Shown: positions 1-64,000 of the stretch, piece after piece
How the letters are laid out: each line of letters starts with the position of its first letter
Numbering within the stretch: the stretch's first letter is position 1
Origin: Bacteroidales bacterium
Lineage (GTDB): Bacteria > Bacteroidota > Bacteroidia > Bacteroidales > VadinHA17
DNA: 64,000 nucleotides
Direction of reading: 5' to 3'
Assembly (NCBI GenBank): GCA_038245405.1
Contig: JBBRSO010000003.1
Span: forward strand, 3,300 to 67,299
Translations under genes and position numbers: made by a program
The notes under the pieces: generated by a model
The model's database searches: none
Seen by the model: the letters and a program-made list of their open reading frames with translations, nothing else
What the model was told of the DNA's origin: nothing

Positions 1-270
1 AACAGATACAGAGTTTATTCACTTGAGCTTACAACAGAAGAAACTCTGGTAGAGCTTTTAAAAACAGGCTTTAAAAAGAATGATGGTTACAACATCCTGA
101 AAACGGTACTTACAACTGCCGACCTCGTAAAATTTGCAAAATATAAACCATTGAAGGATGAAAATGAAACACATTTTCAAAATTCCTGGAGCTTTGTGGA
201 TTCAACAAAAGAAGTTATTGTTCCCGGCTCAACGGCTGAAATTAATAACACAGAGGAGGTTAGGCTATGA
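1..270 (+). CDS. DUF4381-like protein, 3' fragment (gene that precedes batA in Bat operons)
   Basis: Frame +1 is open from the window edge to TGA 268-270, which overlaps the batA ATG (ATGA). The tail ...LTTADLVKFAKYKPLKDE... resembles the DUF4381 C-terminus. It is absent from the ORF track because it has no start in the window. Confidence 0.5.
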   Translation, partial: NRYRVYSLELTTEETLVELLKTGFKKNDGYNILKTVLTTADLVKFAKYKPLKDENETHFQNSWSFVDSTKEVIVPGSTAEINNTEEVRL

Positions 271-1259
271 ACGGAGTAAAATTTGCCGAGCCATTGTTTT
301 TATATTTCCTGGTTATTGTACCGGTAATGATTGCCTTTTATATTTTTAAACAGCAGAAAGCAACCGCATCGGTAAGAATGCCGGGGTTACAGGCTTTCGC
401 GCAATCGGGTACAACCTTCAGACATTATCTGCGTCATATTTTGTTTGCCCTTCGTGCTTTAGCCATTACACTTTTAATACTAATTCTTGCTAGGCCTCAG
501 AGAACCGATAAATTTCAGGATGTTTCAACTGAAGGAATAGATATCATACTTGCCCAGGATATTTCAGGGAGTATGCTGGCAAGAGATTTTAAGCCCGACA
601 GGCTCGAAGCAGCAAAGAATATTGCCACCGAATTTATCTCAGGCAGACCTTATGACAGGATTGGTCTGGTGGTTTTCAGCGGAGAAGCATTTACCCAGTG
701 CCCCCTGACTACCGATCATGCTGTGCTTATTAATCTTTTACGCGAGATACAAAGCGGCGTGATTGAAGACGGAACGGCAATCGGCATGGGACTTGCTACT
801 GCTGTAAACAGAATCAAGGACTCGAAGGCAAAGAGTAAAGTGATTATTCTTCTCACTGATGGAGTTAATAATAAGGGTGAAATAGCTCCAGCAACCGCTG
901 CTGAAATCGCAAAGACTTATGGAATAAGGGTTTATACTATTGGTGTTGGAACACAGGGAATGGCTCCTTATCCTGTTCAGACACCCTATGGTATACAGTA
1001 TCAGGATATGCCTGTTGAAATAGATGAGGGGATTATGAAGGAAATTGCCCAGACAACAGGAGGCAAATATTTCAGAGCTACCGACAATGATAAATTACTA
1101 CAGGTTTATAAAGAAATAGATAAACTTGAAAAGTCAAAAATTGACGTCATACAGTTTACAAAGAAAGAAGAGGTGTATCTGTGGCCTGCAATTATTGTTT
1201 TCTGCTTGATAATGATAGAGATAATTACCAGAAATACAATATTTAAGTCACTCACTTAA
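267..1259 (+). CDS. batA: BatA, membrane-anchored von Willebrand factor A domain protein
   Basis: 330 aa. N-terminal TM helices, a VWA domain with a MIDAS-type motif (DISGSM) and LLTDG, and a C-terminal TM. First of a tandem VWA pair, as in the Bacteroides aerotolerance operon. Confidence 0.85.
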   Translation: MNGVKFAEPLFLYFLVIVPVMIAFYIFKQQKATASVRMPGLQAFAQSGTTFRHYLRHILFALRALAITLLILILARPQRTDKFQDVSTEGIDIILAQDISGSMLARDFKPDRLEAAKNIATEFISGRPYDRIGLVVFSGEAFTQCPLTTDHAVLINLLREIQSGVIEDGTAIGMGLATAVNRIKDSKAKSKVIILLTDGVNNKGEIAPATAAEIAKTYGIRVYTIGVGTQGMAPYPVQTPYGIQYQDMPVEIDEGIMKEIAQTTGGKYFRATDNDKLLQVYKEIDKLEKSKIDVIQFTKKEEVYLWPAIIVFCLIMIEIITRNTIFKSLT

Positions 1260-1272
1260 GCAATAGAGAAAA

Positions 1273-2313
1273 ATGCAATTGTTCAGATTTGCAAATCCCG
1301 ATTTCCTGTACCTGATGCTTTTGCTTCCGGCAATAGTACTATTATATATAATCAATTCATTAAGGAAAAAGAGAGCATTAAAGCGGCTTGGCGACATGAA
1401 CCTTGTAAAAGGCCTTGTTCCGGAATTGTCAAGATTACGTCCGGTATTAAAATTCATACTTCTGCTTACAGCAATCGCAATGAGCATAATCATGATTGCA
1501 AGACCTCAGTTCGGTTCCAGAATTGCTGATGTTAAGAAACAGGGGGTGGAGGTAATTATTGCTCTTGATGTGAGCAATTCTATGCTTGCGGAAGATATTC
1601 AGCCAGACAGGCTCACCAGGGCAAAACAGGCAATATCACGCCTTGTCGATAATCTTGATAATGATAAAATAGGGCTGATAGTATTTGCCGGTGATGCATA
1701 CATCCAGATTCCTTTAACGACAGATTATATCTCGGCAAAAATGTTTCTCTCGGCTATAAATCCAAATATTGTCCCTAAGCAGGGAACTGCTATTGGTTCA
1801 GCAATCGCTCTGGGAATCAGGTCATTCAGCCCGGGAGAAGGAAAAAGTAAAGCAATGATCATCATAACCGATGGCGAAAATCATGAAGATGACCCAGTTA
1901 AAGAAGCAGAAGAAGCAGCTAAGCAAGGCATAATAATACATACTATAGGGATAGGTTCTACAGCCGGGGTTCCGATACCAGTTATTAACAACGGAAGAAA
2001 GGATTATCTTAAGGATGAAAACGGTTCTACGGTTATCAGTAAGCTTGATGAAGATATCCTTAAAAAGATCGCTCTGAGTACAAATGGAAATTATGTAAGG
2101 GCAAGTAATTCAAATATTGGTCTCGACGAGATCTATTCAGATATCACGAAAATGAAAAAGCAGGATCTGGAGAGTACCATGTATACTGAATATAACGATC
2201 AATTCCAGATATTTGCAGCCCTGGCATTATTTATGCTGGTTGCTGATTTTATAATTATGGAGAGAAAGAACAGAAGACTGGCAAATATCAGATTATTTAA
2301 ATTCAAAATTTAA
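1273..2313 (+). CDS. batB: BatB, membrane-anchored VWA domain protein
   Basis: 346 aa paralogue of BatA (DVSNSM MIDAS motif, IITDGENH) with TM segments at both ends. Starts 13 nt after batA. Confidence 0.85.
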   Translation: MQLFRFANPDFLYLMLLLPAIVLLYIINSLRKKRALKRLGDMNLVKGLVPELSRLRPVLKFILLLTAIAMSIIMIARPQFGSRIADVKKQGVEVIIALDVSNSMLAEDIQPDRLTRAKQAISRLVDNLDNDKIGLIVFAGDAYIQIPLTTDYISAKMFLSAINPNIVPKQGTAIGSAIALGIRSFSPGEGKSKAMIIITDGENHEDDPVKEAEEAAKQGIIIHTIGIGSTAGVPIPVINNGRKDYLKDENGSTVISKLDEDILKKIALSTNGNYVRASNSNIGLDEIYSDITKMKKQDLESTMYTEYNDQFQIFAALALFMLVADFIIMERKNRRLANIRLFKFKI

Positions 2314-2321
2314 TTAAAAAT

Positions 2322-3083
2322 ATGTCCGGAGCTTTTCATATAACAGATAACAGGCCGATACTTAAATATTTTTCATTTTGTATGTTTATTCTTATTTCTG
2401 TCTCTTTGAATGCCCAGTCTGATAAGAAATACATCAGAAAAGGAAACAGGGAATATGACAAAGATAAATTTTCTGAATCTGAAATTTCATTTCGTCGGGC
2501 TATAGATAATAATAAACAATCGCCCGACGCGACATTTAATATTGGTGATGCACTATATAAACAGAATAAATTCGAGGAGGCTGGCAAACAATTTACTGAG
2601 AATATAAATCAGAGTAATGATAAACTTAAGAAGTCAGCCGGGCTATACAATCTCGGAAATTCATTACTGAAAGCCAATAAGCTGGAGGAGAGCATTGAAG
2701 CATACAAAAACTCTCTGAAGATGCATCCTGAAAATAAGGAAGCCAAGTATAACCTTGCATATGCTCAGGATCAGCTGAAAAAACAACAGGAACAGCAGAA
2801 ACAGCAGCAGGACAAGGATAAACAGAATCAAAATAAGGACAAAAACAAGAAGGATCAGAACAAGGATCAGAAAGACCAGAATAAAAAAGATGATAAGCAA
2901 AAAGATCAGGATCAGAATAAGCAGGATCAGAAACAGCAGCAACAGCCCGATAATCAGCAAATTTCTAAGGAAGATGCTGAAAGACTCCTGAATTCGCTGA
3001 CAAATGATGAAAAAAATGTCCAGGAAAAAGTTAAACTTGCAAAAGCATCAAAAACAAAAGTCAGAACAGTCAAAAACTGGTAA
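2322..3083 (+). CDS. batC: BatC, TPR-repeat protein with a Q/K/D-rich low-complexity tail
   Basis: 253 aa. Signal/anchor, TPR-like repeats (YNLGNSLLKANKLEESIEAYKNSLKMHPENKEAKYNLAYA), then a QQEQQKQQQDKDKQNQNKDK... tract. Sits in the expected position in the Bat operon. Confidence 0.75.
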   Translation: MSGAFHITDNRPILKYFSFCMFILISVSLNAQSDKKYIRKGNREYDKDKFSESEISFRRAIDNNKQSPDATFNIGDALYKQNKFEEAGKQFTENINQSNDKLKKSAGLYNLGNSLLKANKLEESIEAYKNSLKMHPENKEAKYNLAYAQDQLKKQQEQQKQQQDKDKQNQNKDKNKKDQNKDQKDQNKKDDKQKDQDQNKQDQKQQQQPDNQQISKEDAERLLNSLTNDEKNVQEKVKLAKASKTKVRTVKNW

Positions 3084-3100
3084 CCTGAATTGAAATAAAA

Positions 3101-4918
3101 ATGAAAAATTTTCTTTTATATTTTTTACTCTCATTATTATCATACCCGGTAATCGGGCAGGATATATATGTAAAAGCAGAATATCCTCAGATAGTTACGG
3201 CAGGTGAACAGTTTACTGTAGCTTTTTCTGTAAACGCTGGTGGCGGTGAATTTTCAGCACCTTCATTTAAAGGCTTTTATAAGATAATGGGTCCCGAAAC
3301 TTCGTACAGCTCCAGCACACAGATAATAAATGGGAAAATTTCAACTCAGACATCTTACTCCTATATATATTACCTGCAGGCCGTTACTGAAGGAAAATTT
3401 TCTCTTGCACCTGCAACTTTCACACTAAAAAGTAAAACGTATTCTTCCGATTCTCTGAGAATTGAAGTAGTATCAGGCGCCGCACAGAAACAGAATGCCG
3501 CACAATCTGGCAACACTAGCGTAACAGACAATGCAGATGTAGATTCAGAAGGGAAGGATCTTTTAATAAACCTCTCTGTAAACAGGAGAGATATCTATAT
3601 CGGTGAACCTATTGTTGCCACTGTGAAAATCTATTCACGTGTTAATATCGCCGGAATAAATGAAATTAAATATCCTTCTTTCAATAGTTTTCTCAGGTCA
3701 GATATTGAAACGCCTCCGTTGACCTCCCTGAAACAGGAAAATGTAAACGGAACAATTTACGGTTCCGGAATCGTACAGCAATTCCTTTTATATCCCCAGG
3801 TTACCGGCGAGATTAAAATTGATCCGGTAGAGATTTCAGTTTTGCTTCAGAAAAAAGTGAGAGGGCAATCCGATTCCTTTTTCGGTGATTTCTTCTCTTC
3901 ATATCAAACTGTTCCAAAAGCTGTAGCCAGCCGGCCTGTAACGATTAAAGTAAAGCCACTCCCGGGAACAAAACCAGAAAATTTTTCGGGCGTAGTAGGA
4001 AAACTTGATCTTAAGGCTACTCTAAGTAAACAGGATGTAAATGTGAACGATGCTGTTAATCTGACTGTTGTATTATCGGGTAATGGAAATTTAAAAATAG
4101 CATCGCCGCCTGTACTCAAATTATCACCCGACATTGAGGTTTTTGATCCAAAGGTAACCGATGAGCTCAGAAATGGGATTAACGGAACAAACGGACAAAA
4201 GACATTTGATTATCTTCTTATACCTCGTCACTATGGTGATTTTACGATACCTCCGTTGACTTATTCATATTTTAATATATCATCAGGAAGGTATGAGACA
4301 TTAACGACTGATGAATTTCACTTTAAGGCCAGAAAAGGTAATGATCAGAATGTAGGAGCAAATGTCTATGGCGGAGTTGCGAAAGAAGACGTAAAATATC
4401 TTGGGAAAGATATCAGGTTTATTAAACCTGATCCTGGTCTTCTCAAAAAGACCAGTGATATACTGCTTTCAAAGCAATCCTTCTATAGTGCATATATATT
4501 TTCTATAATTATATTTCTGGTTGTACTGTTTCTGCGCAGGGAACACATAAAGCGAAATTCCGACAAATCGTTGGTTAAAAACCGAAAAGCAGGTAAAATT
4601 GCTATCAAAAGGCTTCATAATGCCTCTGTTTGCCTGAAAAACGATGAGATTGACCAGTTTTATGATGAGATACTTAAAGCTGTGTGGGGCTATCTGAGCG
4701 ATAAACTGAATATACCAACTTCGGATCTGACAAGAAACAATGCTATTGCAGCCCTTCAGGACTATGGTATAGATGGTGAAATGACAACAAATCTCTCCAA
4801 AATACTGGATACCTGCGAATTTGCCAGGTTTGCACCGGCTTCTTCCGGTTCAGCAGCACATTCCGTTTACGAGGATGCATCGCAATTTATTAAGTCAGTT
4901 GAAAACTTAATAGGCTAA
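3101..4918 (+). CDS. batD: BatD (oxygen-tolerance family) protein
   Basis: 605 aa. Signal peptide, a large extracytoplasmic region, one TM (AYIFSIIIFLVVLFL) and a cytoplasmic tail. Size and operon position match BatD. Confidence 0.75.
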   Translation: MKNFLLYFLLSLLSYPVIGQDIYVKAEYPQIVTAGEQFTVAFSVNAGGGEFSAPSFKGFYKIMGPETSYSSSTQIINGKISTQTSYSYIYYLQAVTEGKFSLAPATFTLKSKTYSSDSLRIEVVSGAAQKQNAAQSGNTSVTDNADVDSEGKDLLINLSVNRRDIYIGEPIVATVKIYSRVNIAGINEIKYPSFNSFLRSDIETPPLTSLKQENVNGTIYGSGIVQQFLLYPQVTGEIKIDPVEISVLLQKKVRGQSDSFFGDFFSSYQTVPKAVASRPVTIKVKPLPGTKPENFSGVVGKLDLKATLSKQDVNVNDAVNLTVVLSGNGNLKIASPPVLKLSPDIEVFDPKVTDELRNGINGTNGQKTFDYLLIPRHYGDFTIPPLTYSYFNISSGRYETLTTDEFHFKARKGNDQNVGANVYGGVAKEDVKYLGKDIRFIKPDPGLLKKTSDILLSKQSFYSAYIFSIIIFLVVLFLRREHIKRNSDKSLVKNRKAGKIAIKRLHNASVCLKNDEIDQFYDEILKAVWGYLSDKLNIPTSDLTRNNAIAALQDYGIDGEMTTNLSKILDTCEFARFAPASSGSAAHSVYEDASQFIKSVENLIG

Positions 4919-4923
4919 TAAAA

Positions 4924-5691
4924 ATGAACACAAAACGACTTATATTAATACTGGTTTTCTTTTCGGTCATGGGGCATTATGCAGTTTCCCAGGATACCAG
5001 CAAGGATAAATTTTACCAGGGAGTGACATATTTTAATGCGGGAAGCTATGATAAAGCTTTACAGGTATGGAGTGAGATTTATAAAACAGGATATCAGTCT
5101 GCAAATCTTTATTATAACATTGGAAATGCCTATTTCAAACTTAATAATATACCATCAGCTATTCTTTATTATGAAAGGGCATACCTTCTGAGACCTGGCG
5201 ATGAAAATATAAATTACAATCTCCAGGTCGCCAGAACGCTTAATGTCGACAGGTTTCAGGAAATACCTGAACTGTTTTTCATAAAATGGTATAATTTTGT
5301 TTCTCTGTCGCTTTCGACAAATACCTGGGCTAAATTCAGCTTATTTACATTTATCATATTTTTGTTGTTCTTGTCATTATATATCTATTCTTCACGCCAC
5401 AGGAGCAAAGTCATTGGATTCTGGTTTGCATTATTTTTCATATTTCTGTCGTTAAGTACTCTGGCCTTTGCGGTTAGAAACAGATCATTGGTTTTCAATA
5501 GTCATAAAGCTATAATCACAAGCCCTATTGTAAGTGGTAAAAGTTCCCCGGATACAAGTGGAAATGATCTGTTCGTATTGCATGAAGGGACGAAAGTTAC
5601 TATAGAAGATGAAGTGGGAGAGTGGCTCGAGATAAGACTTTCAGATGGCAACAAGGGCTGGGTACCTGGAAATAGCATCATAATTATTTAA
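4924..5691 (+). CDS. batE: BatE, TPR plus SH3-like domain membrane protein
   Basis: 255 aa. Signal peptide, TPR (ANLYYNIGNAYFKLNNIPSAILYYERAYLLRP), two TM helices and a C-terminal SH3-like segment (GEWLEIRLSDGNKGWV). Confidence 0.7.
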   Translation: MNTKRLILILVFFSVMGHYAVSQDTSKDKFYQGVTYFNAGSYDKALQVWSEIYKTGYQSANLYYNIGNAYFKLNNIPSAILYYERAYLLRPGDENINYNLQVARTLNVDRFQEIPELFFIKWYNFVSLSLSTNTWAKFSLFTFIIFLLFLSLYIYSSRHRSKVIGFWFALFFIFLSLSTLAFAVRNRSLVFNSHKAIITSPIVSGKSSPDTSGNDLFVLHEGTKVTIEDEVGEWLEIRLSDGNKGWVPGNSIIII

Positions 5692-5754
5692 TTCCATTGC
5701 AACTAAATTAGTATATTTCGGGTTAGATAATAAAGACTACTTTCTATACTGACC

Positions 5755-6174
5755 ATGAAAAAACTACTTATAATTCCATTCCTGCTTCTTGCATTGCTTT
5801 CCTGTAAAAAGGTCAAATATTCTCCGGAAGGTCCTACAGATGTGAGAATCAGAAATTTATCAGACGTTCTCTTTGAACAGGTGAATGCCAGTACCTCCGA
5901 AAAAGCTGAGGATACATTTTCTTTCGGATCTGTTGCAAACGGTGCTGTATCAGAATATCATCGCTATACCAAGGCTTATCCCAAGGCAGAAATCACGGTA
6001 AAAATTAATATTGGAGGCTCACTTGTTGACTTTTCAACTGATCCTGTCGATTACACCTACCTGAATTATATTGGCCAGGACAGAATAACCTTTGAGATAT
6101 ATATATCTGATATGAATAACCGGAAGCTTACGATAAATAATGTCGTTCTGGATGAAGCTTTGGTTTTGAAATGA
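5755..6174 (+). CDS. small lipoprotein, function unknown
   Basis: 139 aa. Lipobox LLALLSC follows a short hydrophobic signal. No recognisable domain. Confidence 0.55.
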   Translation: MKKLLIIPFLLLALLSCKKVKYSPEGPTDVRIRNLSDVLFEQVNASTSEKAEDTFSFGSVANGAVSEYHRYTKAYPKAEITVKINIGGSLVDFSTDPVDYTYLNYIGQDRITFEIYISDMNNRKLTINNVVLDEALVLK

Positions 6175-6221
6175 CAATGCCGGCAGGTTTTCATTTGTTA
6201 CCCCCAACCCCATAGAGACTG

Positions 6222-7400
6222 ATGAAAAGAAAAGAGATTAACAGTTCAAGGATGCCTGTATACAGGGATGCGGGATTTGAACTATACGATGCTAAAACCA
6301 CAGCTGAGGCTTTTATAAATGAAACGGGTCATGTAAGGGAGCCTGACCTCTATATTTACTCAAGATACCGCAATCCGACAGTAGTATCGGCAGAAGAGGA
6401 GATTATGAAGATTGAAGATTGCAAATGGGCATTGTTAACCCAATCGGGAATGTCAGCAATCGATACCGCTTTCTCAATATTCCAGACTTCAAAGGAAGTT
6501 AAGCCCTGGCTGTTTTTTACTGAGATATACGGCGGTACTATTTCATTTGTAGAATCAGTATTAAGAAACCGGCGAGGGCTCGATATTCAATATTTCACTC
6601 CTGAAAGCGGGAAGTATGATCTTGTGAAATTAGATAAGCTGCTCTCAGATCTGAAGCCTGAAATAGTATATATCGAAACCATCTCAAATCCGATGCTTAT
6701 TGTTACAGATGTTACTGAAGTGATAAGAATCGGAAAGAAGTATGGGACAAAAGTTATTGTTGATAATACCTTCGCAACACCAATATTATTCAAGCCTCTG
6801 ATGGAAGGTGCTGATATCGTTATTCATAGTGCAACAAAATATTTTTCAGGTCATGGTAACATCACTGCGGGTGTAATTTGCGGCAATGAAACCAAGCTGA
6901 TGCAATCAGCAATTGAATATAGAAAATTTGTTGGTCACACAATCTCTGCTGACGAAGCATATAATCTCGAAACACAGATCCAATCATTCAGATTAAGGTT
7001 CGCTCGCCAATGCGAGAATGCCTCTAAGCTGGCCGGATTCCTTTCCACAAAATCCGTCATTAAGGGAATATGGTTTCCAGGCTTACCAGATCATCCTACA
7101 CACACCATTGCAAAAAAAATGTTTAATGGTTCAGGTTTTGGAGCAATGATTACATTCGATCTTGACGGGAAAGATAAAAATGAAAAAAGAAACAGGAGAG
7201 ACAAGTTTATTCAGCTTGTATCAGAGAAAATAAAGCTCATTCCAACTCTGGGAGATCCACATACGATTCTTATGCCTATTGAAGCTGTATGGACTGCCAA
7301 ATATCCTGAACCGGGAATGATACGACTGTCGGTGGGTTTTGAAGAGTATGATGAACTGTTGAAGACTGTTTCGGGAGCATTGGAAAAACTACAGGTTTAG
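6222..7400 (+). CDS. Cys/Met-metabolism PLP-dependent enzyme (cystathionine gamma-synthase / methionine gamma-lyase family)
   Basis: 392 aa. PLP-lysine motif HSATKYFSGHGN and the DNTFATP motif typical of the trans-sulfuration family. Exact reaction not assignable. Confidence 0.75.
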   Translation: MKRKEINSSRMPVYRDAGFELYDAKTTAEAFINETGHVREPDLYIYSRYRNPTVVSAEEEIMKIEDCKWALLTQSGMSAIDTAFSIFQTSKEVKPWLFFTEIYGGTISFVESVLRNRRGLDIQYFTPESGKYDLVKLDKLLSDLKPEIVYIETISNPMLIVTDVTEVIRIGKKYGTKVIVDNTFATPILFKPLMEGADIVIHSATKYFSGHGNITAGVICGNETKLMQSAIEYRKFVGHTISADEAYNLETQIQSFRLRFARQCENASKLAGFLSTKSVIKGIWFPGLPDHPTHTIAKKMFNGSGFGAMITFDLDGKDKNEKRNRRDKFIQLVSEKIKLIPTLGDPHTILMPIEAVWTAKYPEPGMIRLSVGFEEYDELLKTVSGALEKLQV

Positions 7401-7454
7401 GTTAAGGTTTAGGTTTAGGTTTAGGTTCTCAACCTCAACCTATACCTCAACCTC
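7393..7454. terminator. hairpin built from opposed hexamer arrays, (AGGTTN)x6 then (AACCTN)x4, between convergent genes
   Basis: The AGGTTT/AGGTTA array starts inside the stop codon of the PLP gene. After a CTC loop come AACCTC AACCTA TACCTC AACCTC. The arms can pair over ~22 bp with 3 mismatches. There is no T-run. Confidence 0.4.
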
Positions 7455-7464
7455 TCCTTTTGCT

Positions 7465-8130
7465 TCACTCCCAATTTATAGTCTCAACCCGATGTTCTTT
7501 CAGATAAGTGTTGCATTTACTGAAATGATGATTTCCGAAGAAGCCACGCATGGCTGAAAGAGGTGAGGGATGAACCGACTCCAGCACCAGGTGTTTTGAA
7601 CTGTCAATTGACTCACCTTTTTTCTGTGCATATGAACCCCATAGGAAAAATACCAGATTTTGTTTTTCAGAATTAAGTACTGAAATAACACTATCTGTGA
7701 ACTGTTCCCAACCTTTTTTCTGATGTGAACCTGCCTGGTGAGCGCGAACGGTAAGTGTTGCATTCAGCAATAAAACGCCCTGGGCTGACCATCTGCTCAA
7801 TTCACCGTTTGCTGGCCTTTTAATACCTGTATCCGAAGCAATTTCCTTGAATATATTCACCAGGCTGGGAGGGAGCTCAACTCCGTCTCTCACTGAAAAG
7901 CATAAACCATGTGCTTGCCCAGGGCCGTGGTACGGATCCTGACCAATAATTACTGCTTTAACTTTTTCGAAGGGGCAAAGGTTGAATGCATTAAAAATCA
8001 AACCTCCGGGAGGGTAGATGGTATTGATTCGGTATTCTTCTTTTACAAATTCAGAAAGTTTGATAAAATATTCTTTTTCAAATTCACTCTGAAGTTTTGA
8101 TTTCCAGGTAGGGTCAATTTTAACATCCAT
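7465..8130 (-). CDS. ung: uracil-DNA glycosylase (family 1)
   Basis: 221 aa. Catalytic motif GQDPYHGPGQAHGLCFSV and C-terminal HPSPLSA. Confidence 0.95.
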   Translation of the reverse strand: MDVKIDPTWKSKLQSEFEKEYFIKLSEFVKEEYRINTIYPPGGLIFNAFNLCPFEKVKAVIIGQDPYHGPGQAHGLCFSVRDGVELPPSLVNIFKEIASDTGIKRPANGELSRWSAQGVLLLNATLTVRAHQAGSHQKKGWEQFTDSVISVLNSEKQNLVFFLWGSYAQKKGESIDSSKHLVLESVHPSPLSAMRGFFGNHHFSKCNTYLKEHRVETINWE

Positions 8131-8175
8131 AAATCAGTCTTATGTTACTACCACTAAGTTAACCAAATAATCTAA

Positions 8176-8287
8176 CAACCCCCTAAATCCCCCAAACGGG
8201 GAACTTGAAATCCATCTCATCAATCAAATTATGATAAGCCCTTGATGTGTCGTCTTAGCCCCCCATATGGGGGGTTGGGGGGTTGCC
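8176..8287. repeat. composite C5/G5 nested-hairpin element (dispersed family)
   Basis: caaccccctaaatcccccaaacggggaac ... gtcttagccccccatatggggggttggggggttgcc. The termini are inverted (caacccccc / ggggggttg). Near-identical copies at 38828-38922 and, inverted, at 16401-16497. Relatives at 37576-37664, 46119-46150 and 46335-46390. Confidence 0.6.
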
Positions 8288-8335
8288 TACAGGTAGATTT
8301 GAAGCTCTCTGAGAAACAAAAACAAAAAGAACTGA

Positions 8336-8365
8336 CACAGAGTTTCACAGAGTTACACAGAGGAA
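8336..8365 (+). repeat. phased 10-bp array (CACAGAGNNN)x3 upstream of the CYTH gene
   Basis: CACAGAG at 8336, 8346 and 8356, exactly 10 bp apart. The array ends 34 nt before the ATG at 8400. A related array lies in the same orientation upstream of the gene starting at 45446. Confidence 0.5.
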
Positions 8366-8399
8366 ATCGAACAAGATTAACTTAACTTTACAATAAAAA

Positions 8400-8849
8400 A
8401 TGGCAACTGAGATCGAACGTAAATTTCTGGTTAAAGGTGAGTTCAAGCATCTGGCAGTGAAAGAAATAAAGATGATTCAGACTTATCTGTCAATAGATCC
8501 GGATAAGACAATAAGGCTGAGGATCGCAGATGACAAGGCTTATCTTACCATCAAGAATAAGCCTGAACAGGGTAGATTCGGGCGGAATGAATGGGAAGTG
8601 CAGATCCCTGTTAAGGATGCAACAGAAATGATGAGCATTTGTCTGCCCGGAAAGATCGTAAAATCAAGGTTCCTGATTCCTTCAGACAGACATACCTGGG
8701 AAGTGGATGTATTTCACGAAAAGAATGAAGGTTTGGTAATCGCGGAAATTGAATTGGGTTCCGAAGATGAAAGTTTTGAAAAACCCGACTGGGCTGGAGA
8801 TGAAGTGACAGGTATTCCGGCATATTACAATGCAAACCTTCTAAAATAA
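8400..8849 (+). CDS. CYTH (triphosphate tunnel metalloenzyme) domain protein
   Basis: 149 aa. N-terminal EIERKFLV (ExExK signature). Size is typical of class IV adenylate cyclase / CYTH proteins. Confidence 0.8.
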   Translation: MATEIERKFLVKGEFKHLAVKEIKMIQTYLSIDPDKTIRLRIADDKAYLTIKNKPEQGRFGRNEWEVQIPVKDATEMMSICLPGKIVKSRFLIPSDRHTWEVDVFHEKNEGLVIAEIELGSEDESFEKPDWAGDEVTGIPAYYNANLLK

Positions 8850-9056
8850 TTCTACTTTAGCCTTAAACCCGATTCTATTAGCTGGCACCTGCAATGAATA
8901 TTCAAAAAAAGCAATTCCCCAACTCAGTAATATAACAATGAACAGACTAATATTCTCAAACCTGCTCATTGTCCTCAGCTTTAGATGCCCATACCATGCT
9001 ATTGTCATGAAACCATTGGACATCATCAGTAAAAGTACGGTATATAAACCTTTCAT
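8841..9056 (-). pseudogene. DUF486 (DMT-superfamily small membrane protein), apparently 3'-truncated
   Basis: 71 aa with the family hallmarks SNGFMTIAWYGHLK and SWGIAFFEYSLQVPANRIG. It stops about 40 residues short of the usual length, and its stop lies inside the convergent CYTH gene. Confidence 0.45.
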
Positions 9057-9086
9057 CTTCTGAGGGAGATGTTAAAGGAAATGACT

Positions 9087-10049
9087 TTAATTCAAATCAT
9101 TTATGATCCTCTGTAACACTTCAGGAAACTCATGTCCGGCTTCCAGTGTTGCAGCACAATAACCACCATCAGGAGATATGCATGGATTTCCATTTATTTC
9201 AATAACAAATACATTATCATTACTGTCGGTACGGACATCAACTCTTGCATATCCTTTCAATCCAAAGAGCTTCCAGCAAGCAAATGCAGCCGATCTCAGG
9301 TTTTCTAGTAATTTAGGAGTAAGCTTATCACCGTGAAATTCGCGGATAGTATTTATATACTCAAAGCTCTCCATTTCCCATTTAGCATTAAAATCGATGA
9401 TTTTGGGTTTATTTTCATCGTAATTTACAAAGACTATCTCTGCAGGGGGCATCACTTCAGGCCCATCTGGTCCTGCAAGAACGCTGACGTTGAATTCTCT
9501 GCCATCGATAAAGTCTTCAATGAAATAGTGGGCATCATCAAGATTTTTCAGTTTTTCCTCATAACCCGGCTTACATTCGAACACTGAATCGGCTGTTATA
9601 CCCAGAGAACCATCTTCCCATATTGGTTTTACAATATATTTCCGTCCGGGTATAAGCATTTTGTATTCTGAAGGAGCGTATGAACCCGGGTTATTGATAC
9701 CGGCATTTTTCATAGCCTTGCTGCAAATTGTTTTATTTGTTGTGAGAAATATTGATTCAACAGAATTTCCTGAATAAGGGATGGAATACATATTCAGGAG
9801 GGCAGGCACAAAATATATAAGTTCTCCCTTATTGTTTATCGATTCCACAAGGTTAAAGACAAAATCAGGCTTTTCTTTTGCGAGAACAGCAATCTCCTCC
9901 ATGAAGCGTTCAGTGATGCCTTTTCTATATACGGAAATCCCCAGTTCAATTAAATGTTTTTCAATGTGAGCTACCTGATCGAGTACATCCAGCTCATCGG
10001 CTAATGCGTTTACACTTGGCTCGTTATAAATAATACAACACCTCCTCAT
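9087..10049 (-). CDS. ATP-grasp ligase, D-alanine--D-alanine ligase family (second of a tandem pair)
   Basis: 320 aa. Ddl-like layout with a C-terminal GYARVDVR...VFVIEINGNP motif. Lies 38 nt downstream of its paralogue. Confidence 0.75.
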   Translation of the reverse strand: MRRCCIIYNEPSVNALADELDVLDQVAHIEKHLIELGISVYRKGITERFMEEIAVLAKEKPDFVFNLVESINNKGELIYFVPALLNMYSIPYSGNSVESIFLTTNKTICSKAMKNAGINNPGSYAPSEYKMLIPGRKYIVKPIWEDGSLGITADSVFECKPGYEEKLKNLDDAHYFIEDFIDGREFNVSVLAGPDGPEVMPPAEIVFVNYDENKPKIIDFNAKWEMESFEYINTIREFHGDKLTPKLLENLRSAAFACWKLFGLKGYARVDVRTDSNDNVFVIEINGNPCISPDGGYCAATLEAGHEFPEVLQRIINDLN

Positions 10050-10087
10050 AATTCCTGTCCCTATATTTAATTTAGAAACTCAAAGTC

Positions 10088-11056
10088 TTAGTTTTTAATC
10101 CTCCTGATAGCTGATTTCATAATCATCTCAAGTAATGCCTGGTATTCGATGCCATACATTCTGGCTAGTATCGGAAGATCAGAATGTACAGGGTTCAGAC
10201 CTGCCAGCGGATTTGCTTCGATGAAACAGATATTCCCATTACGATCGGCTTTCAGATCTACTCTGCCGGCATCTACAGCGTCTAATGCTTTCCATGCCCG
10301 CAGTGATACTGATTTGCACTCCTCAATTATTTCAGGATCAAGAGGTTTATATGTACAATAATTCTGGTAATTCTCTTTCACTTCAACTGAATAAGGCAAA
10401 TTATTAATAGTCATCACCTCCATTCCGCCAATTGCCACAGCATCATCGCCGTAACCTACAACACCAACGGTGAATTCCCTTCCTGGCAGATATTCTTCCA
10501 AAAGGGCCGGCTGATGGAACTCTGAAAGGATCCATTCAACCATGGTCTTAAGCTCCTCAGGGCTGTGGACGAAACTTTTATCAGTTATTCCTTTACCAGT
10601 ACCTTCTGAAACGGGTTTTACAAACAGAGGATAGCTTAAAGTACATCTCTCAAGATCATTAATGTCGTTAATAAGTAAACCAGGGCTAACAGGAACGCCT
10701 GATGCAGCCACTACAAGCTTTGCCAAATGTTTATTTAGGGATAGTCCCATAATTACAGGACCGCTGAAAACATACGGGATTTTATACTGATCCAGTATAG
10801 CAGGAACAACTGATTCCCTTCCATCTCCATAAAGTCCTTCTGCAATATTAAAGACGATATCCCATTTATTGCCTGCGGCAAGAGCTTCAATCAATTGAAA
10901 TGTATTTCCGATGGGTTCAGTCTGATGACCCATTAGTTTCAATGCATTTTCAATTGCATCAACTGTTTCCTGCTTATCAAATTCGGCAGTTTCATCCATG
11001 GAATATCCACGATCAATGTACCATGACCGGAGATCATACGTTAAACCAACTTTCAT
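10088..11056 (-). CDS. ATP-grasp ligase, D-alanine--D-alanine ligase family (first of a tandem pair)
   Basis: 322 aa. LFVKPVSEGTGKGI, EEYLPGREFTVGV and AGRVDLKADRNGNICFIEANPLAGL are typical of the Ddl/ATP-grasp fold. Lies 9 nt downstream of the aminomutase gene. Confidence 0.8.
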   Translation of the reverse strand: MKVGLTYDLRSWYIDRGYSMDETAEFDKQETVDAIENALKLMGHQTEPIGNTFQLIEALAAGNKWDIVFNIAEGLYGDGRESVVPAILDQYKIPYVFSGPVIMGLSLNKHLAKLVVAASGVPVSPGLLINDINDLERCTLSYPLFVKPVSEGTGKGITDKSFVHSPEELKTMVEWILSEFHQPALLEEYLPGREFTVGVVGYGDDAVAIGGMEVMTINNLPYSVEVKENYQNYCTYKPLDPEIIEECKSVSLRAWKALDAVDAGRVDLKADRNGNICFIEANPLAGLNPVHSDLPILARMYGIEYQALLEMIMKSAIRRIKN

Positions 11057-11065
11057 TTACAAACC

Positions 11066-12307
11066 CTATTTTTCAGGATATTCACATAAAACACCTTTGT
11101 AGTTACGCAACACTATCTTATCGTTGGTATGTTCCACTACGTACTCGGGAAGCAAAGGGATTTTCCCACCTCCGCCCGGGGCGTCAACAACAAATGTAGG
11201 TACAGCATAACCACTGGTAAAACCGCGCAAACCTTTTATTATTTCAAGCCCTTTTCTGACAGTCGTTCTGAAGTGGCCCGATCCCGGGATCAAATCGCAT
11301 TGATAAAGGTAATAAGGTCTTACTCTGATCTTTAATAGTTTGTGCATGAGTTCTTTCATGGTAGGAACATTATCATTGATTCCTTTCAGAAGAACTGTCT
11401 GACTTCCGAGAGGAAAACCTCCGTCGGCCAGCTTGTTGCATGCCTTAGCGCATTCTTCCGTAATTTCATCAGGGTGCGAAAAATGCAGACTGAGGAAAAG
11501 TGGATGATATTTTTTGAGAACATTGATCAGATTATCGGTAACTCTCTGAGGAAGAACCACGGGTATTCTGGTTCCGATACGAATCATTTCAACATGCTCA
11601 ATGCTACGAATATTTGAAAGTATGTAATCGAGGGTCTCATCATTTAAAGTGAGAGGATCACCACCACTTATCAACACGTCACGAACTTCTTTGTGAGTAG
11701 CAATATAATTAAATGCTTTTTCAAAATCCTGCCGGGCTAATTTGTCTAACCGTCCGACTGAATGTGATCTGGTGCAATATCTGCAATAATTTGAACATAC
11801 TTGTGTAACTGTGAATAAAACTCTATCGGGATATCTGTGAACAATACCTTTAACCGGGGAGAATGCCTTCTCGTGCAGAGGATCAGATTGTTCGCTACTT
11901 GTCTCAAGCAATTCCTCAATAACAGGTATAACATTGCGACGTAAAGGATGCGCAGGTTTACTGTCATAAATGAGTGATGCAAAGTAGGGAGTGATTCTGA
12001 GTGGCAACCGGCCTTTCAGATTGTTGATGGCTAGAATCTCCTTGTCTGATAATTTCATGATTTTCTTCAGGTCTTCGAGATTGTTGATTGAGTTTCGAAG
12101 TTGCCATTTCCAATCATTCCAGGAGTCGATAGTCGTTAGGGGGAAGTAGCGGTGCATAAACTCCGAACTTCGGTTGCTAACTAACGGATTTGGGATTTCG
12201 TTTTGCGAAAAAAACGTGGTTTTCGCGCCAGGCTCTTCATCAGAAGAGCAACCCACGAGGCGACTCTCTCCGTGGAGCGTCTTAGCCTCATTATTGTTAG
12301 CGTTCAT
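11066..12307 (-). CDS. kamA: lysine 2,3-aminomutase (KamA-family radical SAM enzyme)
   Basis: Radical SAM motif CSNYCRYCTRS and RPYYLYQCDL...PTFVVDAPGGGGK, closely resembling the Clostridium enzyme. The ORF track begins at TTG 12376. The first ATG (12307) gives 413 aa, the usual size. Confidence 0.85.
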   Translation of the reverse strand: MNANNNEAKTLHGESRLVGCSSDEEPGAKTTFFSQNEIPNPLVSNRSSEFMHRYFPLTTIDSWNDWKWQLRNSINNLEDLKKIMKLSDKEILAINNLKGRLPLRITPYFASLIYDSKPAHPLRRNVIPVIEELLETSSEQSDPLHEKAFSPVKGIVHRYPDRVLFTVTQVCSNYCRYCTRSHSVGRLDKLARQDFEKAFNYIATHKEVRDVLISGGDPLTLNDETLDYILSNIRSIEHVEMIRIGTRIPVVLPQRVTDNLINVLKKYHPLFLSLHFSHPDEITEECAKACNKLADGGFPLGSQTVLLKGINDNVPTMKELMHKLLKIRVRPYYLYQCDLIPGSGHFRTTVRKGLEIIKGLRGFTSGYAVPTFVVDAPGGGGKIPLLPEYVVEHTNDKIVLRNYKGVLCEYPEK

Positions 12308-12722
12308 AACAGATGATGAATGTTTTTCACCTTTTCTTTTTAAGTTTGTTTGTTTTAAATTAATACTGTTTATCAAAAATAATTAGCCACGAAAATATAT
12401 AAACTATAAATACATTGTATCATCATGCTACCATAAATATTAACACTAATTGAATTTTATTAACAATCAAAATTTTTCAGTCTATTAGATGTAGCTATAA
12501 TTCATTGATATTCATAATTATACAATTTTTTATATTAATTATTCTCTTGTAAATTATTTTGGTATTTTTTTGATCTGAATTTAAAAATTTGACGAATAAT
12601 AATTGCTCTTTTCATTAATATAGACTGTTACAACATTCAGACTGAAAAATGATCAGTTTTTAAATCTTCATTCAATAACATAAAAAAATAAAAAATCGTA
12701 TATTTTCGACCATTTTTTATTA

Positions 12723-14162
12723 ATGATAAACATCATAAAAATGAATCCTGAGATCTTTCCAAAAAAACGGAATGGCATAAAATCATTTTTTAAAGACGTT
12801 GCAGAAGCAATTTCAGGCACAGAACAGGACTTCACTGAAGGCAAAATGAGCAGGGCTATTCTGCTTTTGTCAATACCCGCAGTTTTGGAAATGGTGATGG
12901 AGTCAATTTTTGTTATCGTTGACATCTACTTTGTATCAAAGCTCGGGGCAAATGCAGTGGCAACTGTTGGAATCACTGAATCGGTGATAACCATAATTTA
13001 TGCTATTGCAATAGGGCTGGGCATGGCTACTACATCGATAGTATCGCGCCGGATAGGTGAAAAAAACCCGGACTCAGCATCAATTGCCGCATTCCAGGCT
13101 ATATTGGTTGGGATAATAGTCTCATTTGCAATAGGTATCCCTGGAGCATTTTTTGCAAAAGACCTTTTGAGGACAATGGGCGCAACAAGCCAGATAGTCG
13201 AAACAATGTCGGGTTATACAAGGATCATGCTGGGCGGCAATATAGTGATAATGATGCTGTTTATTATTAATGCCATATTCCGAAGCGCCGGTGATGCAGC
13301 TGTTGCAATGAAAGTGCTGTGGATAGGAAATATAATTAATATTATGCTTGATCCCTGTCTGATCTTTGGTCTGGGTCCCTTTCCGCATTTAGGCATAACA
13401 GGAGCAGCTGTAGCCACTACAATTGGAAGAGGCACTGCTGTTGCGGTACAGTTTTATCTACTGTTCTCCGGCAGGAAAAGAATAAAGCTGGCCAGGAAAC
13501 ATCTTCGGGTTGATTTCAAATTAATGATAAAACTTATGAAGCTTTCTTTTGGGAGCATAGGACAGAATCTTATCAGTACTACGAGCTGGATAGCGCTTGT
13601 TCGCATCCTTTCTTCATTTGGAAGTGAAGTGGTTGCAGGTTACACAATAGCGATAAGGATAATAGGTTTTAGCATTATGCCATCATGGGGTATCAGCAAT
13701 GCTGCATCAACACTGGTAGGCCAGAACCTGGGTGCAAAAAAACCGGAGAGGGCTGAAAAAGCCGTCTGGGTAACGGCTTGGGTAAATATGGTTCTCCTTA
13801 GTATAATAGGATTGATGTATGTTCTTTTCCCTGAGCCATTCATTCGCTTGTTTATAAACGATGAGAACGTTGTGAAATCAGGCATTCTCGGACTCAGGAT
13901 AATAAGCATAGGATTCATTTCGTATGGTCTGGGAATGGTTCTCGTAAACTCCTTTAATGGGGCAGGAGATACATCTACGCCACTCAAAATTAATATTTTT
14001 GCCTTCTGGATGCTTGAAATCCCACTGGCATGGCTCCTCTCAATGAAAGCCGGTATGGAAGAATCGGGAGTATTTATTGCAATTGTTGTAGCAGAGTCAT
14101 TTATGACCCTTACAGCATGGATAATATTCAGAAAAGGGAAGTGGAAGCTGAAAGAGGTTTAA
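12723..14162 (+). CDS. MATE-family efflux transporter
   Basis: 479 aa, about 12 TM helices, with a typical MATE N-terminus (ILLLSIPAVLEMVMESIFVIVDIYFVSKLG). An alternative ATG lies at 12741. Confidence 0.85.
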   Translation: MINIIKMNPEIFPKKRNGIKSFFKDVAEAISGTEQDFTEGKMSRAILLLSIPAVLEMVMESIFVIVDIYFVSKLGANAVATVGITESVITIIYAIAIGLGMATTSIVSRRIGEKNPDSASIAAFQAILVGIIVSFAIGIPGAFFAKDLLRTMGATSQIVETMSGYTRIMLGGNIVIMMLFIINAIFRSAGDAAVAMKVLWIGNIINIMLDPCLIFGLGPFPHLGITGAAVATTIGRGTAVAVQFYLLFSGRKRIKLARKHLRVDFKLMIKLMKLSFGSIGQNLISTTSWIALVRILSSFGSEVVAGYTIAIRIIGFSIMPSWGISNAASTLVGQNLGAKKPERAEKAVWVTAWVNMVLLSIIGLMYVLFPEPFIRLFINDENVVKSGILGLRIISIGFISYGLGMVLVNSFNGAGDTSTPLKINIFAFWMLEIPLAWLLSMKAGMEESGVFIAIVVAESFMTLTAWIIFRKGKWKLKEV

Positions 14163-14178
14163 TTATGGTTTACAAAGT

Positions 14179-14607
14179 TCATATGCCTGATGATTCATTT
14201 GCTGTTCCTCTCATTTTTTTGATATAACCCCTGATCCTTTTTGCTTCGAGTCTCTTAAGCTTTGATGCTTTTGTGGGCTTTGTTGATTTTCGTTTCTTTT
14301 TAAATGTAAGCGCCCTTGAAATAAGGTCGTAGAATTTATCAGTCACAACTTCCTTATTCGCTAATTGGGAACGTTCAACCTGCGAGATTAAGATAAGCTC
14401 ATTTTCCTTGTTAATTTTATTTTTTAACCTTGTCAGGATTAATGCTTTTTCCTCATCAGTGAATGCCCGGGATTGCAATACATTAAATCTTAACTCAACT
14501 TTTGTACTTACCTTATTGACATTCTGTCCACCCGGCCCTCCGCTTCTTGATGCTGAAAAAATAAATTCTTTTTCCAGGTCACGACTTTTGAGCTCTTCAG
14601 TATTCAT
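14179..14607 (-). CDS. arfB: alternative ribosome-rescue factor ArfB (peptidyl-tRNA hydrolase, RF-1 domain)
   Basis: 142 aa. GGQ motif (SGGPGGQNVNKVSTKVELRF) and a basic C-terminal tail (KKKRKSTKPTKASKLKRLEAKRIR). Confidence 0.85.
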   Translation of the reverse strand: MNTEELKSRDLEKEFIFSASRSGGPGGQNVNKVSTKVELRFNVLQSRAFTDEEKALILTRLKNKINKENELILISQVERSQLANKEVVTDKFYDLISRALTFKKKRKSTKPTKASKLKRLEAKRIRGYIKKMRGTANESSGI

Positions 14608-14624
14608 TTTTTATACCTATTATA

Positions 14625-15527
14625 TTATACGAAAAAGAGCGCTACTCCTCCAACACTCACAACAGCACCCAGAATCTCAGCTAAAGTAACTTTTTGTTTG
14701 TACAGTATAACTGCAGGAAGAATAATAAGGACAGGAACCAGAGCCATTATTGTTGAAGCTATGCCTGCCTCGGTATATTTTATGGCTACCAAAGAGAATG
14801 AAACTCCCAGGAACGGTCCGAAAAATGAACCGATGGTGGTCGATATCATACCTGATCTATGGTGAGTTGCCTTCACAACATTGCTCCATCTTGAAAGAAA
14901 TGTTACTAACAAAGTAAATCCTGCCAAACCGGCTATAATTCTTATTTGTGTTGCAGCGAAGGGATCATAATCCTTCATTCCAAATTTGCTTAGCACCAGG
15001 CCAAGAGCCTGGCCTACAGCACCGCCAAAAGCAAATAAAATTCCTTTTGGTGAAAGTTTCAGCGATAATTTCTCGCCTTTTCCCGGTCGGCTGAATATTG
15101 CCATCGCAATTCCTGTGAAAGTCAGTGTCATTCCAAGATAATGAAACAGAGTGAGCTTTTCACCAAGGATAACAAAACTGAAAAAAGCTGTAATAGGAGG
15201 AACAAGCGTCATGATAAGCATTGAAAACCTGGATCCTATCATTGTATACGACTTAAACAGGAAAAGATCTCCGAAAACAAATCCCACAAGTCCGGAAAGG
15301 GCCAGCCATATCCAGTTCTCAGAACTTGCATCGAAAGGAAGGAGAAGACCTCTTCTTATAAGATTGAAAACACTAAGAAAAATCAGACCGATTAATAATC
15401 TGAGTATATTGACAGCTACAGAACCAATTTTGTTGCTTGCCGACTCAATTGACAGCGAAGTGATAGTCCAGAAGACTGCAGTTAGCAATGCCGCAAATTC
15501 CCCAAGATGGTTGTTGAAAAAAATCAT
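14625..15527 (-). CDS. DMT-superfamily (EamA-type) transporter
   Basis: 300 aa, 10 predicted TM helices in two EamA-like halves. Confidence 0.8.
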   Translation of the reverse strand: MIFFNNHLGEFAALLTAVFWTITSLSIESASNKIGSVAVNILRLLIGLIFLSVFNLIRRGLLLPFDASSENWIWLALSGLVGFVFGDLFLFKSYTMIGSRFSMLIMTLVPPITAFFSFVILGEKLTLFHYLGMTLTFTGIAMAIFSRPGKGEKLSLKLSPKGILFAFGGAVGQALGLVLSKFGMKDYDPFAATQIRIIAGLAGFTLLVTFLSRWSNVVKATHHRSGMISTTIGSFFGPFLGVSFSLVAIKYTEAGIASTIMALVPVLIILPAVILYKQKVTLAEILGAVVSVGGVALFFV

Positions 15528-15660
15528 TTATAATAGGATAGTCTTAATTATCTTTAAAGGCCGTAAAATTAAAACTATTTACAAATACATGAGGTAATTA
15601 GTAATTAAAAAATATATAGTATCGATTGTTTAATTAACATTCAATAAATAAGACAAAACT

Positions 15661-16431
15661 ATGAATATCCAGACTCGGGATCATTTTATGTCGCAATGGA
15701 AGAAACATTTCAATAATGCTGATCTTCCTATTACATATTATTATACAGATGAACCAAAGAATTCAGAGATTGTACCTTCTGGTGGAAAATGGAGTTGCAT
15801 AATCTGTCAGCTTCAGAAAGTCAGAACAGGAACTTCGCTTGCATTTTCCGCAGAGTCTGTCAAGTGCGGAGGAGCAAAAAGGTATCTTGGATTTTCAGAA
15901 ACCATTCGTCCTGATTTCGAATACTTCCTTTCATGTGGGATTGAAAACGAAATGGAAGGAGAGAGATATATCCAGACACCTCAACTTGTTCTGGACCTGA
16001 TGAAAAAGCAGAAGAAACTAAAAATCACAAGTAAGTATGTAGTATTTAAGCGTTGGGATATGCTCACAGAAAAGGATAATCCGGAGATGGTTGCATTTTT
16101 TGCAGTCCCCGATATATTATCAGGTTTGTTTACCCTGGCAAATTTCGATCAGTCGGAACCCGATAGTACTATCGCTCCATTTGCAGCTGGATGCGGATCA
16201 CTGGTTTATTTTCCTATGGTTGAAAAAGATTCAGAGAGGCCAAGAGCGGTTCTGGGTATGTTTGATGTATCGGCACGGCCATGTGTACCGGATGGAGTAC
16301 TTTCTTTTTCAGTACCAATGGTGAAGTTCATAAAAATGATTGGTTATATGGATGAAAGCTTCCTGATAACTAAGTCGTGGAATAAAGTTCAGAAACGTAT
16401 CAACCCCCAATCCCCCCATATCGGGGGCTAA
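15661..16431 (+). CDS. DUF169-like protein
   Basis: 256 aa. The conserved Cys/Gly pattern (KCGGAKRYLGF, AAGCGS) resembles DUF169. The last residues (INPQSPHIGG) and the stop codon lie inside repeat 16401-16497. Confidence 0.5.
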   Translation: MNIQTRDHFMSQWKKHFNNADLPITYYYTDEPKNSEIVPSGGKWSCIICQLQKVRTGTSLAFSAESVKCGGAKRYLGFSETIRPDFEYFLSCGIENEMEGERYIQTPQLVLDLMKKQKKLKITSKYVVFKRWDMLTEKDNPEMVAFFAVPDILSGLFTLANFDQSEPDSTIAPFAAGCGSLVYFPMVEKDSERPRAVLGMFDVSARPCVPDGVLSFSVPMVKFIKMIGYMDESFLITKSWNKVQKRINPQSPHIGG

Positions 16432-16497
16432 GAAGACTGCCAAGGTTAAGTCCCCCCTATATTTGGGGGATTAGGGCATAGCCGTCAAGCTAAGACT
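16401..16497. repeat. composite C5/G5 nested-hairpin element, inverted copy
   Basis: caacccccaatccccccatatcgggggctaagaagac...gtcccccctatatttgggggattagggcatagccgtcaagctaagac. This is the reverse-orientation homologue of 8176-8287 and 38828-38922. Confidence 0.6.
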
Positions 16498-16537
16498 AGT
16501 TATATGTCTGATAATAAGCATGCTAAGAGAGTATAAT

Positions 16538-16622
16538 TTCCCCTCCTTTCTTCAAGGAGGGGTGGCCCGGACCACAAATCTTCGGAAGAAATAACTAGTA
16601 TGTACTGGGCCGGGGTGGTTTG
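16538..16622 (+). repeat. ~85-bp structured element (cccctcc...ggaggggtggcccgg ... gggccggggtggtt), copy 1
   Basis: Starts with the hairpin cccctcctttcttcaaggagggg, then tggcccgg, a variable core and gggccggggtggttt. An inverted copy is at 16797-16883 and a third copy at 36188-36271. Confidence 0.6.
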
Positions 16623-16639
16623 ATAACCGAAGGATTTTT

Positions 16640-16776
16640 CTAATACATAATCAGAGCCATGAAATACAAAAGTGTTTACTTTTTAATAACTCCTACAAAG
16701 CAACTTCAGCAGATGTTGAGTTATTTCTCAGCAGTTTTCGATGAGCTTTAAGATACTTCCTAATATAGATCCGCAT
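16640..16776 (-). pseudogene. remnant of a DUF559 (Vsr-like endonuclease domain) gene
   Basis: Minus-strand translation MRIYIRKYLKAHRKLLRNNSTSAEVAL*ELLKSKHF... matches the DUF559 N-terminal pattern (LRxNxTxAExxLWxxLR). TAG replaces the conserved Trp codon, and the frame decays after about 40 codons. Confidence 0.4.
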
Positions 16777-16796
16777 TTTTTTGGATTGCTCATAAT

Positions 16797-16883
16797 AAAC
16801 CACCCCGGCCCGGGAGAAAGTTTTTGGTATCCACCTAAAGATTCATAACCGGGCCACCCCTCCTTGAAAATAGGAGGGGAAAT
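16797..16883 (-). repeat. ~85-bp structured element, inverted copy 2
   Basis: Its reverse complement, atttcccctcctattttcaaggaggggtggcccgg...gggccggggtggttt, matches both ends of 16538-16622. The two copies bracket the DUF559 remnant. Confidence 0.6.
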
Positions 16884-16936
16884 TTATTCTCTCTCACATT
16901 TTGATTATCTGATAGATACCGTTCTTAGCTGTGTAT

Positions 16937-19669
16937 TTACTCGGAAATTTCAAAAGTGTACTCTCCTGATCCCGCTTCCATAGTCAGCTTATTATCAGTA
17001 GTTTTCACATTTTTAAGATAGATATTATCCGTCAGGGATTTTCCTGATTCTTTTACGTTATTCTGACTGGCAGCAGGAAGAATTATTGTAGCATTGGTAT
17101 TGGCTGGGATACTTACCCTTACAATTACTTTCCCGTCTTTTCTTTCCCAACCTGACGCAATTGTACCATAAACACTCTCAAATGATGCTTTAGAATAGTC
17201 AAGCTTCTTTGTAGGATGTGGCTGAATTGTTATATGTTTATAACCGGCAACCATTGTTTCAATACCTGCTGAAACCCTGTACATCCAGTCTCCAATAGCG
17301 CCATATGCATAATGATTGAATGAGTTCATACCCTGGTCCTGAAATGTTGAGTCTGTTTTCTCTCCATCCCAGCGTTCCCAGATAGTAGTTGCTCCCATTT
17401 TTACAGGATAAAGCCATGATGGATACGATACCTGAAGTAAAAGATCATATGCAGTTTCTGTTAAACCATTGTCGGATAACACATGACACAGATAAGGCGT
17501 TCCAAGAAACCCTGTCGATAGGTGATTACACCTCTTTTAGAGGTCACTGTCAAGAAATGCTGCAGCTTTAGCACGAAGATTATCGGGCAGGAGGTTGAAC
17601 TTAAGTGCCAGCACGTAGGATGTCTGAGAATTGGTGCCTACTCTGCCTGCATTAGTAACATATTCATTTATAAATACATCTTTTATTTTGTTGAAAATAT
17701 CGGTATATGTCTTTGCGTCGTCTGTTTTTCCCAGAACTTTTGCTGCTTCAGCAAGTATACTGGCAGAATAGGCATAGAATGCAGTTGCGATAAAATCGCG
17801 CTCTGTGTGTCCATCAGCTTCTGTATGATTATTTACAGGAGGATGATAAAACAACCAGTCGCCATATTTACTGCCACCGGTCCAGATATATTTGTCACCT
17901 GCCTTTTTCCTGATATATTCTACCCAGGCTTTCATACTCTGATATTGATTTTCAAGGAAGTTTTTATCGCCATATACAAGGTACATTGTCCATGGAGCAA
18001 TCACAGCAACATCTCCCCATCCGGCAGATGGCTGGGCTGTCAGTGCGCCTTGCTTATTAAGGATATCGGGAATAACATCAGGAATCTCGCCTCCTTTTTT
18101 CTGATCGGCAGCCACATCTTTCAGCCATTTTGTGAAAAAGGCAGAAACATCCATATTAAATGCTGCGGTTCTGCAGAATGCCTGCGCATCACCTGTCCAG
18201 CCCAAACGCTCATCTCTCTGCGGACAGTCTGATGGTACATCCACAAAGTTGCCTTTCTGACCCCATTGGATATTATGCTGCAACTGATTTAAGAGTGGGT
18301 TTGAACATTCAAATGAACCGGTTACGCGCATATCAGAATGGACTACAACCCCTGTAAGATTATCGGCGGTAAGCTCTCCTGGGAATCCGGAAACCTCAAC
18401 GTATCTGAAACCCATAAATGTGAATTTTGGTTCATAAACCTCTTCTCCGTTTCCTGAAAGGGTATAGATTAACTGACATTTTGCAGTCCTGAGATTTGCT
18501 GTGTAGAACTCACCTGTTTTATCTAAAACCTCAGCATGGCGAAGTGTGATAACAGTTCCTTTTTTCCCTGTGACTTTTATCCGAACCCATCCGACCATAT
18601 TCTGTCCCATATCAACTAAAAGACTTCCCTTCGGACTCCGGAATATTTTAACTGGTTTAATTTCCTGAATTTTTCTGACCGGTGAACCTTCAGATGCTAC
18701 CAGATTAATGTTATTATAATTCCCTGTTCTGACGATTTGCCATTTTTTGTCATCATAACCAGCGCTGCTCCATCCGGTAAGTTTCATATTTGCATCGTAA
18801 GTCTCACCATTATAAATATCATTCATTCTTACGGCTCCTTCATTTGTTGCCTTCCATGTTTCATCACTGATAACTGTTGATATTGAACCATCGGAATAAG
18901 TTATTTTAAGCTGAAGCAATATGCCTAATCTCTTACCGTAAACAGCCCAGTTATCACCCCATGCAAGTGTTCCTCTGAACCAGCCATCGCCAAGTTCGGC
19001 CCCGATAGCATTATTCCCTTTTGTTAACATTTTTGTGACGTCAAAAACCTGGTATTGCAATCTTTTACTGTATGAAGTCCATCCGGGGGTAAGAACCTGA
19101 TCACCGACCTTATGGCCATTCAACTGCAGTTCATAGAAACCATGTGAAGTGACGTAGATCCTGGCTGATGATAGTGTTTTTGCAACAAGGAACTCTTTCC
19201 TGAATAATGGGGAAGGAGAATATCTCAGAGTATCATTCTGCATTTCAATCCATTTGGCTTTCCATTCCGCTGGGTCGAGCAATCCCATTTCCCAATATGC
19301 AACGGGGCTCCATTTCGATTCTTTCCCATTATTATCCCAGATCTTTACCTGCCAGAAATATTTTTGACCTGACTTTAATTCCGGACCTTTATATATATTC
19401 AGTACCGACTGATCCGATTCAATCTTTCCTGACTGCCACACCGTTTTCACTGACGAAAACTTTTCGTCAGTCGCTACCTTTAATAAATATGCTTTCTGCA
19501 TTATGCCATTACCTGTGCCTTTTATCTTCCATGAGAATCCCGGACTTTTATTTTCGATCCCCATCGGATTTACTTTATGGTCGATTGTCAGGTCCTTTAC
19601 TATCAGATCCTGTGAAAAAGCAACTCCTGAAAGTGCGAAAAAAACGAGAGTGATTAAGAGTGACTTCAT
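16937..19669 (-). pseudogene. GH78 alpha-L-rhamnosidase interrupted by a single in-frame TAA (17537-17539)
   Basis: The 720-aa and 181-aa ORFs are in the same frame. Read-through gives ...AAAFLDSDL*KRCNHLSTGFLGTPYLCHVLSDNG..., which restores the conserved GH78 TGFxGTPYL motif. Also present: WGDVAVIAPWTMYLVYGD and GATTIWERWDG. The signal peptide starts at ATG 19669. Confidence 0.8.
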
Positions 19670-19794
19670 AATTTTTGGATATTTTGAATTTATAATCAAG
19701 TATATAAAAAAATGTCTGAATAAAAAAATATCTCAGTTGGCTTTTTCCTGACTGAAAGTTTATAAATTGCAGATCACTCAATTTTAAAAAACCA

Positions 19795-20823
19795 ATGAAT
19801 CCAATTGCAGGTATCTTACTCATTGCCTTAGGAAGCTTGGGCGCGGCTAGTTTTTATGTGCCATTTAAGAAAGTTAAACTCTGGGCATGGGAATCCTATT
19901 GGATTGTACAGGGGGTTGCAGCCTGGCTTATAGCACCGATATTATTTGCGTATATGTTTGTACCTAAGGGTCAGCTTTTCCCAATTATTTCCGAAGCTCC
20001 GGCTTCCGCAAAACTTTATGCAATGATTTTCGGGGCTCTTTGGGGGTTTGGAGGGTTAACATTTGGGTTAAGCATCCGTTATCTGGGGGTAGCTCTTGGT
20101 CAGAGCATTGCATTAGGGCTCTGTGCGGCTTTCGGCACATTGATACCCCCTGTTATTGCAGGCGATAACTTATTTTTAACCACTTCAGGTATTCTTACAA
20201 TCGTAGGAGTGTCAATTACAGTAGCTGGAATTGCTGTGATCGGATACGCGGGTTCTTTGAAAAGCAAAGAGATGACTGAAGAAGAAAAGAGAGTAGCCGT
20301 AAAAGAATTTGCATTGAAGAAAGGCATATTTATTGCAGTGTTCGCAGGGATTATGAGTGCATGCTTTAATTTCGGATTTGAATCAGCAAAACCTATTGAA
20401 ATAGTCGCTCTGGCTCATGGAACTAACCCATTGTTCCAGAAAAACCCTTCGCTGATCTTCATTCTTCTGGGCGGTTTTATTACAAATGCCATCTATTGCG
20501 GATTTCTGAACATAAAAAATAAGACTTACCGGGATTATTTTTCAGTTTCAGGAAGTGTGTTGCTTAATAACTTGTTTTTTACTTTCCTCGCAGGATTTCT
20601 GTGGTTCCTGCAGTTTCACTTTTATGGCATGGGTTCAAGCAAGCTGCCGCAGGGTATGGCAGTATTCGGCTGGAGCATTTTAATGGCTCTGAATATTGCA
20701 ATAAGCAATATATGGGGGATTCTGCTTAATGAGTGGAAAGGGGCAAAAAGAAAGACAATTGTTATATTAATAATAGGGATTGTTATACTTATATTGTCGA
20801 CATTTGTGGTTAAACTGGGATAG
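19795..20823 (+). CDS. rhaT: L-rhamnose/proton symporter
   Basis: 342 aa, 10 TM. The N-terminus (GAASFYVPFKKVKLWAWESYWIVQG) closely parallels E. coli RhaT. Confidence 0.85.
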   Translation: MNPIAGILLIALGSLGAASFYVPFKKVKLWAWESYWIVQGVAAWLIAPILFAYMFVPKGQLFPIISEAPASAKLYAMIFGALWGFGGLTFGLSIRYLGVALGQSIALGLCAAFGTLIPPVIAGDNLFLTTSGILTIVGVSITVAGIAVIGYAGSLKSKEMTEEEKRVAVKEFALKKGIFIAVFAGIMSACFNFGFESAKPIEIVALAHGTNPLFQKNPSLIFILLGGFITNAIYCGFLNIKNKTYRDYFSVSGSVLLNNLFFTFLAGFLWFLQFHFYGMGSSKLPQGMAVFGWSILMALNIAISNIWGILLNEWKGAKRKTIVILIIGIVILILSTFVVKLG

Positions 20824-20825
20824 TT

Positions 20826-20860
20826 AAGTGAGTAGTGAGTTGTGAGGAGTGAGGAGTGAT
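20826..20860 (+). repeat. heptamer array (NNGTGAG)x5 in the rhaT-rhaM spacer
   Basis: aagtgag tagtgag ttgtgag gagtgag gagtgat, starting 3 nt after the rhaT stop. Confidence 0.5.
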
Positions 20861-20886
20861 GGGCAAAGGAATTGAATTTAGAAAAT

Positions 20887-21207
20887 ATGATAGAAAAAAG
20901 ATTCGGTTTTAAAATGAAGCTTCTTCCCGGGTTTAAGGAGGAGTATAAAAAGCGTCACTCGGAAATCTGGCCTGAGGTAGTCAGATTACTTAAAAATGAA
21001 GGCATCGGCAACTATTCCATCTTTCTTGATGAAGAGACAAATACACTTTTTGCCTATCAGGAACAGAAAGGGGAGAGTTCTTCACAAGACCTTGGCAGTA
21101 CTGAAATCGTTCAGAAATGGTGGAAGTACATGGCTGACATAATGGAAACCAATCCGGATAATTCACCAGTGACAGTTCCCCTGGACCAGCTATTTTATAT
21201 GAAATAG
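20887..21207 (+). CDS. rhaM: L-rhamnose mutarotase
   Basis: 106 aa from ATG 20887 (the track ORF starts at TTG 20872). HSEIWPEV...GIGNYSIF...LFAYQE is typical of RhaM/YiiL. Confidence 0.85.
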   Translation: MIEKRFGFKMKLLPGFKEEYKKRHSEIWPEVVRLLKNEGIGNYSIFLDEETNTLFAYQEQKGESSSQDLGSTEIVQKWWKYMADIMETNPDNSPVTVPLDQLFYMK

Positions 21208-21210
21208 TTT

Positions 21211-21252
21211 AAACAACAAACGATAAACGACAAAGGCTAAATAATAAACGCT
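21211..21252 (+). repeat. heptamer array (AAACNNN)x6 directly upstream of rhaA
   Basis: aaacaac aaacgat aaacgac aaaggct aaataat aaacgct, ending 8 nt before ATG 21261. The first 18 nt are identical to 58457-58474. Confidence 0.55.
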
Positions 21253-21260
21253 ATCCTGAT

Positions 21261-22526
21261 ATGAAAAAAGAAGTAATCGAAAAAGCTTACCAGCTTGCAA
21301 AGGAGCAATATGCTGAATTTGGAGTTGACACCGACAAAGTTATTGTAGAACTTGATAAAATAAAGATTAGCCTGCACTGCTGGCAAACAGACGATGTTGG
21401 CGGTTTTGAAAAGCCTGGATCAGTACTTGGTGGCGGTGGAATTCAGGCAACCGGTAACTTCCCCGGCAAAGCTAAGACAATAGAGCAAATGAGAGCTGAC
21501 CTTGATAAAGTTATGTCTCTTCTTCCTGGAAAACAACGATTAAGCCTGCATGCAATTTATGGTGAATTCGGCGGAAACCTTGTTGACCGCGATAAGATAG
21601 AACCAAAACATTTTCAGGGCTGGATAGACTGGGCAAAAACAAGAGGAATAGGTCTGGATTTCAACAGCACATGTTTTTCACACCCACTGGCTGATGATGG
21701 ATTTACACTTTCGAGTAAAGACGAAAAAATCAGAAAATTCTGGGTAGAGCACAACAAGAGATGCAGAGCAATTGCAGCAGAAATGGGAAAGCAACTTGGG
21801 ACTGCCAGTGTGCATAATATTTGGATTCCTGACGGAATGAAAGATACTCCTGTTGATAGAAATACCCTGCGCAAGCAGCTCAAAAAATCTCTTGACGAGA
21901 TATTCGCAGTTAAATATCCTAAAGAGTATTTAAAAGATTCTGTTGAGAGTAAGCTATTTGGAATCGGTTCTGAGTCTATGGTAGTCGGTTCACACGATTT
22001 TTACCTTGGTTATGCAATAAAAAACAATATTCTCATTACGCTTGACAATGGCCATTTCCATCCTACAGAACAGGTTGGGGATAAAGTTTCGTCAATACTT
22101 CAATTTGTAGATGAGATCCTTTTACACCTAACCCGGGGAGTACGTTGGGATAGTGATCATGTCCTTACATTTAATGATGAGCTTTTACTGATTACCCAGG
22201 AAATTGTGAGAAGCAAAGCCCTCAAAAGGGTTAATATCGGACTCGATTTTTTTGATGCAAGTCTTAACAGGATAGGTGCATATGTTATTGGAACAAGATC
22301 GGCACAGCTGGCATTTATGTATGCTCTGCTGGAACCAATCGACAAACTTGTAAAGTTTGAAGAAGAAGGGAAGAGCTTTGAGAGACTTTCGTTGCTGGAA
22401 CTTCTTAAAACAATGCCATTTGGCGCAGTTTATGACTATTATTGCATGAAAAGTAATATCGCTACAGGTCAGGAGTATATAGACGAAATATTAAAATACG
22501 AAAAAGAAGTACTGTTAAAAAGATAA
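21261..22526 (+). CDS. rhaA: L-rhamnose isomerase
   Basis: 421 aa. The N-terminus (AYQLAKEQYAEFGVDTDKVIVELDKIKISLHCWQTDDVGGFE) is collinear with E. coli RhaA. Confidence 0.92.
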   Translation: MKKEVIEKAYQLAKEQYAEFGVDTDKVIVELDKIKISLHCWQTDDVGGFEKPGSVLGGGGIQATGNFPGKAKTIEQMRADLDKVMSLLPGKQRLSLHAIYGEFGGNLVDRDKIEPKHFQGWIDWAKTRGIGLDFNSTCFSHPLADDGFTLSSKDEKIRKFWVEHNKRCRAIAAEMGKQLGTASVHNIWIPDGMKDTPVDRNTLRKQLKKSLDEIFAVKYPKEYLKDSVESKLFGIGSESMVVGSHDFYLGYAIKNNILITLDNGHFHPTEQVGDKVSSILQFVDEILLHLTRGVRWDSDHVLTFNDELLLITQEIVRSKALKRVNIGLDFFDASLNRIGAYVIGTRSAQLAFMYALLEPIDKLVKFEEEGKSFERLSLLELLKTMPFGAVYDYYCMKSNIATGQEYIDEILKYEKEVLLKR

Positions 22527-22674
22527 GGAAGTGCATTTCCATAAATGCTTTTAGAATATCTTTGTCATTCTGTCATTTAAAAGGGAAAACAGAATCACCT
22601 GAAAAGCAGTTATAATAAAGGACCTTCATTTTTACACATAAGAGAGGTGAAGACAAAAAAATGATTACGCGGAA

Positions 22675-24024
22675 ATGAAAGAAACTGTTATTGCTATTTA
22701 CGATATCGGGAAAACAAACAAAAAAATTATTCTCTTTAATGAAGATTTTAAAATACTTTCAGAAATTGAAAAGAAGTTTCCTGAAACAATCGATGATGAT
22801 GGCTTCGAATGTGATGATATTGAACGCATTGAGGTATGGGTCAGAGATTCGCTTTTTGAGCTGGTCAATTCAGAAAAATATGATCTTAAAGCTGTAAATT
22901 TCGCTACATACGGAGCCAGCATGGTTTACCTCGATGAATGGGGAAAGCGACTTACACCTGTATACAATTATCTGAAACCAATGGATGATAAGATCCCTGA
23001 AAGTCTGTACAAAAGACATGGAGGCAGGGATGAGTTTTGCAGACGTACAGCATCTCCTGCACTGGGTATGCTTAATTCCGGACTGCAGCCTTTATGGCTG
23101 AAAACTGTCAAACCGGATGTGTTTGCAAAAATAAAGCACATACTGCATTTTCCCCAGTATATCTCATATCTGATAACAGGCCAAATATACTCAGAGCATA
23201 CTTCCATTGGATGTCACACCGCCTTATGGGATTTTGATAATATGAATTATCATCCGTGGACAAAAAATTACTCATTAAATCTGCCTGACCCTGTTCCTGT
23301 TGAAACAACAAATGACGTGATGGTTGATGGTAAGAAAATTATTGTCGGGGTCGGTATTCATGATAGCTCAGCTTCTCTTGCACCATACTTTTCAAGCAGT
23401 AAAGGAAATTTTCTTTTAATGTCGACAGGTACATGGTGTATAAACATGAATCCATTCAACACTGAGAAACTTACTGCTGAACAACTTGACAAAGATTGTC
23501 TTTGTTACATGAGCATAACACGTCAGCCTGTGAAATCTTCAAGGCTTTTTCTCGGTCATTTGCATGAGGCCGGCTTGAAAATTATAACAGAACATTTCAG
23601 AAAGGCTGATGATTATTATAAAAAGGTAAAAGCTGACAATAAGTTAGCCTCAGTCCTCAAAACTAAACTAAACGGGAAGAAAGTTTTCTTCCAGACAGGG
23701 CTATATTCCCGTGAACTAAAGGAATATATCGATTTATACGAATTTAATACATTTGAAGAGGCTTACCATCAGCTGATGAACGAGTTAGGCGATCTTACCA
23801 TCGAAGCAGTCAACCTGGTTCTTCCTCAAAATGACATTTCTGAGAATATTTACATTACAGGCGGTTTTTCAAAAAATAAACTCTTTTGCAATATCATCTC
23901 AAAAGCTTATCCAACCAAGATGGTTTTTACTTCAGAAATTGCGAACGGTTCAGCATTGGGTGCAGCATTGGTTGTTTCAGGTTCGCATTCTTCACTGAAC
24001 CTTGGTCTGACCAGGTGTTCATAA
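22675..24024 (+). CDS. FGGY-family sugar kinase, probable rhamnulokinase
   Basis: 449 aa. FGGY N-terminal (IAIYDIGKTNKKII) and C-terminal (ITGGFSKN, GSALGAA) motifs. The rhamnulokinase role is inferred from position after rhaA. Confidence 0.65.
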   Translation: MKETVIAIYDIGKTNKKIILFNEDFKILSEIEKKFPETIDDDGFECDDIERIEVWVRDSLFELVNSEKYDLKAVNFATYGASMVYLDEWGKRLTPVYNYLKPMDDKIPESLYKRHGGRDEFCRRTASPALGMLNSGLQPLWLKTVKPDVFAKIKHILHFPQYISYLITGQIYSEHTSIGCHTALWDFDNMNYHPWTKNYSLNLPDPVPVETTNDVMVDGKKIIVGVGIHDSSASLAPYFSSSKGNFLLMSTGTWCINMNPFNTEKLTAEQLDKDCLCYMSITRQPVKSSRLFLGHLHEAGLKIITEHFRKADDYYKKVKADNKLASVLKTKLNGKKVFFQTGLYSRELKEYIDLYEFNTFEEAYHQLMNELGDLTIEAVNLVLPQNDISENIYITGGFSKNKLFCNIISKAYPTKMVFTSEIANGSALGAALVVSGSHSSLNLGLTRCS

Positions 24025-24046
24025 ATTTATATTTAACAAATAAAAA

Positions 24047-24559
24047 ATGATAAGTAAGACGACTATTTCAGCTATTCTTTTGTTTTCAATACTTGTTTTC
24101 TCCTGTAAAAAAACATACTTTACATCCGATTCCAGCGTAGTGATAAATGAGTTCTTGCCGGTAAACAATATAACCATTGCTGATCAGAATGGGGAATTTG
24201 ACGACTGGATCGAGTTATTCAACCTGTCTTCAGCATCTGTGAACTTATCAGGGTATTTTCTTAGCGACGATAAAAAAGAACCCGGAAAATGGAAGTTTCC
24301 GCAAGGAACAAGCATAGCTGGCAACAGCTATCTTATTATATGGGCTGATGGGGACACAACCGAAACCGGATTGCATGCCAACTTCAAGCTATCTTCTTCA
24401 GGAGAGGATGTTGTTCTTTCAGATCCTTCAAAAGAGAAACTTGATAAAATATCGTATCCGGCTCAGCCACTGGAATTATCCTATGCCAGAGTTCCGAACG
24501 GGACTGGTGAATTCAAATGGCAGACGCCTACCTACAACAGAACAAACGGTTCAAAATAA
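24047..24559 (+). CDS. lamin-tail-domain (LTD) lipoprotein
   Basis: 170 aa. Lipobox LVFSC, then the LTD pattern INEFLP...DWIELFN...VNLSGYFLSDD... Confidence 0.7.
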   Translation: MISKTTISAILLFSILVFSCKKTYFTSDSSVVINEFLPVNNITIADQNGEFDDWIELFNLSSASVNLSGYFLSDDKKEPGKWKFPQGTSIAGNSYLIIWADGDTTETGLHANFKLSSSGEDVVLSDPSKEKLDKISYPAQPLELSYARVPNGTGEFKWQTPTYNRTNGSK

Positions 24560-24562
24560 TTT

Positions 24563-25879
24563 CTAATATACTCTCTGTCCAATGGCAGCTTTAAGCCTGT
24601 AAACGCTTGTTGCGTAGTCAATTTTTGCCTTTAAAAGCATAAGACTGCTCTCAGATACTGATGTGTTTGCATCAAGCAGATCGAGATTCGTGATCATACC
24701 TGACTTGAAGCTAGTCTGTGCCAGTGAATAGGCTTTGATTGCCTGCTGAAGCTGAAGCTCCGACTGACTCACTTTTTTAGAGGCTGCAAGCAAAAGGGCT
24801 TCTGATTCGAATACTTCATTTGAAATACTTCTTTTGGTAAACTCAGATTCGTATGACAATGATGTTATCGCCGATTGAGCCTGTAAGAGATTGTATTTGT
24901 TTTTCATTCCATCAAATATCGGAACGCGTAGACCCAGTCCGACTACATAATTCGGAGTCAGTTTGTTAAGATATGGGATAAAGCCATTTTTCGCCCCTCC
25001 TGATGCCTGAAAACTTAACATCGGCTTATTTTGGAGTTTCACTATACCATAACGCAATTCTGCCATAGATGTCCTTTTCTCATTTATAAGAACTTCGTCT
25101 CTGTTGCGGAAAGCAAATGAAACAACAGAATCGGAAGGCACAACAGGTGGTTCTACCTCCACCTCATTGCGGACAACAGGTTTAATTATCTGATCATTGC
25201 CCATCAGGGAATTCAAAGCAGCCTGCTGAGCTGTGAGAGCAGCTATAAGATCAGCCTTCTGGTTTTCAACAGATGACATTCTTACTTTTGTTGTAAGAAC
25301 CTGGTATTCTGTTGCAGAACCGGTTTCCTGGAATTTCTGAATAAACTGAAGATGCTCATTCAGAGCAGAGATCTGTTCATCCTTTATTTTAATTGCAGCC
25401 TGCAAGTATAGTAAGGAATAATAACTGTTAATGGTATATAGAGATAGTTTCTGTTTGACCTGTTCGAGAGTTTGTTCACCAATAGCTTTGCCTTTGTTTT
25501 CAAGCTCTACATTCTGGTGAGACCTTCCAAAATCATAAAGGAGCTGTTTAAAATTTACAGAAGCAGAATAGTTGTTTCCAGGGTACAGCTGAAAGGTTCC
25601 GAAATCAGGAAGAGTAAGCTTGGTTACCGGTCCGAGATTTGTAAAACTCGCAGTCATATCAACCTCGGGATTATATCCTGTTTTTGCCAGAGCTATACGG
25701 GAGTCCGCATTTAGAATGGCTTCTTCAGCAACTTTAACAGAAGGGTAGGTTGTAATTACTTTTTGTATTACGATTTTAAGAGACAGGGAATCATTTATCT
25801 GACCAGTTACAGAGCCATTAAAAAACAGGTATATTAAGAATACCGAAAGAATTGATCTTAAAATTGTATGTTTATTCAT
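24563..25879 (-). CDS. TolC-family outer-membrane efflux protein
   Basis: 438 aa. Signal peptide and two tandem OEP-type helical repeats. Last gene of the HlyD/MFS/TolC operon. Confidence 0.8.
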   Translation of the reverse strand: MNKHTILRSILSVFLIYLFFNGSVTGQINDSLSLKIVIQKVITTYPSVKVAEEAILNADSRIALAKTGYNPEVDMTASFTNLGPVTKLTLPDFGTFQLYPGNNYSASVNFKQLLYDFGRSHQNVELENKGKAIGEQTLEQVKQKLSLYTINSYYSLLYLQAAIKIKDEQISALNEHLQFIQKFQETGSATEYQVLTTKVRMSSVENQKADLIAALTAQQAALNSLMGNDQIIKPVVRNEVEVEPPVVPSDSVVSFAFRNRDEVLINEKRTSMAELRYGIVKLQNKPMLSFQASGGAKNGFIPYLNKLTPNYVVGLGLRVPIFDGMKNKYNLLQAQSAITSLSYESEFTKRSISNEVFESEALLLAASKKVSQSELQLQQAIKAYSLAQTSFKSGMITNLDLLDANTSVSESSLMLLKAKIDYATSVYRLKAAIGQRVY

Positions 25880-27494
25880 TTGCCGGAATATTTTTAATTT
25901 TTGATTTTTTAGTGTGAAGAAAGATTATCGGAATACCACCAATAAGTGTTATTATTCCTGCCAGCAGAAAATCGTCGTCAATACCTTGAATATATGCTTG
26001 TCTACTCAGATTAGACAATATGATTGCCTGGCTTTGCCTGGCCGACATTGAAGGAGAGCTCCCTGCACCGTAAACCAGATGGCTCTTTATTTTTGAAGTA
26101 GTTTGCTGATAAACTTCAGAACCTTGTTTAATAGAGTTACCAAATGTTTGAGAATGGTAGTTTACCCTTGTTGTCAGAACTGTAGCAAGCAATGCCACCC
26201 CTAAGCTACCACCAAGCTGACGGATTGAATTTGTTATAGCCGAAGCCTGCGCCATCTTATCTCGGGGTATTTCTGACAGTGATATGGCTGTAAGAGCGGT
26301 AAACATCAATCCCATTGCCAGACCACGCATGTAGAGAGATATCATTATGAAATTAAGCTCAGTTAGCCATGATAATTGAGAATTGAGGTAGAAGCTGTAG
26401 GCAAAGAGGATTACCCCAACGAAGAGAGGGATTTTTGGACTGAACTTGTCAGAGATTTTTCCTGACAGTGGTGCCACAATCCCCTGAATAATCCCCATCG
26501 GAAGAAACAGCGATCCGGCCTGAAGGGCGGTATAACCCAGGCTGCTCTGCAAATAGATCGGTAACAAAAATGTGCTGCCAAACATTCCCAGACTAAATAT
26601 TACCAGGATCAAATTAGCTATTCCAAAGTTATGGTACCTTAACAGCCTCAGATCGAGCAACGGCTCTTTTACTACAAGTTCATTAGTTATAAAGACCGCC
26701 AGCGCTATCATAGCAATGGCTCCGTATATCAATATAAAAGGAGCATGCCATCCTGCAGAGTTTGTTGCTGCATTTCCCTGTGAAAGAATATAAAGTGTAA
26801 GTGGAAGGAAAATTGTAACTGAGATAAAACCTACTACATCAAATTTCCTTATTCTTTTATTTACATACTCGCGCATTACTATTATGGTGAATAGCATTGC
26901 AATAATTCCGACAGGTATATTGACATCGAAGATCAAAGGCCAGCTGAAAGTATCAATAAGAAAACCACCGATAAGAGGACCGAATGAGACTGAAGCGGCA
27001 GCAGAAATACCCCAGAAACCGAGGGCTACACCTCTTTGATGCGGAGGAAATTCCCTGGTAATAATCGCCATGCCCAGGGGTTGTATTGTTCCGGCACCAA
27101 ATCCTTGAATGATCCTTGAGGCGATAAGCATATTCTCATTCGAAGAACGGCCGCATAACATCGAACCCAGAGTAAAAAGGAAGAGCCCAATGAAATACAA
27201 TCGCTTGTAACCAAATCTATCGGCAAGCCATCCGGACGTAGGAAGGGCAACCGCCATGGCAAGCATGTAAGCGGTGACTACCCATTGTATCTTATCAAGA
27301 CCAACACCAAATGACGCCATTATCTTGGGAAGCCCAACGTTAACAATGGTGGCATCAAGAACCGCCATAAAGGTTCCGATCATTATATTAGCGAGGAGGA
27401 ACCATTTGTATGATTCGTGCTTAGGATGAAAGCCGGAATTTCTCCTCCTGACCATGTATCTGATTCGGTGAGGAAGTGTTCTTCTTCTATCCAT
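25872..27494 (-). CDS. MFS drug efflux transporter, DHA2/EmrB type (14 TM)
   Basis: 540 aa. LDATIVNVGLPKI and GWLADRFGYKR motifs. Overlaps the tolC-like start by 8 nt. Confidence 0.85.
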   Translation of the reverse strand: MDRRRTLPHRIRYMVRRRNSGFHPKHESYKWFLLANIMIGTFMAVLDATIVNVGLPKIMASFGVGLDKIQWVVTAYMLAMAVALPTSGWLADRFGYKRLYFIGLFLFTLGSMLCGRSSNENMLIASRIIQGFGAGTIQPLGMAIITREFPPHQRGVALGFWGISAAASVSFGPLIGGFLIDTFSWPLIFDVNIPVGIIAMLFTIIVMREYVNKRIRKFDVVGFISVTIFLPLTLYILSQGNAATNSAGWHAPFILIYGAIAMIALAVFITNELVVKEPLLDLRLLRYHNFGIANLILVIFSLGMFGSTFLLPIYLQSSLGYTALQAGSLFLPMGIIQGIVAPLSGKISDKFSPKIPLFVGVILFAYSFYLNSQLSWLTELNFIMISLYMRGLAMGLMFTALTAISLSEIPRDKMAQASAITNSIRQLGGSLGVALLATVLTTRVNYHSQTFGNSIKQGSEVYQQTTSKIKSHLVYGAGSSPSMSARQSQAIILSNLSRQAYIQGIDDDFLLAGIITLIGGIPIIFLHTKKSKIKNIPANE

Positions 27495-27495
27495 T

Positions 27496-28503
27496 TTAGT
27501 CCTTTACAATCTTAACAACTGCCGACATCCCTGATAAAATATTCATTGACGATAATTCCTTATTATTTCCCGCACTTTCAATTGATATTTTTATCGGCAC
27601 CCGCTGTGTTACTTTCGTAAAATTACCTGATGCATTGTTTGCAGGTATCAATGAAAAAACCGAAGAGGTGCTTGAACCAATCAGGTACACTTTGCCGTTG
27701 AATGTTACTCCGGGAAAGGCATCGATGGTGAATTTTGCATTCTGGTTTAAATGCACCTCTGAAATATTTGTTTCCTCAAGATATGTTACTATCCACAGGT
27801 TGTTGCTAAGCGTGAGGGTAAATATCGACTGGCTCGGCTGAACCACATCTCCCTTCATTAACCATCTCTTGGCAAGAATGCCATCAAATGGTGCATAGAG
27901 CTTTGTATTCCTGAGCTGAGCATCGAGGACTTTGGTCTGGGAATCTGTTGTTTCTACTGAAGCAGCTGCTGTAGCTATCATCGATTTTGAAACCAGAAGC
28001 TGTGATTTTCCTGCTTCCAGTTGCGCCGTAGCAGTTTCAGATGATTTTTGTATATGATCGAACTGCTCACGGGTTATAACTCCGCCTTCCAACTGACTTT
28101 TTGCCCGGTTCAAGTCCTCATTAGCCCGGTCAAGATTTATCTCAAGTACCTTCAGACTTTTCTGGTCAGAATTGTATTTTATCTGAGTCTGGCTGTAATT
28201 TGCCTGAGCCTGGGCTTTCATGGCCAGTGTTTGGTTTCTCTGAGCTATCAGATCTATACTATCAAGGTCGGCCAGGAGAGTGCCACGTGTCACTTTATCA
28301 CCTTCCTGGGCATATATTGCTGATATTCTGCCAAGTATTTTTGATCCAATGCTGACGTTGTCGGCATCTACATGTGCATCATCAGAGGTAATATACATTG
28401 AATAATCCTTGTACCAAAACCATGCACCTATTAGTACGCCAATAATGACAATCGCCAGAGGTATGTAAACTTTAAGCCGTGTGTTGTTCGATTCTTCTTT
28501 CAT
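27496..28503 (-). CDS. HlyD/EmrA-family membrane fusion protein
   Basis: 335 aa. N-terminal TM, lipoyl-like and coiled-coil segments, and a beta-barrel C-terminus. Confidence 0.85.
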   Translation of the reverse strand: MKEESNNTRLKVYIPLAIVIIGVLIGAWFWYKDYSMYITSDDAHVDADNVSIGSKILGRISAIYAQEGDKVTRGTLLADLDSIDLIAQRNQTLAMKAQAQANYSQTQIKYNSDQKSLKVLEINLDRANEDLNRAKSQLEGGVITREQFDHIQKSSETATAQLEAGKSQLLVSKSMIATAAASVETTDSQTKVLDAQLRNTKLYAPFDGILAKRWLMKGDVVQPSQSIFTLTLSNNLWIVTYLEETNISEVHLNQNAKFTIDAFPGVTFNGKVYLIGSSTSSVFSLIPANNASGNFTKVTQRVPIKISIESAGNNKELSSMNILSGMSAVVKIVKD

Positions 28504-28538
28504 AAAATTTGATCTTGATTAAATTATATCGTTATAAA

Positions 28539-29168
28539 TCAGTTTGTATTACACTTAATACCTCTGATAAAAAGACTGGTAAAAGCCAGGGTCTTCGCAA
28601 GAAGCAACTCATATTCAGACTGTTCGATAAAGAGTGTCTCTTTTCCGTTTATAAGGGATATCCTCAGGCCTTTAAGCAGATCAAGAAAAAGCGATGCCAT
28701 CTGCTCCGTATCTTTTATATCGAATATTCCGCTGGCGACGCCTTTTTCAAATATATTAATAATGATCCCCTTTTCTTTTTCTCTGAAAACCTGAATCGCT
28801 TCTGCTAATCCTGGCTTCAACCCGGAAAATGTTTCATACCTCAGTCTGCTTAAATTTAACAGAGTGCGAAAATATGATAGTCTCGCATTTGCATATTCAA
28901 TTAGTAAGTGCTCAGGTTCATGAAAGCTGGATATCCTTTCAGATATCCTGGAGACAAATTCTTCCTGCTCTTTTTCAACAACAGCTTTATATAAGCTTTC
29001 TTTATCAGGAAAGTAATAATACAAAGATGCTTTTGACAAATTAAGATCATCAGCAATTTCACGCATTGAGGTCTTTTCAACTCCAAATAATCCGAAGCGC
29101 TTTTGAGAGGCTTCAATGATAAGGTTCATTTTATCACTCTTATCAATACTATTCTTTTCAGAATCCAT
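28539..29168 (-). CDS. TetR/AcrR-family transcriptional regulator
   Basis: The HTH segment FGLFGVEKTSMREIADDLNLSKASLYYYFPDKESLY heads the efflux operon. The ATG at 29168 is preferred over the track's TTG at 29216. Confidence 0.8.
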   Translation of the reverse strand: MDSEKNSIDKSDKMNLIIEASQKRFGLFGVEKTSMREIADDLNLSKASLYYYFPDKESLYKAVVEKEQEEFVSRISERISSFHEPEHLLIEYANARLSYFRTLLNLSRLRYETFSGLKPGLAEAIQVFREKEKGIIINIFEKGVASGIFDIKDTEQMASLFLDLLKGLRISLINGKETLFIEQSEYELLLAKTLAFTSLFIRGIKCNTN

Positions 29169-29267
29169 TTTTCTTAAAAATGCAAAGATAACAACCCATC
29201 TGACTAATTTGTTCAAATGGTCAATCTGATTTGAAATATTTTTTAACTAGTGATTCCCTAAAGTAAT

Positions 29268-29378
29268 TCCCCCGCTTAGCATAGCCGCCAAGCGAAGACA
29301 TTTTAAATGAAATTTAACCAATTGTAATTCTGTACTTTACACCTTTGGTTGATGGCTATGCCCGCTTTGGTGAGGGGA
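29268..29378. repeat. inverted pair of GCATAGCC-core elements related to the tail of repeat 16401-16497
   Basis: 29274-29299 (ttagcatagccgccaagcgaagac) is nearly identical to 16472-16497 (ttagggcatagccgtcaagctaagac). An inverted, weaker copy lies at 29349-29378. Confidence 0.4.
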
Positions 29379-29503
29379 TATTTGTCAAATTATTTTGTTA
29401 AGTTGACGTAAGATTGAATAAATAGGCTAAAAAATTTCCATCTGAATTGAACTAGACGTACATTTGAATCTGACCGTATTAACTAAAACTTTAAAACAGA
29501 AAT

Positions 29504-29911
29504 ATGAAAACGATTAGAACTTTCATTTTAATTATTCTGGTGGCAGGAATTGGATTGACAGCAGTTTGTCAGAAATCTGCATCAAAAGAAAAAATCAAGA
29601 GTATAATTGTTACTGAAGAGAAATATGATATGCTCGTGAAGAAACAATTAAAAGACTCAGAAACATATTTCGATTCAAGGGGAAACGTTATTGAGTCTGT
29701 TAACTATAAGCAAGGCAAGGTTGATAAGCATTTTAAATATGAATATGATACTGACAATAATAAGATAAAAGAGGAGGAGTTTGATACTTCAGGCCGATTA
29801 AAAGAATCCTCTGAATATAAGTACGTTAATGGCTTAAGGACAGAGAAATTAGTTTATGACCCCAACAAAAAAATGAAATCAAAAAAGACATACACTTATA
29901 CTTCTTATTAA
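29504..29911 (+). CDS. small secreted protein with YD-like repeats, function unknown
   Basis: 135 aa. Signal peptide, then repeated Y-x-Y-D / G-x-hydrophobic segments (FKYEYDTDNNKIKEEEFDTSGRL). Confidence 0.5.
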   Translation: MKTIRTFILIILVAGIGLTAVCQKSASKEKIKSIIVTEEKYDMLVKKQLKDSETYFDSRGNVIESVNYKQGKVDKHFKYEYDTDNNKIKEEEFDTSGRLKESSEYKYVNGLRTEKLVYDPNKKMKSKKTYTYTSY

Positions 29912-29912
29912 T

Positions 29913-30686
29913 ATGCCGAGGTCCGATATACCAATAGTGCTTAATTCATTTTCTCCGATCAGCCTGTTTGAAATGGATGAGGTAAAGCTCATGAACAGGG
30001 TCGAGATCAAATATGTGTTTTCATCAGGGAAGCTGCCTGTTCTTCTCGATCTTCTGTCGAAGAGTTATCATGTGCTCGAGATAGAAGAAGCAAGAGATTT
30101 TTTATATCATACAACTTATCTCGATACTCCTGATTACCTGCTCTTCAACCTTCAAGTGAGAGGAAAGCTAAACCGGCATAAAGTAAGATACCGGCGCTAT
30201 GAAGCATCGGGATTAACTTTTCTGGAAATAAAAAAAAAGACAAACAAGAACAGAACAATAAAATGGCGCATAGAGAATAGATTATCCGGAACATTCGACA
30301 ATGCTGCATCAACTTTTTTAAAGGACTATTTTCCACACAATACCAGCGATTTACAACCTTCACTTATAAATCGGTTTTCAAGGATTACACTGGTTGGCAA
30401 GGAATTTCAGGAAAGGATAACTCTTGATTCTAATCTCAGTTTCAGTAGTCCCGATGGAAAAAATATTGAACTTCCATATCTTGCTGTAGCAGAAATAAAA
30501 AGAGGTCGACATAGTGGAGTGTCTCCGATCGGAAGTATCATGAAAGAGATGGGTATTCAGCCTAACCGGTTCAGCAAATATAGCATGGGCAGTTCACTCA
30601 TAAGGAAAATGCCCCGCACTAATACTCTCAAATCAAATATCCTTCTTATAAATAAAATCGAAAATGAATTCAATGAATCTACTTGA
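29913..30686 (+). CDS. VTC-domain (polyphosphate-polymerase-like, triphosphate tunnel fold) protein
   Basis: 257 aa. The pattern VEIKYVF...LEIKKK...AEIK of alternating basic/acidic beta-strands is typical of bacterial VTC-domain proteins. Confidence 0.65.
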   Translation: MPRSDIPIVLNSFSPISLFEMDEVKLMNRVEIKYVFSSGKLPVLLDLLSKSYHVLEIEEARDFLYHTTYLDTPDYLLFNLQVRGKLNRHKVRYRRYEASGLTFLEIKKKTNKNRTIKWRIENRLSGTFDNAASTFLKDYFPHNTSDLQPSLINRFSRITLVGKEFQERITLDSNLSFSSPDGKNIELPYLAVAEIKRGRHSGVSPIGSIMKEMGIQPNRFSKYSMGSSLIRKMPRTNTLKSNILLINKIENEFNEST

Positions 30687-31365
30687 CCCTGACCAGATTA
30701 GCGTGGCTGGCATACAACTATTTGATCTTCCAAGTTTTCTGGTTCTTGTCGGTCGATTTACGCTTAATATGATCGTCATCCTGATTCTGGTCAGATGGTT
30801 ATATTATTCTACAACCAGAAGGAAAGACTATCTGTTTACTTATATTCTAATATCAAGTGTAATATTTCTGTTATGCTACCTATTGGCAAGCGTAAAACTT
30901 CAGATTGGATTTGCACTCGGTTTATTTGCGATCTTCGGCATAATAAGATACAGAACAAGTTCCATACCCATAAAAGAAATGACTTATCTGTTTCTTATAA
31001 TCGGAGTCTCAATTATAAATTCACTTGCAGACACAAAAACCAGTGTGGCAGACGTGCTTTTTACAAACTTTGTGATAGTTGCTATTACTTTTTGCATGGA
31101 AAAAATATGGTTGAAGAAAAATGAGTTGTCAAAGATTATCACTTATGAAAAAATCGAGCTGATCAAACCTGAGAATATCCAACATCTCATAAAAGATCTC
31201 GAGGAAAGAACCGGAATTAAAAAAATAAACAGAGTCGAAATAGGAAAAATAGATTTCCTGAAAGATACCTGCAGATTACAGATATTTTTTAATGTTACGG
31301 GTAATCAATTGAATAATTTTACCCGGGCTGAAATAGTTAAAGAAAATGATGATGATGACGACTAG
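30664..31365 (+). CDS. DUF4956-like membrane protein
   Basis: 233 aa, 4-5 TM helices then a soluble tail. This is the usual partner of bacterial VTC-domain genes. Overlaps the VTC gene by 23 nt. Confidence 0.55.
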   Translation: MNSMNLLDPDQISVAGIQLFDLPSFLVLVGRFTLNMIVILILVRWLYYSTTRRKDYLFTYILISSVIFLLCYLLASVKLQIGFALGLFAIFGIIRYRTSSIPIKEMTYLFLIIGVSIINSLADTKTSVADVLFTNFVIVAITFCMEKIWLKKNELSKIITYEKIELIKPENIQHLIKDLEERTGIKKINRVEIGKIDFLKDTCRLQIFFNVTGNQLNNFTRAEIVKENDDDDD

Positions 31366-32026
31366 GAGAATCTATGTACTGACAGTTACTTTCTTACTTT
31401 CCGTAGCGGCTGTTGCGCAGGATAAGGATTTTGGCATATGGTATGGAGTATCAGGCGAGCATAAGATTAATAAAAAGCTGGAGCTGAATGTTTCAACTGA
31501 GGTGAAAACTTTCAGAAATGCCTCAAAAATTGAAGAAGCGTTTATAGAGGGTGGGCTCGGTTATAATTTCAATAAATATTTTGCAGCTGACGGTTCTTAC
31601 AGACTTTCAAAATGCATTGAGGATAATAATTCCTATTACTTCCGTCATAAATTCTATTTAGATTTCAAAGGAAGCCTCCCCGTGGGTAATTTTTCATTCT
31701 CGGCTCGCTTAAGATTCCAGACACAAACTAAAACATTTATTAAAAACGATCGGGATAAACAACCCGATTATACAGGGAGAATAAAGCTGAAGGCAGTTTA
31801 TAAAACACCTGTTTTTCCTGTCAATCCTTATGTATATGCTGAAGCATTCAGCCCGATGTTCTCAGACAAGACAAGAACCATTGAAAAAATAAGATATTCA
31901 GCAGGTCTGGAATTTAAGATTGTGAAAAATCATTCCGTGGAACTTGGCTATATCTTCCAGCGCGATTATCTGCCGCATGTTTCAGACATGAGCATTGCAT
32001 CGGTTAATTACAATATAAAATTTTAG
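31346..32026 (+). CDS. DUF2490-like outer-membrane beta-barrel protein
   Basis: 226 aa. Signal peptide, alternating-hydrophobicity beta-strands and a C-terminal aromatic residue (...NYNIKF). Overlaps the DUF4956 gene by 20 nt. Confidence 0.5.
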   Translation: MMMMTTRRIYVLTVTFLLSVAAVAQDKDFGIWYGVSGEHKINKKLELNVSTEVKTFRNASKIEEAFIEGGLGYNFNKYFAADGSYRLSKCIEDNNSYYFRHKFYLDFKGSLPVGNFSFSARLRFQTQTKTFIKNDRDKQPDYTGRIKLKAVYKTPVFPVNPYVYAEAFSPMFSDKTRTIEKIRYSAGLEFKIVKNHSVELGYIFQRDYLPHVSDMSIASVNYNIKF

Positions 32027-32119
32027 TATCGCATCTTCCTTAGGATGATATTTTTCAGAACACAGAAAAATCTTATTGCTGTAGGGAAAAAGTAACCCTC
32101 GTGCTTTTCTCCATGCAAT

Positions 32120-35100
32120 TTATTCCTTCTTCAGACTCCCAATCAATGAGATCCTGGTTATTGGCCGAAGCGCCAGATAAAGAGCCAGGATCCCTGCAAA
32201 CATTATAGCTGCAATCATACCCAACATCAATAGCCATGGAATATCCTGATATTGCTTAATTGATGGCAATGAACCTACCAGTGCCGAAATGAAGCCAGTA
32301 GATATTCCGGCTATGAGTATCATCAGCTGTTCGGAAAAAATCATTCTTTTTATCATATTAACTGAAAAGCCAACCGCCAGCATAAGTGAAAACTCCTGTT
32401 TACGTTGATTGTAATTCTTCAGAAGAACAAAACCCAATCCTGCAATTCCAATGATCATACCCAGAGCTCCAAGAACAGCAAATACCGAAAGGTAGGTGTT
32501 CGTCACTTCATAAAAGGATTCGAGCCGGTGGCTGGTAGTTTCAATAATTACACCGTTGTTTTCAAACCTGTCGTTTAGAGTTGCCATATATTTATCCGAA
32601 AGATCCTTGTTTCCATCGACAAGGAGAACAGAGCTTCCTGAAGTGGTTGGAAAATACTTTGAAAAATTGCTTAATCCTATAATTACATTTCCCTGAAATA
32701 CAGAGGAATGTAATCCTCCGGCAATGATGATTTTTAATGGAGCTCCATTCTCAGCCTTCATGATCAATGTATCACCTGCTTTTAATTTCAGGTTCCATTC
32801 AAGAACAGCCTGATCTGCAATTCCGTATATAATATTTTTGCCTGGCGTCATTTTCAAATATTGCCAGGGATTGGATACACTGTCTGATTTCAGTATAGCA
32901 GAAAATGAAAAGGACTTGCGTTGTATAAAATCGTCCGGGGCTATACCCAGCAATGGAGGAACTTTTACATGGTTAAGATTGAGACAACTGGCATCATTCC
33001 CTGCGAGTCTCTTAATCTGAACAAACCGGATCTCCTTCATATCGTCATCATCCAGACCGAATGATTGTCTGCCTGCTAACGAGTTCAGATCCTCCTTCAC
33101 AGGAATTGTGTTTTCACACCATAATAGATATCCTCCGGTGCCTCCGGACCGGCTGTCATTAATCCCGCTGAAGTTTTGCCTGTTCGCTCCAAGAATAAAA
33201 ACAATAAAAATCCCTGCTGCAATAAAAAGTACAGGTGATATAGCTGAAGATGGATAAACAGAGTAATAAATTCCTGAAAACTGTTTTCTGTTTTTCAAAC
33301 ATCCGCCAACTCTGCGTTTCCTGAGATAATACTGTCTCCACGATATTACCAGTGTTAACAACAAAAATGTACCTGTGATAAATGAGTACGCGAGCTTGTC
33401 TTCAGTAAATAGATATAGTAAAAACGATGAAAATGTTATGATGAGAAGGAGCAGAAGAAGAATCAGATTTATTCGTTGCGAAGGAAGCTTTTGAAAGGAT
33501 TTTCTGCCGGTACTGAGCACTTTAAGATATCGTATGGTCTTCACCAGCATTAGGACCATTATTGTTATAAAAGTCATTATGAAACCTAAGGTCACCGGTA
33601 TTATACTGAAGAATGGATTCAGTGTATTTGTCTGTACTGCCCCTGTCCAGATAGTATTGAGCGCCCTTGTAATAATAATGTCAATGCCATACCCTGCAAA
33701 AGCTCCTGTTAAGCATCCTAACAGACTGATCAGTGCTATTTCAGATAATAAAAATCCCTGGATCCACCTGTTTGAAAATCCCAGAGCAAATAATGTCCTG
33801 ACCTGACTCTTTTTAGTTTCAAAATAGGAGGATGAAGCAAATGAAAGCAACACCATAGAAGCCAGGATAATAAAAAAACCGAGACTTATAAACAAACTTC
33901 CGAAATCAACACTCTTTTCAGCTGCATTTTTCGATTCATTTGTTAGATCAATAACACTGAATCCAATTTTAAATGGATCGAAATATCCATTAAGCATTTC
34001 TTTTATATGCTGTTCCGTAGTTCCTGCAGGAAAACGCATTGCAGTAGCCGGACCAAAACTATTACCCCATATTTTTTTCCCGGTATCATAGTTTATAAAG
34101 GCTTTAGGAGTACCCCTGTACTTATTCCAGTAATCTTCATCTTTTGGCCTTATCTCTTTCATTTTTATCGGCAGTCCTGCATCCCATTCGGAGCATGATT
34201 TTTTTCCTGCAATTCCGGGGAATGCAGGCATCAAAAGAGAATCCGACCAAATGCCGTCCATTCCGACAATTTGCGACACAATGAATTTGCCCTTCTTTTC
34301 AACCAGTTTATTTAATGAATCAATTGAATACCAGTACAAAAGTATTGAATCGCCAGGGGAAGCATCAAGATCACGGGCCATCCATTGGTTTATTATCATT
34401 CCTTCACCAATCTCAGGGTATAATGTTGGAGGTAAGGCTGAAATAAATGAATATGGAGTAACCTTTACGCCATCTATAAAGCGGTTTCCAAGATATGTCA
34501 TGAGAGGAGCAGCGGCTGGTAAACGTTTTTTTATAATATCGACGATTTCTTCATCTATAAAAATCCGATCGGATGAAATCTCATATTCACCCGTTTTTTT
34601 TATATACCTCAGATTTAATCCGACATCAGTGAATCTCAGAGATTTCTGTAATACTTCCGAAATTCCGGCTGCTGAACTTTTGCTATCCCTGTTTATCAGT
34701 ATCCTGTTTAGTTTTATTGGCTTGTCATGATCCTCTTCAATATCTGCCAGATTAATAAAAATGTTCATTGGCGTAATCTGACTAATTGAAAGTGAAAAAT
34801 TCCCGCCTTCCGTTGAACCGAGTATTTTTTCGACTTTAACTACCACAGACTTTGATAGACCTTCTGATGGTGCAAATGGCGCATCTCCTGGAATATCGCT
34901 TATCTCAGTAAAACGAATAATAAGCTCATCGCCTTCAACGATATCAAGATATTCTGACAGTTTCTTATTAATAGCTACTTCTCCCGGCTTCAGGCTAAAA
35001 CTATCCTGACCCTGAAATTTAAAAAAATCATCATTTATTCCGTTTATATGAACATTAAACGCCCCTTTCTGTGAGGTAAGACTCTGGCAATAGCCCTGAA

Positions 35101-35371
35101 GATCCAGCATGCCTGTACAGGATAAATTGCTGCTATCATTCAGTCTCTCAGGAAGATCAGAAGTAAAGTACCGTATGCCGGAACTAATCAGAATACCGGT
35201 GTTCCCCAGGCGCTCTGCGGATGATTTTTTAAGACTCTCTTTTACAGAGCTTCCTACAAGCAATGAACCTGTTATAACTGCTGAGAGGATCAATATTATA
35301 AGAAACTGAAACATTGCAGGCTTCTTATAAAAATATATTGATCTGAGGATTAAATGGAGTTTGTTCTGCAT
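32120..35371 (-). CDS. very large FtsX-family ABC permease (duplicated FtsX modules, large extracytoplasmic domains)
   Basis: 1083 aa. TM clusters at the N-terminus, in the middle and at the C-terminus, separated by two long soluble regions. It follows its ATPase gene after 9 nt. Confidence 0.8.
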   Translation of the reverse strand: MQNKLHLILRSIYFYKKPAMFQFLIILILSAVITGSLLVGSSVKESLKKSSAERLGNTGILISSGIRYFTSDLPERLNDSSNLSCTGMLDLQGYCQSLTSQKGAFNVHINGINDDFFKFQGQDSFSLKPGEVAINKKLSEYLDIVEGDELIIRFTEISDIPGDAPFAPSEGLSKSVVVKVEKILGSTEGGNFSLSISQITPMNIFINLADIEEDHDKPIKLNRILINRDSKSSAAGISEVLQKSLRFTDVGLNLRYIKKTGEYEISSDRIFIDEEIVDIIKKRLPAAAPLMTYLGNRFIDGVKVTPYSFISALPPTLYPEIGEGMIINQWMARDLDASPGDSILLYWYSIDSLNKLVEKKGKFIVSQIVGMDGIWSDSLLMPAFPGIAGKKSCSEWDAGLPIKMKEIRPKDEDYWNKYRGTPKAFINYDTGKKIWGNSFGPATAMRFPAGTTEQHIKEMLNGYFDPFKIGFSVIDLTNESKNAAEKSVDFGSLFISLGFFIILASMVLLSFASSSYFETKKSQVRTLFALGFSNRWIQGFLLSEIALISLLGCLTGAFAGYGIDIIITRALNTIWTGAVQTNTLNPFFSIIPVTLGFIMTFITIMVLMLVKTIRYLKVLSTGRKSFQKLPSQRINLILLLLLLIITFSSFLLYLFTEDKLAYSFITGTFLLLTLVISWRQYYLRKRRVGGCLKNRKQFSGIYYSVYPSSAISPVLFIAAGIFIVFILGANRQNFSGINDSRSGGTGGYLLWCENTIPVKEDLNSLAGRQSFGLDDDDMKEIRFVQIKRLAGNDASCLNLNHVKVPPLLGIAPDDFIQRKSFSFSAILKSDSVSNPWQYLKMTPGKNIIYGIADQAVLEWNLKLKAGDTLIMKAENGAPLKIIIAGGLHSSVFQGNVIIGLSNFSKYFPTTSGSSVLLVDGNKDLSDKYMATLNDRFENNGVIIETTSHRLESFYEVTNTYLSVFAVLGALGMIIGIAGLGFVLLKNYNQRKQEFSLMLAVGFSVNMIKRMIFSEQLMILIAGISTGFISALVGSLPSIKQYQDIPWLLMLGMIAAIMFAGILALYLALRPITRISLIGSLKKE

Positions 35372-35380
35372 CTGTATCGA

Positions 35381-36046
35381 TCAGATTAATAATTTTCCTG
35401 CTTCGAGCCGTAATCTTTTTGACATTTTCGATGCCAGGTCAACGGAATGAGTTGCAAGGATAATTGTGATTCCAAGATCCTTATTAATCTCAAGAAGCAG
35501 CTCTCCCAGTATTTCTGCATTTTTTGAATCAAGTGAGCCTGTCGGTTCATCGGCCAGAATAATTGAAGGCTTGTTGATAAGAGCTCTCACAACAGCTACA
35601 CGTTGCGCTTCACCGCCTGATATTTGATAAGGATACTTGTCTTTGAGCTCAAGGATTCCGGTTTTTCTCATCATCAATTCCGCATGGTGTTCCTTTGAAG
35701 TTCTGTCACCTCCTTCATTATTTGAAGCAAGCATCGGAAGATAGATATTCTCAATTACTGTCAGGTATGGCATGAGCAGATGATCCTGGAAAACAAAACC
35801 GATATTACGGTTTCGGTATTCAGCAGATTTCTTTTCTGAAAATCCGGCTAACGATTCATTTCTGAATTGGATCTCGCCGCTATCGGGTTTGTCGAGAAGC
35901 CCTATGATGTTCATAAGAGTTGTCTTCCCGGAACCAGACGGCCCCATGATAGCGATTGTTTCTCCTTCACTCACATCAAGCGAAAGCTTGTCGAGGACAA
36001 CTCCCCGCTGCAGGTGCGACTTTGAGATCTCTTTTATTGAGAGCAT
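35381..36046 (-). CDS. ABC transporter ATP-binding protein (LolD/MacB type)
   Basis: 221 aa. Walker A GPSGSGKTT, signature ISGGEAQRVAVVRAL and Walker B IILADEPT. Confidence 0.9.
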   Translation of the reverse strand: MLSIKEISKSHLQRGVVLDKLSLDVSEGETIAIMGPSGSGKTTLMNIIGLLDKPDSGEIQFRNESLAGFSEKKSAEYRNRNIGFVFQDHLLMPYLTVIENIYLPMLASNNEGGDRTSKEHHAELMMRKTGILELKDKYPYQISGGEAQRVAVVRALINKPSIILADEPTGSLDSKNAEILGELLLEINKDLGITIILATHSVDLASKMSKRLRLEAGKLLI

Positions 36047-36050
36047 TTTG

Positions 36051-36090
36051 TATTGAAATATATTGAAATAAGTTGAAATAATGTTAAATC
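36051..36090 (-). promoter_or_regulatory. 10-bp tandem array abutting the ABC ATPase start codon
   Basis: Plus strand: tattgaaata tattgaaata agttgaaata atgttaaatc. On the coding strand this is TATTTCAA(T/C)(A/T) three times, ending 4 nt before the ATG. Function unknown. Confidence 0.3.
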
Positions 36091-36187
36091 GTTCTAACAG
36101 TGCTAATCGAAGTTTTCAAACTGCGATTGTTCTTGTACGACGAAGTCCGAAGATTTCGTCGAGCCCGCAGCTTAGTATTGGTTAAAC

Positions 36188-36271
36188 TTTCCCCTCCTTT
36201 TTTTAAGGAGGGGTGGCCCGGAAAACAAATTTTATTTCATCCGGTAAGCCTATCTCCGGGACGGGGTGGTC
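36188..36271 (+). repeat. ~85-bp structured element, copy 3
   Basis: tttcccctcctttttttaaggaggggtggcccgg...ccgggacggggtggtc. Same family as 16538-16622. It abuts the stop codon of the GT4 gene. Confidence 0.55.
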
Positions 36272-37555
36272 TCAACCCAATGACCCGTAAACCCTCGATA
36301 AATCCTCTGACATTTTCGCCAGCGAGAGCTTACCCAGTACATTCTCTTTTCCCTCTTTCCCCAGTTTAAATCGTAGTTCATGATCGTTTAACACTTTCAA
36401 CAGACTTTGAGCAAGTTCTGAAACAGTATCCGGTGAATAAGTAATTCCGCCACCTGTTATTTTCACTATTTCCGGAAATGCACCGGTTGCAGGTTGAACA
36501 ACAGGCACACCATGTAAATTTGCCTCAAGAAGATACAATCCATATCCATCGTATTTTCTTACGGGAACACTCATTACATCTATGTTACTGAAGAATGCTT
36601 TTTTGCTGTCACCCTGGAACTCATGATAAATTTTAACAAAGCTCTTCAATCCGTTCTTTTTAATTTTTCTAATCTGCTCTGCAATTAAAGGTTTATCGTC
36701 ACCAGTGAATCCGCCGGAAATATGAAGAGTCAGACCAGGAATCTGATTACCTTTTTTCAGTTCGATAAAAGCATCAACGAGCTTATCAATTCCATTATGT
36801 GAACTTATCCTGCAGTAATATCCTATTGCCGGGAAGTAGTCATTTTTCTCAATGGTCAGATCCCGATCAAATCCAAGAGGAACTACATGAATATTATCTC
36901 CTTTGATGCCAGTTTTTGAAATAAAGAGCTCTTTGTAGTAATTGCTTGGCGTGAGGAAAGAGTCTACATTTGAGGCTTCCCGTGCTATAAGTTTCCATGA
37001 ATTGGACTGATATGGTTCGGCCATTTCATTAACCCAGTCATCTTCATTAAGAAGCGAACAGACGATTTTCACGTCAATTTTCTTTTTAATCTGTCGCGCC
37101 AGACCAATTATCAGTGCATTTGAAAGATGAATTATATCCGGTTTACCATCTTTCGACAGATAGTCGATCAAGCGTTGCAGCTCTTTCTCCGGAAATGCAT
37201 TTTCTCCTTTTATCATATTCAATGTCATCTCCTCGAGACCTTCTGTACGAGTCGTTCCTGCTCTTTTTGCGGCCATCTTAAGCATAGGAGCAGAGTCAAA
37301 GATCTTGTCAAGAAAGACTGGCATGTTTTTAAGAAACGGAACTTTCTCTCTCAGATACATTGAAATTGCACCGAAAAAAACATTTTTATCGAGTCCCGAT
37401 TCTACTGTAGATTCATCAGGAGGCAGATACAGCGGGATAGCCGAAGCAATTGTTCCGGGTACTTTCCTGATTGCCCGAAGATAAATCATATCGCGGTAGC
37501 AATTCCCGCAATAAAATGATCCACCGGATCCTGTTATCAGATAAACAATTTTCAT
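36272..37555 (-). CDS. GT4-family (GT-B fold) glycosyltransferase
   Basis: 427 aa. C-terminal GT1/GT4 motif ...GYGLYLLEANLHGVPVVQPATGAFPEIV... Confidence 0.8.
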   Translation of the reverse strand: MKIVYLITGSGGSFYCGNCYRDMIYLRAIRKVPGTIASAIPLYLPPDESTVESGLDKNVFFGAISMYLREKVPFLKNMPVFLDKIFDSAPMLKMAAKRAGTTRTEGLEEMTLNMIKGENAFPEKELQRLIDYLSKDGKPDIIHLSNALIIGLARQIKKKIDVKIVCSLLNEDDWVNEMAEPYQSNSWKLIAREASNVDSFLTPSNYYKELFISKTGIKGDNIHVVPLGFDRDLTIEKNDYFPAIGYYCRISSHNGIDKLVDAFIELKKGNQIPGLTLHISGGFTGDDKPLIAEQIRKIKKNGLKSFVKIYHEFQGDSKKAFFSNIDVMSVPVRKYDGYGLYLLEANLHGVPVVQPATGAFPEIVKITGGGITYSPDTVSELAQSLLKVLNDHELRFKLGKEGKENVLGKLSLAKMSEDLSRVYGSLG

Positions 37556-37575
37556 ATATTATATAAATCAATTAA

Positions 37576-37664
37576 CCACCCCCTTCTTACCCCCAACCCC
37601 CTAAAGGGGGCTTCAAATCAAGAAAATGGAAGTATTGGAACCCCCTTTAGGGGGCAGGGGGTTT
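37576..37664. repeat. double C5/G5 hairpin element
   Basis: ccacccccttcttacccccaaccccctaaaggggg...ccccctttagggggcagggggttt. The second hairpin contains the last codons (PPAP) and the stop of the upstream propeller gene. Confidence 0.55.
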
Positions 37665-38777
37665 CTTACTACCGAATGCCATCAATCTACCATCCTCTGT
37701 CAGAATAAAAAACTTTCCGATTATAACAGCCGGAGAGCTGCTGACAGGAGTTCCTGCATTAAAACTCCACAGTTTTTTTCCATCAGATAACGCCAAAATA
37801 TTCACAAATCCATCCATTCCTGAAAATAGAACTTTGTCTGAGGTGACTACAGCTGACCCGGTTACTCTTCCTTTGGTTCGGTATTTCCAGAGCAATTTGC
37901 CATCAGCGGAATTGTAGCAATAAAGATATTTATCTTCACTTCCTATCACAATTGAATTATTTCCGATTGCAGGTATCGCTAAGATTGAACCAGCTTCTGC
38001 GTTGGGATTAATTCTCCAGGCGATTTTTTTTGTTTTTGTATTTACGCAGTAATTAGTGCCGTCATAATCGCCGAAATATGCAAAATCCTGTGAAAGGGCA
38101 GGGGATGAAGCAATATAAACACCAATATTTACCGTATCCTTTTGTTTCCCGGTTAGCGGATCAACTATTCTTATCATTCCATCACATCCTCCAAATACAA
38201 TTTTTCCGTTCAGGATGGCAGGTGTACCGTTTATATAATTCTCAGTCTCTACTTTCCACATCATCTTGCCTGTTTCCGGATTTACACAATGCAGATAATA
38301 ATCGTAGCTCCCGAATACTATGCCGGCCTTGTTCCCGGAAACCCAAACATTTGCTGAACCGGCAATCTGGTTGTCGGTGACGTATTTCCATAGCAGTTTA
38401 CCGGTTGCTTTATCGACAGCTGTAAGGACTCCTTCGTTTGTACCAAATATGATCTTCTTGCCAAATACCAAAGGAGCTGCGTCAATTGAACTGCCTGATT
38501 CGTACTTCCATTTTATCTGGCCATCGCTGCTTACGGAAATAAGGGATCCTTTTTCATTGCCGAAGTAAATTGTCCCTTCGCTTATTACTGGTGAAGATTT
38601 TGTAGAAGCACCTGTTTTAGTACTCCATAGAAGCTCCGGGGTCACCGGAAGAGCAATATTCGTGCGGCCCGACAAGTCTGATTTGCCTCTGAATAATGGC
38701 CAGTCATCGCTGCCGTTCTGAGCTTCTGAGATCAATGAGAAGAGAAGAAAAAGAGTTGGAATGATAAAATATCGCAT
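37647..38777 (-). CDS. exported PQQ-like (BamB-type) beta-propeller repeat protein, paralogue 5
   Basis: 376 aa. Signal peptide, DWPLFRG start motif, and repeated G-x-hydrophobic-x-A-hydrophobic-D...G-K-x-L-W-K blades. Confidence 0.75.
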   Translation of the reverse strand: MRYFIIPTLFLLFSLISEAQNGSDDWPLFRGKSDLSGRTNIALPVTPELLWSTKTGASTKSSPVISEGTIYFGNEKGSLISVSSDGQIKWKYESGSSIDAAPLVFGKKIIFGTNEGVLTAVDKATGKLLWKYVTDNQIAGSANVWVSGNKAGIVFGSYDYYLHCVNPETGKMMWKVETENYINGTPAILNGKIVFGGCDGMIRIVDPLTGKQKDTVNIGVYIASSPALSQDFAYFGDYDGTNYCVNTKTKKIAWRINPNAEAGSILAIPAIGNNSIVIGSEDKYLYCYNSADGKLLWKYRTKGRVTGSAVVTSDKVLFSGMDGFVNILALSDGKKLWSFNAGTPVSSSPAVIIGKFFILTEDGRLMAFGSKKPPAP

Positions 38778-38827
38778 TTATAAATTTATTAACAAATTTA
38801 TTTTCCTAAAATCAGCCCCCATCCTTG

Positions 38828-38922
38828 GCAACCCCCTAAATCCCCCATTTGGGGGACTTTGGCTTCTCAACAACCCTCGGCTGGCGTTCTTAGCCCCCCA
38901 TTTGGGGGGGTGGGGGGTTGCC
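38828..38922. repeat. composite C5/G5 nested-hairpin element
   Basis: gcaaccccctaaatcccccatttgggggac...ttcttagccccccatttgggggggtggggggttgcc, a homologue of 8176-8287. It encodes the last ~20 residues and the stop of the FeS-protein ORF. Confidence 0.6.
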
Positions 38923-40018
38923 AGGGGCAGGCAGAGTTTTTGCCATATGCCCTTCGCCCTGTTCTCTGCGCCATCAGGCTCAGAGCTCCAGTCGGACAAA
39001 CATCCACAACCTCTTTGCTTTTTGTCTTAAGAATATCATTAAAATCTTCTGTAAGAGGCTCCGATATTATGCTTATAAATCCCCTGTTAATAAAACAGAG
39101 TGCAGGTTCTTCATCCATCTGTTCACAAAGCCTTACACATAGGCCACATTTGATACATTTTGCGTTTTCAAATATCAGACCAGTACTTACATTTATCTTC
39201 TTTCGTGCCGGAGAATTCACAATTTTACCCCTTGGATCTTTTACTGAAAACTCGTCGGCAATATCCCTCAGCCTACAATCATCAGCAGCTCTGCAATCAC
39301 AATGCATACAGCTCCCTGCTTCAGTCTGTGCAGAAGTTGAATCGGTTATTTCCCTTGACCTTTTGTCGCCGTTAGTGCATTCTTTGAGCCATTCTGTTAA
39401 TTCTTCATGTTCCAGTTTTCCAATCCTTGAGGTGAATCTCTTAGAAGCTTTTTCTGAGGTACCTGATTTCTCAGAGTTATGATTTCCCTGATTTGTTTGC
39501 TGATAAATAAATATCTGCAGGTTTCTTATTGAGACTGGCAGGTCAATTTTTTTCCTTCTGCAGGCATTTTCGCAGTAGGCAGCACAACAGATGCATTTTA
39601 ACTCAGCATCTTTTGTCTGACCTGCCGATAGCTCAACAGCGCCCCTAAAATCACCTGAGCTCAATAGCCTGTTCAACCGAGGCACATCATAACCGGCAGG
39701 ACATACGACATGACAAGGCGCCTCACATTCGGCGCGATGTTCGGAAAGCAGCATTTCAACTGCCTTTTTTCTTAATGACACTACCTGTTCCGATTCTGTA
39801 TCAATATCCATACCTTCCTGTGTAAGTGCGGAGCAGGAGGGTAGAAAATTGCCGGTCCTGTTGTCTTTAACCATACAGACCATACAGGATGAATAATGTG
39901 GCAATCCTTCCTTATGGCATAAGGTAGGGATATATATACCGCATGATTTTGCAAATTCCTGAATAGTCAGGCCATCTGCAACTTCATATTCTATATTATT
40001 TATTTTCAGCTTAACCAT
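38867..40018 (-). CDS. 2Fe-2S plus multi-[4Fe-4S] electron-transfer protein with no catalytic domain
   Basis: 383 aa. NuoG/HydA-like N-terminus (KINNIEYEV...IPTLCH...CMVCMV), then HRAECEAPCHVVCPAG, CICCAAYCENAC, CMHCDCRAADDC, CIKCGLCVRLCE and VCPTGA. No signal peptide. The C-terminal ~20 aa derive from the repeat. Confidence 0.75.
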   Translation of the reverse strand: MVKLKINNIEYEVADGLTIQEFAKSCGIYIPTLCHKEGLPHYSSCMVCMVKDNRTGNFLPSCSALTQEGMDIDTESEQVVSLRKKAVEMLLSEHRAECEAPCHVVCPAGYDVPRLNRLLSSGDFRGAVELSAGQTKDAELKCICCAAYCENACRRKKIDLPVSIRNLQIFIYQQTNQGNHNSEKSGTSEKASKRFTSRIGKLEHEELTEWLKECTNGDKRSREITDSTSAQTEAGSCMHCDCRAADDCRLRDIADEFSVKDPRGKIVNSPARKKINVSTGLIFENAKCIKCGLCVRLCEQMDEEPALCFINRGFISIISEPLTEDFNDILKTKSKEVVDVCPTGALSLMAQRTGRRAYGKNSACPWQPPTPPNGGLRTPAEGC

Positions 40019-42434
40019 TTATGTTAATGATTTCAATTGCTTCCTCCGGGCAAACTATTCTACAATTATCACACTTAGTGCAAATTGACTGATCTATCTC
40101 ATGCTTTTCATAAGGTTTGAAGGGAATAGCTTTTACCGGACAATCCTGTGAGCATTTTGTGCACCCGGTGCAATTGTCAGTTATATTATATTTTATGAGT
40201 GGCTGGCACTTATTGGCCCTGCAGATTCCCCTGGTATGTTCTTCATATTCCTCCCTGAAATATTTCAAACCAGTGAGAACCGGGTTAGGAGAAGTCTTAC
40301 CTAGTCCGCACAAGCTACCCTCCTTAACAAATTTACAGAGCTCTTCAAGAGCATTGAGATCTTCAAGAGTGGCTTTCCCTTCAGTTAAAGAGGTGAGTAT
40401 ATTGAGCATCTGTTTTGTGCCGATCCTGCAGAAAGTACATTTACCGCACGACTGCTTGTGTGTGAACGTAAGGAAATACTTAGCCATATCAACCATGCAG
40501 TCGGTATTGTCAAGAACAACCATACCACCGGATCCCATCATAGCGCCCATCTTCATAAGTTCCTCATAGTCAATTGCAGTATCAGCTTTACCAGCAGGAA
40601 TGCAACCACCGGAAGGTCCACCTATCTGAACTGCTTTAAACGTGTTGCCGTCGGCAATGCCATCACCGATATTCTCTACAATTTCGCGGATTGTGGTACC
40701 CATGGGTACTTCTATCAGACCACCTTTGGATATCTTGCCGGCGAGAGCAAAGACTTTCGTTCCCTTGCTCTTTTCTGTGCCTACTGCAGCAAATGCCGAT
40801 GCTCCGTTATTTATGATCCATGGCACGAGAGAGAGGGTTTCTACATTGTTGACAAGGGTTGGCTCTCCCAGATAACCTTTCACAGCAGGATAAGGCGGTC
40901 TTAGATGAGGTGTACCTCTTTTCCCTTCAAGTGAGGCTATGAGAGCTGTTTCCTCACCGCAAACAAATGCTCCGGCTCCTTCAAAAATATTTATATCGAA
41001 CGAGAAAGAACTACCGTTGATGTTGCTTCCCAGTAATCCGTTTTCATAACAATGTTTAAGAGCTATTCTTATTCTTGTTACAGCCAGCGGGTATTCAGCC
41101 CTGATATAGAAAATACCTTCTCTGGCGCCTGTGGCATAGCCTCCTATTACCATCCCCTCGATTACCCTGTAGGGAAACGACTCAAGCAACATTCTGTCCA
41201 TAAAGGCCCCAGGATCGCCTTCATCGCCATTGCATACTACATATTTATATTCTCCGGGAGTATTATATGAGATAGACCATTTTCTGCCGGTAGAAAAACC
41301 AGCTCCTCCACGTCCTCTCAGACCGCTGTCGGTGATTGTTTTTATAATTGACAACTTGTCGTTTTCCGCATAGCATTTATTCAATGCCTTAAAACCTCCT
41401 TTTTCCTGATATTCAAAAATTGATTCAGGGGAAAGAATCCCACCGTTTTCAGTAGCAATATGGACCTGTTTGTTAAGAAAATTATTCAGATATTTCTCAC
41501 GGATGTCAACAGGCAGATTCAACTGTCCTGTTAACTTATCATCTGAAAGAAATGTATCGACAATATCATTAATCTTAGATTTTATCCTCTTATTTAATTT
41601 GCCCGGACGAATGTGCTTCAGAAGAATTTCTTCAACCTGCGATATGGTTACTTTTGTATATCTTGAATGTACGTTCTCCTTTGTCACAATTTCCATCAGG
41701 GGTGTCTGATTGCAAACTCCCACACAGCCGACCTGCTTAAGGCTTATATTGAGATTATACCTTTCTTTTATTGCAAATATTTCGGAAAGTATCTCTTTAC
41801 TTCCTCCGGCAACACAACATGAACCTATACCTATTCTGACCTCCGCAACTTCGTTTCCATCGGTGGTTGACCCGGAAACTTCCTGAACTTTTTGTCCGTT
41901 GATTTTAAAATCATGTATTATCTCATCGATCTGTGTTGGTTTCACATGTCCGTATGTTTTATTATCTATCTGAACGACAGGTGCAAGGGTACAACAGCCA
42001 AGACAGGCAACCTCTTCGATGGAAAACAGATTATCAGGTGACGCATTACGACTATTATCAATTTTCAATGTCCTTTTAAAAGCGTCCGATATCAGGGGGC
42101 TGCCTTTCACGTGACAGGCAGTTCCAGAACAAATTTTTATGGTGTGTTTTCCTACAGGAAGATGTCTGAACTGTGTATAGAAAGTAGATACACCCGAAAT
42201 CTGACCTGGTGTTATATCAGTTACTTTGCAGATGTATCTGAGTGCGTCAGATGACAGCCAGTTTAGCTTTTTCTGGACTTCCTGAAGAATCATTATCACT
42301 TTGCCTGATTCGGTTCCTGTGAGCTTTATTACCTCGTCAATAGCCGAATACATTTCTTCCGGGGAAGATTGTTTACCACCACAGCAAGTATCCAATATCT
42401 CGTTTTTTTCCGTATTCAATTTTCTGTAATGCAA
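40011..42434 (-). CDS. fused NuoE/HndA - HndB - NuoF/HndC NAD(P)H-oxidising flavoprotein with a C-terminal 2x[4Fe-4S] ferredoxin
   Basis: 807 aa. NuoE-type 2Fe-2S (CSGTACHV...CLGCC), a second thioredoxin-like 2Fe-2S (GSCCVAGG...CVGVC), the NuoF core (GLRGRGGAGFSTGRKW; SCGKCTFCRIG) and two CxxCxxCxxxCP motifs. The start is uncertain: TTG at 42434, first ATG at 42353. Confidence 0.85.
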   Translation of the reverse strand: MHYRKLNTEKNEILDTCCGGKQSSPEEMYSAIDEVIKLTGTESGKVIMILQEVQKKLNWLSSDALRYICKVTDITPGQISGVSTFYTQFRHLPVGKHTIKICSGTACHVKGSPLISDAFKRTLKIDNSRNASPDNLFSIEEVACLGCCTLAPVVQIDNKTYGHVKPTQIDEIIHDFKINGQKVQEVSGSTTDGNEVAEVRIGIGSCCVAGGSKEILSEIFAIKERYNLNISLKQVGCVGVCNQTPLMEIVTKENVHSRYTKVTISQVEEILLKHIRPGKLNKRIKSKINDIVDTFLSDDKLTGQLNLPVDIREKYLNNFLNKQVHIATENGGILSPESIFEYQEKGGFKALNKCYAENDKLSIIKTITDSGLRGRGGAGFSTGRKWSISYNTPGEYKYVVCNGDEGDPGAFMDRMLLESFPYRVIEGMVIGGYATGAREGIFYIRAEYPLAVTRIRIALKHCYENGLLGSNINGSSFSFDINIFEGAGAFVCGEETALIASLEGKRGTPHLRPPYPAVKGYLGEPTLVNNVETLSLVPWIINNGASAFAAVGTEKSKGTKVFALAGKISKGGLIEVPMGTTIREIVENIGDGIADGNTFKAVQIGGPSGGCIPAGKADTAIDYEELMKMGAMMGSGGMVVLDNTDCMVDMAKYFLTFTHKQSCGKCTFCRIGTKQMLNILTSLTEGKATLEDLNALEELCKFVKEGSLCGLGKTSPNPVLTGLKYFREEYEEHTRGICRANKCQPLIKYNITDNCTGCTKCSQDCPVKAIPFKPYEKHEIDQSICTKCDNCRIVCPEEAIEIINING

Positions 42435-44110
42435 AAAAGATTTTTCCTTCCTCTTATATAAATACTCTTATATGAGAATGCGGGAGAGCAATCTGTCGCT
42501 TCACCGATCGCAGACTCACCAATAAGCTTAAATATGCCGTCAGCATTAACAATATGCATCATCCCGCCTCTGTCGAGATAATACACTTTCTCGTCCGCAA
42601 CGATAGGTGATGCATAAAAGGGATCCTGAAAAAAGTGTGTCCATGCGGTGTCACCTTTTGAAGCGTTATAGCATGCCACATCTCCGTTTCCGGTTGAAAG
42701 AAACAAATACTTATCTGTTGCAACCGGGCTTGACACATCGGGGGTATAAGCATTATCTTCCCAGCTAATAACAGGGGTGTTTCCCGGCTTTATTGCCACA
42801 AGCTTTGCGTAATCTGTTACAGCATAAGCTGTTGTGCTGTTTACCGCAACCGACGGTGCAACATCACCGCTCATACATTCAATTTCCCAAAGCGCTTTGC
42901 CTGTTACCGGGTCAAAGCTGCTGACAGCAGGATTACCGTTAATTATGAGCTGTGGTATGCCATTAAAATTAGCCAGAACAGGAGATGACCATACAGCGTG
43001 CCCATTCCTCAGAGTTTCCCATTTCTGGTCCCCAGTCTCAGGATCAAAACCGATAAGCGAGATTTTCACATTGCTGTCGAATTGTAGAAGAAGAGTATTC
43101 TCATACACCAGAAGTGAGGAGGAGTATCCATAGCTGCTTTCAGGAACACCAATATTTTTTGCCCATTTTTTGTTACCTTCCATATCAAAGCAAGCAAGGT
43201 TCCCATTTGCAAACACGGCGAATACTGCTTTCCCGTTTGTAGCAACTGTAGATACCGCTAGTCCGGCTTCAGGATCTGTCTTTGGCAATTCCGCTGGTTC
43301 ACCTGATATCTCAGAGGCGACGCCTGTCCAGAGAATTTTACCATCCTTTTTATCGATACAATAGACTTCACATATCTTGTCTCTTGCACCCGTTATAAAT
43401 AGCTTATCTTCCCAGATAACAGGGGAACTCTTGCCTCTGCCCGGCACTTCAATTTTCCACTTTATATTTTTTCCTGATGCAGCGTCCCATTCTGTGGGAT
43501 AATCTGTCCCGCCAGCTATAGCGCGGCTATCCTGCCCGCGGAATGCAGGCCAGTTTGTCTTATCTGGCTTAAAAGTTTTTCCGCTTCCTGCCGGTTCTTT
43601 TTCTTTCGAAACCGGCGACTTACCCGACAGATCGGGAAGACTTGCTCTGAGCAGGAATGAAGAGATAACAGCAAGAATAAATATAAGAGAGACTGATGAA
43701 ACAATAAATTTACGATTTCTGTTCCGGCCGGCTTCGCCATCTGGTTTTATATCGGTTAAAACGGGAGCAGGTTTTTCATTATCAGCAATAATCCTCTGAC
43801 AAATTACAAACACTATTATCCCGGCAAGCAGGAGGTATGAACCTGTTTCAACCTGCCATCTGGAACTGAAATATGCTTTCCTGGCCATAAGATCCATTGC
43901 CCGGATCTGCGCGGCTTTCTCACCTCCACCCGGATCTTTGTCGAACTGTTCCTTCACCGTCAGCAATATCGGGTTATCAAGTGGATTCACAATTTTCAGC
44001 TGCACAAATGTTAAGATCATTGTCATTGCAACAAGAAGTGCAAATCCCAACGAGATCTGACTGACAACCTTAAGTATACTGATATCACTTTCAGTAATTT
44101 TGACCTTCAT
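42416..44110 (-). CDS. PQQ-like beta-propeller fused to an N-terminal multi-TM domain, paralogue 4
   Basis: 564 aa. About three hydrophobic helices in the first 160 aa, then NWPAFRG and propeller blades. Confidence 0.75.
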   Translation of the reverse strand: MKVKITESDISILKVVSQISLGFALLVAMTMILTFVQLKIVNPLDNPILLTVKEQFDKDPGGGEKAAQIRAMDLMARKAYFSSRWQVETGSYLLLAGIIVFVICQRIIADNEKPAPVLTDIKPDGEAGRNRNRKFIVSSVSLIFILAVISSFLLRASLPDLSGKSPVSKEKEPAGSGKTFKPDKTNWPAFRGQDSRAIAGGTDYPTEWDAASGKNIKWKIEVPGRGKSSPVIWEDKLFITGARDKICEVYCIDKKDGKILWTGVASEISGEPAELPKTDPEAGLAVSTVATNGKAVFAVFANGNLACFDMEGNKKWAKNIGVPESSYGYSSSLLVYENTLLLQFDSNVKISLIGFDPETGDQKWETLRNGHAVWSSPVLANFNGIPQLIINGNPAVSSFDPVTGKALWEIECMSGDVAPSVAVNSTTAYAVTDYAKLVAIKPGNTPVISWEDNAYTPDVSSPVATDKYLFLSTGNGDVACYNASKGDTAWTHFFQDPFYASPIVADEKVYYLDRGGMMHIVNADGIFKLIGESAIGEATDCSPAFSYKSIYIRGRKNLFCITEN

Positions 44111-44111
44111 C

Positions 44112-45446
44112 TTAAACTTTCACTTTAATTGGACAATACTTAAAACATCTTCCGCAGCTATAACACTTACCCTGGTGCGGCTTATATTCGATTCTTTTGT
44201 TTCTTACACTCAATGAGATCATCCCTATGCCGAAGGATATACCAAGAAATGCACCAACCCATGGTGATCCGGCCTCAAATCTTCTGATAACCAGACCTTC
44301 TTCAGCAAATAATTCAGTTTCTGTTTTGCCTGATTCCTTGAATGTGGCAACTGTTTTCAGATCTGATTCTATACCCGTCGTTTGTTCAGCTCTTATTTCC
44401 CTGGCGAGTCTTACAGTATTGTTAACCGACGAAAGAGAAGGAGCGAGGTTGAAAAGAAGAAAGGCTCCGGCAACTGCAAAAACTGGCACAAACACGAAAT
44501 AAAGCATGAATCGTTTTCTGGATTTTGTCGGTTCTTCTTTAGTCTGGACTATATCTGAAGGCAGTATAGCATCATACGGACATGCATGTTCACATAAACG
44601 GCAATTGGTGCATTCAGCTGGTGTTATTGTGAGATGTTTTCCGGCAAACCTTGAAAAAATATTGAGAAGAACTCCATAAGGGCAGAGAAACCTGCAATAT
44701 GGCCGGTTGACAAATACCCCGGTTAAAAGCAAGAGAACGCCAAATATTACCATTGTATAAGGCGCATCGAGCCTGAAGATACCTACAAACGGATCATATC
44801 TGCATACTATGAACTGACTGTTGGTCGATGCAAATAATATTGCTAGTCCCAGATATATAAAGGGCACGAATGCTAAAAACAAGTCTACATATTTTGGAAG
44901 CTTCAGGGGTTTTAATCCCGTTAATTCCTGAATAGCGCCCAGAGGGCAAACTCCAGCGCAGAATACCCTTCCGTATGCGAGTGAGAATAGTAACGGAATA
45001 GTGAAAAATAACAATGCTGTTACCGGGATCGAATACCCAGTATTAAAAAGGGCCAGCGATACATTCTGAACGGATCCGACGGCACAGATACATCCTTCTC
45101 TGTAAAAACCAAAATATGCCAGGGAAAATACAGACATCCAGATCAATCCTCTCCGTGAACGTTTCTTTAGTGCCAGCCATGTTGTTACTATCAGTGCGGC
45201 AATCAATACAGCAACGTCAATATATTCCATAAAAGGCGCTCTGGGAGCAGCAAACTGTACGGTTGGATAAATATGTCCCGATTCAAACTCCGGCCTCGGA
45301 AAGCGATCCTGTGCGAATACCGCAAAATGCCAGCCAAGGAGCAAGAGGAAAACTATATATGGTAATGCTTTTTTCAACTTAGGTCCCCCATGCCCCCCTG
45401 AAGAAGAGTTCATTTGGATATGTTTATGATAATTATTCTTACTCAT
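44112..45446 (-). CDS. NapH/MauN/NosH-like integral-membrane polyferredoxin
   Basis: 444 aa. Multiple TM helices, two CxxxCP motifs at helix ends (RVFCAGVCPLGA, RPYCRFLCPYG), CTNCRLCEHACP and C-terminal CYSCGRCFKYCP. Confidence 0.75.
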   Translation of the reverse strand: MSKNNYHKHIQMNSSSGGHGGPKLKKALPYIVFLLLLGWHFAVFAQDRFPRPEFESGHIYPTVQFAAPRAPFMEYIDVAVLIAALIVTTWLALKKRSRRGLIWMSVFSLAYFGFYREGCICAVGSVQNVSLALFNTGYSIPVTALLFFTIPLLFSLAYGRVFCAGVCPLGAIQELTGLKPLKLPKYVDLFLAFVPFIYLGLAILFASTNSQFIVCRYDPFVGIFRLDAPYTMVIFGVLLLLTGVFVNRPYCRFLCPYGVLLNIFSRFAGKHLTITPAECTNCRLCEHACPYDAILPSDIVQTKEEPTKSRKRFMLYFVFVPVFAVAGAFLLFNLAPSLSSVNNTVRLAREIRAEQTTGIESDLKTVATFKESGKTETELFAEEGLVIRRFEAGSPWVGAFLGISFGIGMISLSVRNKRIEYKPHQGKCYSCGRCFKYCPIKVKV

Positions 45447-45463
45447 GTTACATTTTCTCTTTG

Positions 45464-45493
45464 TTTCTCTGTGCTTCTCAGTGTCAATCTGTG
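45464..45493 (-). repeat. phased 10-bp array (CACAGAG-type, x3) upstream of the NapH-like gene
   Basis: Coding-strand reading: CACAGATTGA CACTGAGAAG CACAGAGAAA, ending 17 nt before ATG 45446. Same word, period and gene-relative orientation as 8336-8365. Confidence 0.5.
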
Positions 45494-45516
45494 TAAGTTT
45501 TTCCGACTTCCGGCAT

Positions 45517-46077
45517 CTACTTATCCTTCGGCAAATACGCCACGCTTGCCGGGATCCTGCTTATGGCATTTGACGGACAAGTTCTTGCTATCGAACAATC
45601 ATTGCAATTAACACAGATATCGTGCTGTATCTGCATATGCAACGACCCGTTTCCGAAGTCACCGCAACCCTTCACACATTTAGCACAGCCATCGCATAAT
45701 GTCTCATCAATGGTATATTCAAAATATGGTTCCTCCACAAATTTTCTTTTTATTGCACCTACGGGACATAACTGGTTTTCCGCTCCGGTACTGATAGTCT
45801 TGGCACCCTGCCTCAGATATCCCCCGCAAAGATCGCAATATCCACACATCCTGTACGCATGCATACATTTAGACGCAGAAGGTGTGAGCACACAGTTTGT
45901 CTTGCATTGACCGCACTGTGTGCATTTATGTGGATCGATCTGCCAGACATATCCGGTCAAATGAGTCTTTTTAATGAGAAAAGCAGGAATAATCACCAAT
46001 GGAGCTGCAACAATTATTTTCCCGGCTGTTCTCACAAAATCGCGCCGCGATTGATATTTATTCTTTTCCATATTCAT
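45517..46077 (-). CDS. Tat-exported NapG/MauM-like ferredoxin (four Cys clusters)
   Basis: Twin-arginine signal QSRRDFVRTAG plus a hydrophobic region. Cys motifs CTQCGQCKTNC, CGYCDLCGG...CPVGA, CDGCAKCVKGC and CVNCNDCSIARTCP. The track start TTG 46092 is replaced by ATG 46077 (46071 is also possible). Confidence 0.75.
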   Translation of the reverse strand: MNMEKNKYQSRRDFVRTAGKIIVAAPLVIIPAFLIKKTHLTGYVWQIDPHKCTQCGQCKTNCVLTPSASKCMHAYRMCGYCDLCGGYLRQGAKTISTGAENQLCPVGAIKRKFVEEPYFEYTIDETLCDGCAKCVKGCGDFGNGSLHMQIQHDICVNCNDCSIARTCPSNAISRIPASVAYLPKDK

Positions 46078-46118
46078 ATTAAAGAATTTCAATATTTAAA
46101 ATTCCATCTACAGGGTAT

Positions 46119-46150
46119 CAAAGTCCTCCTTGGGGGGATATAGGTGGTCC
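46119..46150. repeat. C/G-run hairpin element (partial copy)
   Basis: caaagtcctccttggggggatataggtggtcc, a homologue of caaagtccccccctggggggatttagggggttt at 46358-46390. Confidence 0.4.
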
Positions 46151-46155
46151 TGCAA

Positions 46156-46320
46156 TTAATATTTATTACAGTCAGTCTTGCCATTACAAATGCCTTTACC
46201 GGCACATGTATTACAATTATTCGCTGCAACAACCTTGTTTCCAAGTAAGAGTACAATCACTGCCATAATCATCAGCAGCACATATCTTCCGAGTTTTTTT
46301 AGCAGTTCGTTTCTGGTCAT
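46156..46320 (-). CDS. 54-aa peptide: Tat-like signal/anchor plus a 4-Cys tail
   Basis: MTRNELLKKLGRYVLLMIMAVIVLLLGNKVVAANNCNTCAGKGICNGKTDCNKY. TRNELLK resembles S/T-R-R-x-F-L-K. A hydrophobic core follows, then C-x2-C-x5-C-x5-C. Co-oriented between the ferredoxin and NHL genes. Coding status unproven. Confidence 0.4.
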   Translation of the reverse strand: MTRNELLKKLGRYVLLMIMAVIVLLLGNKVVAANNCNTCAGKGICNGKTDCNKY

Positions 46321-46334
46321 TTTCGTTTGTTTTA

Positions 46335-46390
46335 TCCCCACCCTGAAGGGCGGGGTTCAAAGTCCCCCCCTGGGGGGATTTAGGGGGTTT
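46335..46390. repeat. C/G-run double hairpin element
   Basis: tccccaccctgaagggcggggttcaaagtccccccctggggggatttagggggttt. It overlaps the stop of the NHL-like gene. Confidence 0.5.
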
Positions 46391-47306
46391 TACGGTTAAA
46401 TACATACAGCTTCGAATCCCCCGGATAGGCTGCATAGATAGTCTTTCCATCTATTGACGCCAAATCAAGCGGAACCGATTTGATAAAGTTATTATGTGAA
46501 CTCACAAACTCTACAAATTCTCCTTTCTTATCGAGAATTTTTATCCTGTTAATACCTTTTTCAGCAGTAACAAAGCCATCGGGCACAACTATAAAATGTG
46601 GTGGTGCGCAACAGCCGCAGAAATTGTTTGGTCCGGCACCAGGCTGTCCGAAATAGCTAAGCACATCGCCATTAATATTTCTGGTTTCGACTCTGTGTTT
46701 CCCTGTATTAGCCGTAAACAAATTATTATTCATGTCAAGTACTACCTCAAAATACGGACTAGGGATAGAAAACTGTTTATCACCCTGGCCAATCATTTTC
46801 TTTACCTCACCACCTTTGTCGAGTACGAATACAACTCTCGAGCCAGCATCGGCAAAAGCCACATACTTTTTATTTGCAGTAACTGACGTTATCAGGCTGC
46901 TGTCTTCAAATGGACCCCAGTCGCTGAGTAATTTCCCTCCTTTATCGATCACAAGGATCTGACTGGCTGTTGATGCGAATATTGAATCGCCGGAATTAGA
47001 CAGTGCAGTGACAGGTGCAGAAGTTTTTAAATTCCATATTAATCTGAGATTGCTATCGTAGCATGAAACAAAAGAATCTCCGCCAAGGTAGATCTTGCCA
47101 TCTGAAACAGATACTGCTTCCAGTTTGCCTTCATCAACCTTGAATTCTCTTGTGATTGCCCAGGCGTCGGGGATGACTGCACTATCCGGGTTTATTGTTT
47201 CGACCTTTTCCGAGCCTGATGATTTTGAAACATCAAAGATGATATACCCGATAAAAACAACTATAACCAGAACAGAAAGAACAGATATTAGTTTCTTGTT
47301 CATCAT
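46380..47306 (-). CDS. membrane-anchored NHL-like six-bladed beta-propeller protein
   Basis: About 308 aa from ATG 47306. N-terminal TM (LISVLSVLVIVVFIGYIIF), NHL-like blades (FSIPSPYFEVVLDMNNNLFTANTGKHRV) and an unusual FCGCCAPPHF segment. Confidence 0.65.
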   Translation of the reverse strand: MMNKKLISVLSVLVIVVFIGYIIFDVSKSSGSEKVETINPDSAVIPDAWAITREFKVDEGKLEAVSVSDGKIYLGGDSFVSCYDSNLRLIWNLKTSAPVTALSNSGDSIFASTASQILVIDKGGKLLSDWGPFEDSSLITSVTANKKYVAFADAGSRVVFVLDKGGEVKKMIGQGDKQFSIPSPYFEVVLDMNNNLFTANTGKHRVETRNINGDVLSYFGQPGAGPNNFCGCCAPPHFIVVPDGFVTAEKGINRIKILDKKGEFVEFVSSHNNFIKSVPLDLASIDGKTIYAAYPGDSKLYVFNRKTP

Positions 47307-47310
47307 GAGC

Positions 47311-48762
47311 TTATTTACCAATATTCAGGCATAATAAATTTCTCGCATCCCTCATTATGAGGTATTGACCCGCAATTGCCATCGGACCCCAGGCTTCAAT
47401 GCCCTTTAGTATCTTATGGCTTGCTATTAGAGTAACACTGTTATTATTAATCTTAAAAAAATATAATTGTCCGTCATCATCCAGCAGATAAAGCTTATCT
47501 CCGCTGACAATATATGGTCCGAGGCCTCTTCCAAACCTGTTTTCCTTGCCACTTGTCCATACAGGCTTCAGGAGATCTGATTTGTTGTAGCACACAAGCT
47601 GTTTCTTAAGAGGACCGGCATTCTCAGGGAGAACACTCCATATAAAATCGCCAACCAGGATAGGAGTTTGCTGGTCGCTGGTAAGCCCGTTTGATGCTTT
47701 ATGCTGTTCCTTGACGGAGGCAGAATATCCGGAACCGGTGCTGGTGATGGCTATTCTTGCTCCACCGGCGCCATAGCTTCCAAACACCACAATTTCGTTA
47801 TTTCCAAGGTAGAGAGGGGAGGCGGCTGTTGTAGCAGGGCTCCACTGGGTGGTAGTCCACATTAATTTACCTAAATCTCCGGACTCAGCTGAAACTCCGC
47901 AAACACCACCTACTGCGTTATATACATACATTCTTTTACCAGAAATATTCATAGGCATAATAGAGCCATGAGACATCCTGAGAGAGTCCTTATTAGGAGT
48001 CTGCCATACAATTTTTCCGGACTTACAGTCAACACCAATCATCAGAGCTTTTCCTCCGGGTGCAATAACTGCTATATCATTATCAATTAGCGGACACTGT
48101 CCCGAATAGAAATCTGGTGTTATCCTCCCTTTTTCGCTACCCTTGATCCCGAATTCAGTTTCCAGATCAATTGACCACAGCATAGAGCCTGTGACAGGGT
48201 CTACACACATAACATGAGAACGTGGGCCTATGGTAACTACATATTTATCAGTCACTGCAGGGATAGTTCGGGAATAACCATGATTTCTTTTCAACTCCAC
48301 ATTGTACCATCTTCTCCAAAGTTCTTTGCCTGATGCAAGGGAGAAACACCTGAGTGCATCCGCTTTTTTCCGTTCATTATAATCGAGAAGATAAACTCGG
48401 CCATTATGAACAACCGGTCCTGCATAGCCTTCACCAAGTGTGGTTTTCCAGATTATTGCCGGTCCTGTGGTATCCCATGATTCTGCAAGCTTAGTAGTGT
48501 CTTTGCTTATATTGTCTCTGTCGGGCCCCCTGAAGCCCGGCCAGTCTCCCGGCAATAACTGGTCAATCGTTCCCATTGTATCAAAGAATTCTCCTATGAT
48601 TACCGAATCGTTTTTAGCTTCCATTTTTGGACGGTCATCCATTCCCGGTACTCTCTCAGTAAATGCTTTAGCTGGTGAATTAACTAACCACCATCCGCCT
48701 GCGAAGGTAAAAACAAGCAGAATGATTATTATAAAATTGTTATTTCTTCTCCCGGCTAACAT
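47311..48762 (-). CDS. PQQ-like beta-propeller protein with N-terminal anchor, paralogue 3
   Basis: About 483 aa. TM anchor, then DWPGFRGPDRDN...GEGYAGPVVHNGRVYLLDY...LRCFSLASGKELW, clearly paralogous to 50144-51448. Confidence 0.75.
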   Translation of the reverse strand: MLAGRRNNNFIIIILLVFTFAGGWWLVNSPAKAFTERVPGMDDRPKMEAKNDSVIIGEFFDTMGTIDQLLPGDWPGFRGPDRDNISKDTTKLAESWDTTGPAIIWKTTLGEGYAGPVVHNGRVYLLDYNERKKADALRCFSLASGKELWRRWYNVELKRNHGYSRTIPAVTDKYVVTIGPRSHVMCVDPVTGSMLWSIDLETEFGIKGSEKGRITPDFYSGQCPLIDNDIAVIAPGGKALMIGVDCKSGKIVWQTPNKDSLRMSHGSIMPMNISGKRMYVYNAVGGVCGVSAESGDLGKLMWTTTQWSPATTAASPLYLGNNEIVVFGSYGAGGARIAITSTGSGYSASVKEQHKASNGLTSDQQTPILVGDFIWSVLPENAGPLKKQLVCYNKSDLLKPVWTSGKENRFGRGLGPYIVSGDKLYLLDDDGQLYFFKINNNSVTLIASHKILKGIEAWGPMAIAGQYLIMRDARNLLCLNIGK

Positions 48763-48770
48763 CAGCAATA

Positions 48771-50015
48771 TCAGGTGTTTTTAATATTATATACCCTCAG
48801 GACTTTGCCATGACGCATGTACAGTTTTTTATTATGAATAACGGGATGAGCCCAATAAGGTCCTGATCCTTTCGTGATCCTGAATGAACTGACAAGGTTA
48901 AATTTCGAAGGATCTGGTTTTACCAGACCTACATTACCCGATCTTTCATCATAGATATACAACATATCCTCGGCAGCAATTATTGAGCCTTTACATTTCC
49001 AATGCTCTTCGTATTTCTTTGCTCCGGTATTCCAATCTATGCAGCACCAGTTCCCATCACTGTTGCTAAGCCAGTTTGACCCATATATATAACCATTCAA
49101 CAACACAACACCACCATGATGAACATCGAGAACATTGTCTTTCCAGGCAACTGTAACATTATTTCCACCATCGGTGAGTTTAAGCATAAATGCTCCGTGA
49201 TCGTAGCCGCCGGTTATATAAATCATTCCATCTTTGTAAAGTGGTGTGACGCATTTTATGACTTCTGCTTTATCAGGATTAATATCAAGGTGTTTTACTT
49301 TCCAGATTATCTTACCGCTTGTTGGATCAACGGCAAAAACATAGCTGGCTGAGACATTAACTATAAATTTTCTTCCAGAATAATTGACTAAAAGTGGTGA
49401 AACATATGCCGGATTATCATTCAGGCTTGCTGATTTCCAAAGAAGCTTACCCGTGTTTTTATCTAAAGCAATCATCATTGTTTCTGGTCCTCCGGGGGTA
49501 AAGTATAATCTGTTACCATCAACAATCAGCGATTCTGCAATACCCCATGGTCCATAAGTGCCTTTATTAGTTTCACTTGCCTTTAGTGACCATATTATCG
49601 AGCCGTTTATAGCATCAATGCAAGCCAGATCACCGTATCCGCTACTGACATATACCTTGTTGCCCTCCACAGTTGGTGTACACCTGGTTTCAGGATATGA
49701 GCCATTCCATGAGCGTCCGTACGGAGCCTTCCATTTTATTTTGCCCGTTGTGTCCATTGAGACAAGAATATCCTTGTTATCACTTATACCGGTGATATAG
49801 ACTGAATTATTACCAAAGGTTACTGACGAGAAGCCCGAGGGCAAATCCTCATTCGACCACAACAGTGCGGGGCCATTTTCAGGCCATGATTTTAGCAGAC
49901 CTTTTTCAGAAGAGACTCCTGTGCGGTTATCTTCTCTCCATTCACTTATTTTCTGGGCAATTGTTAAATTAACAGTTGTAATAAAAATCAGAAAAATTAT
50001 TGACAGTTTCTTCAT
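48771..50015 (-). CDS. exported PQQ-like beta-propeller protein, paralogue 2
   Basis: 414 aa. Signal peptide and blades with GxIxWK/GKLLWK motifs. Ends ...GKVLRVYNIK. Confidence 0.75.
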   Translation of the reverse strand: MKKLSIIFLIFITTVNLTIAQKISEWREDNRTGVSSEKGLLKSWPENGPALLWSNEDLPSGFSSVTFGNNSVYITGISDNKDILVSMDTTGKIKWKAPYGRSWNGSYPETRCTPTVEGNKVYVSSGYGDLACIDAINGSIIWSLKASETNKGTYGPWGIAESLIVDGNRLYFTPGGPETMMIALDKNTGKLLWKSASLNDNPAYVSPLLVNYSGRKFIVNVSASYVFAVDPTSGKIIWKVKHLDINPDKAEVIKCVTPLYKDGMIYITGGYDHGAFMLKLTDGGNNVTVAWKDNVLDVHHGGVVLLNGYIYGSNWLSNSDGNWCCIDWNTGAKKYEEHWKCKGSIIAAEDMLYIYDERSGNVGLVKPDPSKFNLVSSFRITKGSGPYWAHPVIHNKKLYMRHGKVLRVYNIKNT

Positions 50016-50143
50016 TATTGAAAGTATATTAAGTTGAACGGCAAAATTATACTTTTTAATATATCTTCAAGTATTATGACTAAAACTTCCAGTTTAATTT
50101 TTCATCGAAGATCGCGGTAACCCCAGGAATGCAAATTCATCTG

Positions 50144-51448
50144 TTACTTAACAATTTTTACACACATCAGCCGGCTCTGATCCCTGATAAGGAGCTTGCC
50201 ATCTGCAAGTGCTGGAGGAGCCCAGTTCTGTGTTGAAAATTTTGGGTTAGCATTTGCATCCACAGCAAGCAATCCTGCTGTTGCAATAGGTTTATAGGCT
50301 GTGGGGTCAGGTTCAATAAGAACAAGGTTTTTACTACCATCGGTGGCAATTATTATCCCATCAGCAACAATCAGACCGCCTTTATCAAATAGGGGAGACC
50401 TTGAAGTTTTCCATTTGATCTTTCCGTCCATACTCATACAAACCAGACCATCTTTTCTTTCATTGGTAGTATATTGAGCATAGAAATTTCCATTACACAA
50501 AACCGGAGGCATTGTATGGGCTCCAAAATCAGGATTCTTAAAAAGTTCTGTAACTCCAAAACTGCCATCGGATTTTTTTTCAACTTTTATCATAGCAGCG
50601 CCAGCCTGATATCCTCCCGTGACCAGTATCTTACCATCACCGGCATCAACAACGCCCGGAACAGGAATAGAGCATTGCCAGTTAGTATATTCCCATAGAA
50701 TCTTACCAGTGAGCGGATCAATGCCAACTACTTTTCCGCCTGAACCTGTTTCACCATAACCAGCGCGTGATGATGCTGAGATCATAACAACCTGGCTAGC
50801 TCCGCCAATTTTTACAATTTCAGGACTAACATATCCAACCGCTCCAATTACCGGAGTAGTCCATTTTACCTTTCCCGTAAGCTTTTCGTATGCTACCACA
50901 CCTGCCTTGGGTGCCTGCGAAGCGAGTATCAACAGATCACCGTAAACAACAGGGCACTGGGTTATTGCCCAAGTCGGAATCTGACCACCGCCATAATCGG
51001 TCCAGACATTCTTTGTCCAAACAGGTTTGTGAGTATTTATATCGATACAATATAGATTACCGTATGGGCCGCATGTATAAATCATATTGCCATCAAGTGT
51101 TGGAACACTGCGTGAACCAGGGAACATAACTGACCCGGGAGCGCCATACGCAAAATTCCAGAGCTCTTTTCCACTCGTGAGATCAAAGCATCTTAGATTA
51201 TCTCCAACTTTGTCGTCACGGTCGAGAAGATATACCTTGCCGTTCCTGACAACCGGACCACCATAACCTATGCCCACATTAACAGTCCATAATACTTCGG
51301 GGCCTTTTGCGGGCCATGATCTGATAATGCCTTTCTGTGCAGACACTCCATTCCTTGTCGGACCAAGATACTGCGGCCAGTCCTGTGCTAATAAGTTTGT
51401 GCATAGTAATAAAAAAACGACAGGGATATAAATCTTAAGTGCTTTCAT
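50144..51448 (-). CDS. exported PQQ-like beta-propeller protein, paralogue 1
   Basis: 434 aa. Signal peptide (cleavage after LLAQ), then DWPQYLGPTRNG...GIGYGGPVVRNGKVYLLDR...LRCFDLTSGKELW. Confidence 0.75.
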   Translation of the reverse strand: MKALKIYIPVVFLLLCTNLLAQDWPQYLGPTRNGVSAQKGIIRSWPAKGPEVLWTVNVGIGYGGPVVRNGKVYLLDRDDKVGDNLRCFDLTSGKELWNFAYGAPGSVMFPGSRSVPTLDGNMIYTCGPYGNLYCIDINTHKPVWTKNVWTDYGGGQIPTWAITQCPVVYGDLLILASQAPKAGVVAYEKLTGKVKWTTPVIGAVGYVSPEIVKIGGASQVVMISASSRAGYGETGSGGKVVGIDPLTGKILWEYTNWQCSIPVPGVVDAGDGKILVTGGYQAGAAMIKVEKKSDGSFGVTELFKNPDFGAHTMPPVLCNGNFYAQYTTNERKDGLVCMSMDGKIKWKTSRSPLFDKGGLIVADGIIIATDGSKNLVLIEPDPTAYKPIATAGLLAVDANANPKFSTQNWAPPALADGKLLIRDQSRLMCVKIVK

Positions 51449-51577
51449 CGAGTTACGAATTTATTAAGTGTTTATTATTTAAAATACTCAGAATTATGAA
51501 ATATAAACATATGGTTAATTTAAATACATAGGTAATAGTTAAAGCTTAAAAAGAAAAATTCAGGAGTTAAGACGAAG

Positions 51578-51710
51578 TTGGGACACGAGGTTTTGGTAGG
51601 GACACGACATGTCGTGTCCCTACTATGATTAACAGAATTATCTGTAGGGACATCACATGTGATGTCCTTACAGCATTCGTCCATGTCTATACATCACATG
51701 TGATGTCCTC
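51578..51710. repeat. three palindromic elements (core GGACAYSACATGTSRTGTCC) in the divergent intergenic region
   Basis: A perfect 26-bp palindrome tagggacacgacatgtcgtgtcccta (51597-51622), a 28-bp palindrome gtagggacatcacatgtgatgtccttac with one mismatch (51644-51671), a third partial copy acatcacatgtgatgtcc (51691-51708), and a half-site at 51578-51590. Confidence 0.65.
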
Positions 51711-51888
51711 CATGGTTCGATTCAAATTCCAGAATAAATGACAGAATATGATTTTTGTCATATTAATATTATTTATTATTTTATGATAATTTGTAAAATT
51801 CATTCAGTTAAAATATTATTTTACTTAATTAATATGCATAATGAGTCAAATTAATTTACAATATGAATTGGAGTAATCAAATTTTTAT

Positions 51889-51896
51889 TAGTTTTG
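51889..51896 (+). promoter_or_regulatory. candidate Bacteroidetes sigma-A -7 box (TAnnTTTG) for asnB
   Basis: TAGTTTTG lies 54 nt upstream of ATG 51950. No clear -33 TTTG partner was seen. Confidence 0.3.
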
Positions 51897-51949
51897 TAAA
51901 TCTCAATTTTTGGAATATTAACTGATTGAATTGATATATATATAATAGT

Positions 51950-53617
51950 ATGTGTGGAATTATTGGTGTATTTGATCTGAAAGTAAATCATATGGAATTA
52001 AGGTCGACAGTCCTTAAAATGTCAAAAAGAGTAAGGCATCGCGGTCCGGACTGGTCGGGGATCTTTATTTGCGAAAAAGCCATATTGGCGCATGAACGTT
52101 TATCGATTGTCGATCCGCAATCGGGAAAACAACCATTATACAGCAAGGATTGCAATCTTATTCTTGCAGTGAACGGTGAGATTTATAACCACCAGGAGAT
52201 AAGAAAACGTTATGAAAAGACATATGAATTTCAGACTCATTCCGATTGTGAAGTAATTCTGCCACTTTACCGTGATAAGGGTCCGTCGTTCATCGAAGAG
52301 CTCAACGGAATATTTGCATTCGCGTTATACGACAAAGAAAAGGATTGCTATTTCATCGCCCGTGATCATATCGGTATAATACCGTTATATATAGGCTGGG
52401 ATTCATTCGGGAACTTTTATGTAGCATCTGAGCTCAAAGCTCTTGAAGGTGTATGCAATAAAATCCAGGAGTTCTTACCAGGTCATTACCTCTACAGCAA
52501 AGATGGCGTAATGACAAAATGGTATAAACGCGACTGGGAGGAATACTCATCTGTTGAAAAGAACGAAACAAGCATTGACGATCTGAGAGATGCTCTCGAA
52601 GCAGCTGTTCACCGTCAGTTAATGTCGGATGTTCCTTATGGTGTTCTTTTATCGGGTGGTCTCGATTCGTCAGTTGTCTCTGCAATTGCCAAGAAATTTG
52701 CTCCGAAAAGAATTGAGTCGCAGGATAAGAGTGAAGCGTGGTGGCCGCAGTTACACTCATTTGCAGTAGGACTTGAGGGTTCCCCTGATCTTGCAGCTGC
52801 AAGAAAGGTGGCTGATCATATCGGAACAATTCATCATGAAATAAATTTTACAATACAGGAAGGTCTTGATGCACTTAGAGACGTTATTTATCATATTGAG
52901 ACATATGATGTTACAACAATCAGGGCCTCCACACCGATGTATCTTCTAGCAAGAGTCATCAAATCTATGGGAGTAAAGATGGTCCTTTCCGGCGAAGGCT
53001 CTGATGAGATTTTCGGAGGATATCTGTATTTCCATAAAGCACCATCTCCAAAAGCTCTGCACGAAGAGACTGTAAGAAAAATAAGCAAACTTCATTTATA
53101 CGATTGTCTGAGAGCCAATAAATCGCTGGCTGCATGGGGTGTTGAAGGACGAGTTCCATTCCTCGATAAGGAATTTATGGATGTCGCCATGCGTCTGAAC
53201 CCAAAAGATAAAATGATAAACAAAGACCGTATGGAAAAATGGGTGCTGAGAAAAGCATTCGAAGACTACCTGCCGGCAAGTGTGACCTGGAGACAAAAGG
53301 AGCAGTTTTCTGATGGCGTAGGATATGGCTGGATCGATTCACTGAAGGCTCTTACTGCTAAGGAAGTTACTGATGAGCAGCTGGCAAACGCAAAATATCG
53401 TTTTCCTATTAACCCCCCAATGTCGAAAGAAGAATATTTCTACAGATGTATTTTTGCCGAGCATTTCCCGTCTGATTCGGCTGCTTCATGCGTACCATCA
53501 GTTCCATCCGTTGCATGCAGCACACCAGAAGCTCTGGCATGGGATGCATCCTTTAAGAATCTGAACGATCCTTCAGGAAGATCAGTTAAGAGCGTGCATG
53601 TGGATTCGTATAAGTAA
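51950..53617 (+). CDS. asnB: asparagine synthase (glutamine-hydrolysing)
   Basis: 555 aa. N-terminal nucleophile MCGI and the PP-loop SGGLDSS. Confidence 0.92.
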   Translation: MCGIIGVFDLKVNHMELRSTVLKMSKRVRHRGPDWSGIFICEKAILAHERLSIVDPQSGKQPLYSKDCNLILAVNGEIYNHQEIRKRYEKTYEFQTHSDCEVILPLYRDKGPSFIEELNGIFAFALYDKEKDCYFIARDHIGIIPLYIGWDSFGNFYVASELKALEGVCNKIQEFLPGHYLYSKDGVMTKWYKRDWEEYSSVEKNETSIDDLRDALEAAVHRQLMSDVPYGVLLSGGLDSSVVSAIAKKFAPKRIESQDKSEAWWPQLHSFAVGLEGSPDLAAARKVADHIGTIHHEINFTIQEGLDALRDVIYHIETYDVTTIRASTPMYLLARVIKSMGVKMVLSGEGSDEIFGGYLYFHKAPSPKALHEETVRKISKLHLYDCLRANKSLAAWGVEGRVPFLDKEFMDVAMRLNPKDKMINKDRMEKWVLRKAFEDYLPASVTWRQKEQFSDGVGYGWIDSLKALTAKEVTDEQLANAKYRFPINPPMSKEEYFYRCIFAEHFPSDSAASCVPSVPSVACSTPEALAWDASFKNLNDPSGRSVKSVHVDSYK

Positions 53618-53652
53618 AGGTGTAAAGGCACAAAGGCGTAACGGCACAATAC
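53613..53652 (+). repeat. octamer array (NNNAAAGG-like, x4-5) immediately after the asnB stop
   Basis: agtaaagg tgtaaagg cacaaagg cgtaacgg cacaatac, beginning within the asnB stop codon. Confidence 0.4.
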
Positions 53653-53660
53653 CGTTCATA

Positions 53661-53680
53661 AAGACACTCCGTCTTTTTTG
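53661..53680 (+). terminator. weak stem-loop plus T-run after asnB
   Basis: aagac-actcc-gtctt followed by tttttg. The stem is only 5-6 bp. Confidence 0.35.
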
Positions 53681-53756
53681 GCTTTCCTTTTCGTTATTTA
53701 ATTGATTCGAAGTCGGAGAATTATTCTATTTTTATGCACTCAACTGATACGTTTAT

Positions 53757-56129
53757 ATGGCATCAGGTTTAGGTAATATATCATTCCCAACTGACAGAAT
53801 TATTTCGCTAAAGAATAAGACTCTGTCAGCCACCAGATATTTATCTATTGAACAGGCTAAGATTATTACCAGGATTTATCAGAAAAATAAAGGTTTGCCT
53901 GTTCTTCTGAAGCGCTCATTAGCTCTTGCTGCGGCTCTCGATGAAATTTCGATCAATATTGACCCGGAAGAGCTTATCGTTGGAAACAGAACATGCGGCA
54001 TCAGAGCAGGAGTGGTGTTTCCTGAAGCCGGTATCAACTGGCTTGTAAAGGAGATAGAATCAATCGCTGCGAGGCCACAGGATCCCTTCCAGGTGAGATC
54101 AGAAGATATTTTATATTTCAGGGAAGGTATTGAACCGTACTGGAGAGGGAAAACTCTGGAAGATGATATCTACAGCTCATATGGCGAAGAAATAGCATCA
54201 ATTGAAAAAGTCGTAAAGATCAATCAGAAAGACCATGCCCAGGGGCATATTTGTCCTAAAGTAGAAGACTGGCTGAGGCTTGGTCCTTCCGGATTAATGG
54301 AGATTGCAGAAAGAAACCGTTCGAAGGCTCAACGAAAAGAGAGGACTTTCTTCGATGGTGTATGTATCATTCTTGAATCCGCATGCAAGTTCATCAGGAG
54401 ATATGGTATTTTAGCTTCTGATCTGGCAAAAAATGAGAAAAGCAGTTCTGTTAAAGAAAATCTTGAGGAAATTTCGGCCATATGCCGGAAATTAGCAAAA
54501 GAACCGCCAGCAACATTCCGCGAAGCAGTCCAATCAGTCTGGTTTCTTTTTGTTATTCTTCATATGGAATCAAATGCATCGTCATTCTCACCGGGAAGAA
54601 TGGACCAGTATCTGTTAACATTTTACAAAAATGATATTGATTCAGGCAGTATTGACAATAAAACTGCGATGGAGCTCCTCGATGCTCTTTTTATTAAATT
54701 TAACCAGATCGTTTATATGCGGAATGCCCACAGCGCGAAGTATTTTGCTGGTTTTCCGACTGGTTTTAATGTTACTGTAGGCGGACAAACGGTCGACCGG
54801 AAAGATGCCACAAATGAATTGTCGTATCTCATCCTTAAGACTCAGGATCACATCAGATTGCCGCAACCAAATCTTACTGCCCGTCTTCATAAAAATTCTC
54901 CTTCTGAATTTATTGATGAATGCAGCCGGGTAATTGGACTTGGTAATGGGATGCCGCAGATTGTAAATGACGAAGCTATTATTCCTGCATTGGAAGCCGC
55001 AGACATGGAGACTGAAGATTGTGCAGATTATGCTCTTGTGGGTTGCGTGGAGATAAGTACACAGGGAAATAATCTTGGCTGGAGCGATGCTGCCATGTTT
55101 AATCTCGTCAAAGCTCTTGAGCTGACACTCAATAATGGAGTATGTCTGATTACCGGCAAACAAATTGGTTTAAATACCGGGTCACTTGAATCATATGCCG
55201 ATTATAATACCCTTGAAGCTGCTTTTAGAAATCAGATTGATCATTTTATTGAAAGGATGGTTGTTGCATGTGAATTTGTTGAAAGCAGGCATCAGAGCCA
55301 TCTGCCATCACCTTTTCTTTCCTGTGTTATTGATAATTGTCTTACAAATGGTATTGACGTTACTGAAGGTGGAGCAAAATATAATTTTTCGGGGATTCAG
55401 GCAATACAGGTAGCGAACATCGCCGACAGCATGGCGGTTATCAAAAAGTTTGTATTCGATGAAAAGCTTATTTCTAAAACAGCGTTTCTCGAAGCCCTCA
55501 GGGGCAATTTTATGAATAATGAAATCCTCAGGCAGCTGTGTATAAACCGCGTACCTAAATACGGCAACGACGTCGAATGGGTCGACAATATAGGAGCTGA
55601 GTGGGCAACATATTTTGCCTCACAGCTTAAAAAACACACGAACTACAGGGGAGGAGCATATCACATGGGACTTTATACAGTTTCAGCCCATGTTCCGATG
55701 GGTCAGAATGTAGGTGCTTCGGCCGACGGAAGGTTGGCGCTCACGCCGCTGGCCGATGGGGGCATGTCGCCGATGTATGGGCGCGACAAAGCAGGACCGA
55801 CAGCTGTATTCAATTCGGCGAGCCGGATGCCATCTCACCTTGCTACAAACGGAACATTGCTAAACATGAAGTTTCTTCCTGCGTTTTTTGAAAACTCCAC
55901 TGACAGGAATAAATTTTCATCACTTCTGAAATCATTTGTCAGACTTCCGCTCAATCATGTTCAGTTTAATGTCATTACCGCTCAAGAGTTGATAAATGCC
56001 AAGGCTGATCCGGAATCATACAGAGGGCTGACAATAAGGGTTGCAGGTTATACGGCATATTTTACTGAGCTGGCTGCTGATCTTCAGGATGAAATAATAA
56101 AAAGGACCACCCATGGAGAAAATATCTGA
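53757..56129 (+). CDS. glycyl radical enzyme, PFL2/glycerol-dehydratase family (substrate unknown)
   Basis: 790 aa. C-terminal glycyl-radical motif RVAGYTAYF, catalytic Cys loop VGCVEISTQG (the Cys-x-Glu of dehydratase/lyase-type GREs) and a typical N-terminus (...ELIVGNR). Confidence 0.9.
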   Translation: MASGLGNISFPTDRIISLKNKTLSATRYLSIEQAKIITRIYQKNKGLPVLLKRSLALAAALDEISINIDPEELIVGNRTCGIRAGVVFPEAGINWLVKEIESIAARPQDPFQVRSEDILYFREGIEPYWRGKTLEDDIYSSYGEEIASIEKVVKINQKDHAQGHICPKVEDWLRLGPSGLMEIAERNRSKAQRKERTFFDGVCIILESACKFIRRYGILASDLAKNEKSSSVKENLEEISAICRKLAKEPPATFREAVQSVWFLFVILHMESNASSFSPGRMDQYLLTFYKNDIDSGSIDNKTAMELLDALFIKFNQIVYMRNAHSAKYFAGFPTGFNVTVGGQTVDRKDATNELSYLILKTQDHIRLPQPNLTARLHKNSPSEFIDECSRVIGLGNGMPQIVNDEAIIPALEAADMETEDCADYALVGCVEISTQGNNLGWSDAAMFNLVKALELTLNNGVCLITGKQIGLNTGSLESYADYNTLEAAFRNQIDHFIERMVVACEFVESRHQSHLPSPFLSCVIDNCLTNGIDVTEGGAKYNFSGIQAIQVANIADSMAVIKKFVFDEKLISKTAFLEALRGNFMNNEILRQLCINRVPKYGNDVEWVDNIGAEWATYFASQLKKHTNYRGGAYHMGLYTVSAHVPMGQNVGASADGRLALTPLADGGMSPMYGRDKAGPTAVFNSASRMPSHLATNGTLLNMKFLPAFFENSTDRNKFSSLLKSFVRLPLNHVQFNVITAQELINAKADPESYRGLTIRVAGYTAYFTELAADLQDEIIKRTTHGENI

Positions 56130-56973
56130 ACTTGCAGGTACCATATTTAAGATAAAGAGGTTCTCTGTCCACGACGGCCCCGGCATCCGAACATCAGTTT
56201 TTCTTAAAGGATGTCCTCTTAACTGTATCTGGTGCCATAGTCCTGAAGGCATCAGCCCAGATGTTTCAGTGTGGTACGACAGCAGTATTTGTATTGCCTG
56301 CGGGGAATGTGTTAAAGTATGCAGGAATGGAGCTTTGGAGCTTCAGAATGAGCCTGGTCCGCATATAAATATAGACAGAAAACTGTGTGCTCATAACGGC
56401 GATTGTATTGCCAACTGTCCTACCGGAGCACTACAACACACTGGCTACCTGACTACCGTCTATGAAGTTATTGAAGAGATTAAGAAAGATAACCTGTATT
56501 ATGAGACTTCGGGTGGAGGTGTAACACTCACAGGGGGGGAACCTATGTATCAGCCTGATTTTTCGCTGGGTATACTTAGGGAATGTAACCGGATGAATGT
56601 TCATTCAGCAATTGAGTCGAGCCTGTTTTGCGAAAGGGAAACTCTGATTCGTTTCTCGTTACTGGTTGATCTGTTTATCGTTGACATGAAGATCTTTGAC
56701 GAGACACAGCATATACGCTATACCGGCAAGTCTAACGAAATTATAAAAGATAATATTCGCTATTTAGTCAGTTCTGGTAAAAATATTGCCATCCGCATTC
56801 CACTGATTCCTGGCATAACCGATACAAAAGAAAATATTTCAGCCATCGAAAGATTCATTCATGATCTTGATCCGAATATTCCAATCGAGAAGCTAAGATT
56901 TAATCCTCTGGCAGAAAATAATTATGAGAGGTTGGGGTTGAGATTTCTGCTTTTTTTCCCCCTTGCGACCTGA
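56113..56973 (+). CDS. glycyl-radical enzyme activating protein (radical SAM with ferredoxin insert)
   Basis: 286 aa. CPLNCIWCHSPE (CxxxCxxC) plus two extra clusters, CIACGECVKVC and CAHNGDCIANCPTGA. Overlaps the GRE gene by 17 nt. Confidence 0.9.
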   Translation: MEKISELAGTIFKIKRFSVHDGPGIRTSVFLKGCPLNCIWCHSPEGISPDVSVWYDSSICIACGECVKVCRNGALELQNEPGPHINIDRKLCAHNGDCIANCPTGALQHTGYLTTVYEVIEEIKKDNLYYETSGGGVTLTGGEPMYQPDFSLGILRECNRMNVHSAIESSLFCERETLIRFSLLVDLFIVDMKIFDETQHIRYTGKSNEIIKDNIRYLVSSGKNIAIRIPLIPGITDTKENISAIERFIHDLDPNIPIEKLRFNPLAENNYERLGLRFLLFFPLAT

Positions 56974-57092
56974 ATGTCCCCACTCCACTTCTTGATGGTC
57001 AAGATAAAACTGTCCGCCACTGTCTCATTCTGATACACTTTTATAGACTGTATCTAATTATATCTTACTCATATTCTGCATTATAGCATTAG

Positions 57093-57107
57093 TGGCACAG
57101 GTATTGC
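57093..57107 (+). promoter_or_regulatory. sigma-54 (-24/-12) promoter
   Basis: TGGCAC-aggta-TTGC matches the TGGCAC-N5-TTGC consensus. It lies 32 nt upstream of ATG 57139, and the operon ends with a sigma-54-dependent activator gene. Confidence 0.65.
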
Positions 57108-57138
57108 CTGTCTATTATCAATTGAATATTGATTAATT

Positions 57139-58386
57139 ATGGACCGTCCGGTATCAAAAGAACATAAAAGGAAATTACTAATAAGGCAATTATCTATCGC
57201 ATCTCTGGTCATAATAATCCCGCTGCTGATCATTATGTTTATTAAAAGTGCTTTCATTCCAGCTGTAAGTCTTTCAAAAGTTACGACCGCAGTTCCCGAC
57301 TCAGGAAAGATCCAGATTACTGTTCAGGGCTCGGGTACGGTTATACCATCTTATGAAGAGATCATCAGTTATCCTTTCAAAAGCAGCATCGTGAAACTAA
57401 TAAAGAAACCAGGGGAAAAGGTTTTTCCAAAAGACACCATTCTCATTCTTAATAACAAGCTGGCTGAAAATGATCTTAATATGCTGGGAAATGAAGCGGA
57501 CCTTCAGAACATCAGGATTGAGAAGCTGAAGATTGAATTGCAGCAACTTAGGGAAGATTTTCAATTCAGCAAAAAAATTAAGGATATAAAAGTTGAAAAT
57601 GCAAAACTAGCATTTGAAGCGGAATCAACACTCAATAAAATGGGAGGAAGTCCTGCCTATGAGGTTAAGAAAGCAAAAACAAACTGGAACATAGAAATAT
57701 TGGAAAACAGCCAGGCACAGTTTAACTTCAACAATCAGGTAAGTGCAAAGAACAACGGGATACGTGAACTTGAGACTGAGATCAATATACAGCGGAATAA
57801 AATTGTAAAAGCAAAGGACCTTGTCGATCAGGCCTTTGTAAAAGCTCCCTTTCACGGCGATTTAAGCTGGGTTATAGATCAGCCCGGTGCCTCAGTTTCA
57901 GAGGGACAGCAGATAGCACGTGTAGCTGATTTCTCAAGCTATAAGCTGAAGGGATCAATTAGCAATTCATGGTCGGGAAGAGTAATTGCCGGTCAGCGGG
58001 TTGATGTAAGGAACCAGGGCAAAGATCTCAACGGAACTATTGAGAATATTATGCCGGCGGTATCTCAGGGAATGATGGAGTGTCTTATAAGAATTGATTC
58101 GGGAGACATCAGTAATTTACGTCCTGCACAACAGCTGGAAATAAGAGTAATAATTTCGAATAAGAATAATGTTTTGCGCATTCCTAACGGTACATATTAT
58201 AAAGACCGCGGATATATGGAGATGTATGTGATCAGCGGTAATAAGGCTTATAGGAGAAAGATACTACTTGGCGATGCCAATTTCGATTACGTGGAAGTAC
58301 TTGAAGGCGTGAAAGCAGGGGAAAAACTGATCCTGACAGATATTGGGGAAAAGTATACAAGAAATGAGATCAGAGTGAGGAAATAG
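57139..58386 (+). CDS. HlyD/MacA-family periplasmic adaptor
   Basis: 415 aa. N-terminal TM, a long coiled coil and a beta-barrel C-terminus. Precedes the ABC ATPase and FtsX permeases. Confidence 0.8.
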   Translation: MDRPVSKEHKRKLLIRQLSIASLVIIIPLLIIMFIKSAFIPAVSLSKVTTAVPDSGKIQITVQGSGTVIPSYEEIISYPFKSSIVKLIKKPGEKVFPKDTILILNNKLAENDLNMLGNEADLQNIRIEKLKIELQQLREDFQFSKKIKDIKVENAKLAFEAESTLNKMGGSPAYEVKKAKTNWNIEILENSQAQFNFNNQVSAKNNGIRELETEINIQRNKIVKAKDLVDQAFVKAPFHGDLSWVIDQPGASVSEGQQIARVADFSSYKLKGSISNSWSGRVIAGQRVDVRNQGKDLNGTIENIMPAVSQGMMECLIRIDSGDISNLRPAQQLEIRVIISNKNNVLRIPNGTYYKDRGYMEMYVISGNKAYRRKILLGDANFDYVEVLEGVKAGEKLILTDIGEKYTRNEIRVRK

Positions 58387-58408
58387 GGTGGATGGTGGAA
58401 ACGGGGGC

Positions 58409-58484
58409 AGATTGCTTCGCTGCGCTCGCAATGACCTCGACACAATTGGATTCCAGAAACAACAAACGATAAACTATAAACGCT
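58409..58484 (+). repeat. ~75-bp intercistronic element (agattgcttcgctNcgctcgcaatgacctcgaca + AAACGAT heptamer tail), copy 1
   Basis: The core is nearly identical to 59181-59215. The tail is aaacaac aaacgat aaactat aaacgct, ending 5 nt before ATG 58490. Confidence 0.6.
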
Positions 58485-58489
58485 TGGAA

Positions 58490-59152
58490 ATGATAAAACT
58501 AGAGAACATAAGCAAGGTATACAGGACCAAAGAGATAGAAACTCTTGCACTGGATAATATAAATTTTGAGGTAAAAGAAGGCGAATTTGTTTCCATTATG
58601 GGTCCGTCGGGATGCGGAAAAAGCACATTACTGAATATTATCGGTTTATTGGATGAACCTGACAAAGGGAAAATGGAATTAAACAGGCAGGCCATTTTAA
58701 CCTATGAGGACAAAAAGACTGCCAGGATGAGAAACCAGCTTGTAGGGTTCATCTTCCAGAGCTTTCATCTGATAAAAGAACTGAATATTTATGACAATGT
58801 TGAACTCCCTCTTATCTACAGAAAAACACCTGCAAGTGAACGTAAAAAAAGAGTAATGGAAGCTCTCGAAAAAGTCGGACTCACAAACAGAATGCAGCAT
58901 TATCCCGGTCAGCTTTCGGGAGGACAGTGCCAGAGAGCTGCTATTGCCCGCGCTATAGCAGGAGACCCGAAGATTATTCTGGCGGATGAGCCAACAGGAA
59001 ACCTCGACAGCAAAATCGGACACGAGGTCGTTTCAATACTGGCTGATCTGAATACAAAAGGAACAACCATAGTTATGGTGACACATGATGAAATGATCGC
59101 AAAATCCACCCACAGAATTGTTAGGTTGTTTGATGGAAGATTGGTAGGGTAA
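58490..59152 (+). CDS. ABC transporter ATP-binding protein (MacB/LolD type)
   Basis: 220 aa from ATG 58490 (MIKLENISKVY...). Walker A GPSGCGKST, signature LSGGQCQRAAIARAI, Walker B ILADEPT. The track's upstream extension is repeat-derived. Confidence 0.9.
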   Translation: MIKLENISKVYRTKEIETLALDNINFEVKEGEFVSIMGPSGCGKSTLLNIIGLLDEPDKGKMELNRQAILTYEDKKTARMRNQLVGFIFQSFHLIKELNIYDNVELPLIYRKTPASERKKRVMEALEKVGLTNRMQHYPGQLSGGQCQRAAIARAIAGDPKIILADEPTGNLDSKIGHEVVSILADLNTKGTTIVMVTHDEMIAKSTHRIVRLFDGRLVG

Positions 59153-59180
59153 AGTTGAGATGCATTGGAGTAGCACTGGA

Positions 59181-59251
59181 AGATTGCTTCGCTACGCTCG
59201 CAATGACCTCGACAGAAGATGGATTGTTAGAAACGATAAACGATAAACGCA
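59181..59251 (+). repeat. ~70-bp intercistronic element, copy 2
   Basis: agattgcttcgctacgctcgcaatgacctcgacag...aaacgat aaacgat aaacgca, ending 1 nt before ATG 59253. Confidence 0.6.
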
Positions 59252-59252
59252 T

Positions 59253-60521
59253 ATGTTAAAGAACTATTTTAAAATATTCATGAAGGTGGCTATGCAGAGC
59301 AAGCTCTTTACATTTCTTAGCCTGTTCGGCATTAGTCTTACTATCATGTTTGTGATGATATTCAGCATGACGATATCAAGAATCACAAGTGGATCAGGAC
59401 CTGAAAAGGATCTTAATCAGATTATTTTTTGCCAGAGGGTCAAAACAGTGGAAACCCACAAGGGGAAGAAGAGAGATGGCTACAGTACAGCTGCTGTAGG
59501 AAAAAAACTCGCAGAGGGACATCTTAAAAAATCAAAAAATGCAGACATAGTTTCAATGTATTCCGGACCAAATTCCTGGGAATTTATCTTTAACGGTAAC
59601 TACCAGAAGAAACTACAAAACCAAACCGATGCTGAATACTGGAAAGTATTTAACTATAAATTTATCCAGGGCAGGCCTTACACTGCTGAAGAGGTTACAA
59701 ATGGTGCAAATCTTGCAGTCATCACAAAATCTCTGAAAGAATTGCTTTTTGGTTCAGAGGAAAATGTTCTTGGAAAAACTATAAAATACACATCTATGAA
59801 TCTGATTGTTACAGGAGTGATTGAGGACCCTCCCAAAACAGACCAGAACGCACTGGGTGATCTGTATTTTCCTTACACCCTGATTAAAGGCAACGACATT
59901 GACAATTATATTGGTGGGTTCAATGTTGCATTTAAAAGTTCCTCTAAAAAATTTGAACTCATAAGAAATGAAATTCAGGATATGGTGTCTCGTATAGATG
60001 TGGCTGATACAACACAAGCAATTTTTCTTTCGGGACCATATTCGCAATTAGAAAAAATGATGGTGGGATTTGGAGATCCTGAAGATTACTCCATAGGCAC
60101 CAGTCTCTTAAAGTATCTGATGATTGCTCTTGCCTTCATACTTCTTCCTGCAATAAATCTTATGGCTCTGAACTTTGCCCGTATTCATGAACGTGGTGAG
60201 GAAATTGCCGTCAGAAAGTCTTTCGGAGCTTCAAGTAAAGTTTTACAGGGACAATTTTTGTTCGAAAATATTTTGATGACACTTGCCGGCGGGTTGATTG
60301 GTATCATTCTCTCTTATATAGTAGTCGGCCTACTTGGAAATTCATTAACACTTAGTATAGATTTTATGAATAGCGTTCCATTGTCATTTTCATTCAATTT
60401 CATTGTATTTGCAGGTGCACTTATAACATGTCTGATTTTTGGCCTGCTCTCCGGATTCCTTCCGGCAGTCAGATTATCAAGGATGAAACCAGCTGTTTAC
60501 CTGAAAGGAGGTGAATTATGA
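59253..60521 (+). CDS. FtsX/MacB-family ABC permease
   Basis: 422 aa. One N-terminal TM, a large periplasmic domain and three C-terminal TM helices (FtsX fold). Confidence 0.8.
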   Translation: MLKNYFKIFMKVAMQSKLFTFLSLFGISLTIMFVMIFSMTISRITSGSGPEKDLNQIIFCQRVKTVETHKGKKRDGYSTAAVGKKLAEGHLKKSKNADIVSMYSGPNSWEFIFNGNYQKKLQNQTDAEYWKVFNYKFIQGRPYTAEEVTNGANLAVITKSLKELLFGSEENVLGKTIKYTSMNLIVTGVIEDPPKTDQNALGDLYFPYTLIKGNDIDNYIGGFNVAFKSSSKKFELIRNEIQDMVSRIDVADTTQAIFLSGPYSQLEKMMVGFGDPEDYSIGTSLLKYLMIALAFILLPAINLMALNFARIHERGEEIAVRKSFGASSKVLQGQFLFENILMTLAGGLIGIILSYIVVGLLGNSLTLSIDFMNSVPLSFSFNFIVFAGALITCLIFGLLSGFLPAVRLSRMKPAVYLKGGEL

Positions 60522-61726
60522 TACGCTTGTTTTTTAAATCTTTATGGAATAATAAACGACGGAATATACTGGTTTTCATAGAACTGTTTATGATATCTTT
60601 CGTACTGGTAAACCTGACACTTTACCTTGACAATATGCTGGCCATATACCGAATTAAGAACTGTTACGACACTCAGAATGTTATCCTGGCAGACATAAGC
60701 AAAAAGAACCCGGAATCTGAAAAAATAGCTGAAGTTTCATTTCAGAATCTTAAGAAAGTATTTGGCTCAAACTCATTTGTTGAGTCTGTATCTATCAGTA
60801 CTAATGCTGTTCCTTACAATTACAATATAAGTACCAATGGATTCAATTATGACAGCACTGAAATTGGGATGGCCAACCGTGAAGTTGATATTGATTATGG
60901 CAGAGTAATGAAAGTAGTACCACTGAAAGGAAGATGGTTCGATGAAACAGATTTGGGAAAAGCCGTTCATCCGATTATCATTTCTACTGAAGTCAATGAA
61001 AAATATTTCAAAGGCAATGCAGTGGGTGAAAGAATTTTTGAAAAAAACAGCAGGACTAACATAACAACATATTATGAAATTATAGGTGTCGTTGAGAGGT
61101 TTAAACGAAATGATATTGAAGCGCCATACCCTACAGCATTTATCTTAAAGGATTCAGTTAAGGCAGGTTCAAACTGGCAAACTTCAGTGCTCATACTAAC
61201 GAAAGAGAATAAAACCAAAGATATGATGGCCATTGCTGAAAGCCAGGTCTATTCAACGCTAAATCCTGAAAGCTGGACCATTAGCAGCCTGAATTCTCTT
61301 GATAATATGCGGCTTCAGGTAAATAATGAGAATTATCAGAGGAAGTATCTCACAGTCATAATTGCACTGTTTGTTCTAATCAATATTTTCCTTGGAACAA
61401 TTGGTATACTCTGGTACAACACAAATCTCAGGATACATGAGATCGGTATAAAAAGAGCTCTCGGGTCAACGGGCAGAGGAATAAAACGACTTTTGGTAAC
61501 TGAAAACCTGGTGATTGCCGCGGCAGGACTATTAATTGTTCTATTAATAGTTCTCCAGATTCCAATGATTGCATTAAGCAGAGGTGAAACACTTGAACCC
61601 GGAGTGATGTTAAGTTCAATTATTATAAGCGTTGTATCTATGATAATACTCGTTTTCTTAAGTACATGGATACCCGCAACCATTGCTTCAAAAATCCGGC
61701 CAGCCATTGCCCTGAAAACAGAATAG
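60518..61726 (+). CDS. FtsX/MacB-family ABC permease (second)
   Basis: 402 aa with the same architecture. Its start overlaps the previous stop (ATGA). Confidence 0.8.
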   Translation: MIRLFFKSLWNNKRRNILVFIELFMISFVLVNLTLYLDNMLAIYRIKNCYDTQNVILADISKKNPESEKIAEVSFQNLKKVFGSNSFVESVSISTNAVPYNYNISTNGFNYDSTEIGMANREVDIDYGRVMKVVPLKGRWFDETDLGKAVHPIIISTEVNEKYFKGNAVGERIFEKNSRTNITTYYEIIGVVERFKRNDIEAPYPTAFILKDSVKAGSNWQTSVLILTKENKTKDMMAIAESQVYSTLNPESWTISSLNSLDNMRLQVNNENYQRKYLTVIIALFVLINIFLGTIGILWYNTNLRIHEIGIKRALGSTGRGIKRLLVTENLVIAAAGLLIVLLIVLQIPMIALSRGETLEPGVMLSSIIISVVSMIILVFLSTWIPATIASKIRPAIALKTE

Positions 61727-61745
61727 TTTAGTAATTTCGTCGGCT

Positions 61746-63125
61746 ATGATTGTATCGCACCGTATATTAGTATGTGATGACGATGATGCAGTAAGAAGCT
61801 CACTGGGATTCCTGTTATTAAAATCTGGCTATTTGCCTAATTTTGCTTCAAATCCCGACGATATTATTAAATATGTAAGCGAAGCCCCCTTCGATCTCAT
61901 TTTACTTGACATGAATTTCTCTTTTTCGATAAATGGGGAAGAAGGGATCGAGCTTCTGAAAAAGATCAAGATTCTTAAGCCTGATACTCCTGTTATACTC
62001 ATGACGGCCTGGGCTTCAGTTGAGCTGGCAGTGCGCGGAATAAAACTTGGCGCCTCTGATTTCGTAACAAAACCATGGAATAATATCCAGCTGCTAAAGA
62101 TCATTGAGACCTCCATTGCATTGTCCTCAAGCTCCTGTAAAAAAGAAACATCAGAAGGTAAAAAACGGGGAAAGACAACTGAATTTGAAGCCATTGTAGG
62201 CAATGATGCAAAGCTGATAGAAATACTCGACATTATAAAGAGAGTAGCATCTACACATGCACCTGTATTAATCACCGGTGAAAGTGGAACAGGGAAAGAA
62301 CTTATTGCATCCGCAATTCATCAATACAGTACAAGGAATACAAAACCGTTTGTCAAGGTCAACCTTGGGGGCATACCTGCAGGTTTATTTGAATCCGAAA
62401 TGTTTGGTTACCGCAAGGGGGCCTTTACGGATGCAAAGAGCGACAATGCCGGAAGATTCGAAAAAGCAAACAACGGCACAATATTTCTTGATGAGATAGG
62501 AGATCTGAATTTTTCTTCACAGGTTAAGCTTCTAAGAGTTCTGCAGGATCAAACTTTCGAAAGACTAGGTGATCCCGGCAGCATCACGGTTGACGTGAGG
62601 ATACTTTCTGCCACAAACCATGATCTTTACGCACAGGTAAGAAAAGGATCATTCAGGGAGGATCTGCTGTACCGCATAAATCTAATCCAGATTGAGGTTC
62701 CTCCATTACGAAGGAGAACCGGTGATATACCGCTTCTTGCTTCATATTTTATTGAAAAGGCAGCCATATCTTATTCTCTTCCTGTAAGAGAATTATCAAA
62801 AGATGCTGTCGACTGGTTGACCAGTCAGTCCTGGCCCGGGAATGTAAGAGAGCTTAAAAACATTCTGGAAAGAACACTGTTGCTTGCTAAAGGTGAAGAG
62901 ATCAAACCCGAAGACTTTTTAACCGCTCTGAAACCTGGTCAGGCTTCGGCAACGCTCAGCCTGACCAATGGCACCCTTGATGCAATGGAAAAACAAATGA
63001 TCATAAACGCAATTGAAGAATGTGGTGGTAATTTGACACGTTCTTCAGAAAAGCTGGGCATAAGCAGGGCAACACTATACCGTAAGATGGAAAGACACGG
63101 GATACAAATCGACAGGAATGAGTAA
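61746..63125 (+). CDS. sigma-54-dependent response regulator (NtrC family)
   Basis: 459 aa. Receiver domain (DLILLDMNF), AAA+ domain (GESGTGKE; sigma-54 contact loop GAFTDA, a variant of GAFTGA) and a C-terminal Fis-type HTH (GISRATLYRKM). Confidence 0.9.
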   Translation: MIVSHRILVCDDDDAVRSSLGFLLLKSGYLPNFASNPDDIIKYVSEAPFDLILLDMNFSFSINGEEGIELLKKIKILKPDTPVILMTAWASVELAVRGIKLGASDFVTKPWNNIQLLKIIETSIALSSSSCKKETSEGKKRGKTTEFEAIVGNDAKLIEILDIIKRVASTHAPVLITGESGTGKELIASAIHQYSTRNTKPFVKVNLGGIPAGLFESEMFGYRKGAFTDAKSDNAGRFEKANNGTIFLDEIGDLNFSSQVKLLRVLQDQTFERLGDPGSITVDVRILSATNHDLYAQVRKGSFREDLLYRINLIQIEVPPLRRRTGDIPLLASYFIEKAAISYSLPVRELSKDAVDWLTSQSWPGNVRELKNILERTLLLAKGEEIKPEDFLTALKPGQASATLSLTNGTLDAMEKQMIINAIEECGGNLTRSSEKLGISRATLYRKMERHGIQIDRNE

Positions 63126-64000
63126 AAGATGGACCGTTATCTGGCTTACTTTTATTTTTGCGCTTTTTCTGATTCTTGCAATATATTGCTTTCATAAAAA
63201 AAATCCCATTCTGCTTGTAACTTCAGAAATTGTTATTCCGGTACTGTTTGGAACAACAATGCTGATAATGGTAAAATCGTTCAAACCGATCACCAGTATT
63301 GGAAGGAGCCTTAGTCTTCTGAAGGAGGGCGATTTCAATATAACTATGGTAAAGACGGGGAATAATGATGTCGATAAAATTATTAATGTATATAACTCAA
63401 TGATTATCAGGCTTCGGGAAGAGAGACTTTCTGTGAGGGAAAAAAATCATTTCCTTGATCTCCTGATTGAATCGTCTCCTTTGGGCATAATAGTTCTGGA
63501 TCTTGATGAAAGAGTTCAGGAAATAAATAAGGCAGCAGTAAGGATACTGGGCCTGTCTAATGAAAACAGCATGGGAAAATACCTGACTGAATTGAAAAGT
63601 ATGCTGGCTGTTGAAATCTCAAAAATCGCCTTTGACGAAAAACAATTGATAATTCTTGGCGATGGACAACAATATTTATGCAGGAAACTCTTTTTCATGG
63701 ATCATGGTTTCAGGCACCCATTTTTAATTATCGAAGAATTCACTGAAGAAATTAGAAAAGCAGAAAGAGAGGCATACGGTAAGCTTATCAGAATGATGGC
63801 TCATGAAGTTAATAACACTATCGGTTCGGTGAACTCTATTATGTCGAGCATACAATCGAATCCTGAGTCGTTCGTGAGTTCCGACAAGGATGATATTATA
63901 AAGATGCTTGATATTGCTATTCAGCGTAACTACCAGATGAACAAATTCATGCAGAACTTTTCGAATGTTGTTAAGCTCCCATTGCCGGAAAAGGAAATGA
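63118..64000 (+). CDS. sensor histidine kinase, 5' part (runs off the window)
   Basis: ATG 63118 overlaps the regulator's stop (ATGAGTAA). My own translation gives MSKRWTVIWLTFIFALFLIL..., a HAMP-like segment, a PAS-like segment and the H-box RMMAHEVNNTIGSV. The frame is open to the window end and is absent from the ORF track. Confidence 0.8.
   Translation, partial: MSKRWTVIWLTFIFALFLILAIYCFHKKNPILLVTSEIVIPVLFGTTMLIMVKSFKPITSIGRSLSLLKEGDFNITMVKTGNNDVDKIINVYNSMIIRLREERLSVREKNHFLDLLIESSPLGIIVLDLDERVQEINKAAVRILGLSNENSMGKYLTELKSMLAVEISKIAFDEKQLIILGDGQQYLCRKLFFMDHGFRHPFLIIEEFTEEIRKAEREAYGKLIRMMAHEVNNTIGSVNSIMSSIQSNPESFVSSDKDDIIKMLDIAIQRNYQMNKFMQNFSNVVKLPLPEKEM

Follow-up and report, generated by a model that had tools for sequence, protein, structure and literature searches.

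Conserved linkage of a lysine 2,3-aminomutase gene to two Ddl-fold ATP-grasp ligase genes in uncultured anaerobes: a candidate beta-lysine peptide or amide pathway

The window, i.e. the whole 64-kb stretch of Bacteroidales DNA that was analysed, contains kamA and two putative ligase genes, AG1 and AG2, arranged head to tail on the minus strand (Table 1). The ORF coordinates gave the same order, with gaps of exactly 9 and 38 nt, as the original prediction. The spacer between the maximal kamA ORF and the divergent MATE gene (12377-12722, 346 bp) is, as also predicted, AT-rich, with a GC content of 0.194 compared to 0.399 window-wide. The operon leader displayed a column conservation of 0.7-0.94 among 43 species, against 0.2-0.5 for the remainder of the spacer. 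The TTG codon at 12376 is probably not the true kamA start. More likely starts, both of them conserved, are ATG 12307 and GTG 12262, and the untranslated spacer would therefore cover about 415-460 bp. On the other side of the operon, the DUF486 remnant matches positions 1-55 of the 104 positions of the Pfam DMT_6 model. The window operon, with only three core genes and a truncated DUF486 copy, is a reduced form. Pfam scans of about 50 larger window ORFs detected no kamDE, kdd, kce, kal, AblB-type GNAT, EpmA-like synthetase or NRPS, in line with the previously noted absence of beta-lysine partner genes.

Table 1. Features of the kamA region (positions in the window).
Feature	Position	Strand	Description	Remarks
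kamA	11066..12307 (maximal ORF 11066-12376)	-	Radical-SAM/PLP lysine 2,3-aminomutase (predicted)	Distinct subfamily
AG1	10088..11056	-	Predicted Ddl-fold ATP-grasp carboxylate-amine ligase	Proposed first ligase, on beta-lysine
AG2	9087..10049	-	Second predicted Ddl-fold ATP-grasp ligase	More divergent
DUF486 (DMT_6)	8841..9056	-	Membrane-protein remnant, truncated, 71 codons	30 nt downstream of AG2
Structured RNA element	12205..12289	-		Overlaps kamA translation-start region and first codons
Operon 5' leader and promoter region	12310..12475	-	Conserved	Contains direct repeat TGTTAATA
MATE exporter gene	12723-14162	+		Divergent from kamA

The kamA product has Pfam Radical_SAM and LAM_C matches and was aligned (E = 2e-136) with the lysine 2,3-aminomutase (LAM) of C. 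subterminale, PDB 2A5H, which is used here for residue numbering. In this alignment C125/C129/C132, R134, D293 (in QCDL), D330 and K337 (in VVDAPGGGGK) were all kept, and D293 and D330 are 37 residues apart. The CxxxCxxC motif and both Asp residues, at the spacing of the Clostridium enzyme, were thus found as originally described. In the published structure of the C. subterminale enzyme, R134 contacts the alpha-carboxylate, D293 and D330 contact the epsilon-ammonium group, and K337 is the PLP-binding lysine. The CxxxCxxC motif, R134, D293, D330 and K337 do not vary among the cluster-linked KamA homologues (42 of 42). These sequence features support a lysine-type rather than a glutamate-type aminomutase, as had been proposed.

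KamA from the window lacks the C-terminal zinc domain of the Clostridium enzyme and ends at LAM residue 368; at the position of LAM C268 it has N, and this position is variable among homologues. In place of the C-terminal domain, an N-terminal tail carries a [DE]-E-P-[PG] motif, conserved as an acidic E-P-P-(S/G) and present in Bacteroidales as E-P-G, not P-P. The protein exceeded the cut-off of the NCBIfam KamA-family subfamily model TIGR00238 (373 bits, cut-off 199). The AblA equivalog scored best among the equivalogs, at 499.9 bits, and its cut-off of 525.4 was missed because the C-terminal part of the AblA model is unmatched. The EpmB equivalog gave 256.9 bits, below its cut-off of 369.3. 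Values of dN/dS were 0.025-0.047 for the kamA core, 0.03-0.06 for AG1 and 0.04-0.05 for AG2, indicating strong purifying selection on all three genes.

AG1 and AG2 are paralogues with about 25% identity. Both match Pfam Dala_Dala_lig_C, and AG2 also matches ATP-grasp_3. The AlphaFold model of AG1 (pLDDT 90.6) was aligned by Foldseek with many Ddl structures across about 330 columns at TM 0.72-0.80, so AG1 is predicted to adopt the three-domain ATP-grasp fold of Ddl; to judge from its sequence, AG2 probably does likewise. The structures best matching AG1, by sequence profile as well as by fold, are all D-Ala-D-X ligases. Numbering follows E. coli DdlB, with which the ligases were aligned. AG1 keeps the equivalents of K97, K144, K215, R255, D257, E270, N272 and S281, and the ATP/Mg and transition-state residues among them (K97, K144, K215, R255, D257, E270 and N272) are conserved in the family alignments of both ligases. 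The N-terminal GGxSxExxVS motif of Ddl, which includes E15 of the first D-Ala site, is missing from both: at its position AG1 has TYDL...AEFD and AG2 an acidic D-x-x-D loop. Moreover, the position of Y216, which together with S150 partners E15 in that site, is occupied by E or varies in AG1 and carries W in AG2, and S281-L282 are replaced by G-F in AG2. The AG1 loop matching the E15 loop is longer and bears three invariant acidic residues, D8, E25 and D27, an arrangement that would fit a diamino substrate.

Both proteins are labelled D-alanine-D-alanine ligase in the source databases, and they could be cell-wall D-Ala-D-Ala (or D-Ala-D-X) ligases that merely neighbour kamA. The fold and the catalytic residues are those of Ddl, and no other Ddl-like gene was found within the 64-kb window. 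However, the NCBIfam Ddl model gave only 131 bits for AG1 and 96 bits for AG2 (cut-off 243), the E15 motif is missing and Y216 replaced, cell-wall genes are absent from the vicinity, and across phyla the two genes are found with, and fused to, KamA and GNAT genes, as described below. A cell-wall role for the pair is thus highly improbable. These sequence comparisons support the original view that AG1 and AG2 are not ordinary Ddl enzymes, and many D-alanine-D-alanine ligase annotations in these organisms would accordingly not denote cell-wall enzymes.

Relatives of the operon were read as 17-kb loci. The kamA-AG1-AG2 triad was kept in 80/80 loci of related Bacteroidales species. In distant metagenome loci (AG1 43-52% identical, GC 0.29-0.70), kamA lay upstream of AG1 in 47 of 53 and AG2 downstream of AG1 in 49 of 56; kamA thus adjoins in 89% of the loci with room. 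Fusions, which follow the gene order, were of the types KamA-AG1, AG1-AG2, AG2-GNAT and GNAT-deacetylase (HDAC-type). KamA-AG1 was found in P0147/L081, with an apparent second case in L120 known only as a continuous 786-aa ORF, and about 15 representative protein clusters had AG1 with AG2 joined to its end. An apparent AG2-GNAT fusion in L090 and L148 was deduced from ORF length and a GNAT match. The neighbourhood conservation that the original prediction proposed to test was therefore observed, and these data strongly indicate that the linkage is conserved across many phyla of uncultured anaerobes and is not a local accident. No further gene family was common to the flanks of the distant loci. 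The MATE gene was not found beside the operon in the distant loci and is a variable neighbour within the Bacteroidales family; a link of this exporter to the operon was not supported, since it is not a conserved partner.

Thousands of AG1-family proteins occur in public metagenomes, and the operon appears common in uncultured anaerobes. The samples in which it was found include fens, peat, sediments and digesters.

The linkage to kamA is not strict. The gene is missing upstream of AG1 in 6/53 loci, at least one genome (L164) has AG1-AG2-GNAT without adjacent kamA, a GNAT gene but no nearby kamA accompanies the AG1-AG2 fusion P0122 on its downstream side, and several AG1-like genes are solitary or have other partners. 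With L164 and the six loci in view, the dependence of the two ligases on beta-lysine may not be strict. Together with the GNAT, the ligases might instead make an acetylated peptide of ordinary amino acids, KamA being a frequent but separable neighbour whose beta-lysine has another fate, e.g. as a free or acetylated solute. We consider this unlikely: the 89% adjacency stands against it, the single KamA-AG1 polypeptide of P0147 is difficult to account for unless both parts serve one pathway, and the operon is linked to no other beta-lysine-consuming gene.

Operons of this type usually include a fourth gene, encoding a small RimI-like GNAT of about 165 aa (RimI model 35-47 bits, below cut-off; no match of the AblB model to the relatives' GNAT). 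It directly follows AG2 in about 33 of the 45 metagenome loci with room and in 33/80 Bacteroidales loci. A full-length DUF486 gene (about 122 aa) is often present as a fifth gene, i.e. in about 50/80 Bacteroidales loci and in L106, L113 and L136, and some lineages have a GNAT-deacetylase (HDAC-type) fusion. No GNAT was found beside the window operon; it has been lost from the window's clade, and acetylation is therefore not essential to the core function. In L140 and L141, AG1-like genes adjoin genes for Peptidase_S58, the DmpA/BapA family, with members that remove N-terminal beta-amino acids. A search of 80 loci for a conserved small ORF that lay no more than 1.5 kb from the operon and could encode a peptide precursor yielded only antisense or fragment artefacts. 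The GNAT beside AG2, the S58 neighbours and this lack of a precursor ORF speak for small-molecule, beta-peptide chemistry. A graspetide/RiPP ATP-grasp system was rejected on the lack of a precursor-peptide gene in these 80 loci and on the ligases being of the Ddl type, not the RimK type.

The accessory genes bear on another explanation, namely that the ligases attach beta-lysine, or a chain of it, to the side chain or a terminus of a protein, in the manner of EpmA/EpmB with EF-P or RimK with ribosomal protein S6, with the GNAT and HDAC-type enzymes tuning the modification. The GNAT is closest to RimI, a ribosomal-protein acetyltransferase, and HDAC-type domains, present in some accessory fusions, often deacetylate protein lysines; that both enzyme types also act on proteins argues against a small-molecule pathway. 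The mutase resembles EpmB in lacking a C-terminal domain, and its tail has the conserved E-P-P-(S/G) motif, Pro-Pro motifs being EF-P-dependent. However, the Bacteroidales tail has no P-P, the EpmB model gave about 257 bits (cut-off 369) and the AblA model 500, and the conserved neighbours of the operon include no candidate target gene, be it efp or a gene for a ribosomal or carrier protein. Moreover, the structures closest to AG1 are all D-Ala-D-X ligases, which act on small molecules, and the known protein-modifying ATP-grasp enzymes belong to other families. AG1 also retains the site at which Ddl binds the carboxylate of a free amino acid. Protein modification is thus a rather improbable function of the operon.

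A structured RNA element lies over the kamA start. It consists of three hairpins and a fourth stem (pseudoknot or alternative) and is specific to the window's Bacteroidales family, with no Rfam match and no counterpart found in 50 distant loci. Its synonymous sites are frozen (pS 0.00-0.15, compared to dS >0.85 in the kamA core), 98.7% of its cells are paired, against 39-54% with the partners slid, and ten pairs were changed on both sides. None of 500 shuffles reached the observed values, and the MFE was -35.2 kcal/mol (z = -4.0). This covarying RNA is a separate lead to a new cis-regulatory element.

Taken together, these features suggest, with somewhat more confidence than doubt, that kamA-AG1-AG2 is the core of a self-contained biosynthetic module whose product is a small beta-lysine peptide or amide. 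KamA would turn free L-lysine into beta-lysine by radical-SAM/PLP chemistry, a step well supported by its sequence. The substrate assignments of both ligases are drawn by residue analogy with Ddl. AG1 would then activate a carboxylate as acyl phosphate and couple it to an amine in a Ddl-like manner; the fusion of AG1 to KamA makes beta-lysine the most likely source of this carboxylate, and the retention of the Ddl residues holding the carboxylate of the incoming amino acid points to an amino acid as the probable acceptor. AG2, whose acceptor site would differ in shape, may form a second amide bond, so that the product would be tripeptide-like or a short oligomer of beta-lysine. The RimI-like GNAT encoded beside AG2 would N-acetylate the product in most lineages, in some the GNAT-deacetylase fusion would reverse this acetylation, and the DUF486 membrane protein may carry the product across the membrane. 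Possible roles are those of a compatible solute or of a polyamine-like cytoplasmic cation, although an origin in fens, sediments and digesters does not obviously demand an osmolyte.

A bolder picture, which we put forward tentatively and regard as doubtful, is that a hitherto unknown metabolite based on beta-lysine is produced by anaerobes from a range of phyla (Bacteroidota, Desulfobacterota, KSB3, WOR-3 and others). This would be a short cationic beta-peptide with reversible acetylation and a housekeeping role, e.g. as polyamine substitute, solute or cofactor. KamA, AG1 and AG2 might assemble it as a complex that the acidic E-P-P tail of KamA keeps together, and the RNA element of the window's family might control kamA translation by sensing the product or a partner protein. 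Few fates are known for beta-lysine: it is fermented, N-acetylated as a solute, used to modify EF-P or built into a handful of antibiotics. The operon, of which no description was found in the searchable literature, would represent a fifth one, independent of ribosome and NRPS. With its three or four genes it is compact enough to be expressed in a heterologous host, which makes the product question directly testable.

Several known systems share parts of this organization. In the AblA/AblB N-epsilon-acetyl-beta-lysine pathway of methanogens, Chlorobium and Bacillus, as in most relatives of the window operon, a KamA-type mutase and a GNAT are encoded in one operon. Here, however, two Ddl-fold ligases stand between them, the mutase lacks the C-terminal domain and scores just under the AblA cut-off, and the GNAT is RimI-like without AblB match, or absent as in the window. 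In the EpmB/EpmA modification of EF-P, beta-lysine from a C-terminally short KamA homologue is likewise joined through its carboxylate to an amine at the expense of ATP, but that reaction is catalysed by a paralogue of lysyl-tRNA synthetase instead of an ATP-grasp enzyme. Identity with this system was rejected on the EpmB score and on the absence of an aaRS-like or EF-P gene from the window and from the conserved flanks. In pyrrolysine formation, lysine is rearranged by the radical-SAM enzyme PylB, and the ATP-grasp ligase PylC then links the resulting amino acid through its carboxylate to an amine. The logic is the same, although PylB is not a KamA-type PLP enzyme, there are two ligases here instead of one and no PylD, and PylC was not among the sequence matches to AG1. 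Ngg/AsnO (N-acetylglutaminylglutamine amide), which includes a GNAT step, and MysC/MysD (mycosporines) yield amide metabolites by serial ATP-grasp ligases without NRPS; a small amide-linked product of ligases in series is proposed here too, but those ligases belong to other ATP-grasp subfamilies, with other substrates and no beta-amino acid. Ddl/VanA-type ligases share the full-length fold (TM up to 0.80 for the AG1 model) and the ATP/Mg and transition-state residues, but in AG1 and AG2 the E15 loop and Y216 are replaced, the scores are about half the curated cut-off and the genomic partners are different. Finally, a beta-lysine-forming enzyme and an ATP-grasp superfamily member were reported in the negamycin cluster of Kitasatospora purpeofusca (10.1101/2025.05.27.656397), which includes kamA2 (10.1101/2025.07.31.667836). 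That is an actinomycete secondary-metabolite cluster with a hydroxylase, a methyltransferase and N-N bond-forming enzymes, none of which is linked to the present operon, but its combination of beta-lysine formation with an ATP-grasp enzyme is counted as a precedent.

The kamA gene, for a lysine 2,3-aminomutase, and the genes AG1 and AG2, for two Ddl-like ATP-grasp ligases, lie in this order on the minus strand with intergenic gaps of 9 and 38 nt. The ORF map and the base composition agree with the original prediction on these three ORFs, on the gaps and on a 346-bp AT-rich spacer that separates kamA from a MATE gene, the GC content of this spacer being 0.194 versus 0.399 window-wide. In the window's own clade, dN/dS is ~0.03-0.06 for kamA, AG1 and AG2. 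The closest genome loci, from an uncultured Bacteroidales lineage, have fens, soils, lake sediments and digesters as habitats.

Features of the window, and protein fusions recurring in related loci
Feature	Position or locus	Strand	Description
DUF486/DMT_6 membrane protein fragment	8841-9056		3' of AG2; 71 codons; Pfam
AG2 ORF	9087-10049	minus	320 codons; Pfam Dala_Dala_lig_C
AG1 ORF	10088-11056	minus	322 codons; Pfam Dala_Dala_lig_C
kamA maximal ORF	11066-12376	minus	436 codons; Pfam Radical_SAM and LAM_C
Covarying RNA structure	12205-12289	minus	three hairpins and a crossing stem; overlaps kamA 5' end
MATE gene	12723-14162		divergent from kamA
Split alpha-L-rhamnosidase	16937-19699	minus	ORFs of 720 aa and 181 aa; break within six-hairpin domain
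VTC-domain, DUF4956 and DUF2490 outer-membrane-like proteins	29913-32026	plus	in a row
Six PQQ-like/BamB-like beta-propeller proteins	37647-51448	minus	interleaved with NuoF-like flavoprotein, 2Fe-2S and 4Fe-4S proteins
Glycyl-radical enzyme, PFL-like, and radical-SAM activase	53757-56973	plus	790 aa (enzyme); adjoins asparagine synthase
GNAT-HDAC-type fusions	L095:10018-11868, L143:6226-7980, L114, L121, L123, L144, L155		
GNAT-HDAC-type fusions	L068, L077		upstream of operon, opposite strand
Second double ATP-grasp fusion family	P0131-P0133, P0154, P0163, P0167, P0173 and others		

Every one of the 80 species-level genome loci retrieved with AG1 keeps the order kamA-AG1-AG2, which alone proves little since the flanks are syntenic there too. 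A metagenome search that started from a diverse AG1 alignment gave 80 loci in which AG1 is only 43-52% identical to that of the window and the locus GC content ranges from 0.29 to 0.70. Where the contig left room, kamA was found directly upstream of AG1 in 47 of 53 of these loci, and AG2 directly downstream in 49 of 56. Among 1.84 billion representative proteins searched, there were many AG1-AG2 fusion proteins of 640-730 aa and one KamA-AG1 fusion of 746 aa, whose locus also carries an MFS transporter and an AG2-like gene. Two loci (L090 and L148) have an apparent fusion of AG2 with a small GNAT acetyltransferase, recognized by ORF length and GNAT match. All three kinds of fusion follow the operon gene order. 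When all flanking ORFs were clustered, no further gene family was common to the flanks beyond a handful of loci, and the apparent shared families were antisense artefacts or generic ABC ATPases. The source names on the AG1 relatives include Bacteroidales, Deltaproteobacteria/Desulfobacteraceae, a Pseudomonadota MAG, candidate division KSB3 and WOR-3. The order conserved across distant loci, the fusions and the low dN/dS in the window's clade thus indicate that the triad is a functional unit, spread across phyla, and the proposed check of neighbourhood conservation between kamA and two Ddl-like genes came out in favour of the linkage.

The window KamA matches the C. subterminale lysine 2,3-aminomutase (PDB 2A5H) over residues 13-367 with an E-value of 2e-136. 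In the alignment to this enzyme, C125, C129, C132, R134, D293, D330 and the PLP lysine K337 (clostridial numbering) are all kept, and they are invariant across 42 homologues from equivalent operons of distant organisms. The presence of the cluster cysteines and of both aspartates bears out the assignment of a lysine-type mutase, and from the published residue roles the substrate should be free L-lysine and the product beta-lysine. The window protein and nearly all of the 42 homologues terminate close to the expected start of the C-terminal zinc domain, and C268 of the clostridial enzyme has been lost. Because this domain is missing, KamA scores 499.9 bits against the AblA model, under its cut-off of 525.4; it is above the cut-off of the broader KamA-family model. 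Of 41 distant homologues (tails from L082-L160), 33 have an N-terminal tail in which E-P-P-(S/G) comes after an acidic stretch; the tail reads D-E-E-P-G in the window (about 12232-12249) and its Bacteroidales family. One idea is that the acidic-E-P-P motif is a docking site for the ligases.

The fold of AG1, predicted with high confidence (pLDDT 90.6), superposes over its full length on Ddl structures, with TM up to 0.80 and 22-26% identity. Equivalents of E. coli DdlB residues K97, K144, K215, R255, D257, E270 and N272 are kept in the AG1 and AG2 family alignments, so both ligases look catalytically competent; the DdlB reference sequence used here is approximate, and its residue equivalences match the HMMER alignment to Yersinia pestis Ddl. 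The N-terminal GGxSxExxVS loop, whose E15 serves the first D-alanine in Ddl, is replaced in both ligases, the replacement in AG1 being longer, with invariant D8, E25 and D27. The Y216 position is E or variable in AG1 and W in AG2. The H-S...L segment, with which Ddl binds the carboxylate of its incoming amino acid, is kept in AG1, and G-F stands at the equivalent place in AG2. The NCBIfam Ddl scores are 131 bits for AG1 and 96 bits for AG2, with a cut-off of 243. A plain cell-wall Ddl would agree with the fold and the kept residues, and no other Ddl-like gene was found within the 64-kb window; set beside the replaced loop and these scores, this reading is very improbable, and judged by sequence neither AG1 nor AG2 is an ordinary Ddl.

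A few loci depart from the triad. On the 4.47-Mb contig of locus L164, AG1, AG2 and GNAT occur together and kamA is not adjacent; one AG1-AG2 fusion is followed by GNAT alone, and a few AG1-like genes are solitary. Such loci could be explained by a pair of ligases working without beta-lysine; next to the position of kamA in the other metagenome loci and the KamA-AG1 fusion, we regard it as unlikely. In two loci (L140:892-3055 and L141:7974-10118), a gene of the Peptidase_S58 family comes after an AG1-like gene on the same strand. DmpA and BapA, members of this peptidase family, cleave off N-terminal beta-amino acids. This pairing hints that AG1-type ligases make peptides starting with a beta-amino acid.

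Other AG1 relatives were also observed. A second family of double ATP-grasp fusions has an AG1-like C-terminal half (33-37% identity) and a more divergent N-terminal half, and may be a paralogous system with reverse domain order. Paratrimastix pyriformis, an anaerobic eukaryote, encodes a 980-aa protein, KAJ4454857.1 (P0235), whose C-terminal domain is AG1-like with 37% identity.

In the distant loci, the gene directly after AG2 encodes a GNAT protein of ~160-180 aa (Pfam Acetyltransf_1/7). Of the NCBIfam models, RimI fits it best, though weakly, and no match to AblB was found. It follows AG2 in about 33 of the 45 metagenome loci with room and in 33 of the 80 loci from Bacteroidales, chiefly in the more distant ones, L033-L080. 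Since it is present in most relatives and missing from the window's closer relatives (L001-L032), it was lost by the window clade. Next in the operon comes the DUF486 gene, which encodes ~122 aa in about 50 of the 80 Bacteroidales loci and in three distant loci, versus 71 codons in the window. Set against L068:9934-10787, window region 8841-9087 shows the locus to be a shortened version of an operon with four to five genes. Fusions of GNAT with a histone-deacetylase-type (HDAC-type) domain, ~580-730 aa long, recur beside the operon and suggest reversible acetylation of the product.

The MATE exporter was considered as a partner of the operon. Within the close family, only some loci have it next to kamA, and it was not found beside the operon in the distant metagenome loci, and was rejected as a partner because the adjacency is not conserved. 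A RiPP reading was likewise discarded, as no conserved small ORF was found near the operon. No PADLOC defence-system match was obtained for KamA, AG1, AG2, GNAT or the GNAT-HDAC fusion. A putative metal-binding CxxCxxCC protein (PF03692) is encoded between kamA and AG1 in L102:742-1251 and L155:1520-2128, and another near the operon in L162.

Synonymous differences nearly vanish in the first ~75 codons of the maximal kamA ORF (pS 0.00-0.15), the dS of the kamA core being 0.85 or saturated. Between about 12300 and 12100 the nucleotides are conserved at 0.85-1.0. The leader as far as 12475, which carries the direct repeat TGTTAATA, is conserved at 0.7-0.94. In an alignment of 66 sequences, RNAalifold and a count of pairs supported three hairpins and a fourth stem crossing one of them, with 98.7% of cells paired versus 39-54% when partners were slid, and none of 500 shuffles reached the observed values. 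In ten pairs both partners have changed, many of these counted changes separating two clades and so representing few independent events; recurrent within clades are C-G to U-A in hairpin B and a G-C, G-U, A-U series in the fourth stem. Some compensatory changes alter KamA (V to M paired with T to M), and others are synonymous on both sides. The window element folds at -35.2 kcal/mol (z = -4.0).

In the fourth stem, GUGG (AUGG in the other clade) pairs with CCAC (CCAU), and this GUG/AUG is a candidate start codon of kamA. Coding periodicity, measured as codon-position entropy, runs from GUG/AUG onward in both clades and extends further upstream in the window's clade alone. The kamA ORF first described holds, and its start is probably not the first codon of the maximal ORF. 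A start at M74 (ATG 12157) was rejected, as many relatives have Ile at this codon and the conserved peptide SNRSSEF is encoded further upstream. Rfam gave no window match at gathering thresholds and none of note in the kamA leader at permissive thresholds. A covariance model found the element in the window's Bacteroidales family alone, with no hit among 50 distant loci. The T-run after the hairpins is not claimed as an intrinsic terminator, being absent in the L053-L080 clade and within translated sequence. The structure over the kamA start may be a translational control element.

The remaining genes of the window, among them a Bat operon, rhamnose utilisation and efflux systems, are unrelated to the operon. 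Given the break inside its six-hairpin domain, the split rhamnosidase reflects a frameshift, a pseudogene or a sequencing error. The combination of beta-propeller, NuoF-like and Fe-S proteins is unusual.

Taken together, the sequences show a lysine-type aminomutase and two apparently competent, non-Ddl ligases of the Ddl fold in a tight, repeatedly fused linkage. KamA would form beta-lysine; AG1, the fusion partner of KamA, would activate the carboxylate of beta-lysine and couple it to an amino acid, and AG2, with an acceptor site built differently, would form a second amide bond. Where present, GNAT would acetylate a free amine, the HDAC-type fusion would take the acetyl group off, and DUF486 may transport the product, presumably a small peptide containing beta-lysine or a short oligomer. 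We lean towards this mechanism as a whole. It preserves the core of the original prediction, a beta-lysine ligation pathway, with the accessory genes, the exporter and the start codon corrected.

No description of kamA with two Ddl-like ligases was found in the full-text literature searched, and the survey of ATP-grasp amidoligases by Iyer et al. 2009 might mention it. Several known systems resemble the operon in part. AblA/AblB combines a mutase with an acetyltransferase, and PylB/PylC a radical-SAM rearrangement of lysine with subsequent ATP-grasp ligation. EpmB/EpmA joins beta-lysine to an amine with ATP; that the operon likewise modifies a protein is a reading we think improbable. The negamycin cluster reportedly pairs beta-lysine formation with an ATP-grasp enzyme (10.1101/2025.05.27.656397; 10.1101/2025.07.31.667836), as the operon would. 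The kamA-AG1-AG2 operon belongs to none of these four systems and is a widespread, uncharacterised variant of beta-lysine metabolism.

Follow-up and report, generated by a model that had tools for sequence, protein, structure and literature searches.

What does a run of minus-strand genes that brings together iron-sulfur proteins and exported beta-propellers do for a Bacteroidales bacterium? The window analysed here (the whole 64,000-nucleotide stretch, positions 3,300 to 67,299 of contig JBBRSO010000003.1, assembly GCA_038245405.1) contains such a run, and a first-pass annotation proposed that eleven genes at 37647-51448 form an undescribed extracytoplasmic redox system. Our preferred answer, to which we assign a probability of about one half, is that the products of the cassette form one redox complex that spans the membrane and links an NADH/ferredoxin flavoenzyme to periplasmic propellers, with electrons flowing outward. 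It is built on gene content, domains, conserved synteny and two natural gene fusions.

Extent and conservation of the cassette

All eleven open reading frames were found on the minus strand of the window where they had been placed, and their co-orientation, domains, motifs and junctions were confirmed gene by gene. The limits of the set had been drawn too narrowly: beyond P376 the cassette continues downstream to 32120 with genes for a GT4 glycosyltransferase, an ABC ATPase and an FtsX permease of 1083 aa, which bring it to about 14 genes:

50144-51448, minus strand: P434, secreted 8-bladed PQQ_2-type propeller of the 'P414-like' family (Pfam PQQ_2, 2e-20)
48771-50015, minus strand: P414, secreted PQQ_2-type propeller of the variable-copy family (Pfam PQQ_2, 3e-21)
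47311-48768, minus strand: P485, N-terminally anchored 8-bladed propeller (Pfam PQQ_2, 8e-33)
46380-47321, minus strand: NHL313, N-terminally anchored NHL-repeat propeller (PDB sequence matches to NHL domains)
46156-46320, minus strand: pep54, 54-aa membrane-targeted peptide (sequence, hydropathy)
45517-46092, minus strand: Fdx191, Tat-targeted periplasmic polyferredoxin with four 4-Cys motifs (Pfam Fer4 models)
44112-45377, minus strand: NapH421, integral-membrane Fer4_5 polyferredoxin of NapH/NosR type (Pfam Fer4_5, 4e-15)
42416-44110, minus strand: TMP564, three TM helices, then a periplasmic PQQ_2-type propeller (Pfam PQQ_2, 6e-27; TM scan)
40011-42434, minus strand: NuoEF807, cytoplasmic BfuC-BfuB fusion (Pfam and PDB matches)
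38867-40018, minus strand: FeS383, cytoplasmic truncated BfuA-like iron-sulfur 'wire' (Pfam and PDB matches)
37647-38777, minus strand: P376, secreted PQQ_2/ACSF4-type propeller (Pfam Beta-prop_ACSF4, 199 bits, cut-off 133; PQQ_2, 4e-36)
36272-37555, minus strand: GT4-family glycosyltransferase with an N-terminal GSGGSFYCGNC motif (Pfam Glycos_transf_1, Glyco_transf_4)
35381-36046, minus strand: LolD/MacB-type ABC ATPase (NCBIfam LolD, 2.7e-64, below cut-off)
32120-35371, minus strand: 1083-aa duplicated FtsX-type permease (Pfam FtsX, two stretches; weak YbbP and ADOP matches)

Several junctions are tight, including overlapping start and stop codons. The frames at 42416-44110 and 40011-42434 share 19 nt, those at 40011-42434 and 38867-40018 share 8 nt, and 1 nt separates 44110 from 44112; gaps of 4 and 8 nt result if NHL313 and P485 start at the ATGs at 47306 and 48762, respectively, which are probably their true starts. 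The NapH-like frame is open to 45446 (444 aa), and its start most likely lies at 45377 (421 aa), matching all relatives.

Beside the NapH-like gene of 80 species-level genomes from several phyla, including Bacteroidales, Marinilabiliales, Kiritimatiellae, Verrucomicrobiota, Calditrichia and Spirochaetaceae, gene order is near-invariant: one to five P414-like propellers, P485, the NHL propeller, the Cys4 peptide, the Tat ferredoxin, the NapH-like protein, the TM-propeller, the NuoEF fusion, the FeS protein and P376. The first-pass annotation had named a failure of propeller and redox genes to co-occur in relatives as grounds for refutation, and co-occurrence turned out to be strong. Counted at loci beside the orthologous NapH-like gene, with denominators that differ per gene, the TM-propeller is present in 64/64, the Tat ferredoxin in 73/73, P485 in 64/65, the NHL propeller in 67/69, the NuoEF fusion in 53/56 and P376 in 51/53. 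On the same strand after P376 comes the GT4 gene in 43 of 51 loci, Calditrichia included, with the ABC ATPase in 44 and the FtsX-type permease in 40 of 51 (the last count being limited by locus ends); judged by this synteny, the three are conserved members of the cassette. Three Bacteroidales loci (L016, L018 and L020) retain the membrane and periplasmic genes and have no NuoEF and FeS genes, so that the Bfu module is either dispensable or encoded elsewhere.

The profile searches that had been recommended for PQQ_2, NapH/NapG and NuoE/NuoF yielded matches to PQQ_2, Fer4_5, 2Fe-2S_thioredx and Complex1_51K. The absences first reported also held, as none of the 11 proteins contains CxxCH and domain-profile searches of the same proteins returned no molybdopterin, H-cluster or copper domain; hydrogenase, formate dehydrogenase and cytochrome domains are likewise missing from the cassette. 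Our literature search found the cassette in no paper or curated family, in agreement with the earlier statement that no characterised system with this gene set was known to its author. The parts of known kinds are the Bfu enzyme and the NapGH-type conduit.

Periplasmic propellers and cysteine-rich parts

Each of the five propellers first called PQQ-like (P434, P414, P485, TMP564 and P376) matches PQQ_2, with E from 2e-20 to 4e-36, and the signal peptides, anchors and multi-TM domains assigned to the proteins agree with the hydropathy scan used for all such calls here. The WPxFRG-type motif that had been noted for all five opens the mature chain of four of them; because this motif is probably commonplace among PQQ_2-type propellers, we do not take it as a mark of the system. 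All six propellers grouped in that annotation are present, but the two upstream ones belong to a variable-copy family, which in relatives places 1-5 copies ahead of P485. P434, which begins with a signal peptide, is 29% identical to P414 and has no counterpart in the closest cassettes (L002-L004). Among 125 members of the P414 family in related loci, R111, C132, E161, C325, R401 and H402 are at least 80% conserved; C324-C325 form the WCC motif of P414.

No other propeller of the cassette is as conserved as P485, which matches the FeS proteins in this respect: 107 of its 485 residues are at least 90% conserved among 68 orthologues from several phyla, with motifs including KRNHGxSRTxPA, GQCP, MSHxS, EQQTP and RFGLGP, and mean column identity across phyla is 54%. 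According to the secondary-structure string of its AF2 model (pLDDT 86.5), the inner strand of each of the eight blades would be directly preceded by its own conserved motif, around the mouth of a central channel. We regard P485 as a candidate catalytic or core periplasmic subunit. Its best Foldseek matches, at 14-15% identity, are BamB, a non-catalytic scaffold, and tetrathionate hydrolase, which is cofactor-free and whose sequence likeness to P485 is an out-of-register blade repeat. Searches for a cofactor-binding signature found none in any propeller, which counts against the redox-propeller model.

The remaining exported parts are rich in conserved cysteines. NHL313 (313 aa) gave no match in the Pfam search and matches the solved NHL domains 6d69 (E 1e-11), TRIM2 and TRIM71; the CGCC motif reported for it lies in FCGCCAPP, of which G236, C237, C238 and P240 (G-C-C-x-P) are at least 90% conserved. 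Also borne out were the Cys-rich 54-aa peptide, with four Cys in a 19-residue C-terminal tail, and the SRRDFV Tat motif of Fdx191. Most loci have a small ORF equivalent to pep54 between the NHL and ferredoxin genes; outside the window's clade these peptides start with a Tat-like RRxF(L/I) and carry C-x5-C-x2-C-x5-C, and a Tat signal is found in most lineages. In Fdx191, R16, R17, F19 and the 16 Cys of the four motifs are at least 90% conserved. Conserved Cys likewise occur in P485 (C188, C225, C393) and in P376 (C198), where SYD and FGGCDG motifs are also conserved.

Such cysteines in all periplasmic parts, together with BamB as the top structural neighbour of P485, would suit an alternative that we consider unlikely, although it survives better than the others: the propellers may be non-catalytic, BamB-like scaffolds of an envelope-biogenesis or maintenance machine with GT4 and the MacB-type ABC/FtsX proteins. 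The redox chain would then do no more than bring reducing equivalents into the periplasm, for instance so that cysteines stay reduced, or so that a glycoconjugate built by the glycosyltransferase and exported by the transporter can be reduced. MacB-type systems work on periplasmic or envelope substrates, and the GT4, ABC and FtsX genes are as well conserved as the redox genes. However, some ten FeS clusters and a bifurcating flavoprotein would be a heavy cost for thiol maintenance, and the column identity of P485 is far above expectation for a scaffold of such a fold. The propellers, moreover, score 33-139 bits against a BamB family cut-off of 285, and reading their N-termini revealed no lipobox.

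The membrane conduit

NapH421 carries the two CX3CP motifs noted at first reading, two CxxCxxCxxxCP motifs with an additional TM hairpin between them, and one GCxCP; its Cys are invariant in 41 diverse relatives, with C96, C98 and C192 conserved in loops. Its relatives at E<1e-30 fall into 396 clusters at 50% identity. NapH/MauN is its best named NCBIfam match, but at 59 bits against a cut-off of 213 (TIGR02163 napH) the likeness is architectural only, and Fdx191, which has no NapG/MauM family match at E<=0.01, resembles NapG in the same limited sense. What was described as a NapH/NapG-like pair thus stands as an architecture and not as family membership, both proteins lying under the cut-offs.

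TMP564 partners the NapH-like protein: of the top 150 representatives, 10, each from an independent 50%-identity cluster, have a whole TMP564 fused to the NapH-like C-terminus, aligning end to end at 218-332 bits. A published account treats NapH-like (PF12801) proteins as modular conduits that carry electrons across the membrane and serve periplasmic oxidoreductases, among them the propeller enzymes NirS and ExaA (PMC8238504), a precedent for the conduit role that we propose for NapH421.

Electrons might also pass through quinones. The NapH-like protein would then be a menaquinol/menaquinone site, the Bfu pair an NADH/ferredoxin:menaquinone oxidoreductase, and the ferredoxin and propellers would be fed by the quinol pool; we find this somewhat less probable than a scaffold role. 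NapH has been proposed as such a site, and NapGH, NosGH and MauMN are thought to draw on the quinol pool. The NapH/MauN match and the three genomes that keep everything except the Bfu genes would fit a quinol-fed periplasmic module, and a quinone has been predicted as one of the third substrates of Bfu enzymes (PMC9304861). Yet that match is far under its cut-off, no quinone site is recognisable (the membrane part of the family has no solved structure to compare with), and both the extra TM hairpin and the TMP564 fusion are foreign to NapH.

The cytoplasmic pair and the direction of flow

In NuoEF807, Pfam recognises 2Fe-2S_thioredx, Complex1_51K, NADH_4Fe-4S and a C-terminal Fer4 dicluster, and the protein comprises two 2Fe-2S domains, the first of NuoE type, followed by the FMN/NADH site of NuoF together with a 4Fe-4S, and 2x[4Fe-4S] at the C-terminus; every cluster Cys is conserved. 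Its best PDB matches are NfnB (9n5u_B, 1.5e-205), StnB (8oh5_B) and HydB, with NuoF far behind (~1e-97). FeS383 combines Fer2_4, Fer4_20 and Fer4_Nqo3 (a 2Fe-2S, a GltD-type 2x[4Fe-4S] and a C-terminal FeS domain), has no FAD, NADPH or catalytic domain, and matches 9bov_A, NfnA (9n5u_A) and StnA (8oh5_C) over its first 170 residues. Among solved proteins, the two are closest to subunits B and A, respectively, of NfnABC, StnABC and HydABC. The initial NuoEF/HndABC label needs correction: from these matches the pair is better described as a Bfu-type (HydBC/NfnBC-like, StnBC-related) electron-bifurcation module whose A subunit has no NADPH site. Orthologues of FeS383 in other clades (~520 aa) have an FAD Rossmann motif and no NADPH subdomain; the alignment to 9bov_A skips residues 288-424, the NADPH subdomain, and everything beyond 671, implying that the A subunit itself serves no soluble third substrate. 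In the window's clade the FAD part is gone too.

Genomic position served Schut et al. as an argument for Codh-Bfu and Mbh-Bfu (PMC9304861), and we likewise tie the Bfu genes to the cassette by their placement between propeller genes. In two genomes (L033 and L059), moreover, FeS383 is fused to P376 through one TM helix, with different linkers. Two independent natural fusions therefore physically connect redox and propeller parts, and together they argue for a single membrane complex. The route from cytoplasm to exported propellers envisaged by the first-pass annotation is supported as an architecture by synteny and fusions, and is qualified by the three loci without NuoEF and FeS genes, which also count against our model.

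In that model, the Bfu-type flavoprotein would exchange electrons with NADH and ferredoxin and pass them to FeS383, a wire from which the usual third-substrate site has been deleted, and FeS383 would dock on the NapH-like protein at its 2x[4Fe-4S] domain in the cytoplasm. Electrons would cross the membrane through Cys-ligated centres (the two CX3CP inside, GCxCP and C192 outside) to the Tat-exported 4x[4Fe-4S] ferredoxin and the small Cys4 peptide, and finally reach a Cys-rich assembly of anchored and soluble propellers (TMP564, P485, NHL, P376 and 1-5 P414-like paralogues), with P485 as the presumed catalytic or core subunit. The least certain step is outward flow, in which NADH and reduced ferredoxin would be confurcated onto a periplasmic or extracellular acceptor as an H2-independent electron sink for fermentative anaerobes. 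In favour of the model, the carriers include fermenters such as Labilibaculum, whose 'fermentative-type' Fe/Mn reduction is explicitly said to have no known mechanism (PMC5760507). The most plausible guesses for the acceptor are sulfur or disulfide-type compounds, or insoluble or metal acceptors. With high-potential acceptors a Bfu module is thermodynamically unnecessary, which tells against the model. GT4 and the MacB-type ABC/FtsX proteins may supply, export or assemble something needed by the periplasmic part; that the model does not account for their role tells against it.

The same complex could run backwards, a low-potential periplasmic or extracellular donor being oxidised at the propellers, its electrons coming in by way of the ferredoxin and the NapH-like conduit, and the Bfu module bifurcating to NADH and reduced ferredoxin, but we think such electron uptake improbable, more so than a quinone link. 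Bfu enzymes are reversible and several bifurcate, for example Nfn-Bfu and NiFe-Bfu (PMC9304861); membrane-anchored PQQ-like propellers (SqpA) have been speculated to take up electrons in cytochrome-free methanogens (PMC10470525), and NapH-like conduits are proposed for periplasmic oxidases as well as reductases (PMC8238504). Those named cultured carriers whose physiology was reviewed (Marinifilaceae), however, are organotrophic fermenters with excess reductant, and a periplasmic donor near -400 mV is hard to name without a hydrogenase, formate dehydrogenase or cytochrome. Chance or regulatory adjacency, in which a Nfn-like transhydrogenase acts on its own in the cytoplasm and its genes merely sit within a periplasmic operon unrelated to it, is very improbable: the A and B subunits are nearest to NfnABC and StnABC and Schut et al. 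classed Bacteroidetes members as Nfn-Bfu (PMC9304861), but every version examined lacks the NADPH-binding subdomain and that of the window lacks the FAD part too, placement between propeller genes is held across phyla, FeS-TM-P376 fusions are known and the window's coding regions overlap. As a minor observation, the last ~25 residues of the FeS383 frame run into a GC-rich palindromic repeat at 38823-38926.

Gene content, extent and conservation of the cassette

The first-pass annotation had described eleven co-oriented minus-strand ORFs in 37647-51448, and these are present exactly as claimed. Their tight packing was borne out as well: the gene of TMP564, a propeller with a TM domain (42416-44110), shares 19 nt with that of the 807-aa protein (40011-42434), which in turn shares 8 nt with the 383-aa gene, and a single nucleotide separates the NapH-like gene from that of TMP564. 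Taking ATG starts at 47306 and 48762, the remaining two junctions are 4 and 8 nt. Profile searches of the window proteins against Pfam and NCBIfam likewise recovered the proposed domains, namely five PQQ_2-type propellers (P434, P414, P485, TMP564, P376), a Fer4 ferredoxin, a membrane polyferredoxin of the NapH/NosR type (Fer4_5), an 807-aa fusion of NuoE, 2Fe-2S, NuoF and 2x[4Fe-4S] parts, and a 383-aa protein with Fer2_4, Fer4_20 and Fer4_Nqo3. The sequence also contains the Tat motif (SRRDFV), both CX3CP motifs, FCGCCAPP and the peptide of 54 aa (MTRNELLKKLGRYVLLMIMAVIVLLLGNKVVAANNCNTCAGKGICNGKTDCNKY), the proposed topology agrees with a hydropathy scan, and CxxCH is indeed missing from every one of the proteins. 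Only generic domain or fold models passed in these scans, with no protein-specific (equivalog-type) model reached by any cassette protein, and the propeller paralogues are 21-29% identical to one another.

The source is an uncultured Bacteroidales organism. An exact-sequence look-up of its NapH-like protein matched no record, and close relatives were used instead. The nearest cassette, with a 92% identical NapH-like protein, lies on a 1.58-Mb metagenomic contig; close metagenomic relatives of this protein number in the thousands, and an exhaustive search of 50%-identity representatives gave 396 clusters at E<1e-30, the top 150 representatives being full-length at 37-48% identity. A scan of one genome per species, with a profile of 41 diverse NapH-like relatives as query, gave at least 595 candidate relatives, of which we examined the best 80. 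Among these best 80, the majority belong to Bacteroidales and Marinilabiliales, including the cultured Labilibaculum, Marinifilum flexuosum, Ancylomarina, Draconibacterium sediminis, Gaoshiqia, Maribellus luteus and Sunxiuqinia elliptica, and further carriers fall in Kiritimatiellae, Verrucomicrobiota, Calditrichia, Spirochaetaceae and Pirellulales.

The gene neighbourhood, examined by searching six-frame ORFs with the window proteins, follows one order nearly throughout these loci: one to five P414-like propellers, P485, the NHL propeller, (the peptide), the Tat ferredoxin, the NapH-like protein, TMP564, NuoEF, FeS and P376.

Table. Genes of the cassette in the window and their presence at related loci (denominators are the loci of sufficient length on the relevant side)
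50144-51448, minus strand: P434, PQQ_2-type propeller
48771-50015, minus strand: P414, PQQ_2-type propeller; P414-like genes at 59/64 loci
47311-48768, minus strand: P485, PQQ_2-type propeller; 64/65 loci
46380-47321, minus strand: NHL313, NHL propeller; 67/69 loci
46156-46320, minus strand: small Cys-rich peptide
following the peptide, minus strand: Tat ferredoxin; 73/73 loci
following the ferredoxin, minus strand: NapH-like membrane protein
42416-44110, minus strand: TMP564, PQQ_2-type propeller with TM domain; 64/64 loci
40011-42434, minus strand: NuoEF807, NuoE/NuoF fusion; 53/56 loci
38867-40018, minus strand: FeS383, FeS protein; 49/55 loci, plus two fusions
37647-38777, minus strand: P376, PQQ_2-type propeller; 51/53 loci
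36272-37555, same strand, downstream of P376: GT4 glycosyltransferase; 43/51 loci
downstream of P376, same strand: LolD/MacB-type ABC ATPase; 44/51 loci
downstream of P376, same strand, cassette end at 32120: 1083-aa FtsX permease; 40/51 loci

While the genes placed in the cassette by the first-pass annotation all belong there, its boundary at 37647 does not hold. The GT4, ABC and FtsX genes are conserved 3' of P376, a placement also seen in Kiritimatiellae and Calditrichia, so the cassette spans about 51448 to 32120 in the window. The variable part is at the other end, where the family of P434 and P414 occurs in one to five copies and is not found in the closest cassettes (L002-L004). Three loci (L016, L018, L020) lack NuoEF and FeS genes and retain all else; in these Bacteroidales/Rikenellaceae MAGs, P376 directly follows TMP564. 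The window's GT4 protein carries an unusual N-terminal GSGGSFYCGNC(L/Y)RD motif, a CxxC in the nucleotide-sugar-binding half, and two distant orthologues (L060 and L042) likewise have it.

A Bfu-type cytoplasmic module and a putative NapH-like conduit

The cytoplasmic part is of the type seen in the electron-bifurcating Bfu family (HydABC, NfnABC, StnABC; subunits A, B and C). The best relatives of NuoEF807 with solved structures are NfnB (1.5e-205), StnB and HydB, within a range of 1.5e-205 to 1e-160, with complex-I NuoF far behind at about 1e-97, and the match to Bfu B subunits in the PDB spans residues 195-803, including the C-terminal ferredoxin domain. BfuB is defined by NuoF FMN/NADH, SLBB and NuoF 4Fe-4S domains followed by a C-terminal ferredoxin-type 2x[4Fe-4S] domain (PMC9304861). 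NuoEF807 shows this architecture (PF01512 4e-42, PF10589 6e-32, C-terminal Fer4_21/Fer4_7), with a weak SLBB match (0.005) and conserved cluster cysteines, and the NuoE-type domain expected of BfuC is fused to the B part (PF01257 4e-49, residues 33-176). In the closest relative (L001:12944-15370), gene calling gives two genes of 385 and 404 aa for the NuoE-type and NuoF-type halves; the split may be genuine or may stem from a frameshift in the assembly.

FeS383 resembles A subunits (9bov_A, NfnA, StnA) at its N-terminus and has Fer2_4 with conserved C34, C45, C48 and C62 as well as a conserved C237-x2-C-x-C-x5-C248 motif, which we infer to be the A2 cluster of BfuA. A-like subunits of most clades measure about 520 aa (e.g., L047:15504-17054) and carry a GAGPAGL FAD Rossmann motif, stopping short of the C-terminal domain of 9bov_A; for the Draconibacterium orthologue, the alignment to 9bov_A covers residues 4-287 and 425-671 and passes over the NADPH-binding subdomain. 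In the window's clade the subunit is 355-383 aa and the FAD Rossmann motif is also gone (38867-40018), a lineage-specific domain loss within what would be a conserved complex. The GltD-like FAD and NADPH-binding domains that mark the A subunit of Nfn-Bfu/Stn enzymes were not found together in the A-like subunit. Lacking the NADPH subdomain and the C-terminal domain, it leaves the module with its NADH/ferredoxin core and without a soluble third-substrate site. The cassette thus shares with Bfu enzymes the conserved NuoE 2Fe-2S, extra N-terminal 2Fe-2S, NuoF FMN/NADH and C-terminal 2x[4Fe-4S] sites, but differs from HydABC, NfnABC and StnABC in that C and B are fused, A has no catalytic or NADPH domain, and the partner is apparently a NapH-like membrane protein with periplasmic proteins. 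Schut et al. predicted only Mbh-Bfu and Nuo-Bfu as membrane-bound types and left 17-18 Bfu clades unassigned (2022, PMC9304861).

The NapH-like protein (NapH421) keeps, across 41 diverse relatives, C96/C98 (GCxCP), two CX3CP motifs, C192 and two CxxCxxCxxxCP motifs, the last two split by an extra TM hairpin of two helices, and it has an added N-terminal signal peptide and helix. The hydropathy profile and the positive-inside rule, applied by eye, suggest that the CX3CP and FeS motifs are cytoplasmic and that GCxCP and C192 are periplasmic. No conserved His occurs in its membrane segments among the 41 relatives, so haem b is unlikely. The Tat ferredoxin (Fdx191) retains the twin-arginine motif and 16 Cys in four motifs. 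The small peptide is conserved between the NHL and ferredoxin genes, with an RRxF(L/I) Tat-like start and C-x5-C-x2-C-x5-C outside the window's clade.

Known families of this kind were not reached. NapH/MauN proteins have four TM helices, two CX3CP motifs and an uninterrupted C-terminal 2x[4Fe-4S], and NosR/NirI proteins join an FMN-binding domain in the periplasm to a membrane part like that of NapH. The NapH-like protein scores 59 bits against a threshold of 213 for NapH/MauN (TIGR02163) and 51 against 234 for PRK09477, and its match to NosR/NirI (51 bits against 1000) covers the membrane and FeS part only, with no FMN_bind domain. Database names are generic ('polyferredoxin', 'NosR/NirI family', 'BamB family' for cassette proteins), the NosR/NirI label being automatic, and against PDB sequences the NapH-like profile found generic ferredoxin motifs only, with no solved structure of the family's membrane part. 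As the Tat ferredoxin has its Tat motif and four 4-Cys motifs but no NapG/MauM model among its NCBIfam matches at E<=0.01, its likeness to NapG/MauM is architectural only.

The cassette resembles NapGH, NosGH and MauMN in placing a Fer4_5 membrane protein (two CX3CP, cytoplasmic 2x[4Fe-4S]) beside a four-motif Tat ferredoxin, adjoining periplasmic propeller proteins; NosZ and the heavy chain of MADH likewise have a propeller fold. Unlike them, it has no Nap, Nos or Mau catalytic subunit, cytochrome c or copper/Mo domain, and it carries a cytoplasmic NADH/ferredoxin module. More broadly, PF12801 proteins are modular transmembrane conduits, and some adjoin ExaA (PQQ alcohol dehydrogenase) or NirS in systems with flavinylated FMN domains (Meheust et al. 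2021, PMC8238504). There, too, a PF12801 membrane protein is encoded with eight-bladed periplasmic propellers; the cassette differs in having the Tat ferredoxin in place of an FMN-binding domain, no ApbE, propellers that are neither ExaA nor NirS and have no haem motif, and a Bfu-type cytoplasmic donor.

The periplasmic propellers

P485 is the most conserved propeller, with 107 of its 485 residues at >=90% and a mean column identity of 54% across phyla. Its AF2 model is an eight-bladed propeller behind one TM helix (pLDDT 86.5). A distinct conserved motif would stand just before the inner strand of each blade, ringing the mouth of the central channel, as placed from the model's strand list rather than from coordinates; the motifs are GEG(H/Y)AGP, HGxSRTxPA, GQCP, MSHxS..P, SP, EQQTP, GLGP and AWGP. 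In Foldseek the model shares the fold of BamB and tetrathionate hydrolase, both cofactor-free eight-bladed PQQ_2-type propellers (E 1e-16 to 1e-18; TM about 0.55 by query length and 0.7 by target length), at 14-15% identity, but P485 has invariant motifs of its own, and the neighbours are generic eight-bladed propellers that allow no functional inference. Tetrathionate hydrolase is also the best PDB sequence match of the P485 profile (3.6e-6); this candidate was rejected, as the alignment is an out-of-register blade repeat.

None of the five PQQ_2-type propellers reaches BamB (TIGR03300/PRK11138, 33-139 bits against 285) or PQQ dehydrogenase (TIGR03075, 22-67 bits against 480). PQQ dehydrogenases of the methanol/ethanol family are full-length propellers of ~550-600 aa with a PQQ/Ca site, and BamB is a lipoprotein. 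In the cassette, PF01011 matches extend over no more than 40-90 of the 595 profile positions, N-termini read by eye contain no lipobox in the signal peptides or anchors, and no pqq biosynthesis gene occurs among the scanned ORFs, which covered the window from 28539 onwards. WPxFRG was considered as a hallmark of the system and set aside, being probably a common N-terminal feature of PQQ_2-type propellers. Pfam gives no match for the 313-aa protein; its similarity to NHL proteins (6d69 1.1e-11, TRIM2 and TRIM71 1e-6; weakly ScyF in NCBIfam) assigns it to a fold class, not a functional family. Conserved cysteines recur in other propellers, as G-C-C-x-P in the NHL protein, FGGCDG in P376, and three Cys with a charged loop between TM1 and TM2 in TMP564.

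A further comparison is with the SqpA-type surface 'quinoproteins' of methanogens, for which a role in extracellular electron exchange has been proposed speculatively (PMC10470525). By description these are likewise TM-anchored PQQ-like propellers in cytochrome-poor anaerobes, but neither an FeS conduit nor a Bfu module is reported with SqpA.

A putative membrane complex, its electron flow and its neighbours

Two types of gene fusion link the redox parts to the propellers. Ten of the top 150 NapH-like representatives are 973-1136 aa long, and their C-terminal halves match TMP564 end to end, TM domain included, at 218-332 bits, compared with at most 54 bits for the other propellers. In two genomes (L033 and L059), a TM helix resembling a signal peptide joins the FeS subunit to a propeller of the P376 type, and the linkers differ between them. 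Both types make topological sense, with FeS inside and propeller outside, and together they argue for one membrane complex.

In such a complex, the Bfu module and the FeS wire would bind the NapH-like protein from the cytoplasmic side. Its Cys-ligated centres would pass electrons across the membrane to the Tat ferredoxin and to the peptide, and a Cys-rich propeller assembly with P485 at its core would perform the terminal reaction. Flow direction, acceptor and catalysis are matters of inference. We favour outward flow, in which NADH and reduced ferredoxin would be confurcated onto an external acceptor, because the cultured carriers whose physiology we consulted are fermenters with excess reductant, because the module holds the place of the hydrogenase subunit of HydABC, and because Labilibaculum has the cassette and reduces Fe and Mn while fermenting, by a mechanism not known (PMC5760507; PMC9765461). 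We would give about one chance in five to the full reading of the cassette as a new anaerobic electron-disposal machine, with Bfu confurcation, a NapH-like FeS conduit and P485 reducing an external acceptor. P485 would then be a terminal enzyme of eight blades free of haem, molybdenum and PQQ, with a central face putatively lined by Cys, His and Gln, and Cys-rich partners; the acceptor would be, for example, zero-valent sulfur, polysulfide, thiosulfate or Fe/Mn oxides.

Two alternatives are possible. The periplasmic module may be fed by quinol instead of by Bfu enzymes, as the three genomes without Bfu genes at the locus would allow. The cassette may also serve an envelope-related role, as would be allowed by the conserved GT4, ABC and FtsX genes, for which the redox-complex model gives no explanation.

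Our literature search for the gene combination found no description of it. Bfu enzymes and NapGH-type conduits are each known kinds of module; what has no description is their combination with a periplasmic module of several propellers. A membrane-bound Bfu complex would be the third membrane-linked type in that enzyme family and the first to give electrons to, or take them from, the periplasm. If the electron-disposal reading is true, the cassette would hold the first Bfu module, a flavin-based confurcating one, to have a NapH-like FeS conduit as its wire across the membrane, and it would account for 'fermentative-type' reduction of acceptors among Bacteroidota and other heterotrophs of sediments. 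How external acceptors, Fe(III) and Mn(IV) among them, are reduced by fermentative Bacteroidota without classical multihaem machinery is an open question (PMC5760507), for which the cassette, widespread in anaerobic carbohydrate degraders, is a testable candidate. Since cultures of several carriers exist, genetic and biochemical work should be feasible.

An Rfam scan of the whole window for a riboswitch that would name a cofactor gave no match. A sigma-70 promoter scan found 55 sites, about as many as the 49 expected from shuffled sequence; promoters in this phylum also differ from the consensus used in the scan. An excess of terminator-like signals consists mainly of GC-rich palindromic repeats, which look like REP-type intergenic elements. 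Such repeats (CCCCCTAAATCCCCC...GGGGG) lie in cassette gaps at 37589-37662, 38823-38926 and 46358-46389, with a weaker copy near 46100-46140, and one supplies the last ~25 codons of the 383-aa FeS ORF, whose orthologues stop at 355-362 aa. Three palindromes, perfect or nearly so (two copies of GGACATCACATGTGATGTCC and one of GGGACACGACATGTCGTGTCCC; 51599-51620, 51648-51668, 51691-51709), are spaced along part of a 500-bp AT-rich gap between the first propeller gene and a divergent asparagine synthase gene, and may be operator sites or hairpins. Divergent from the cassette, 51950-56973 encodes this asparagine synthase together with a PFL-like glycyl-radical enzyme of 790 aa and the radical-SAM activase of that enzyme, neighbours shared with the close relatives L002-L004 and not with distant ones. 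Beyond them, at 57139-63125, lies another export system of the MacB type, separate from the first and made up of an HlyD-family adaptor, an ABC ATPase and two MacB_PCD/FtsX permeases; a sigma-54-dependent response regulator comes after it.
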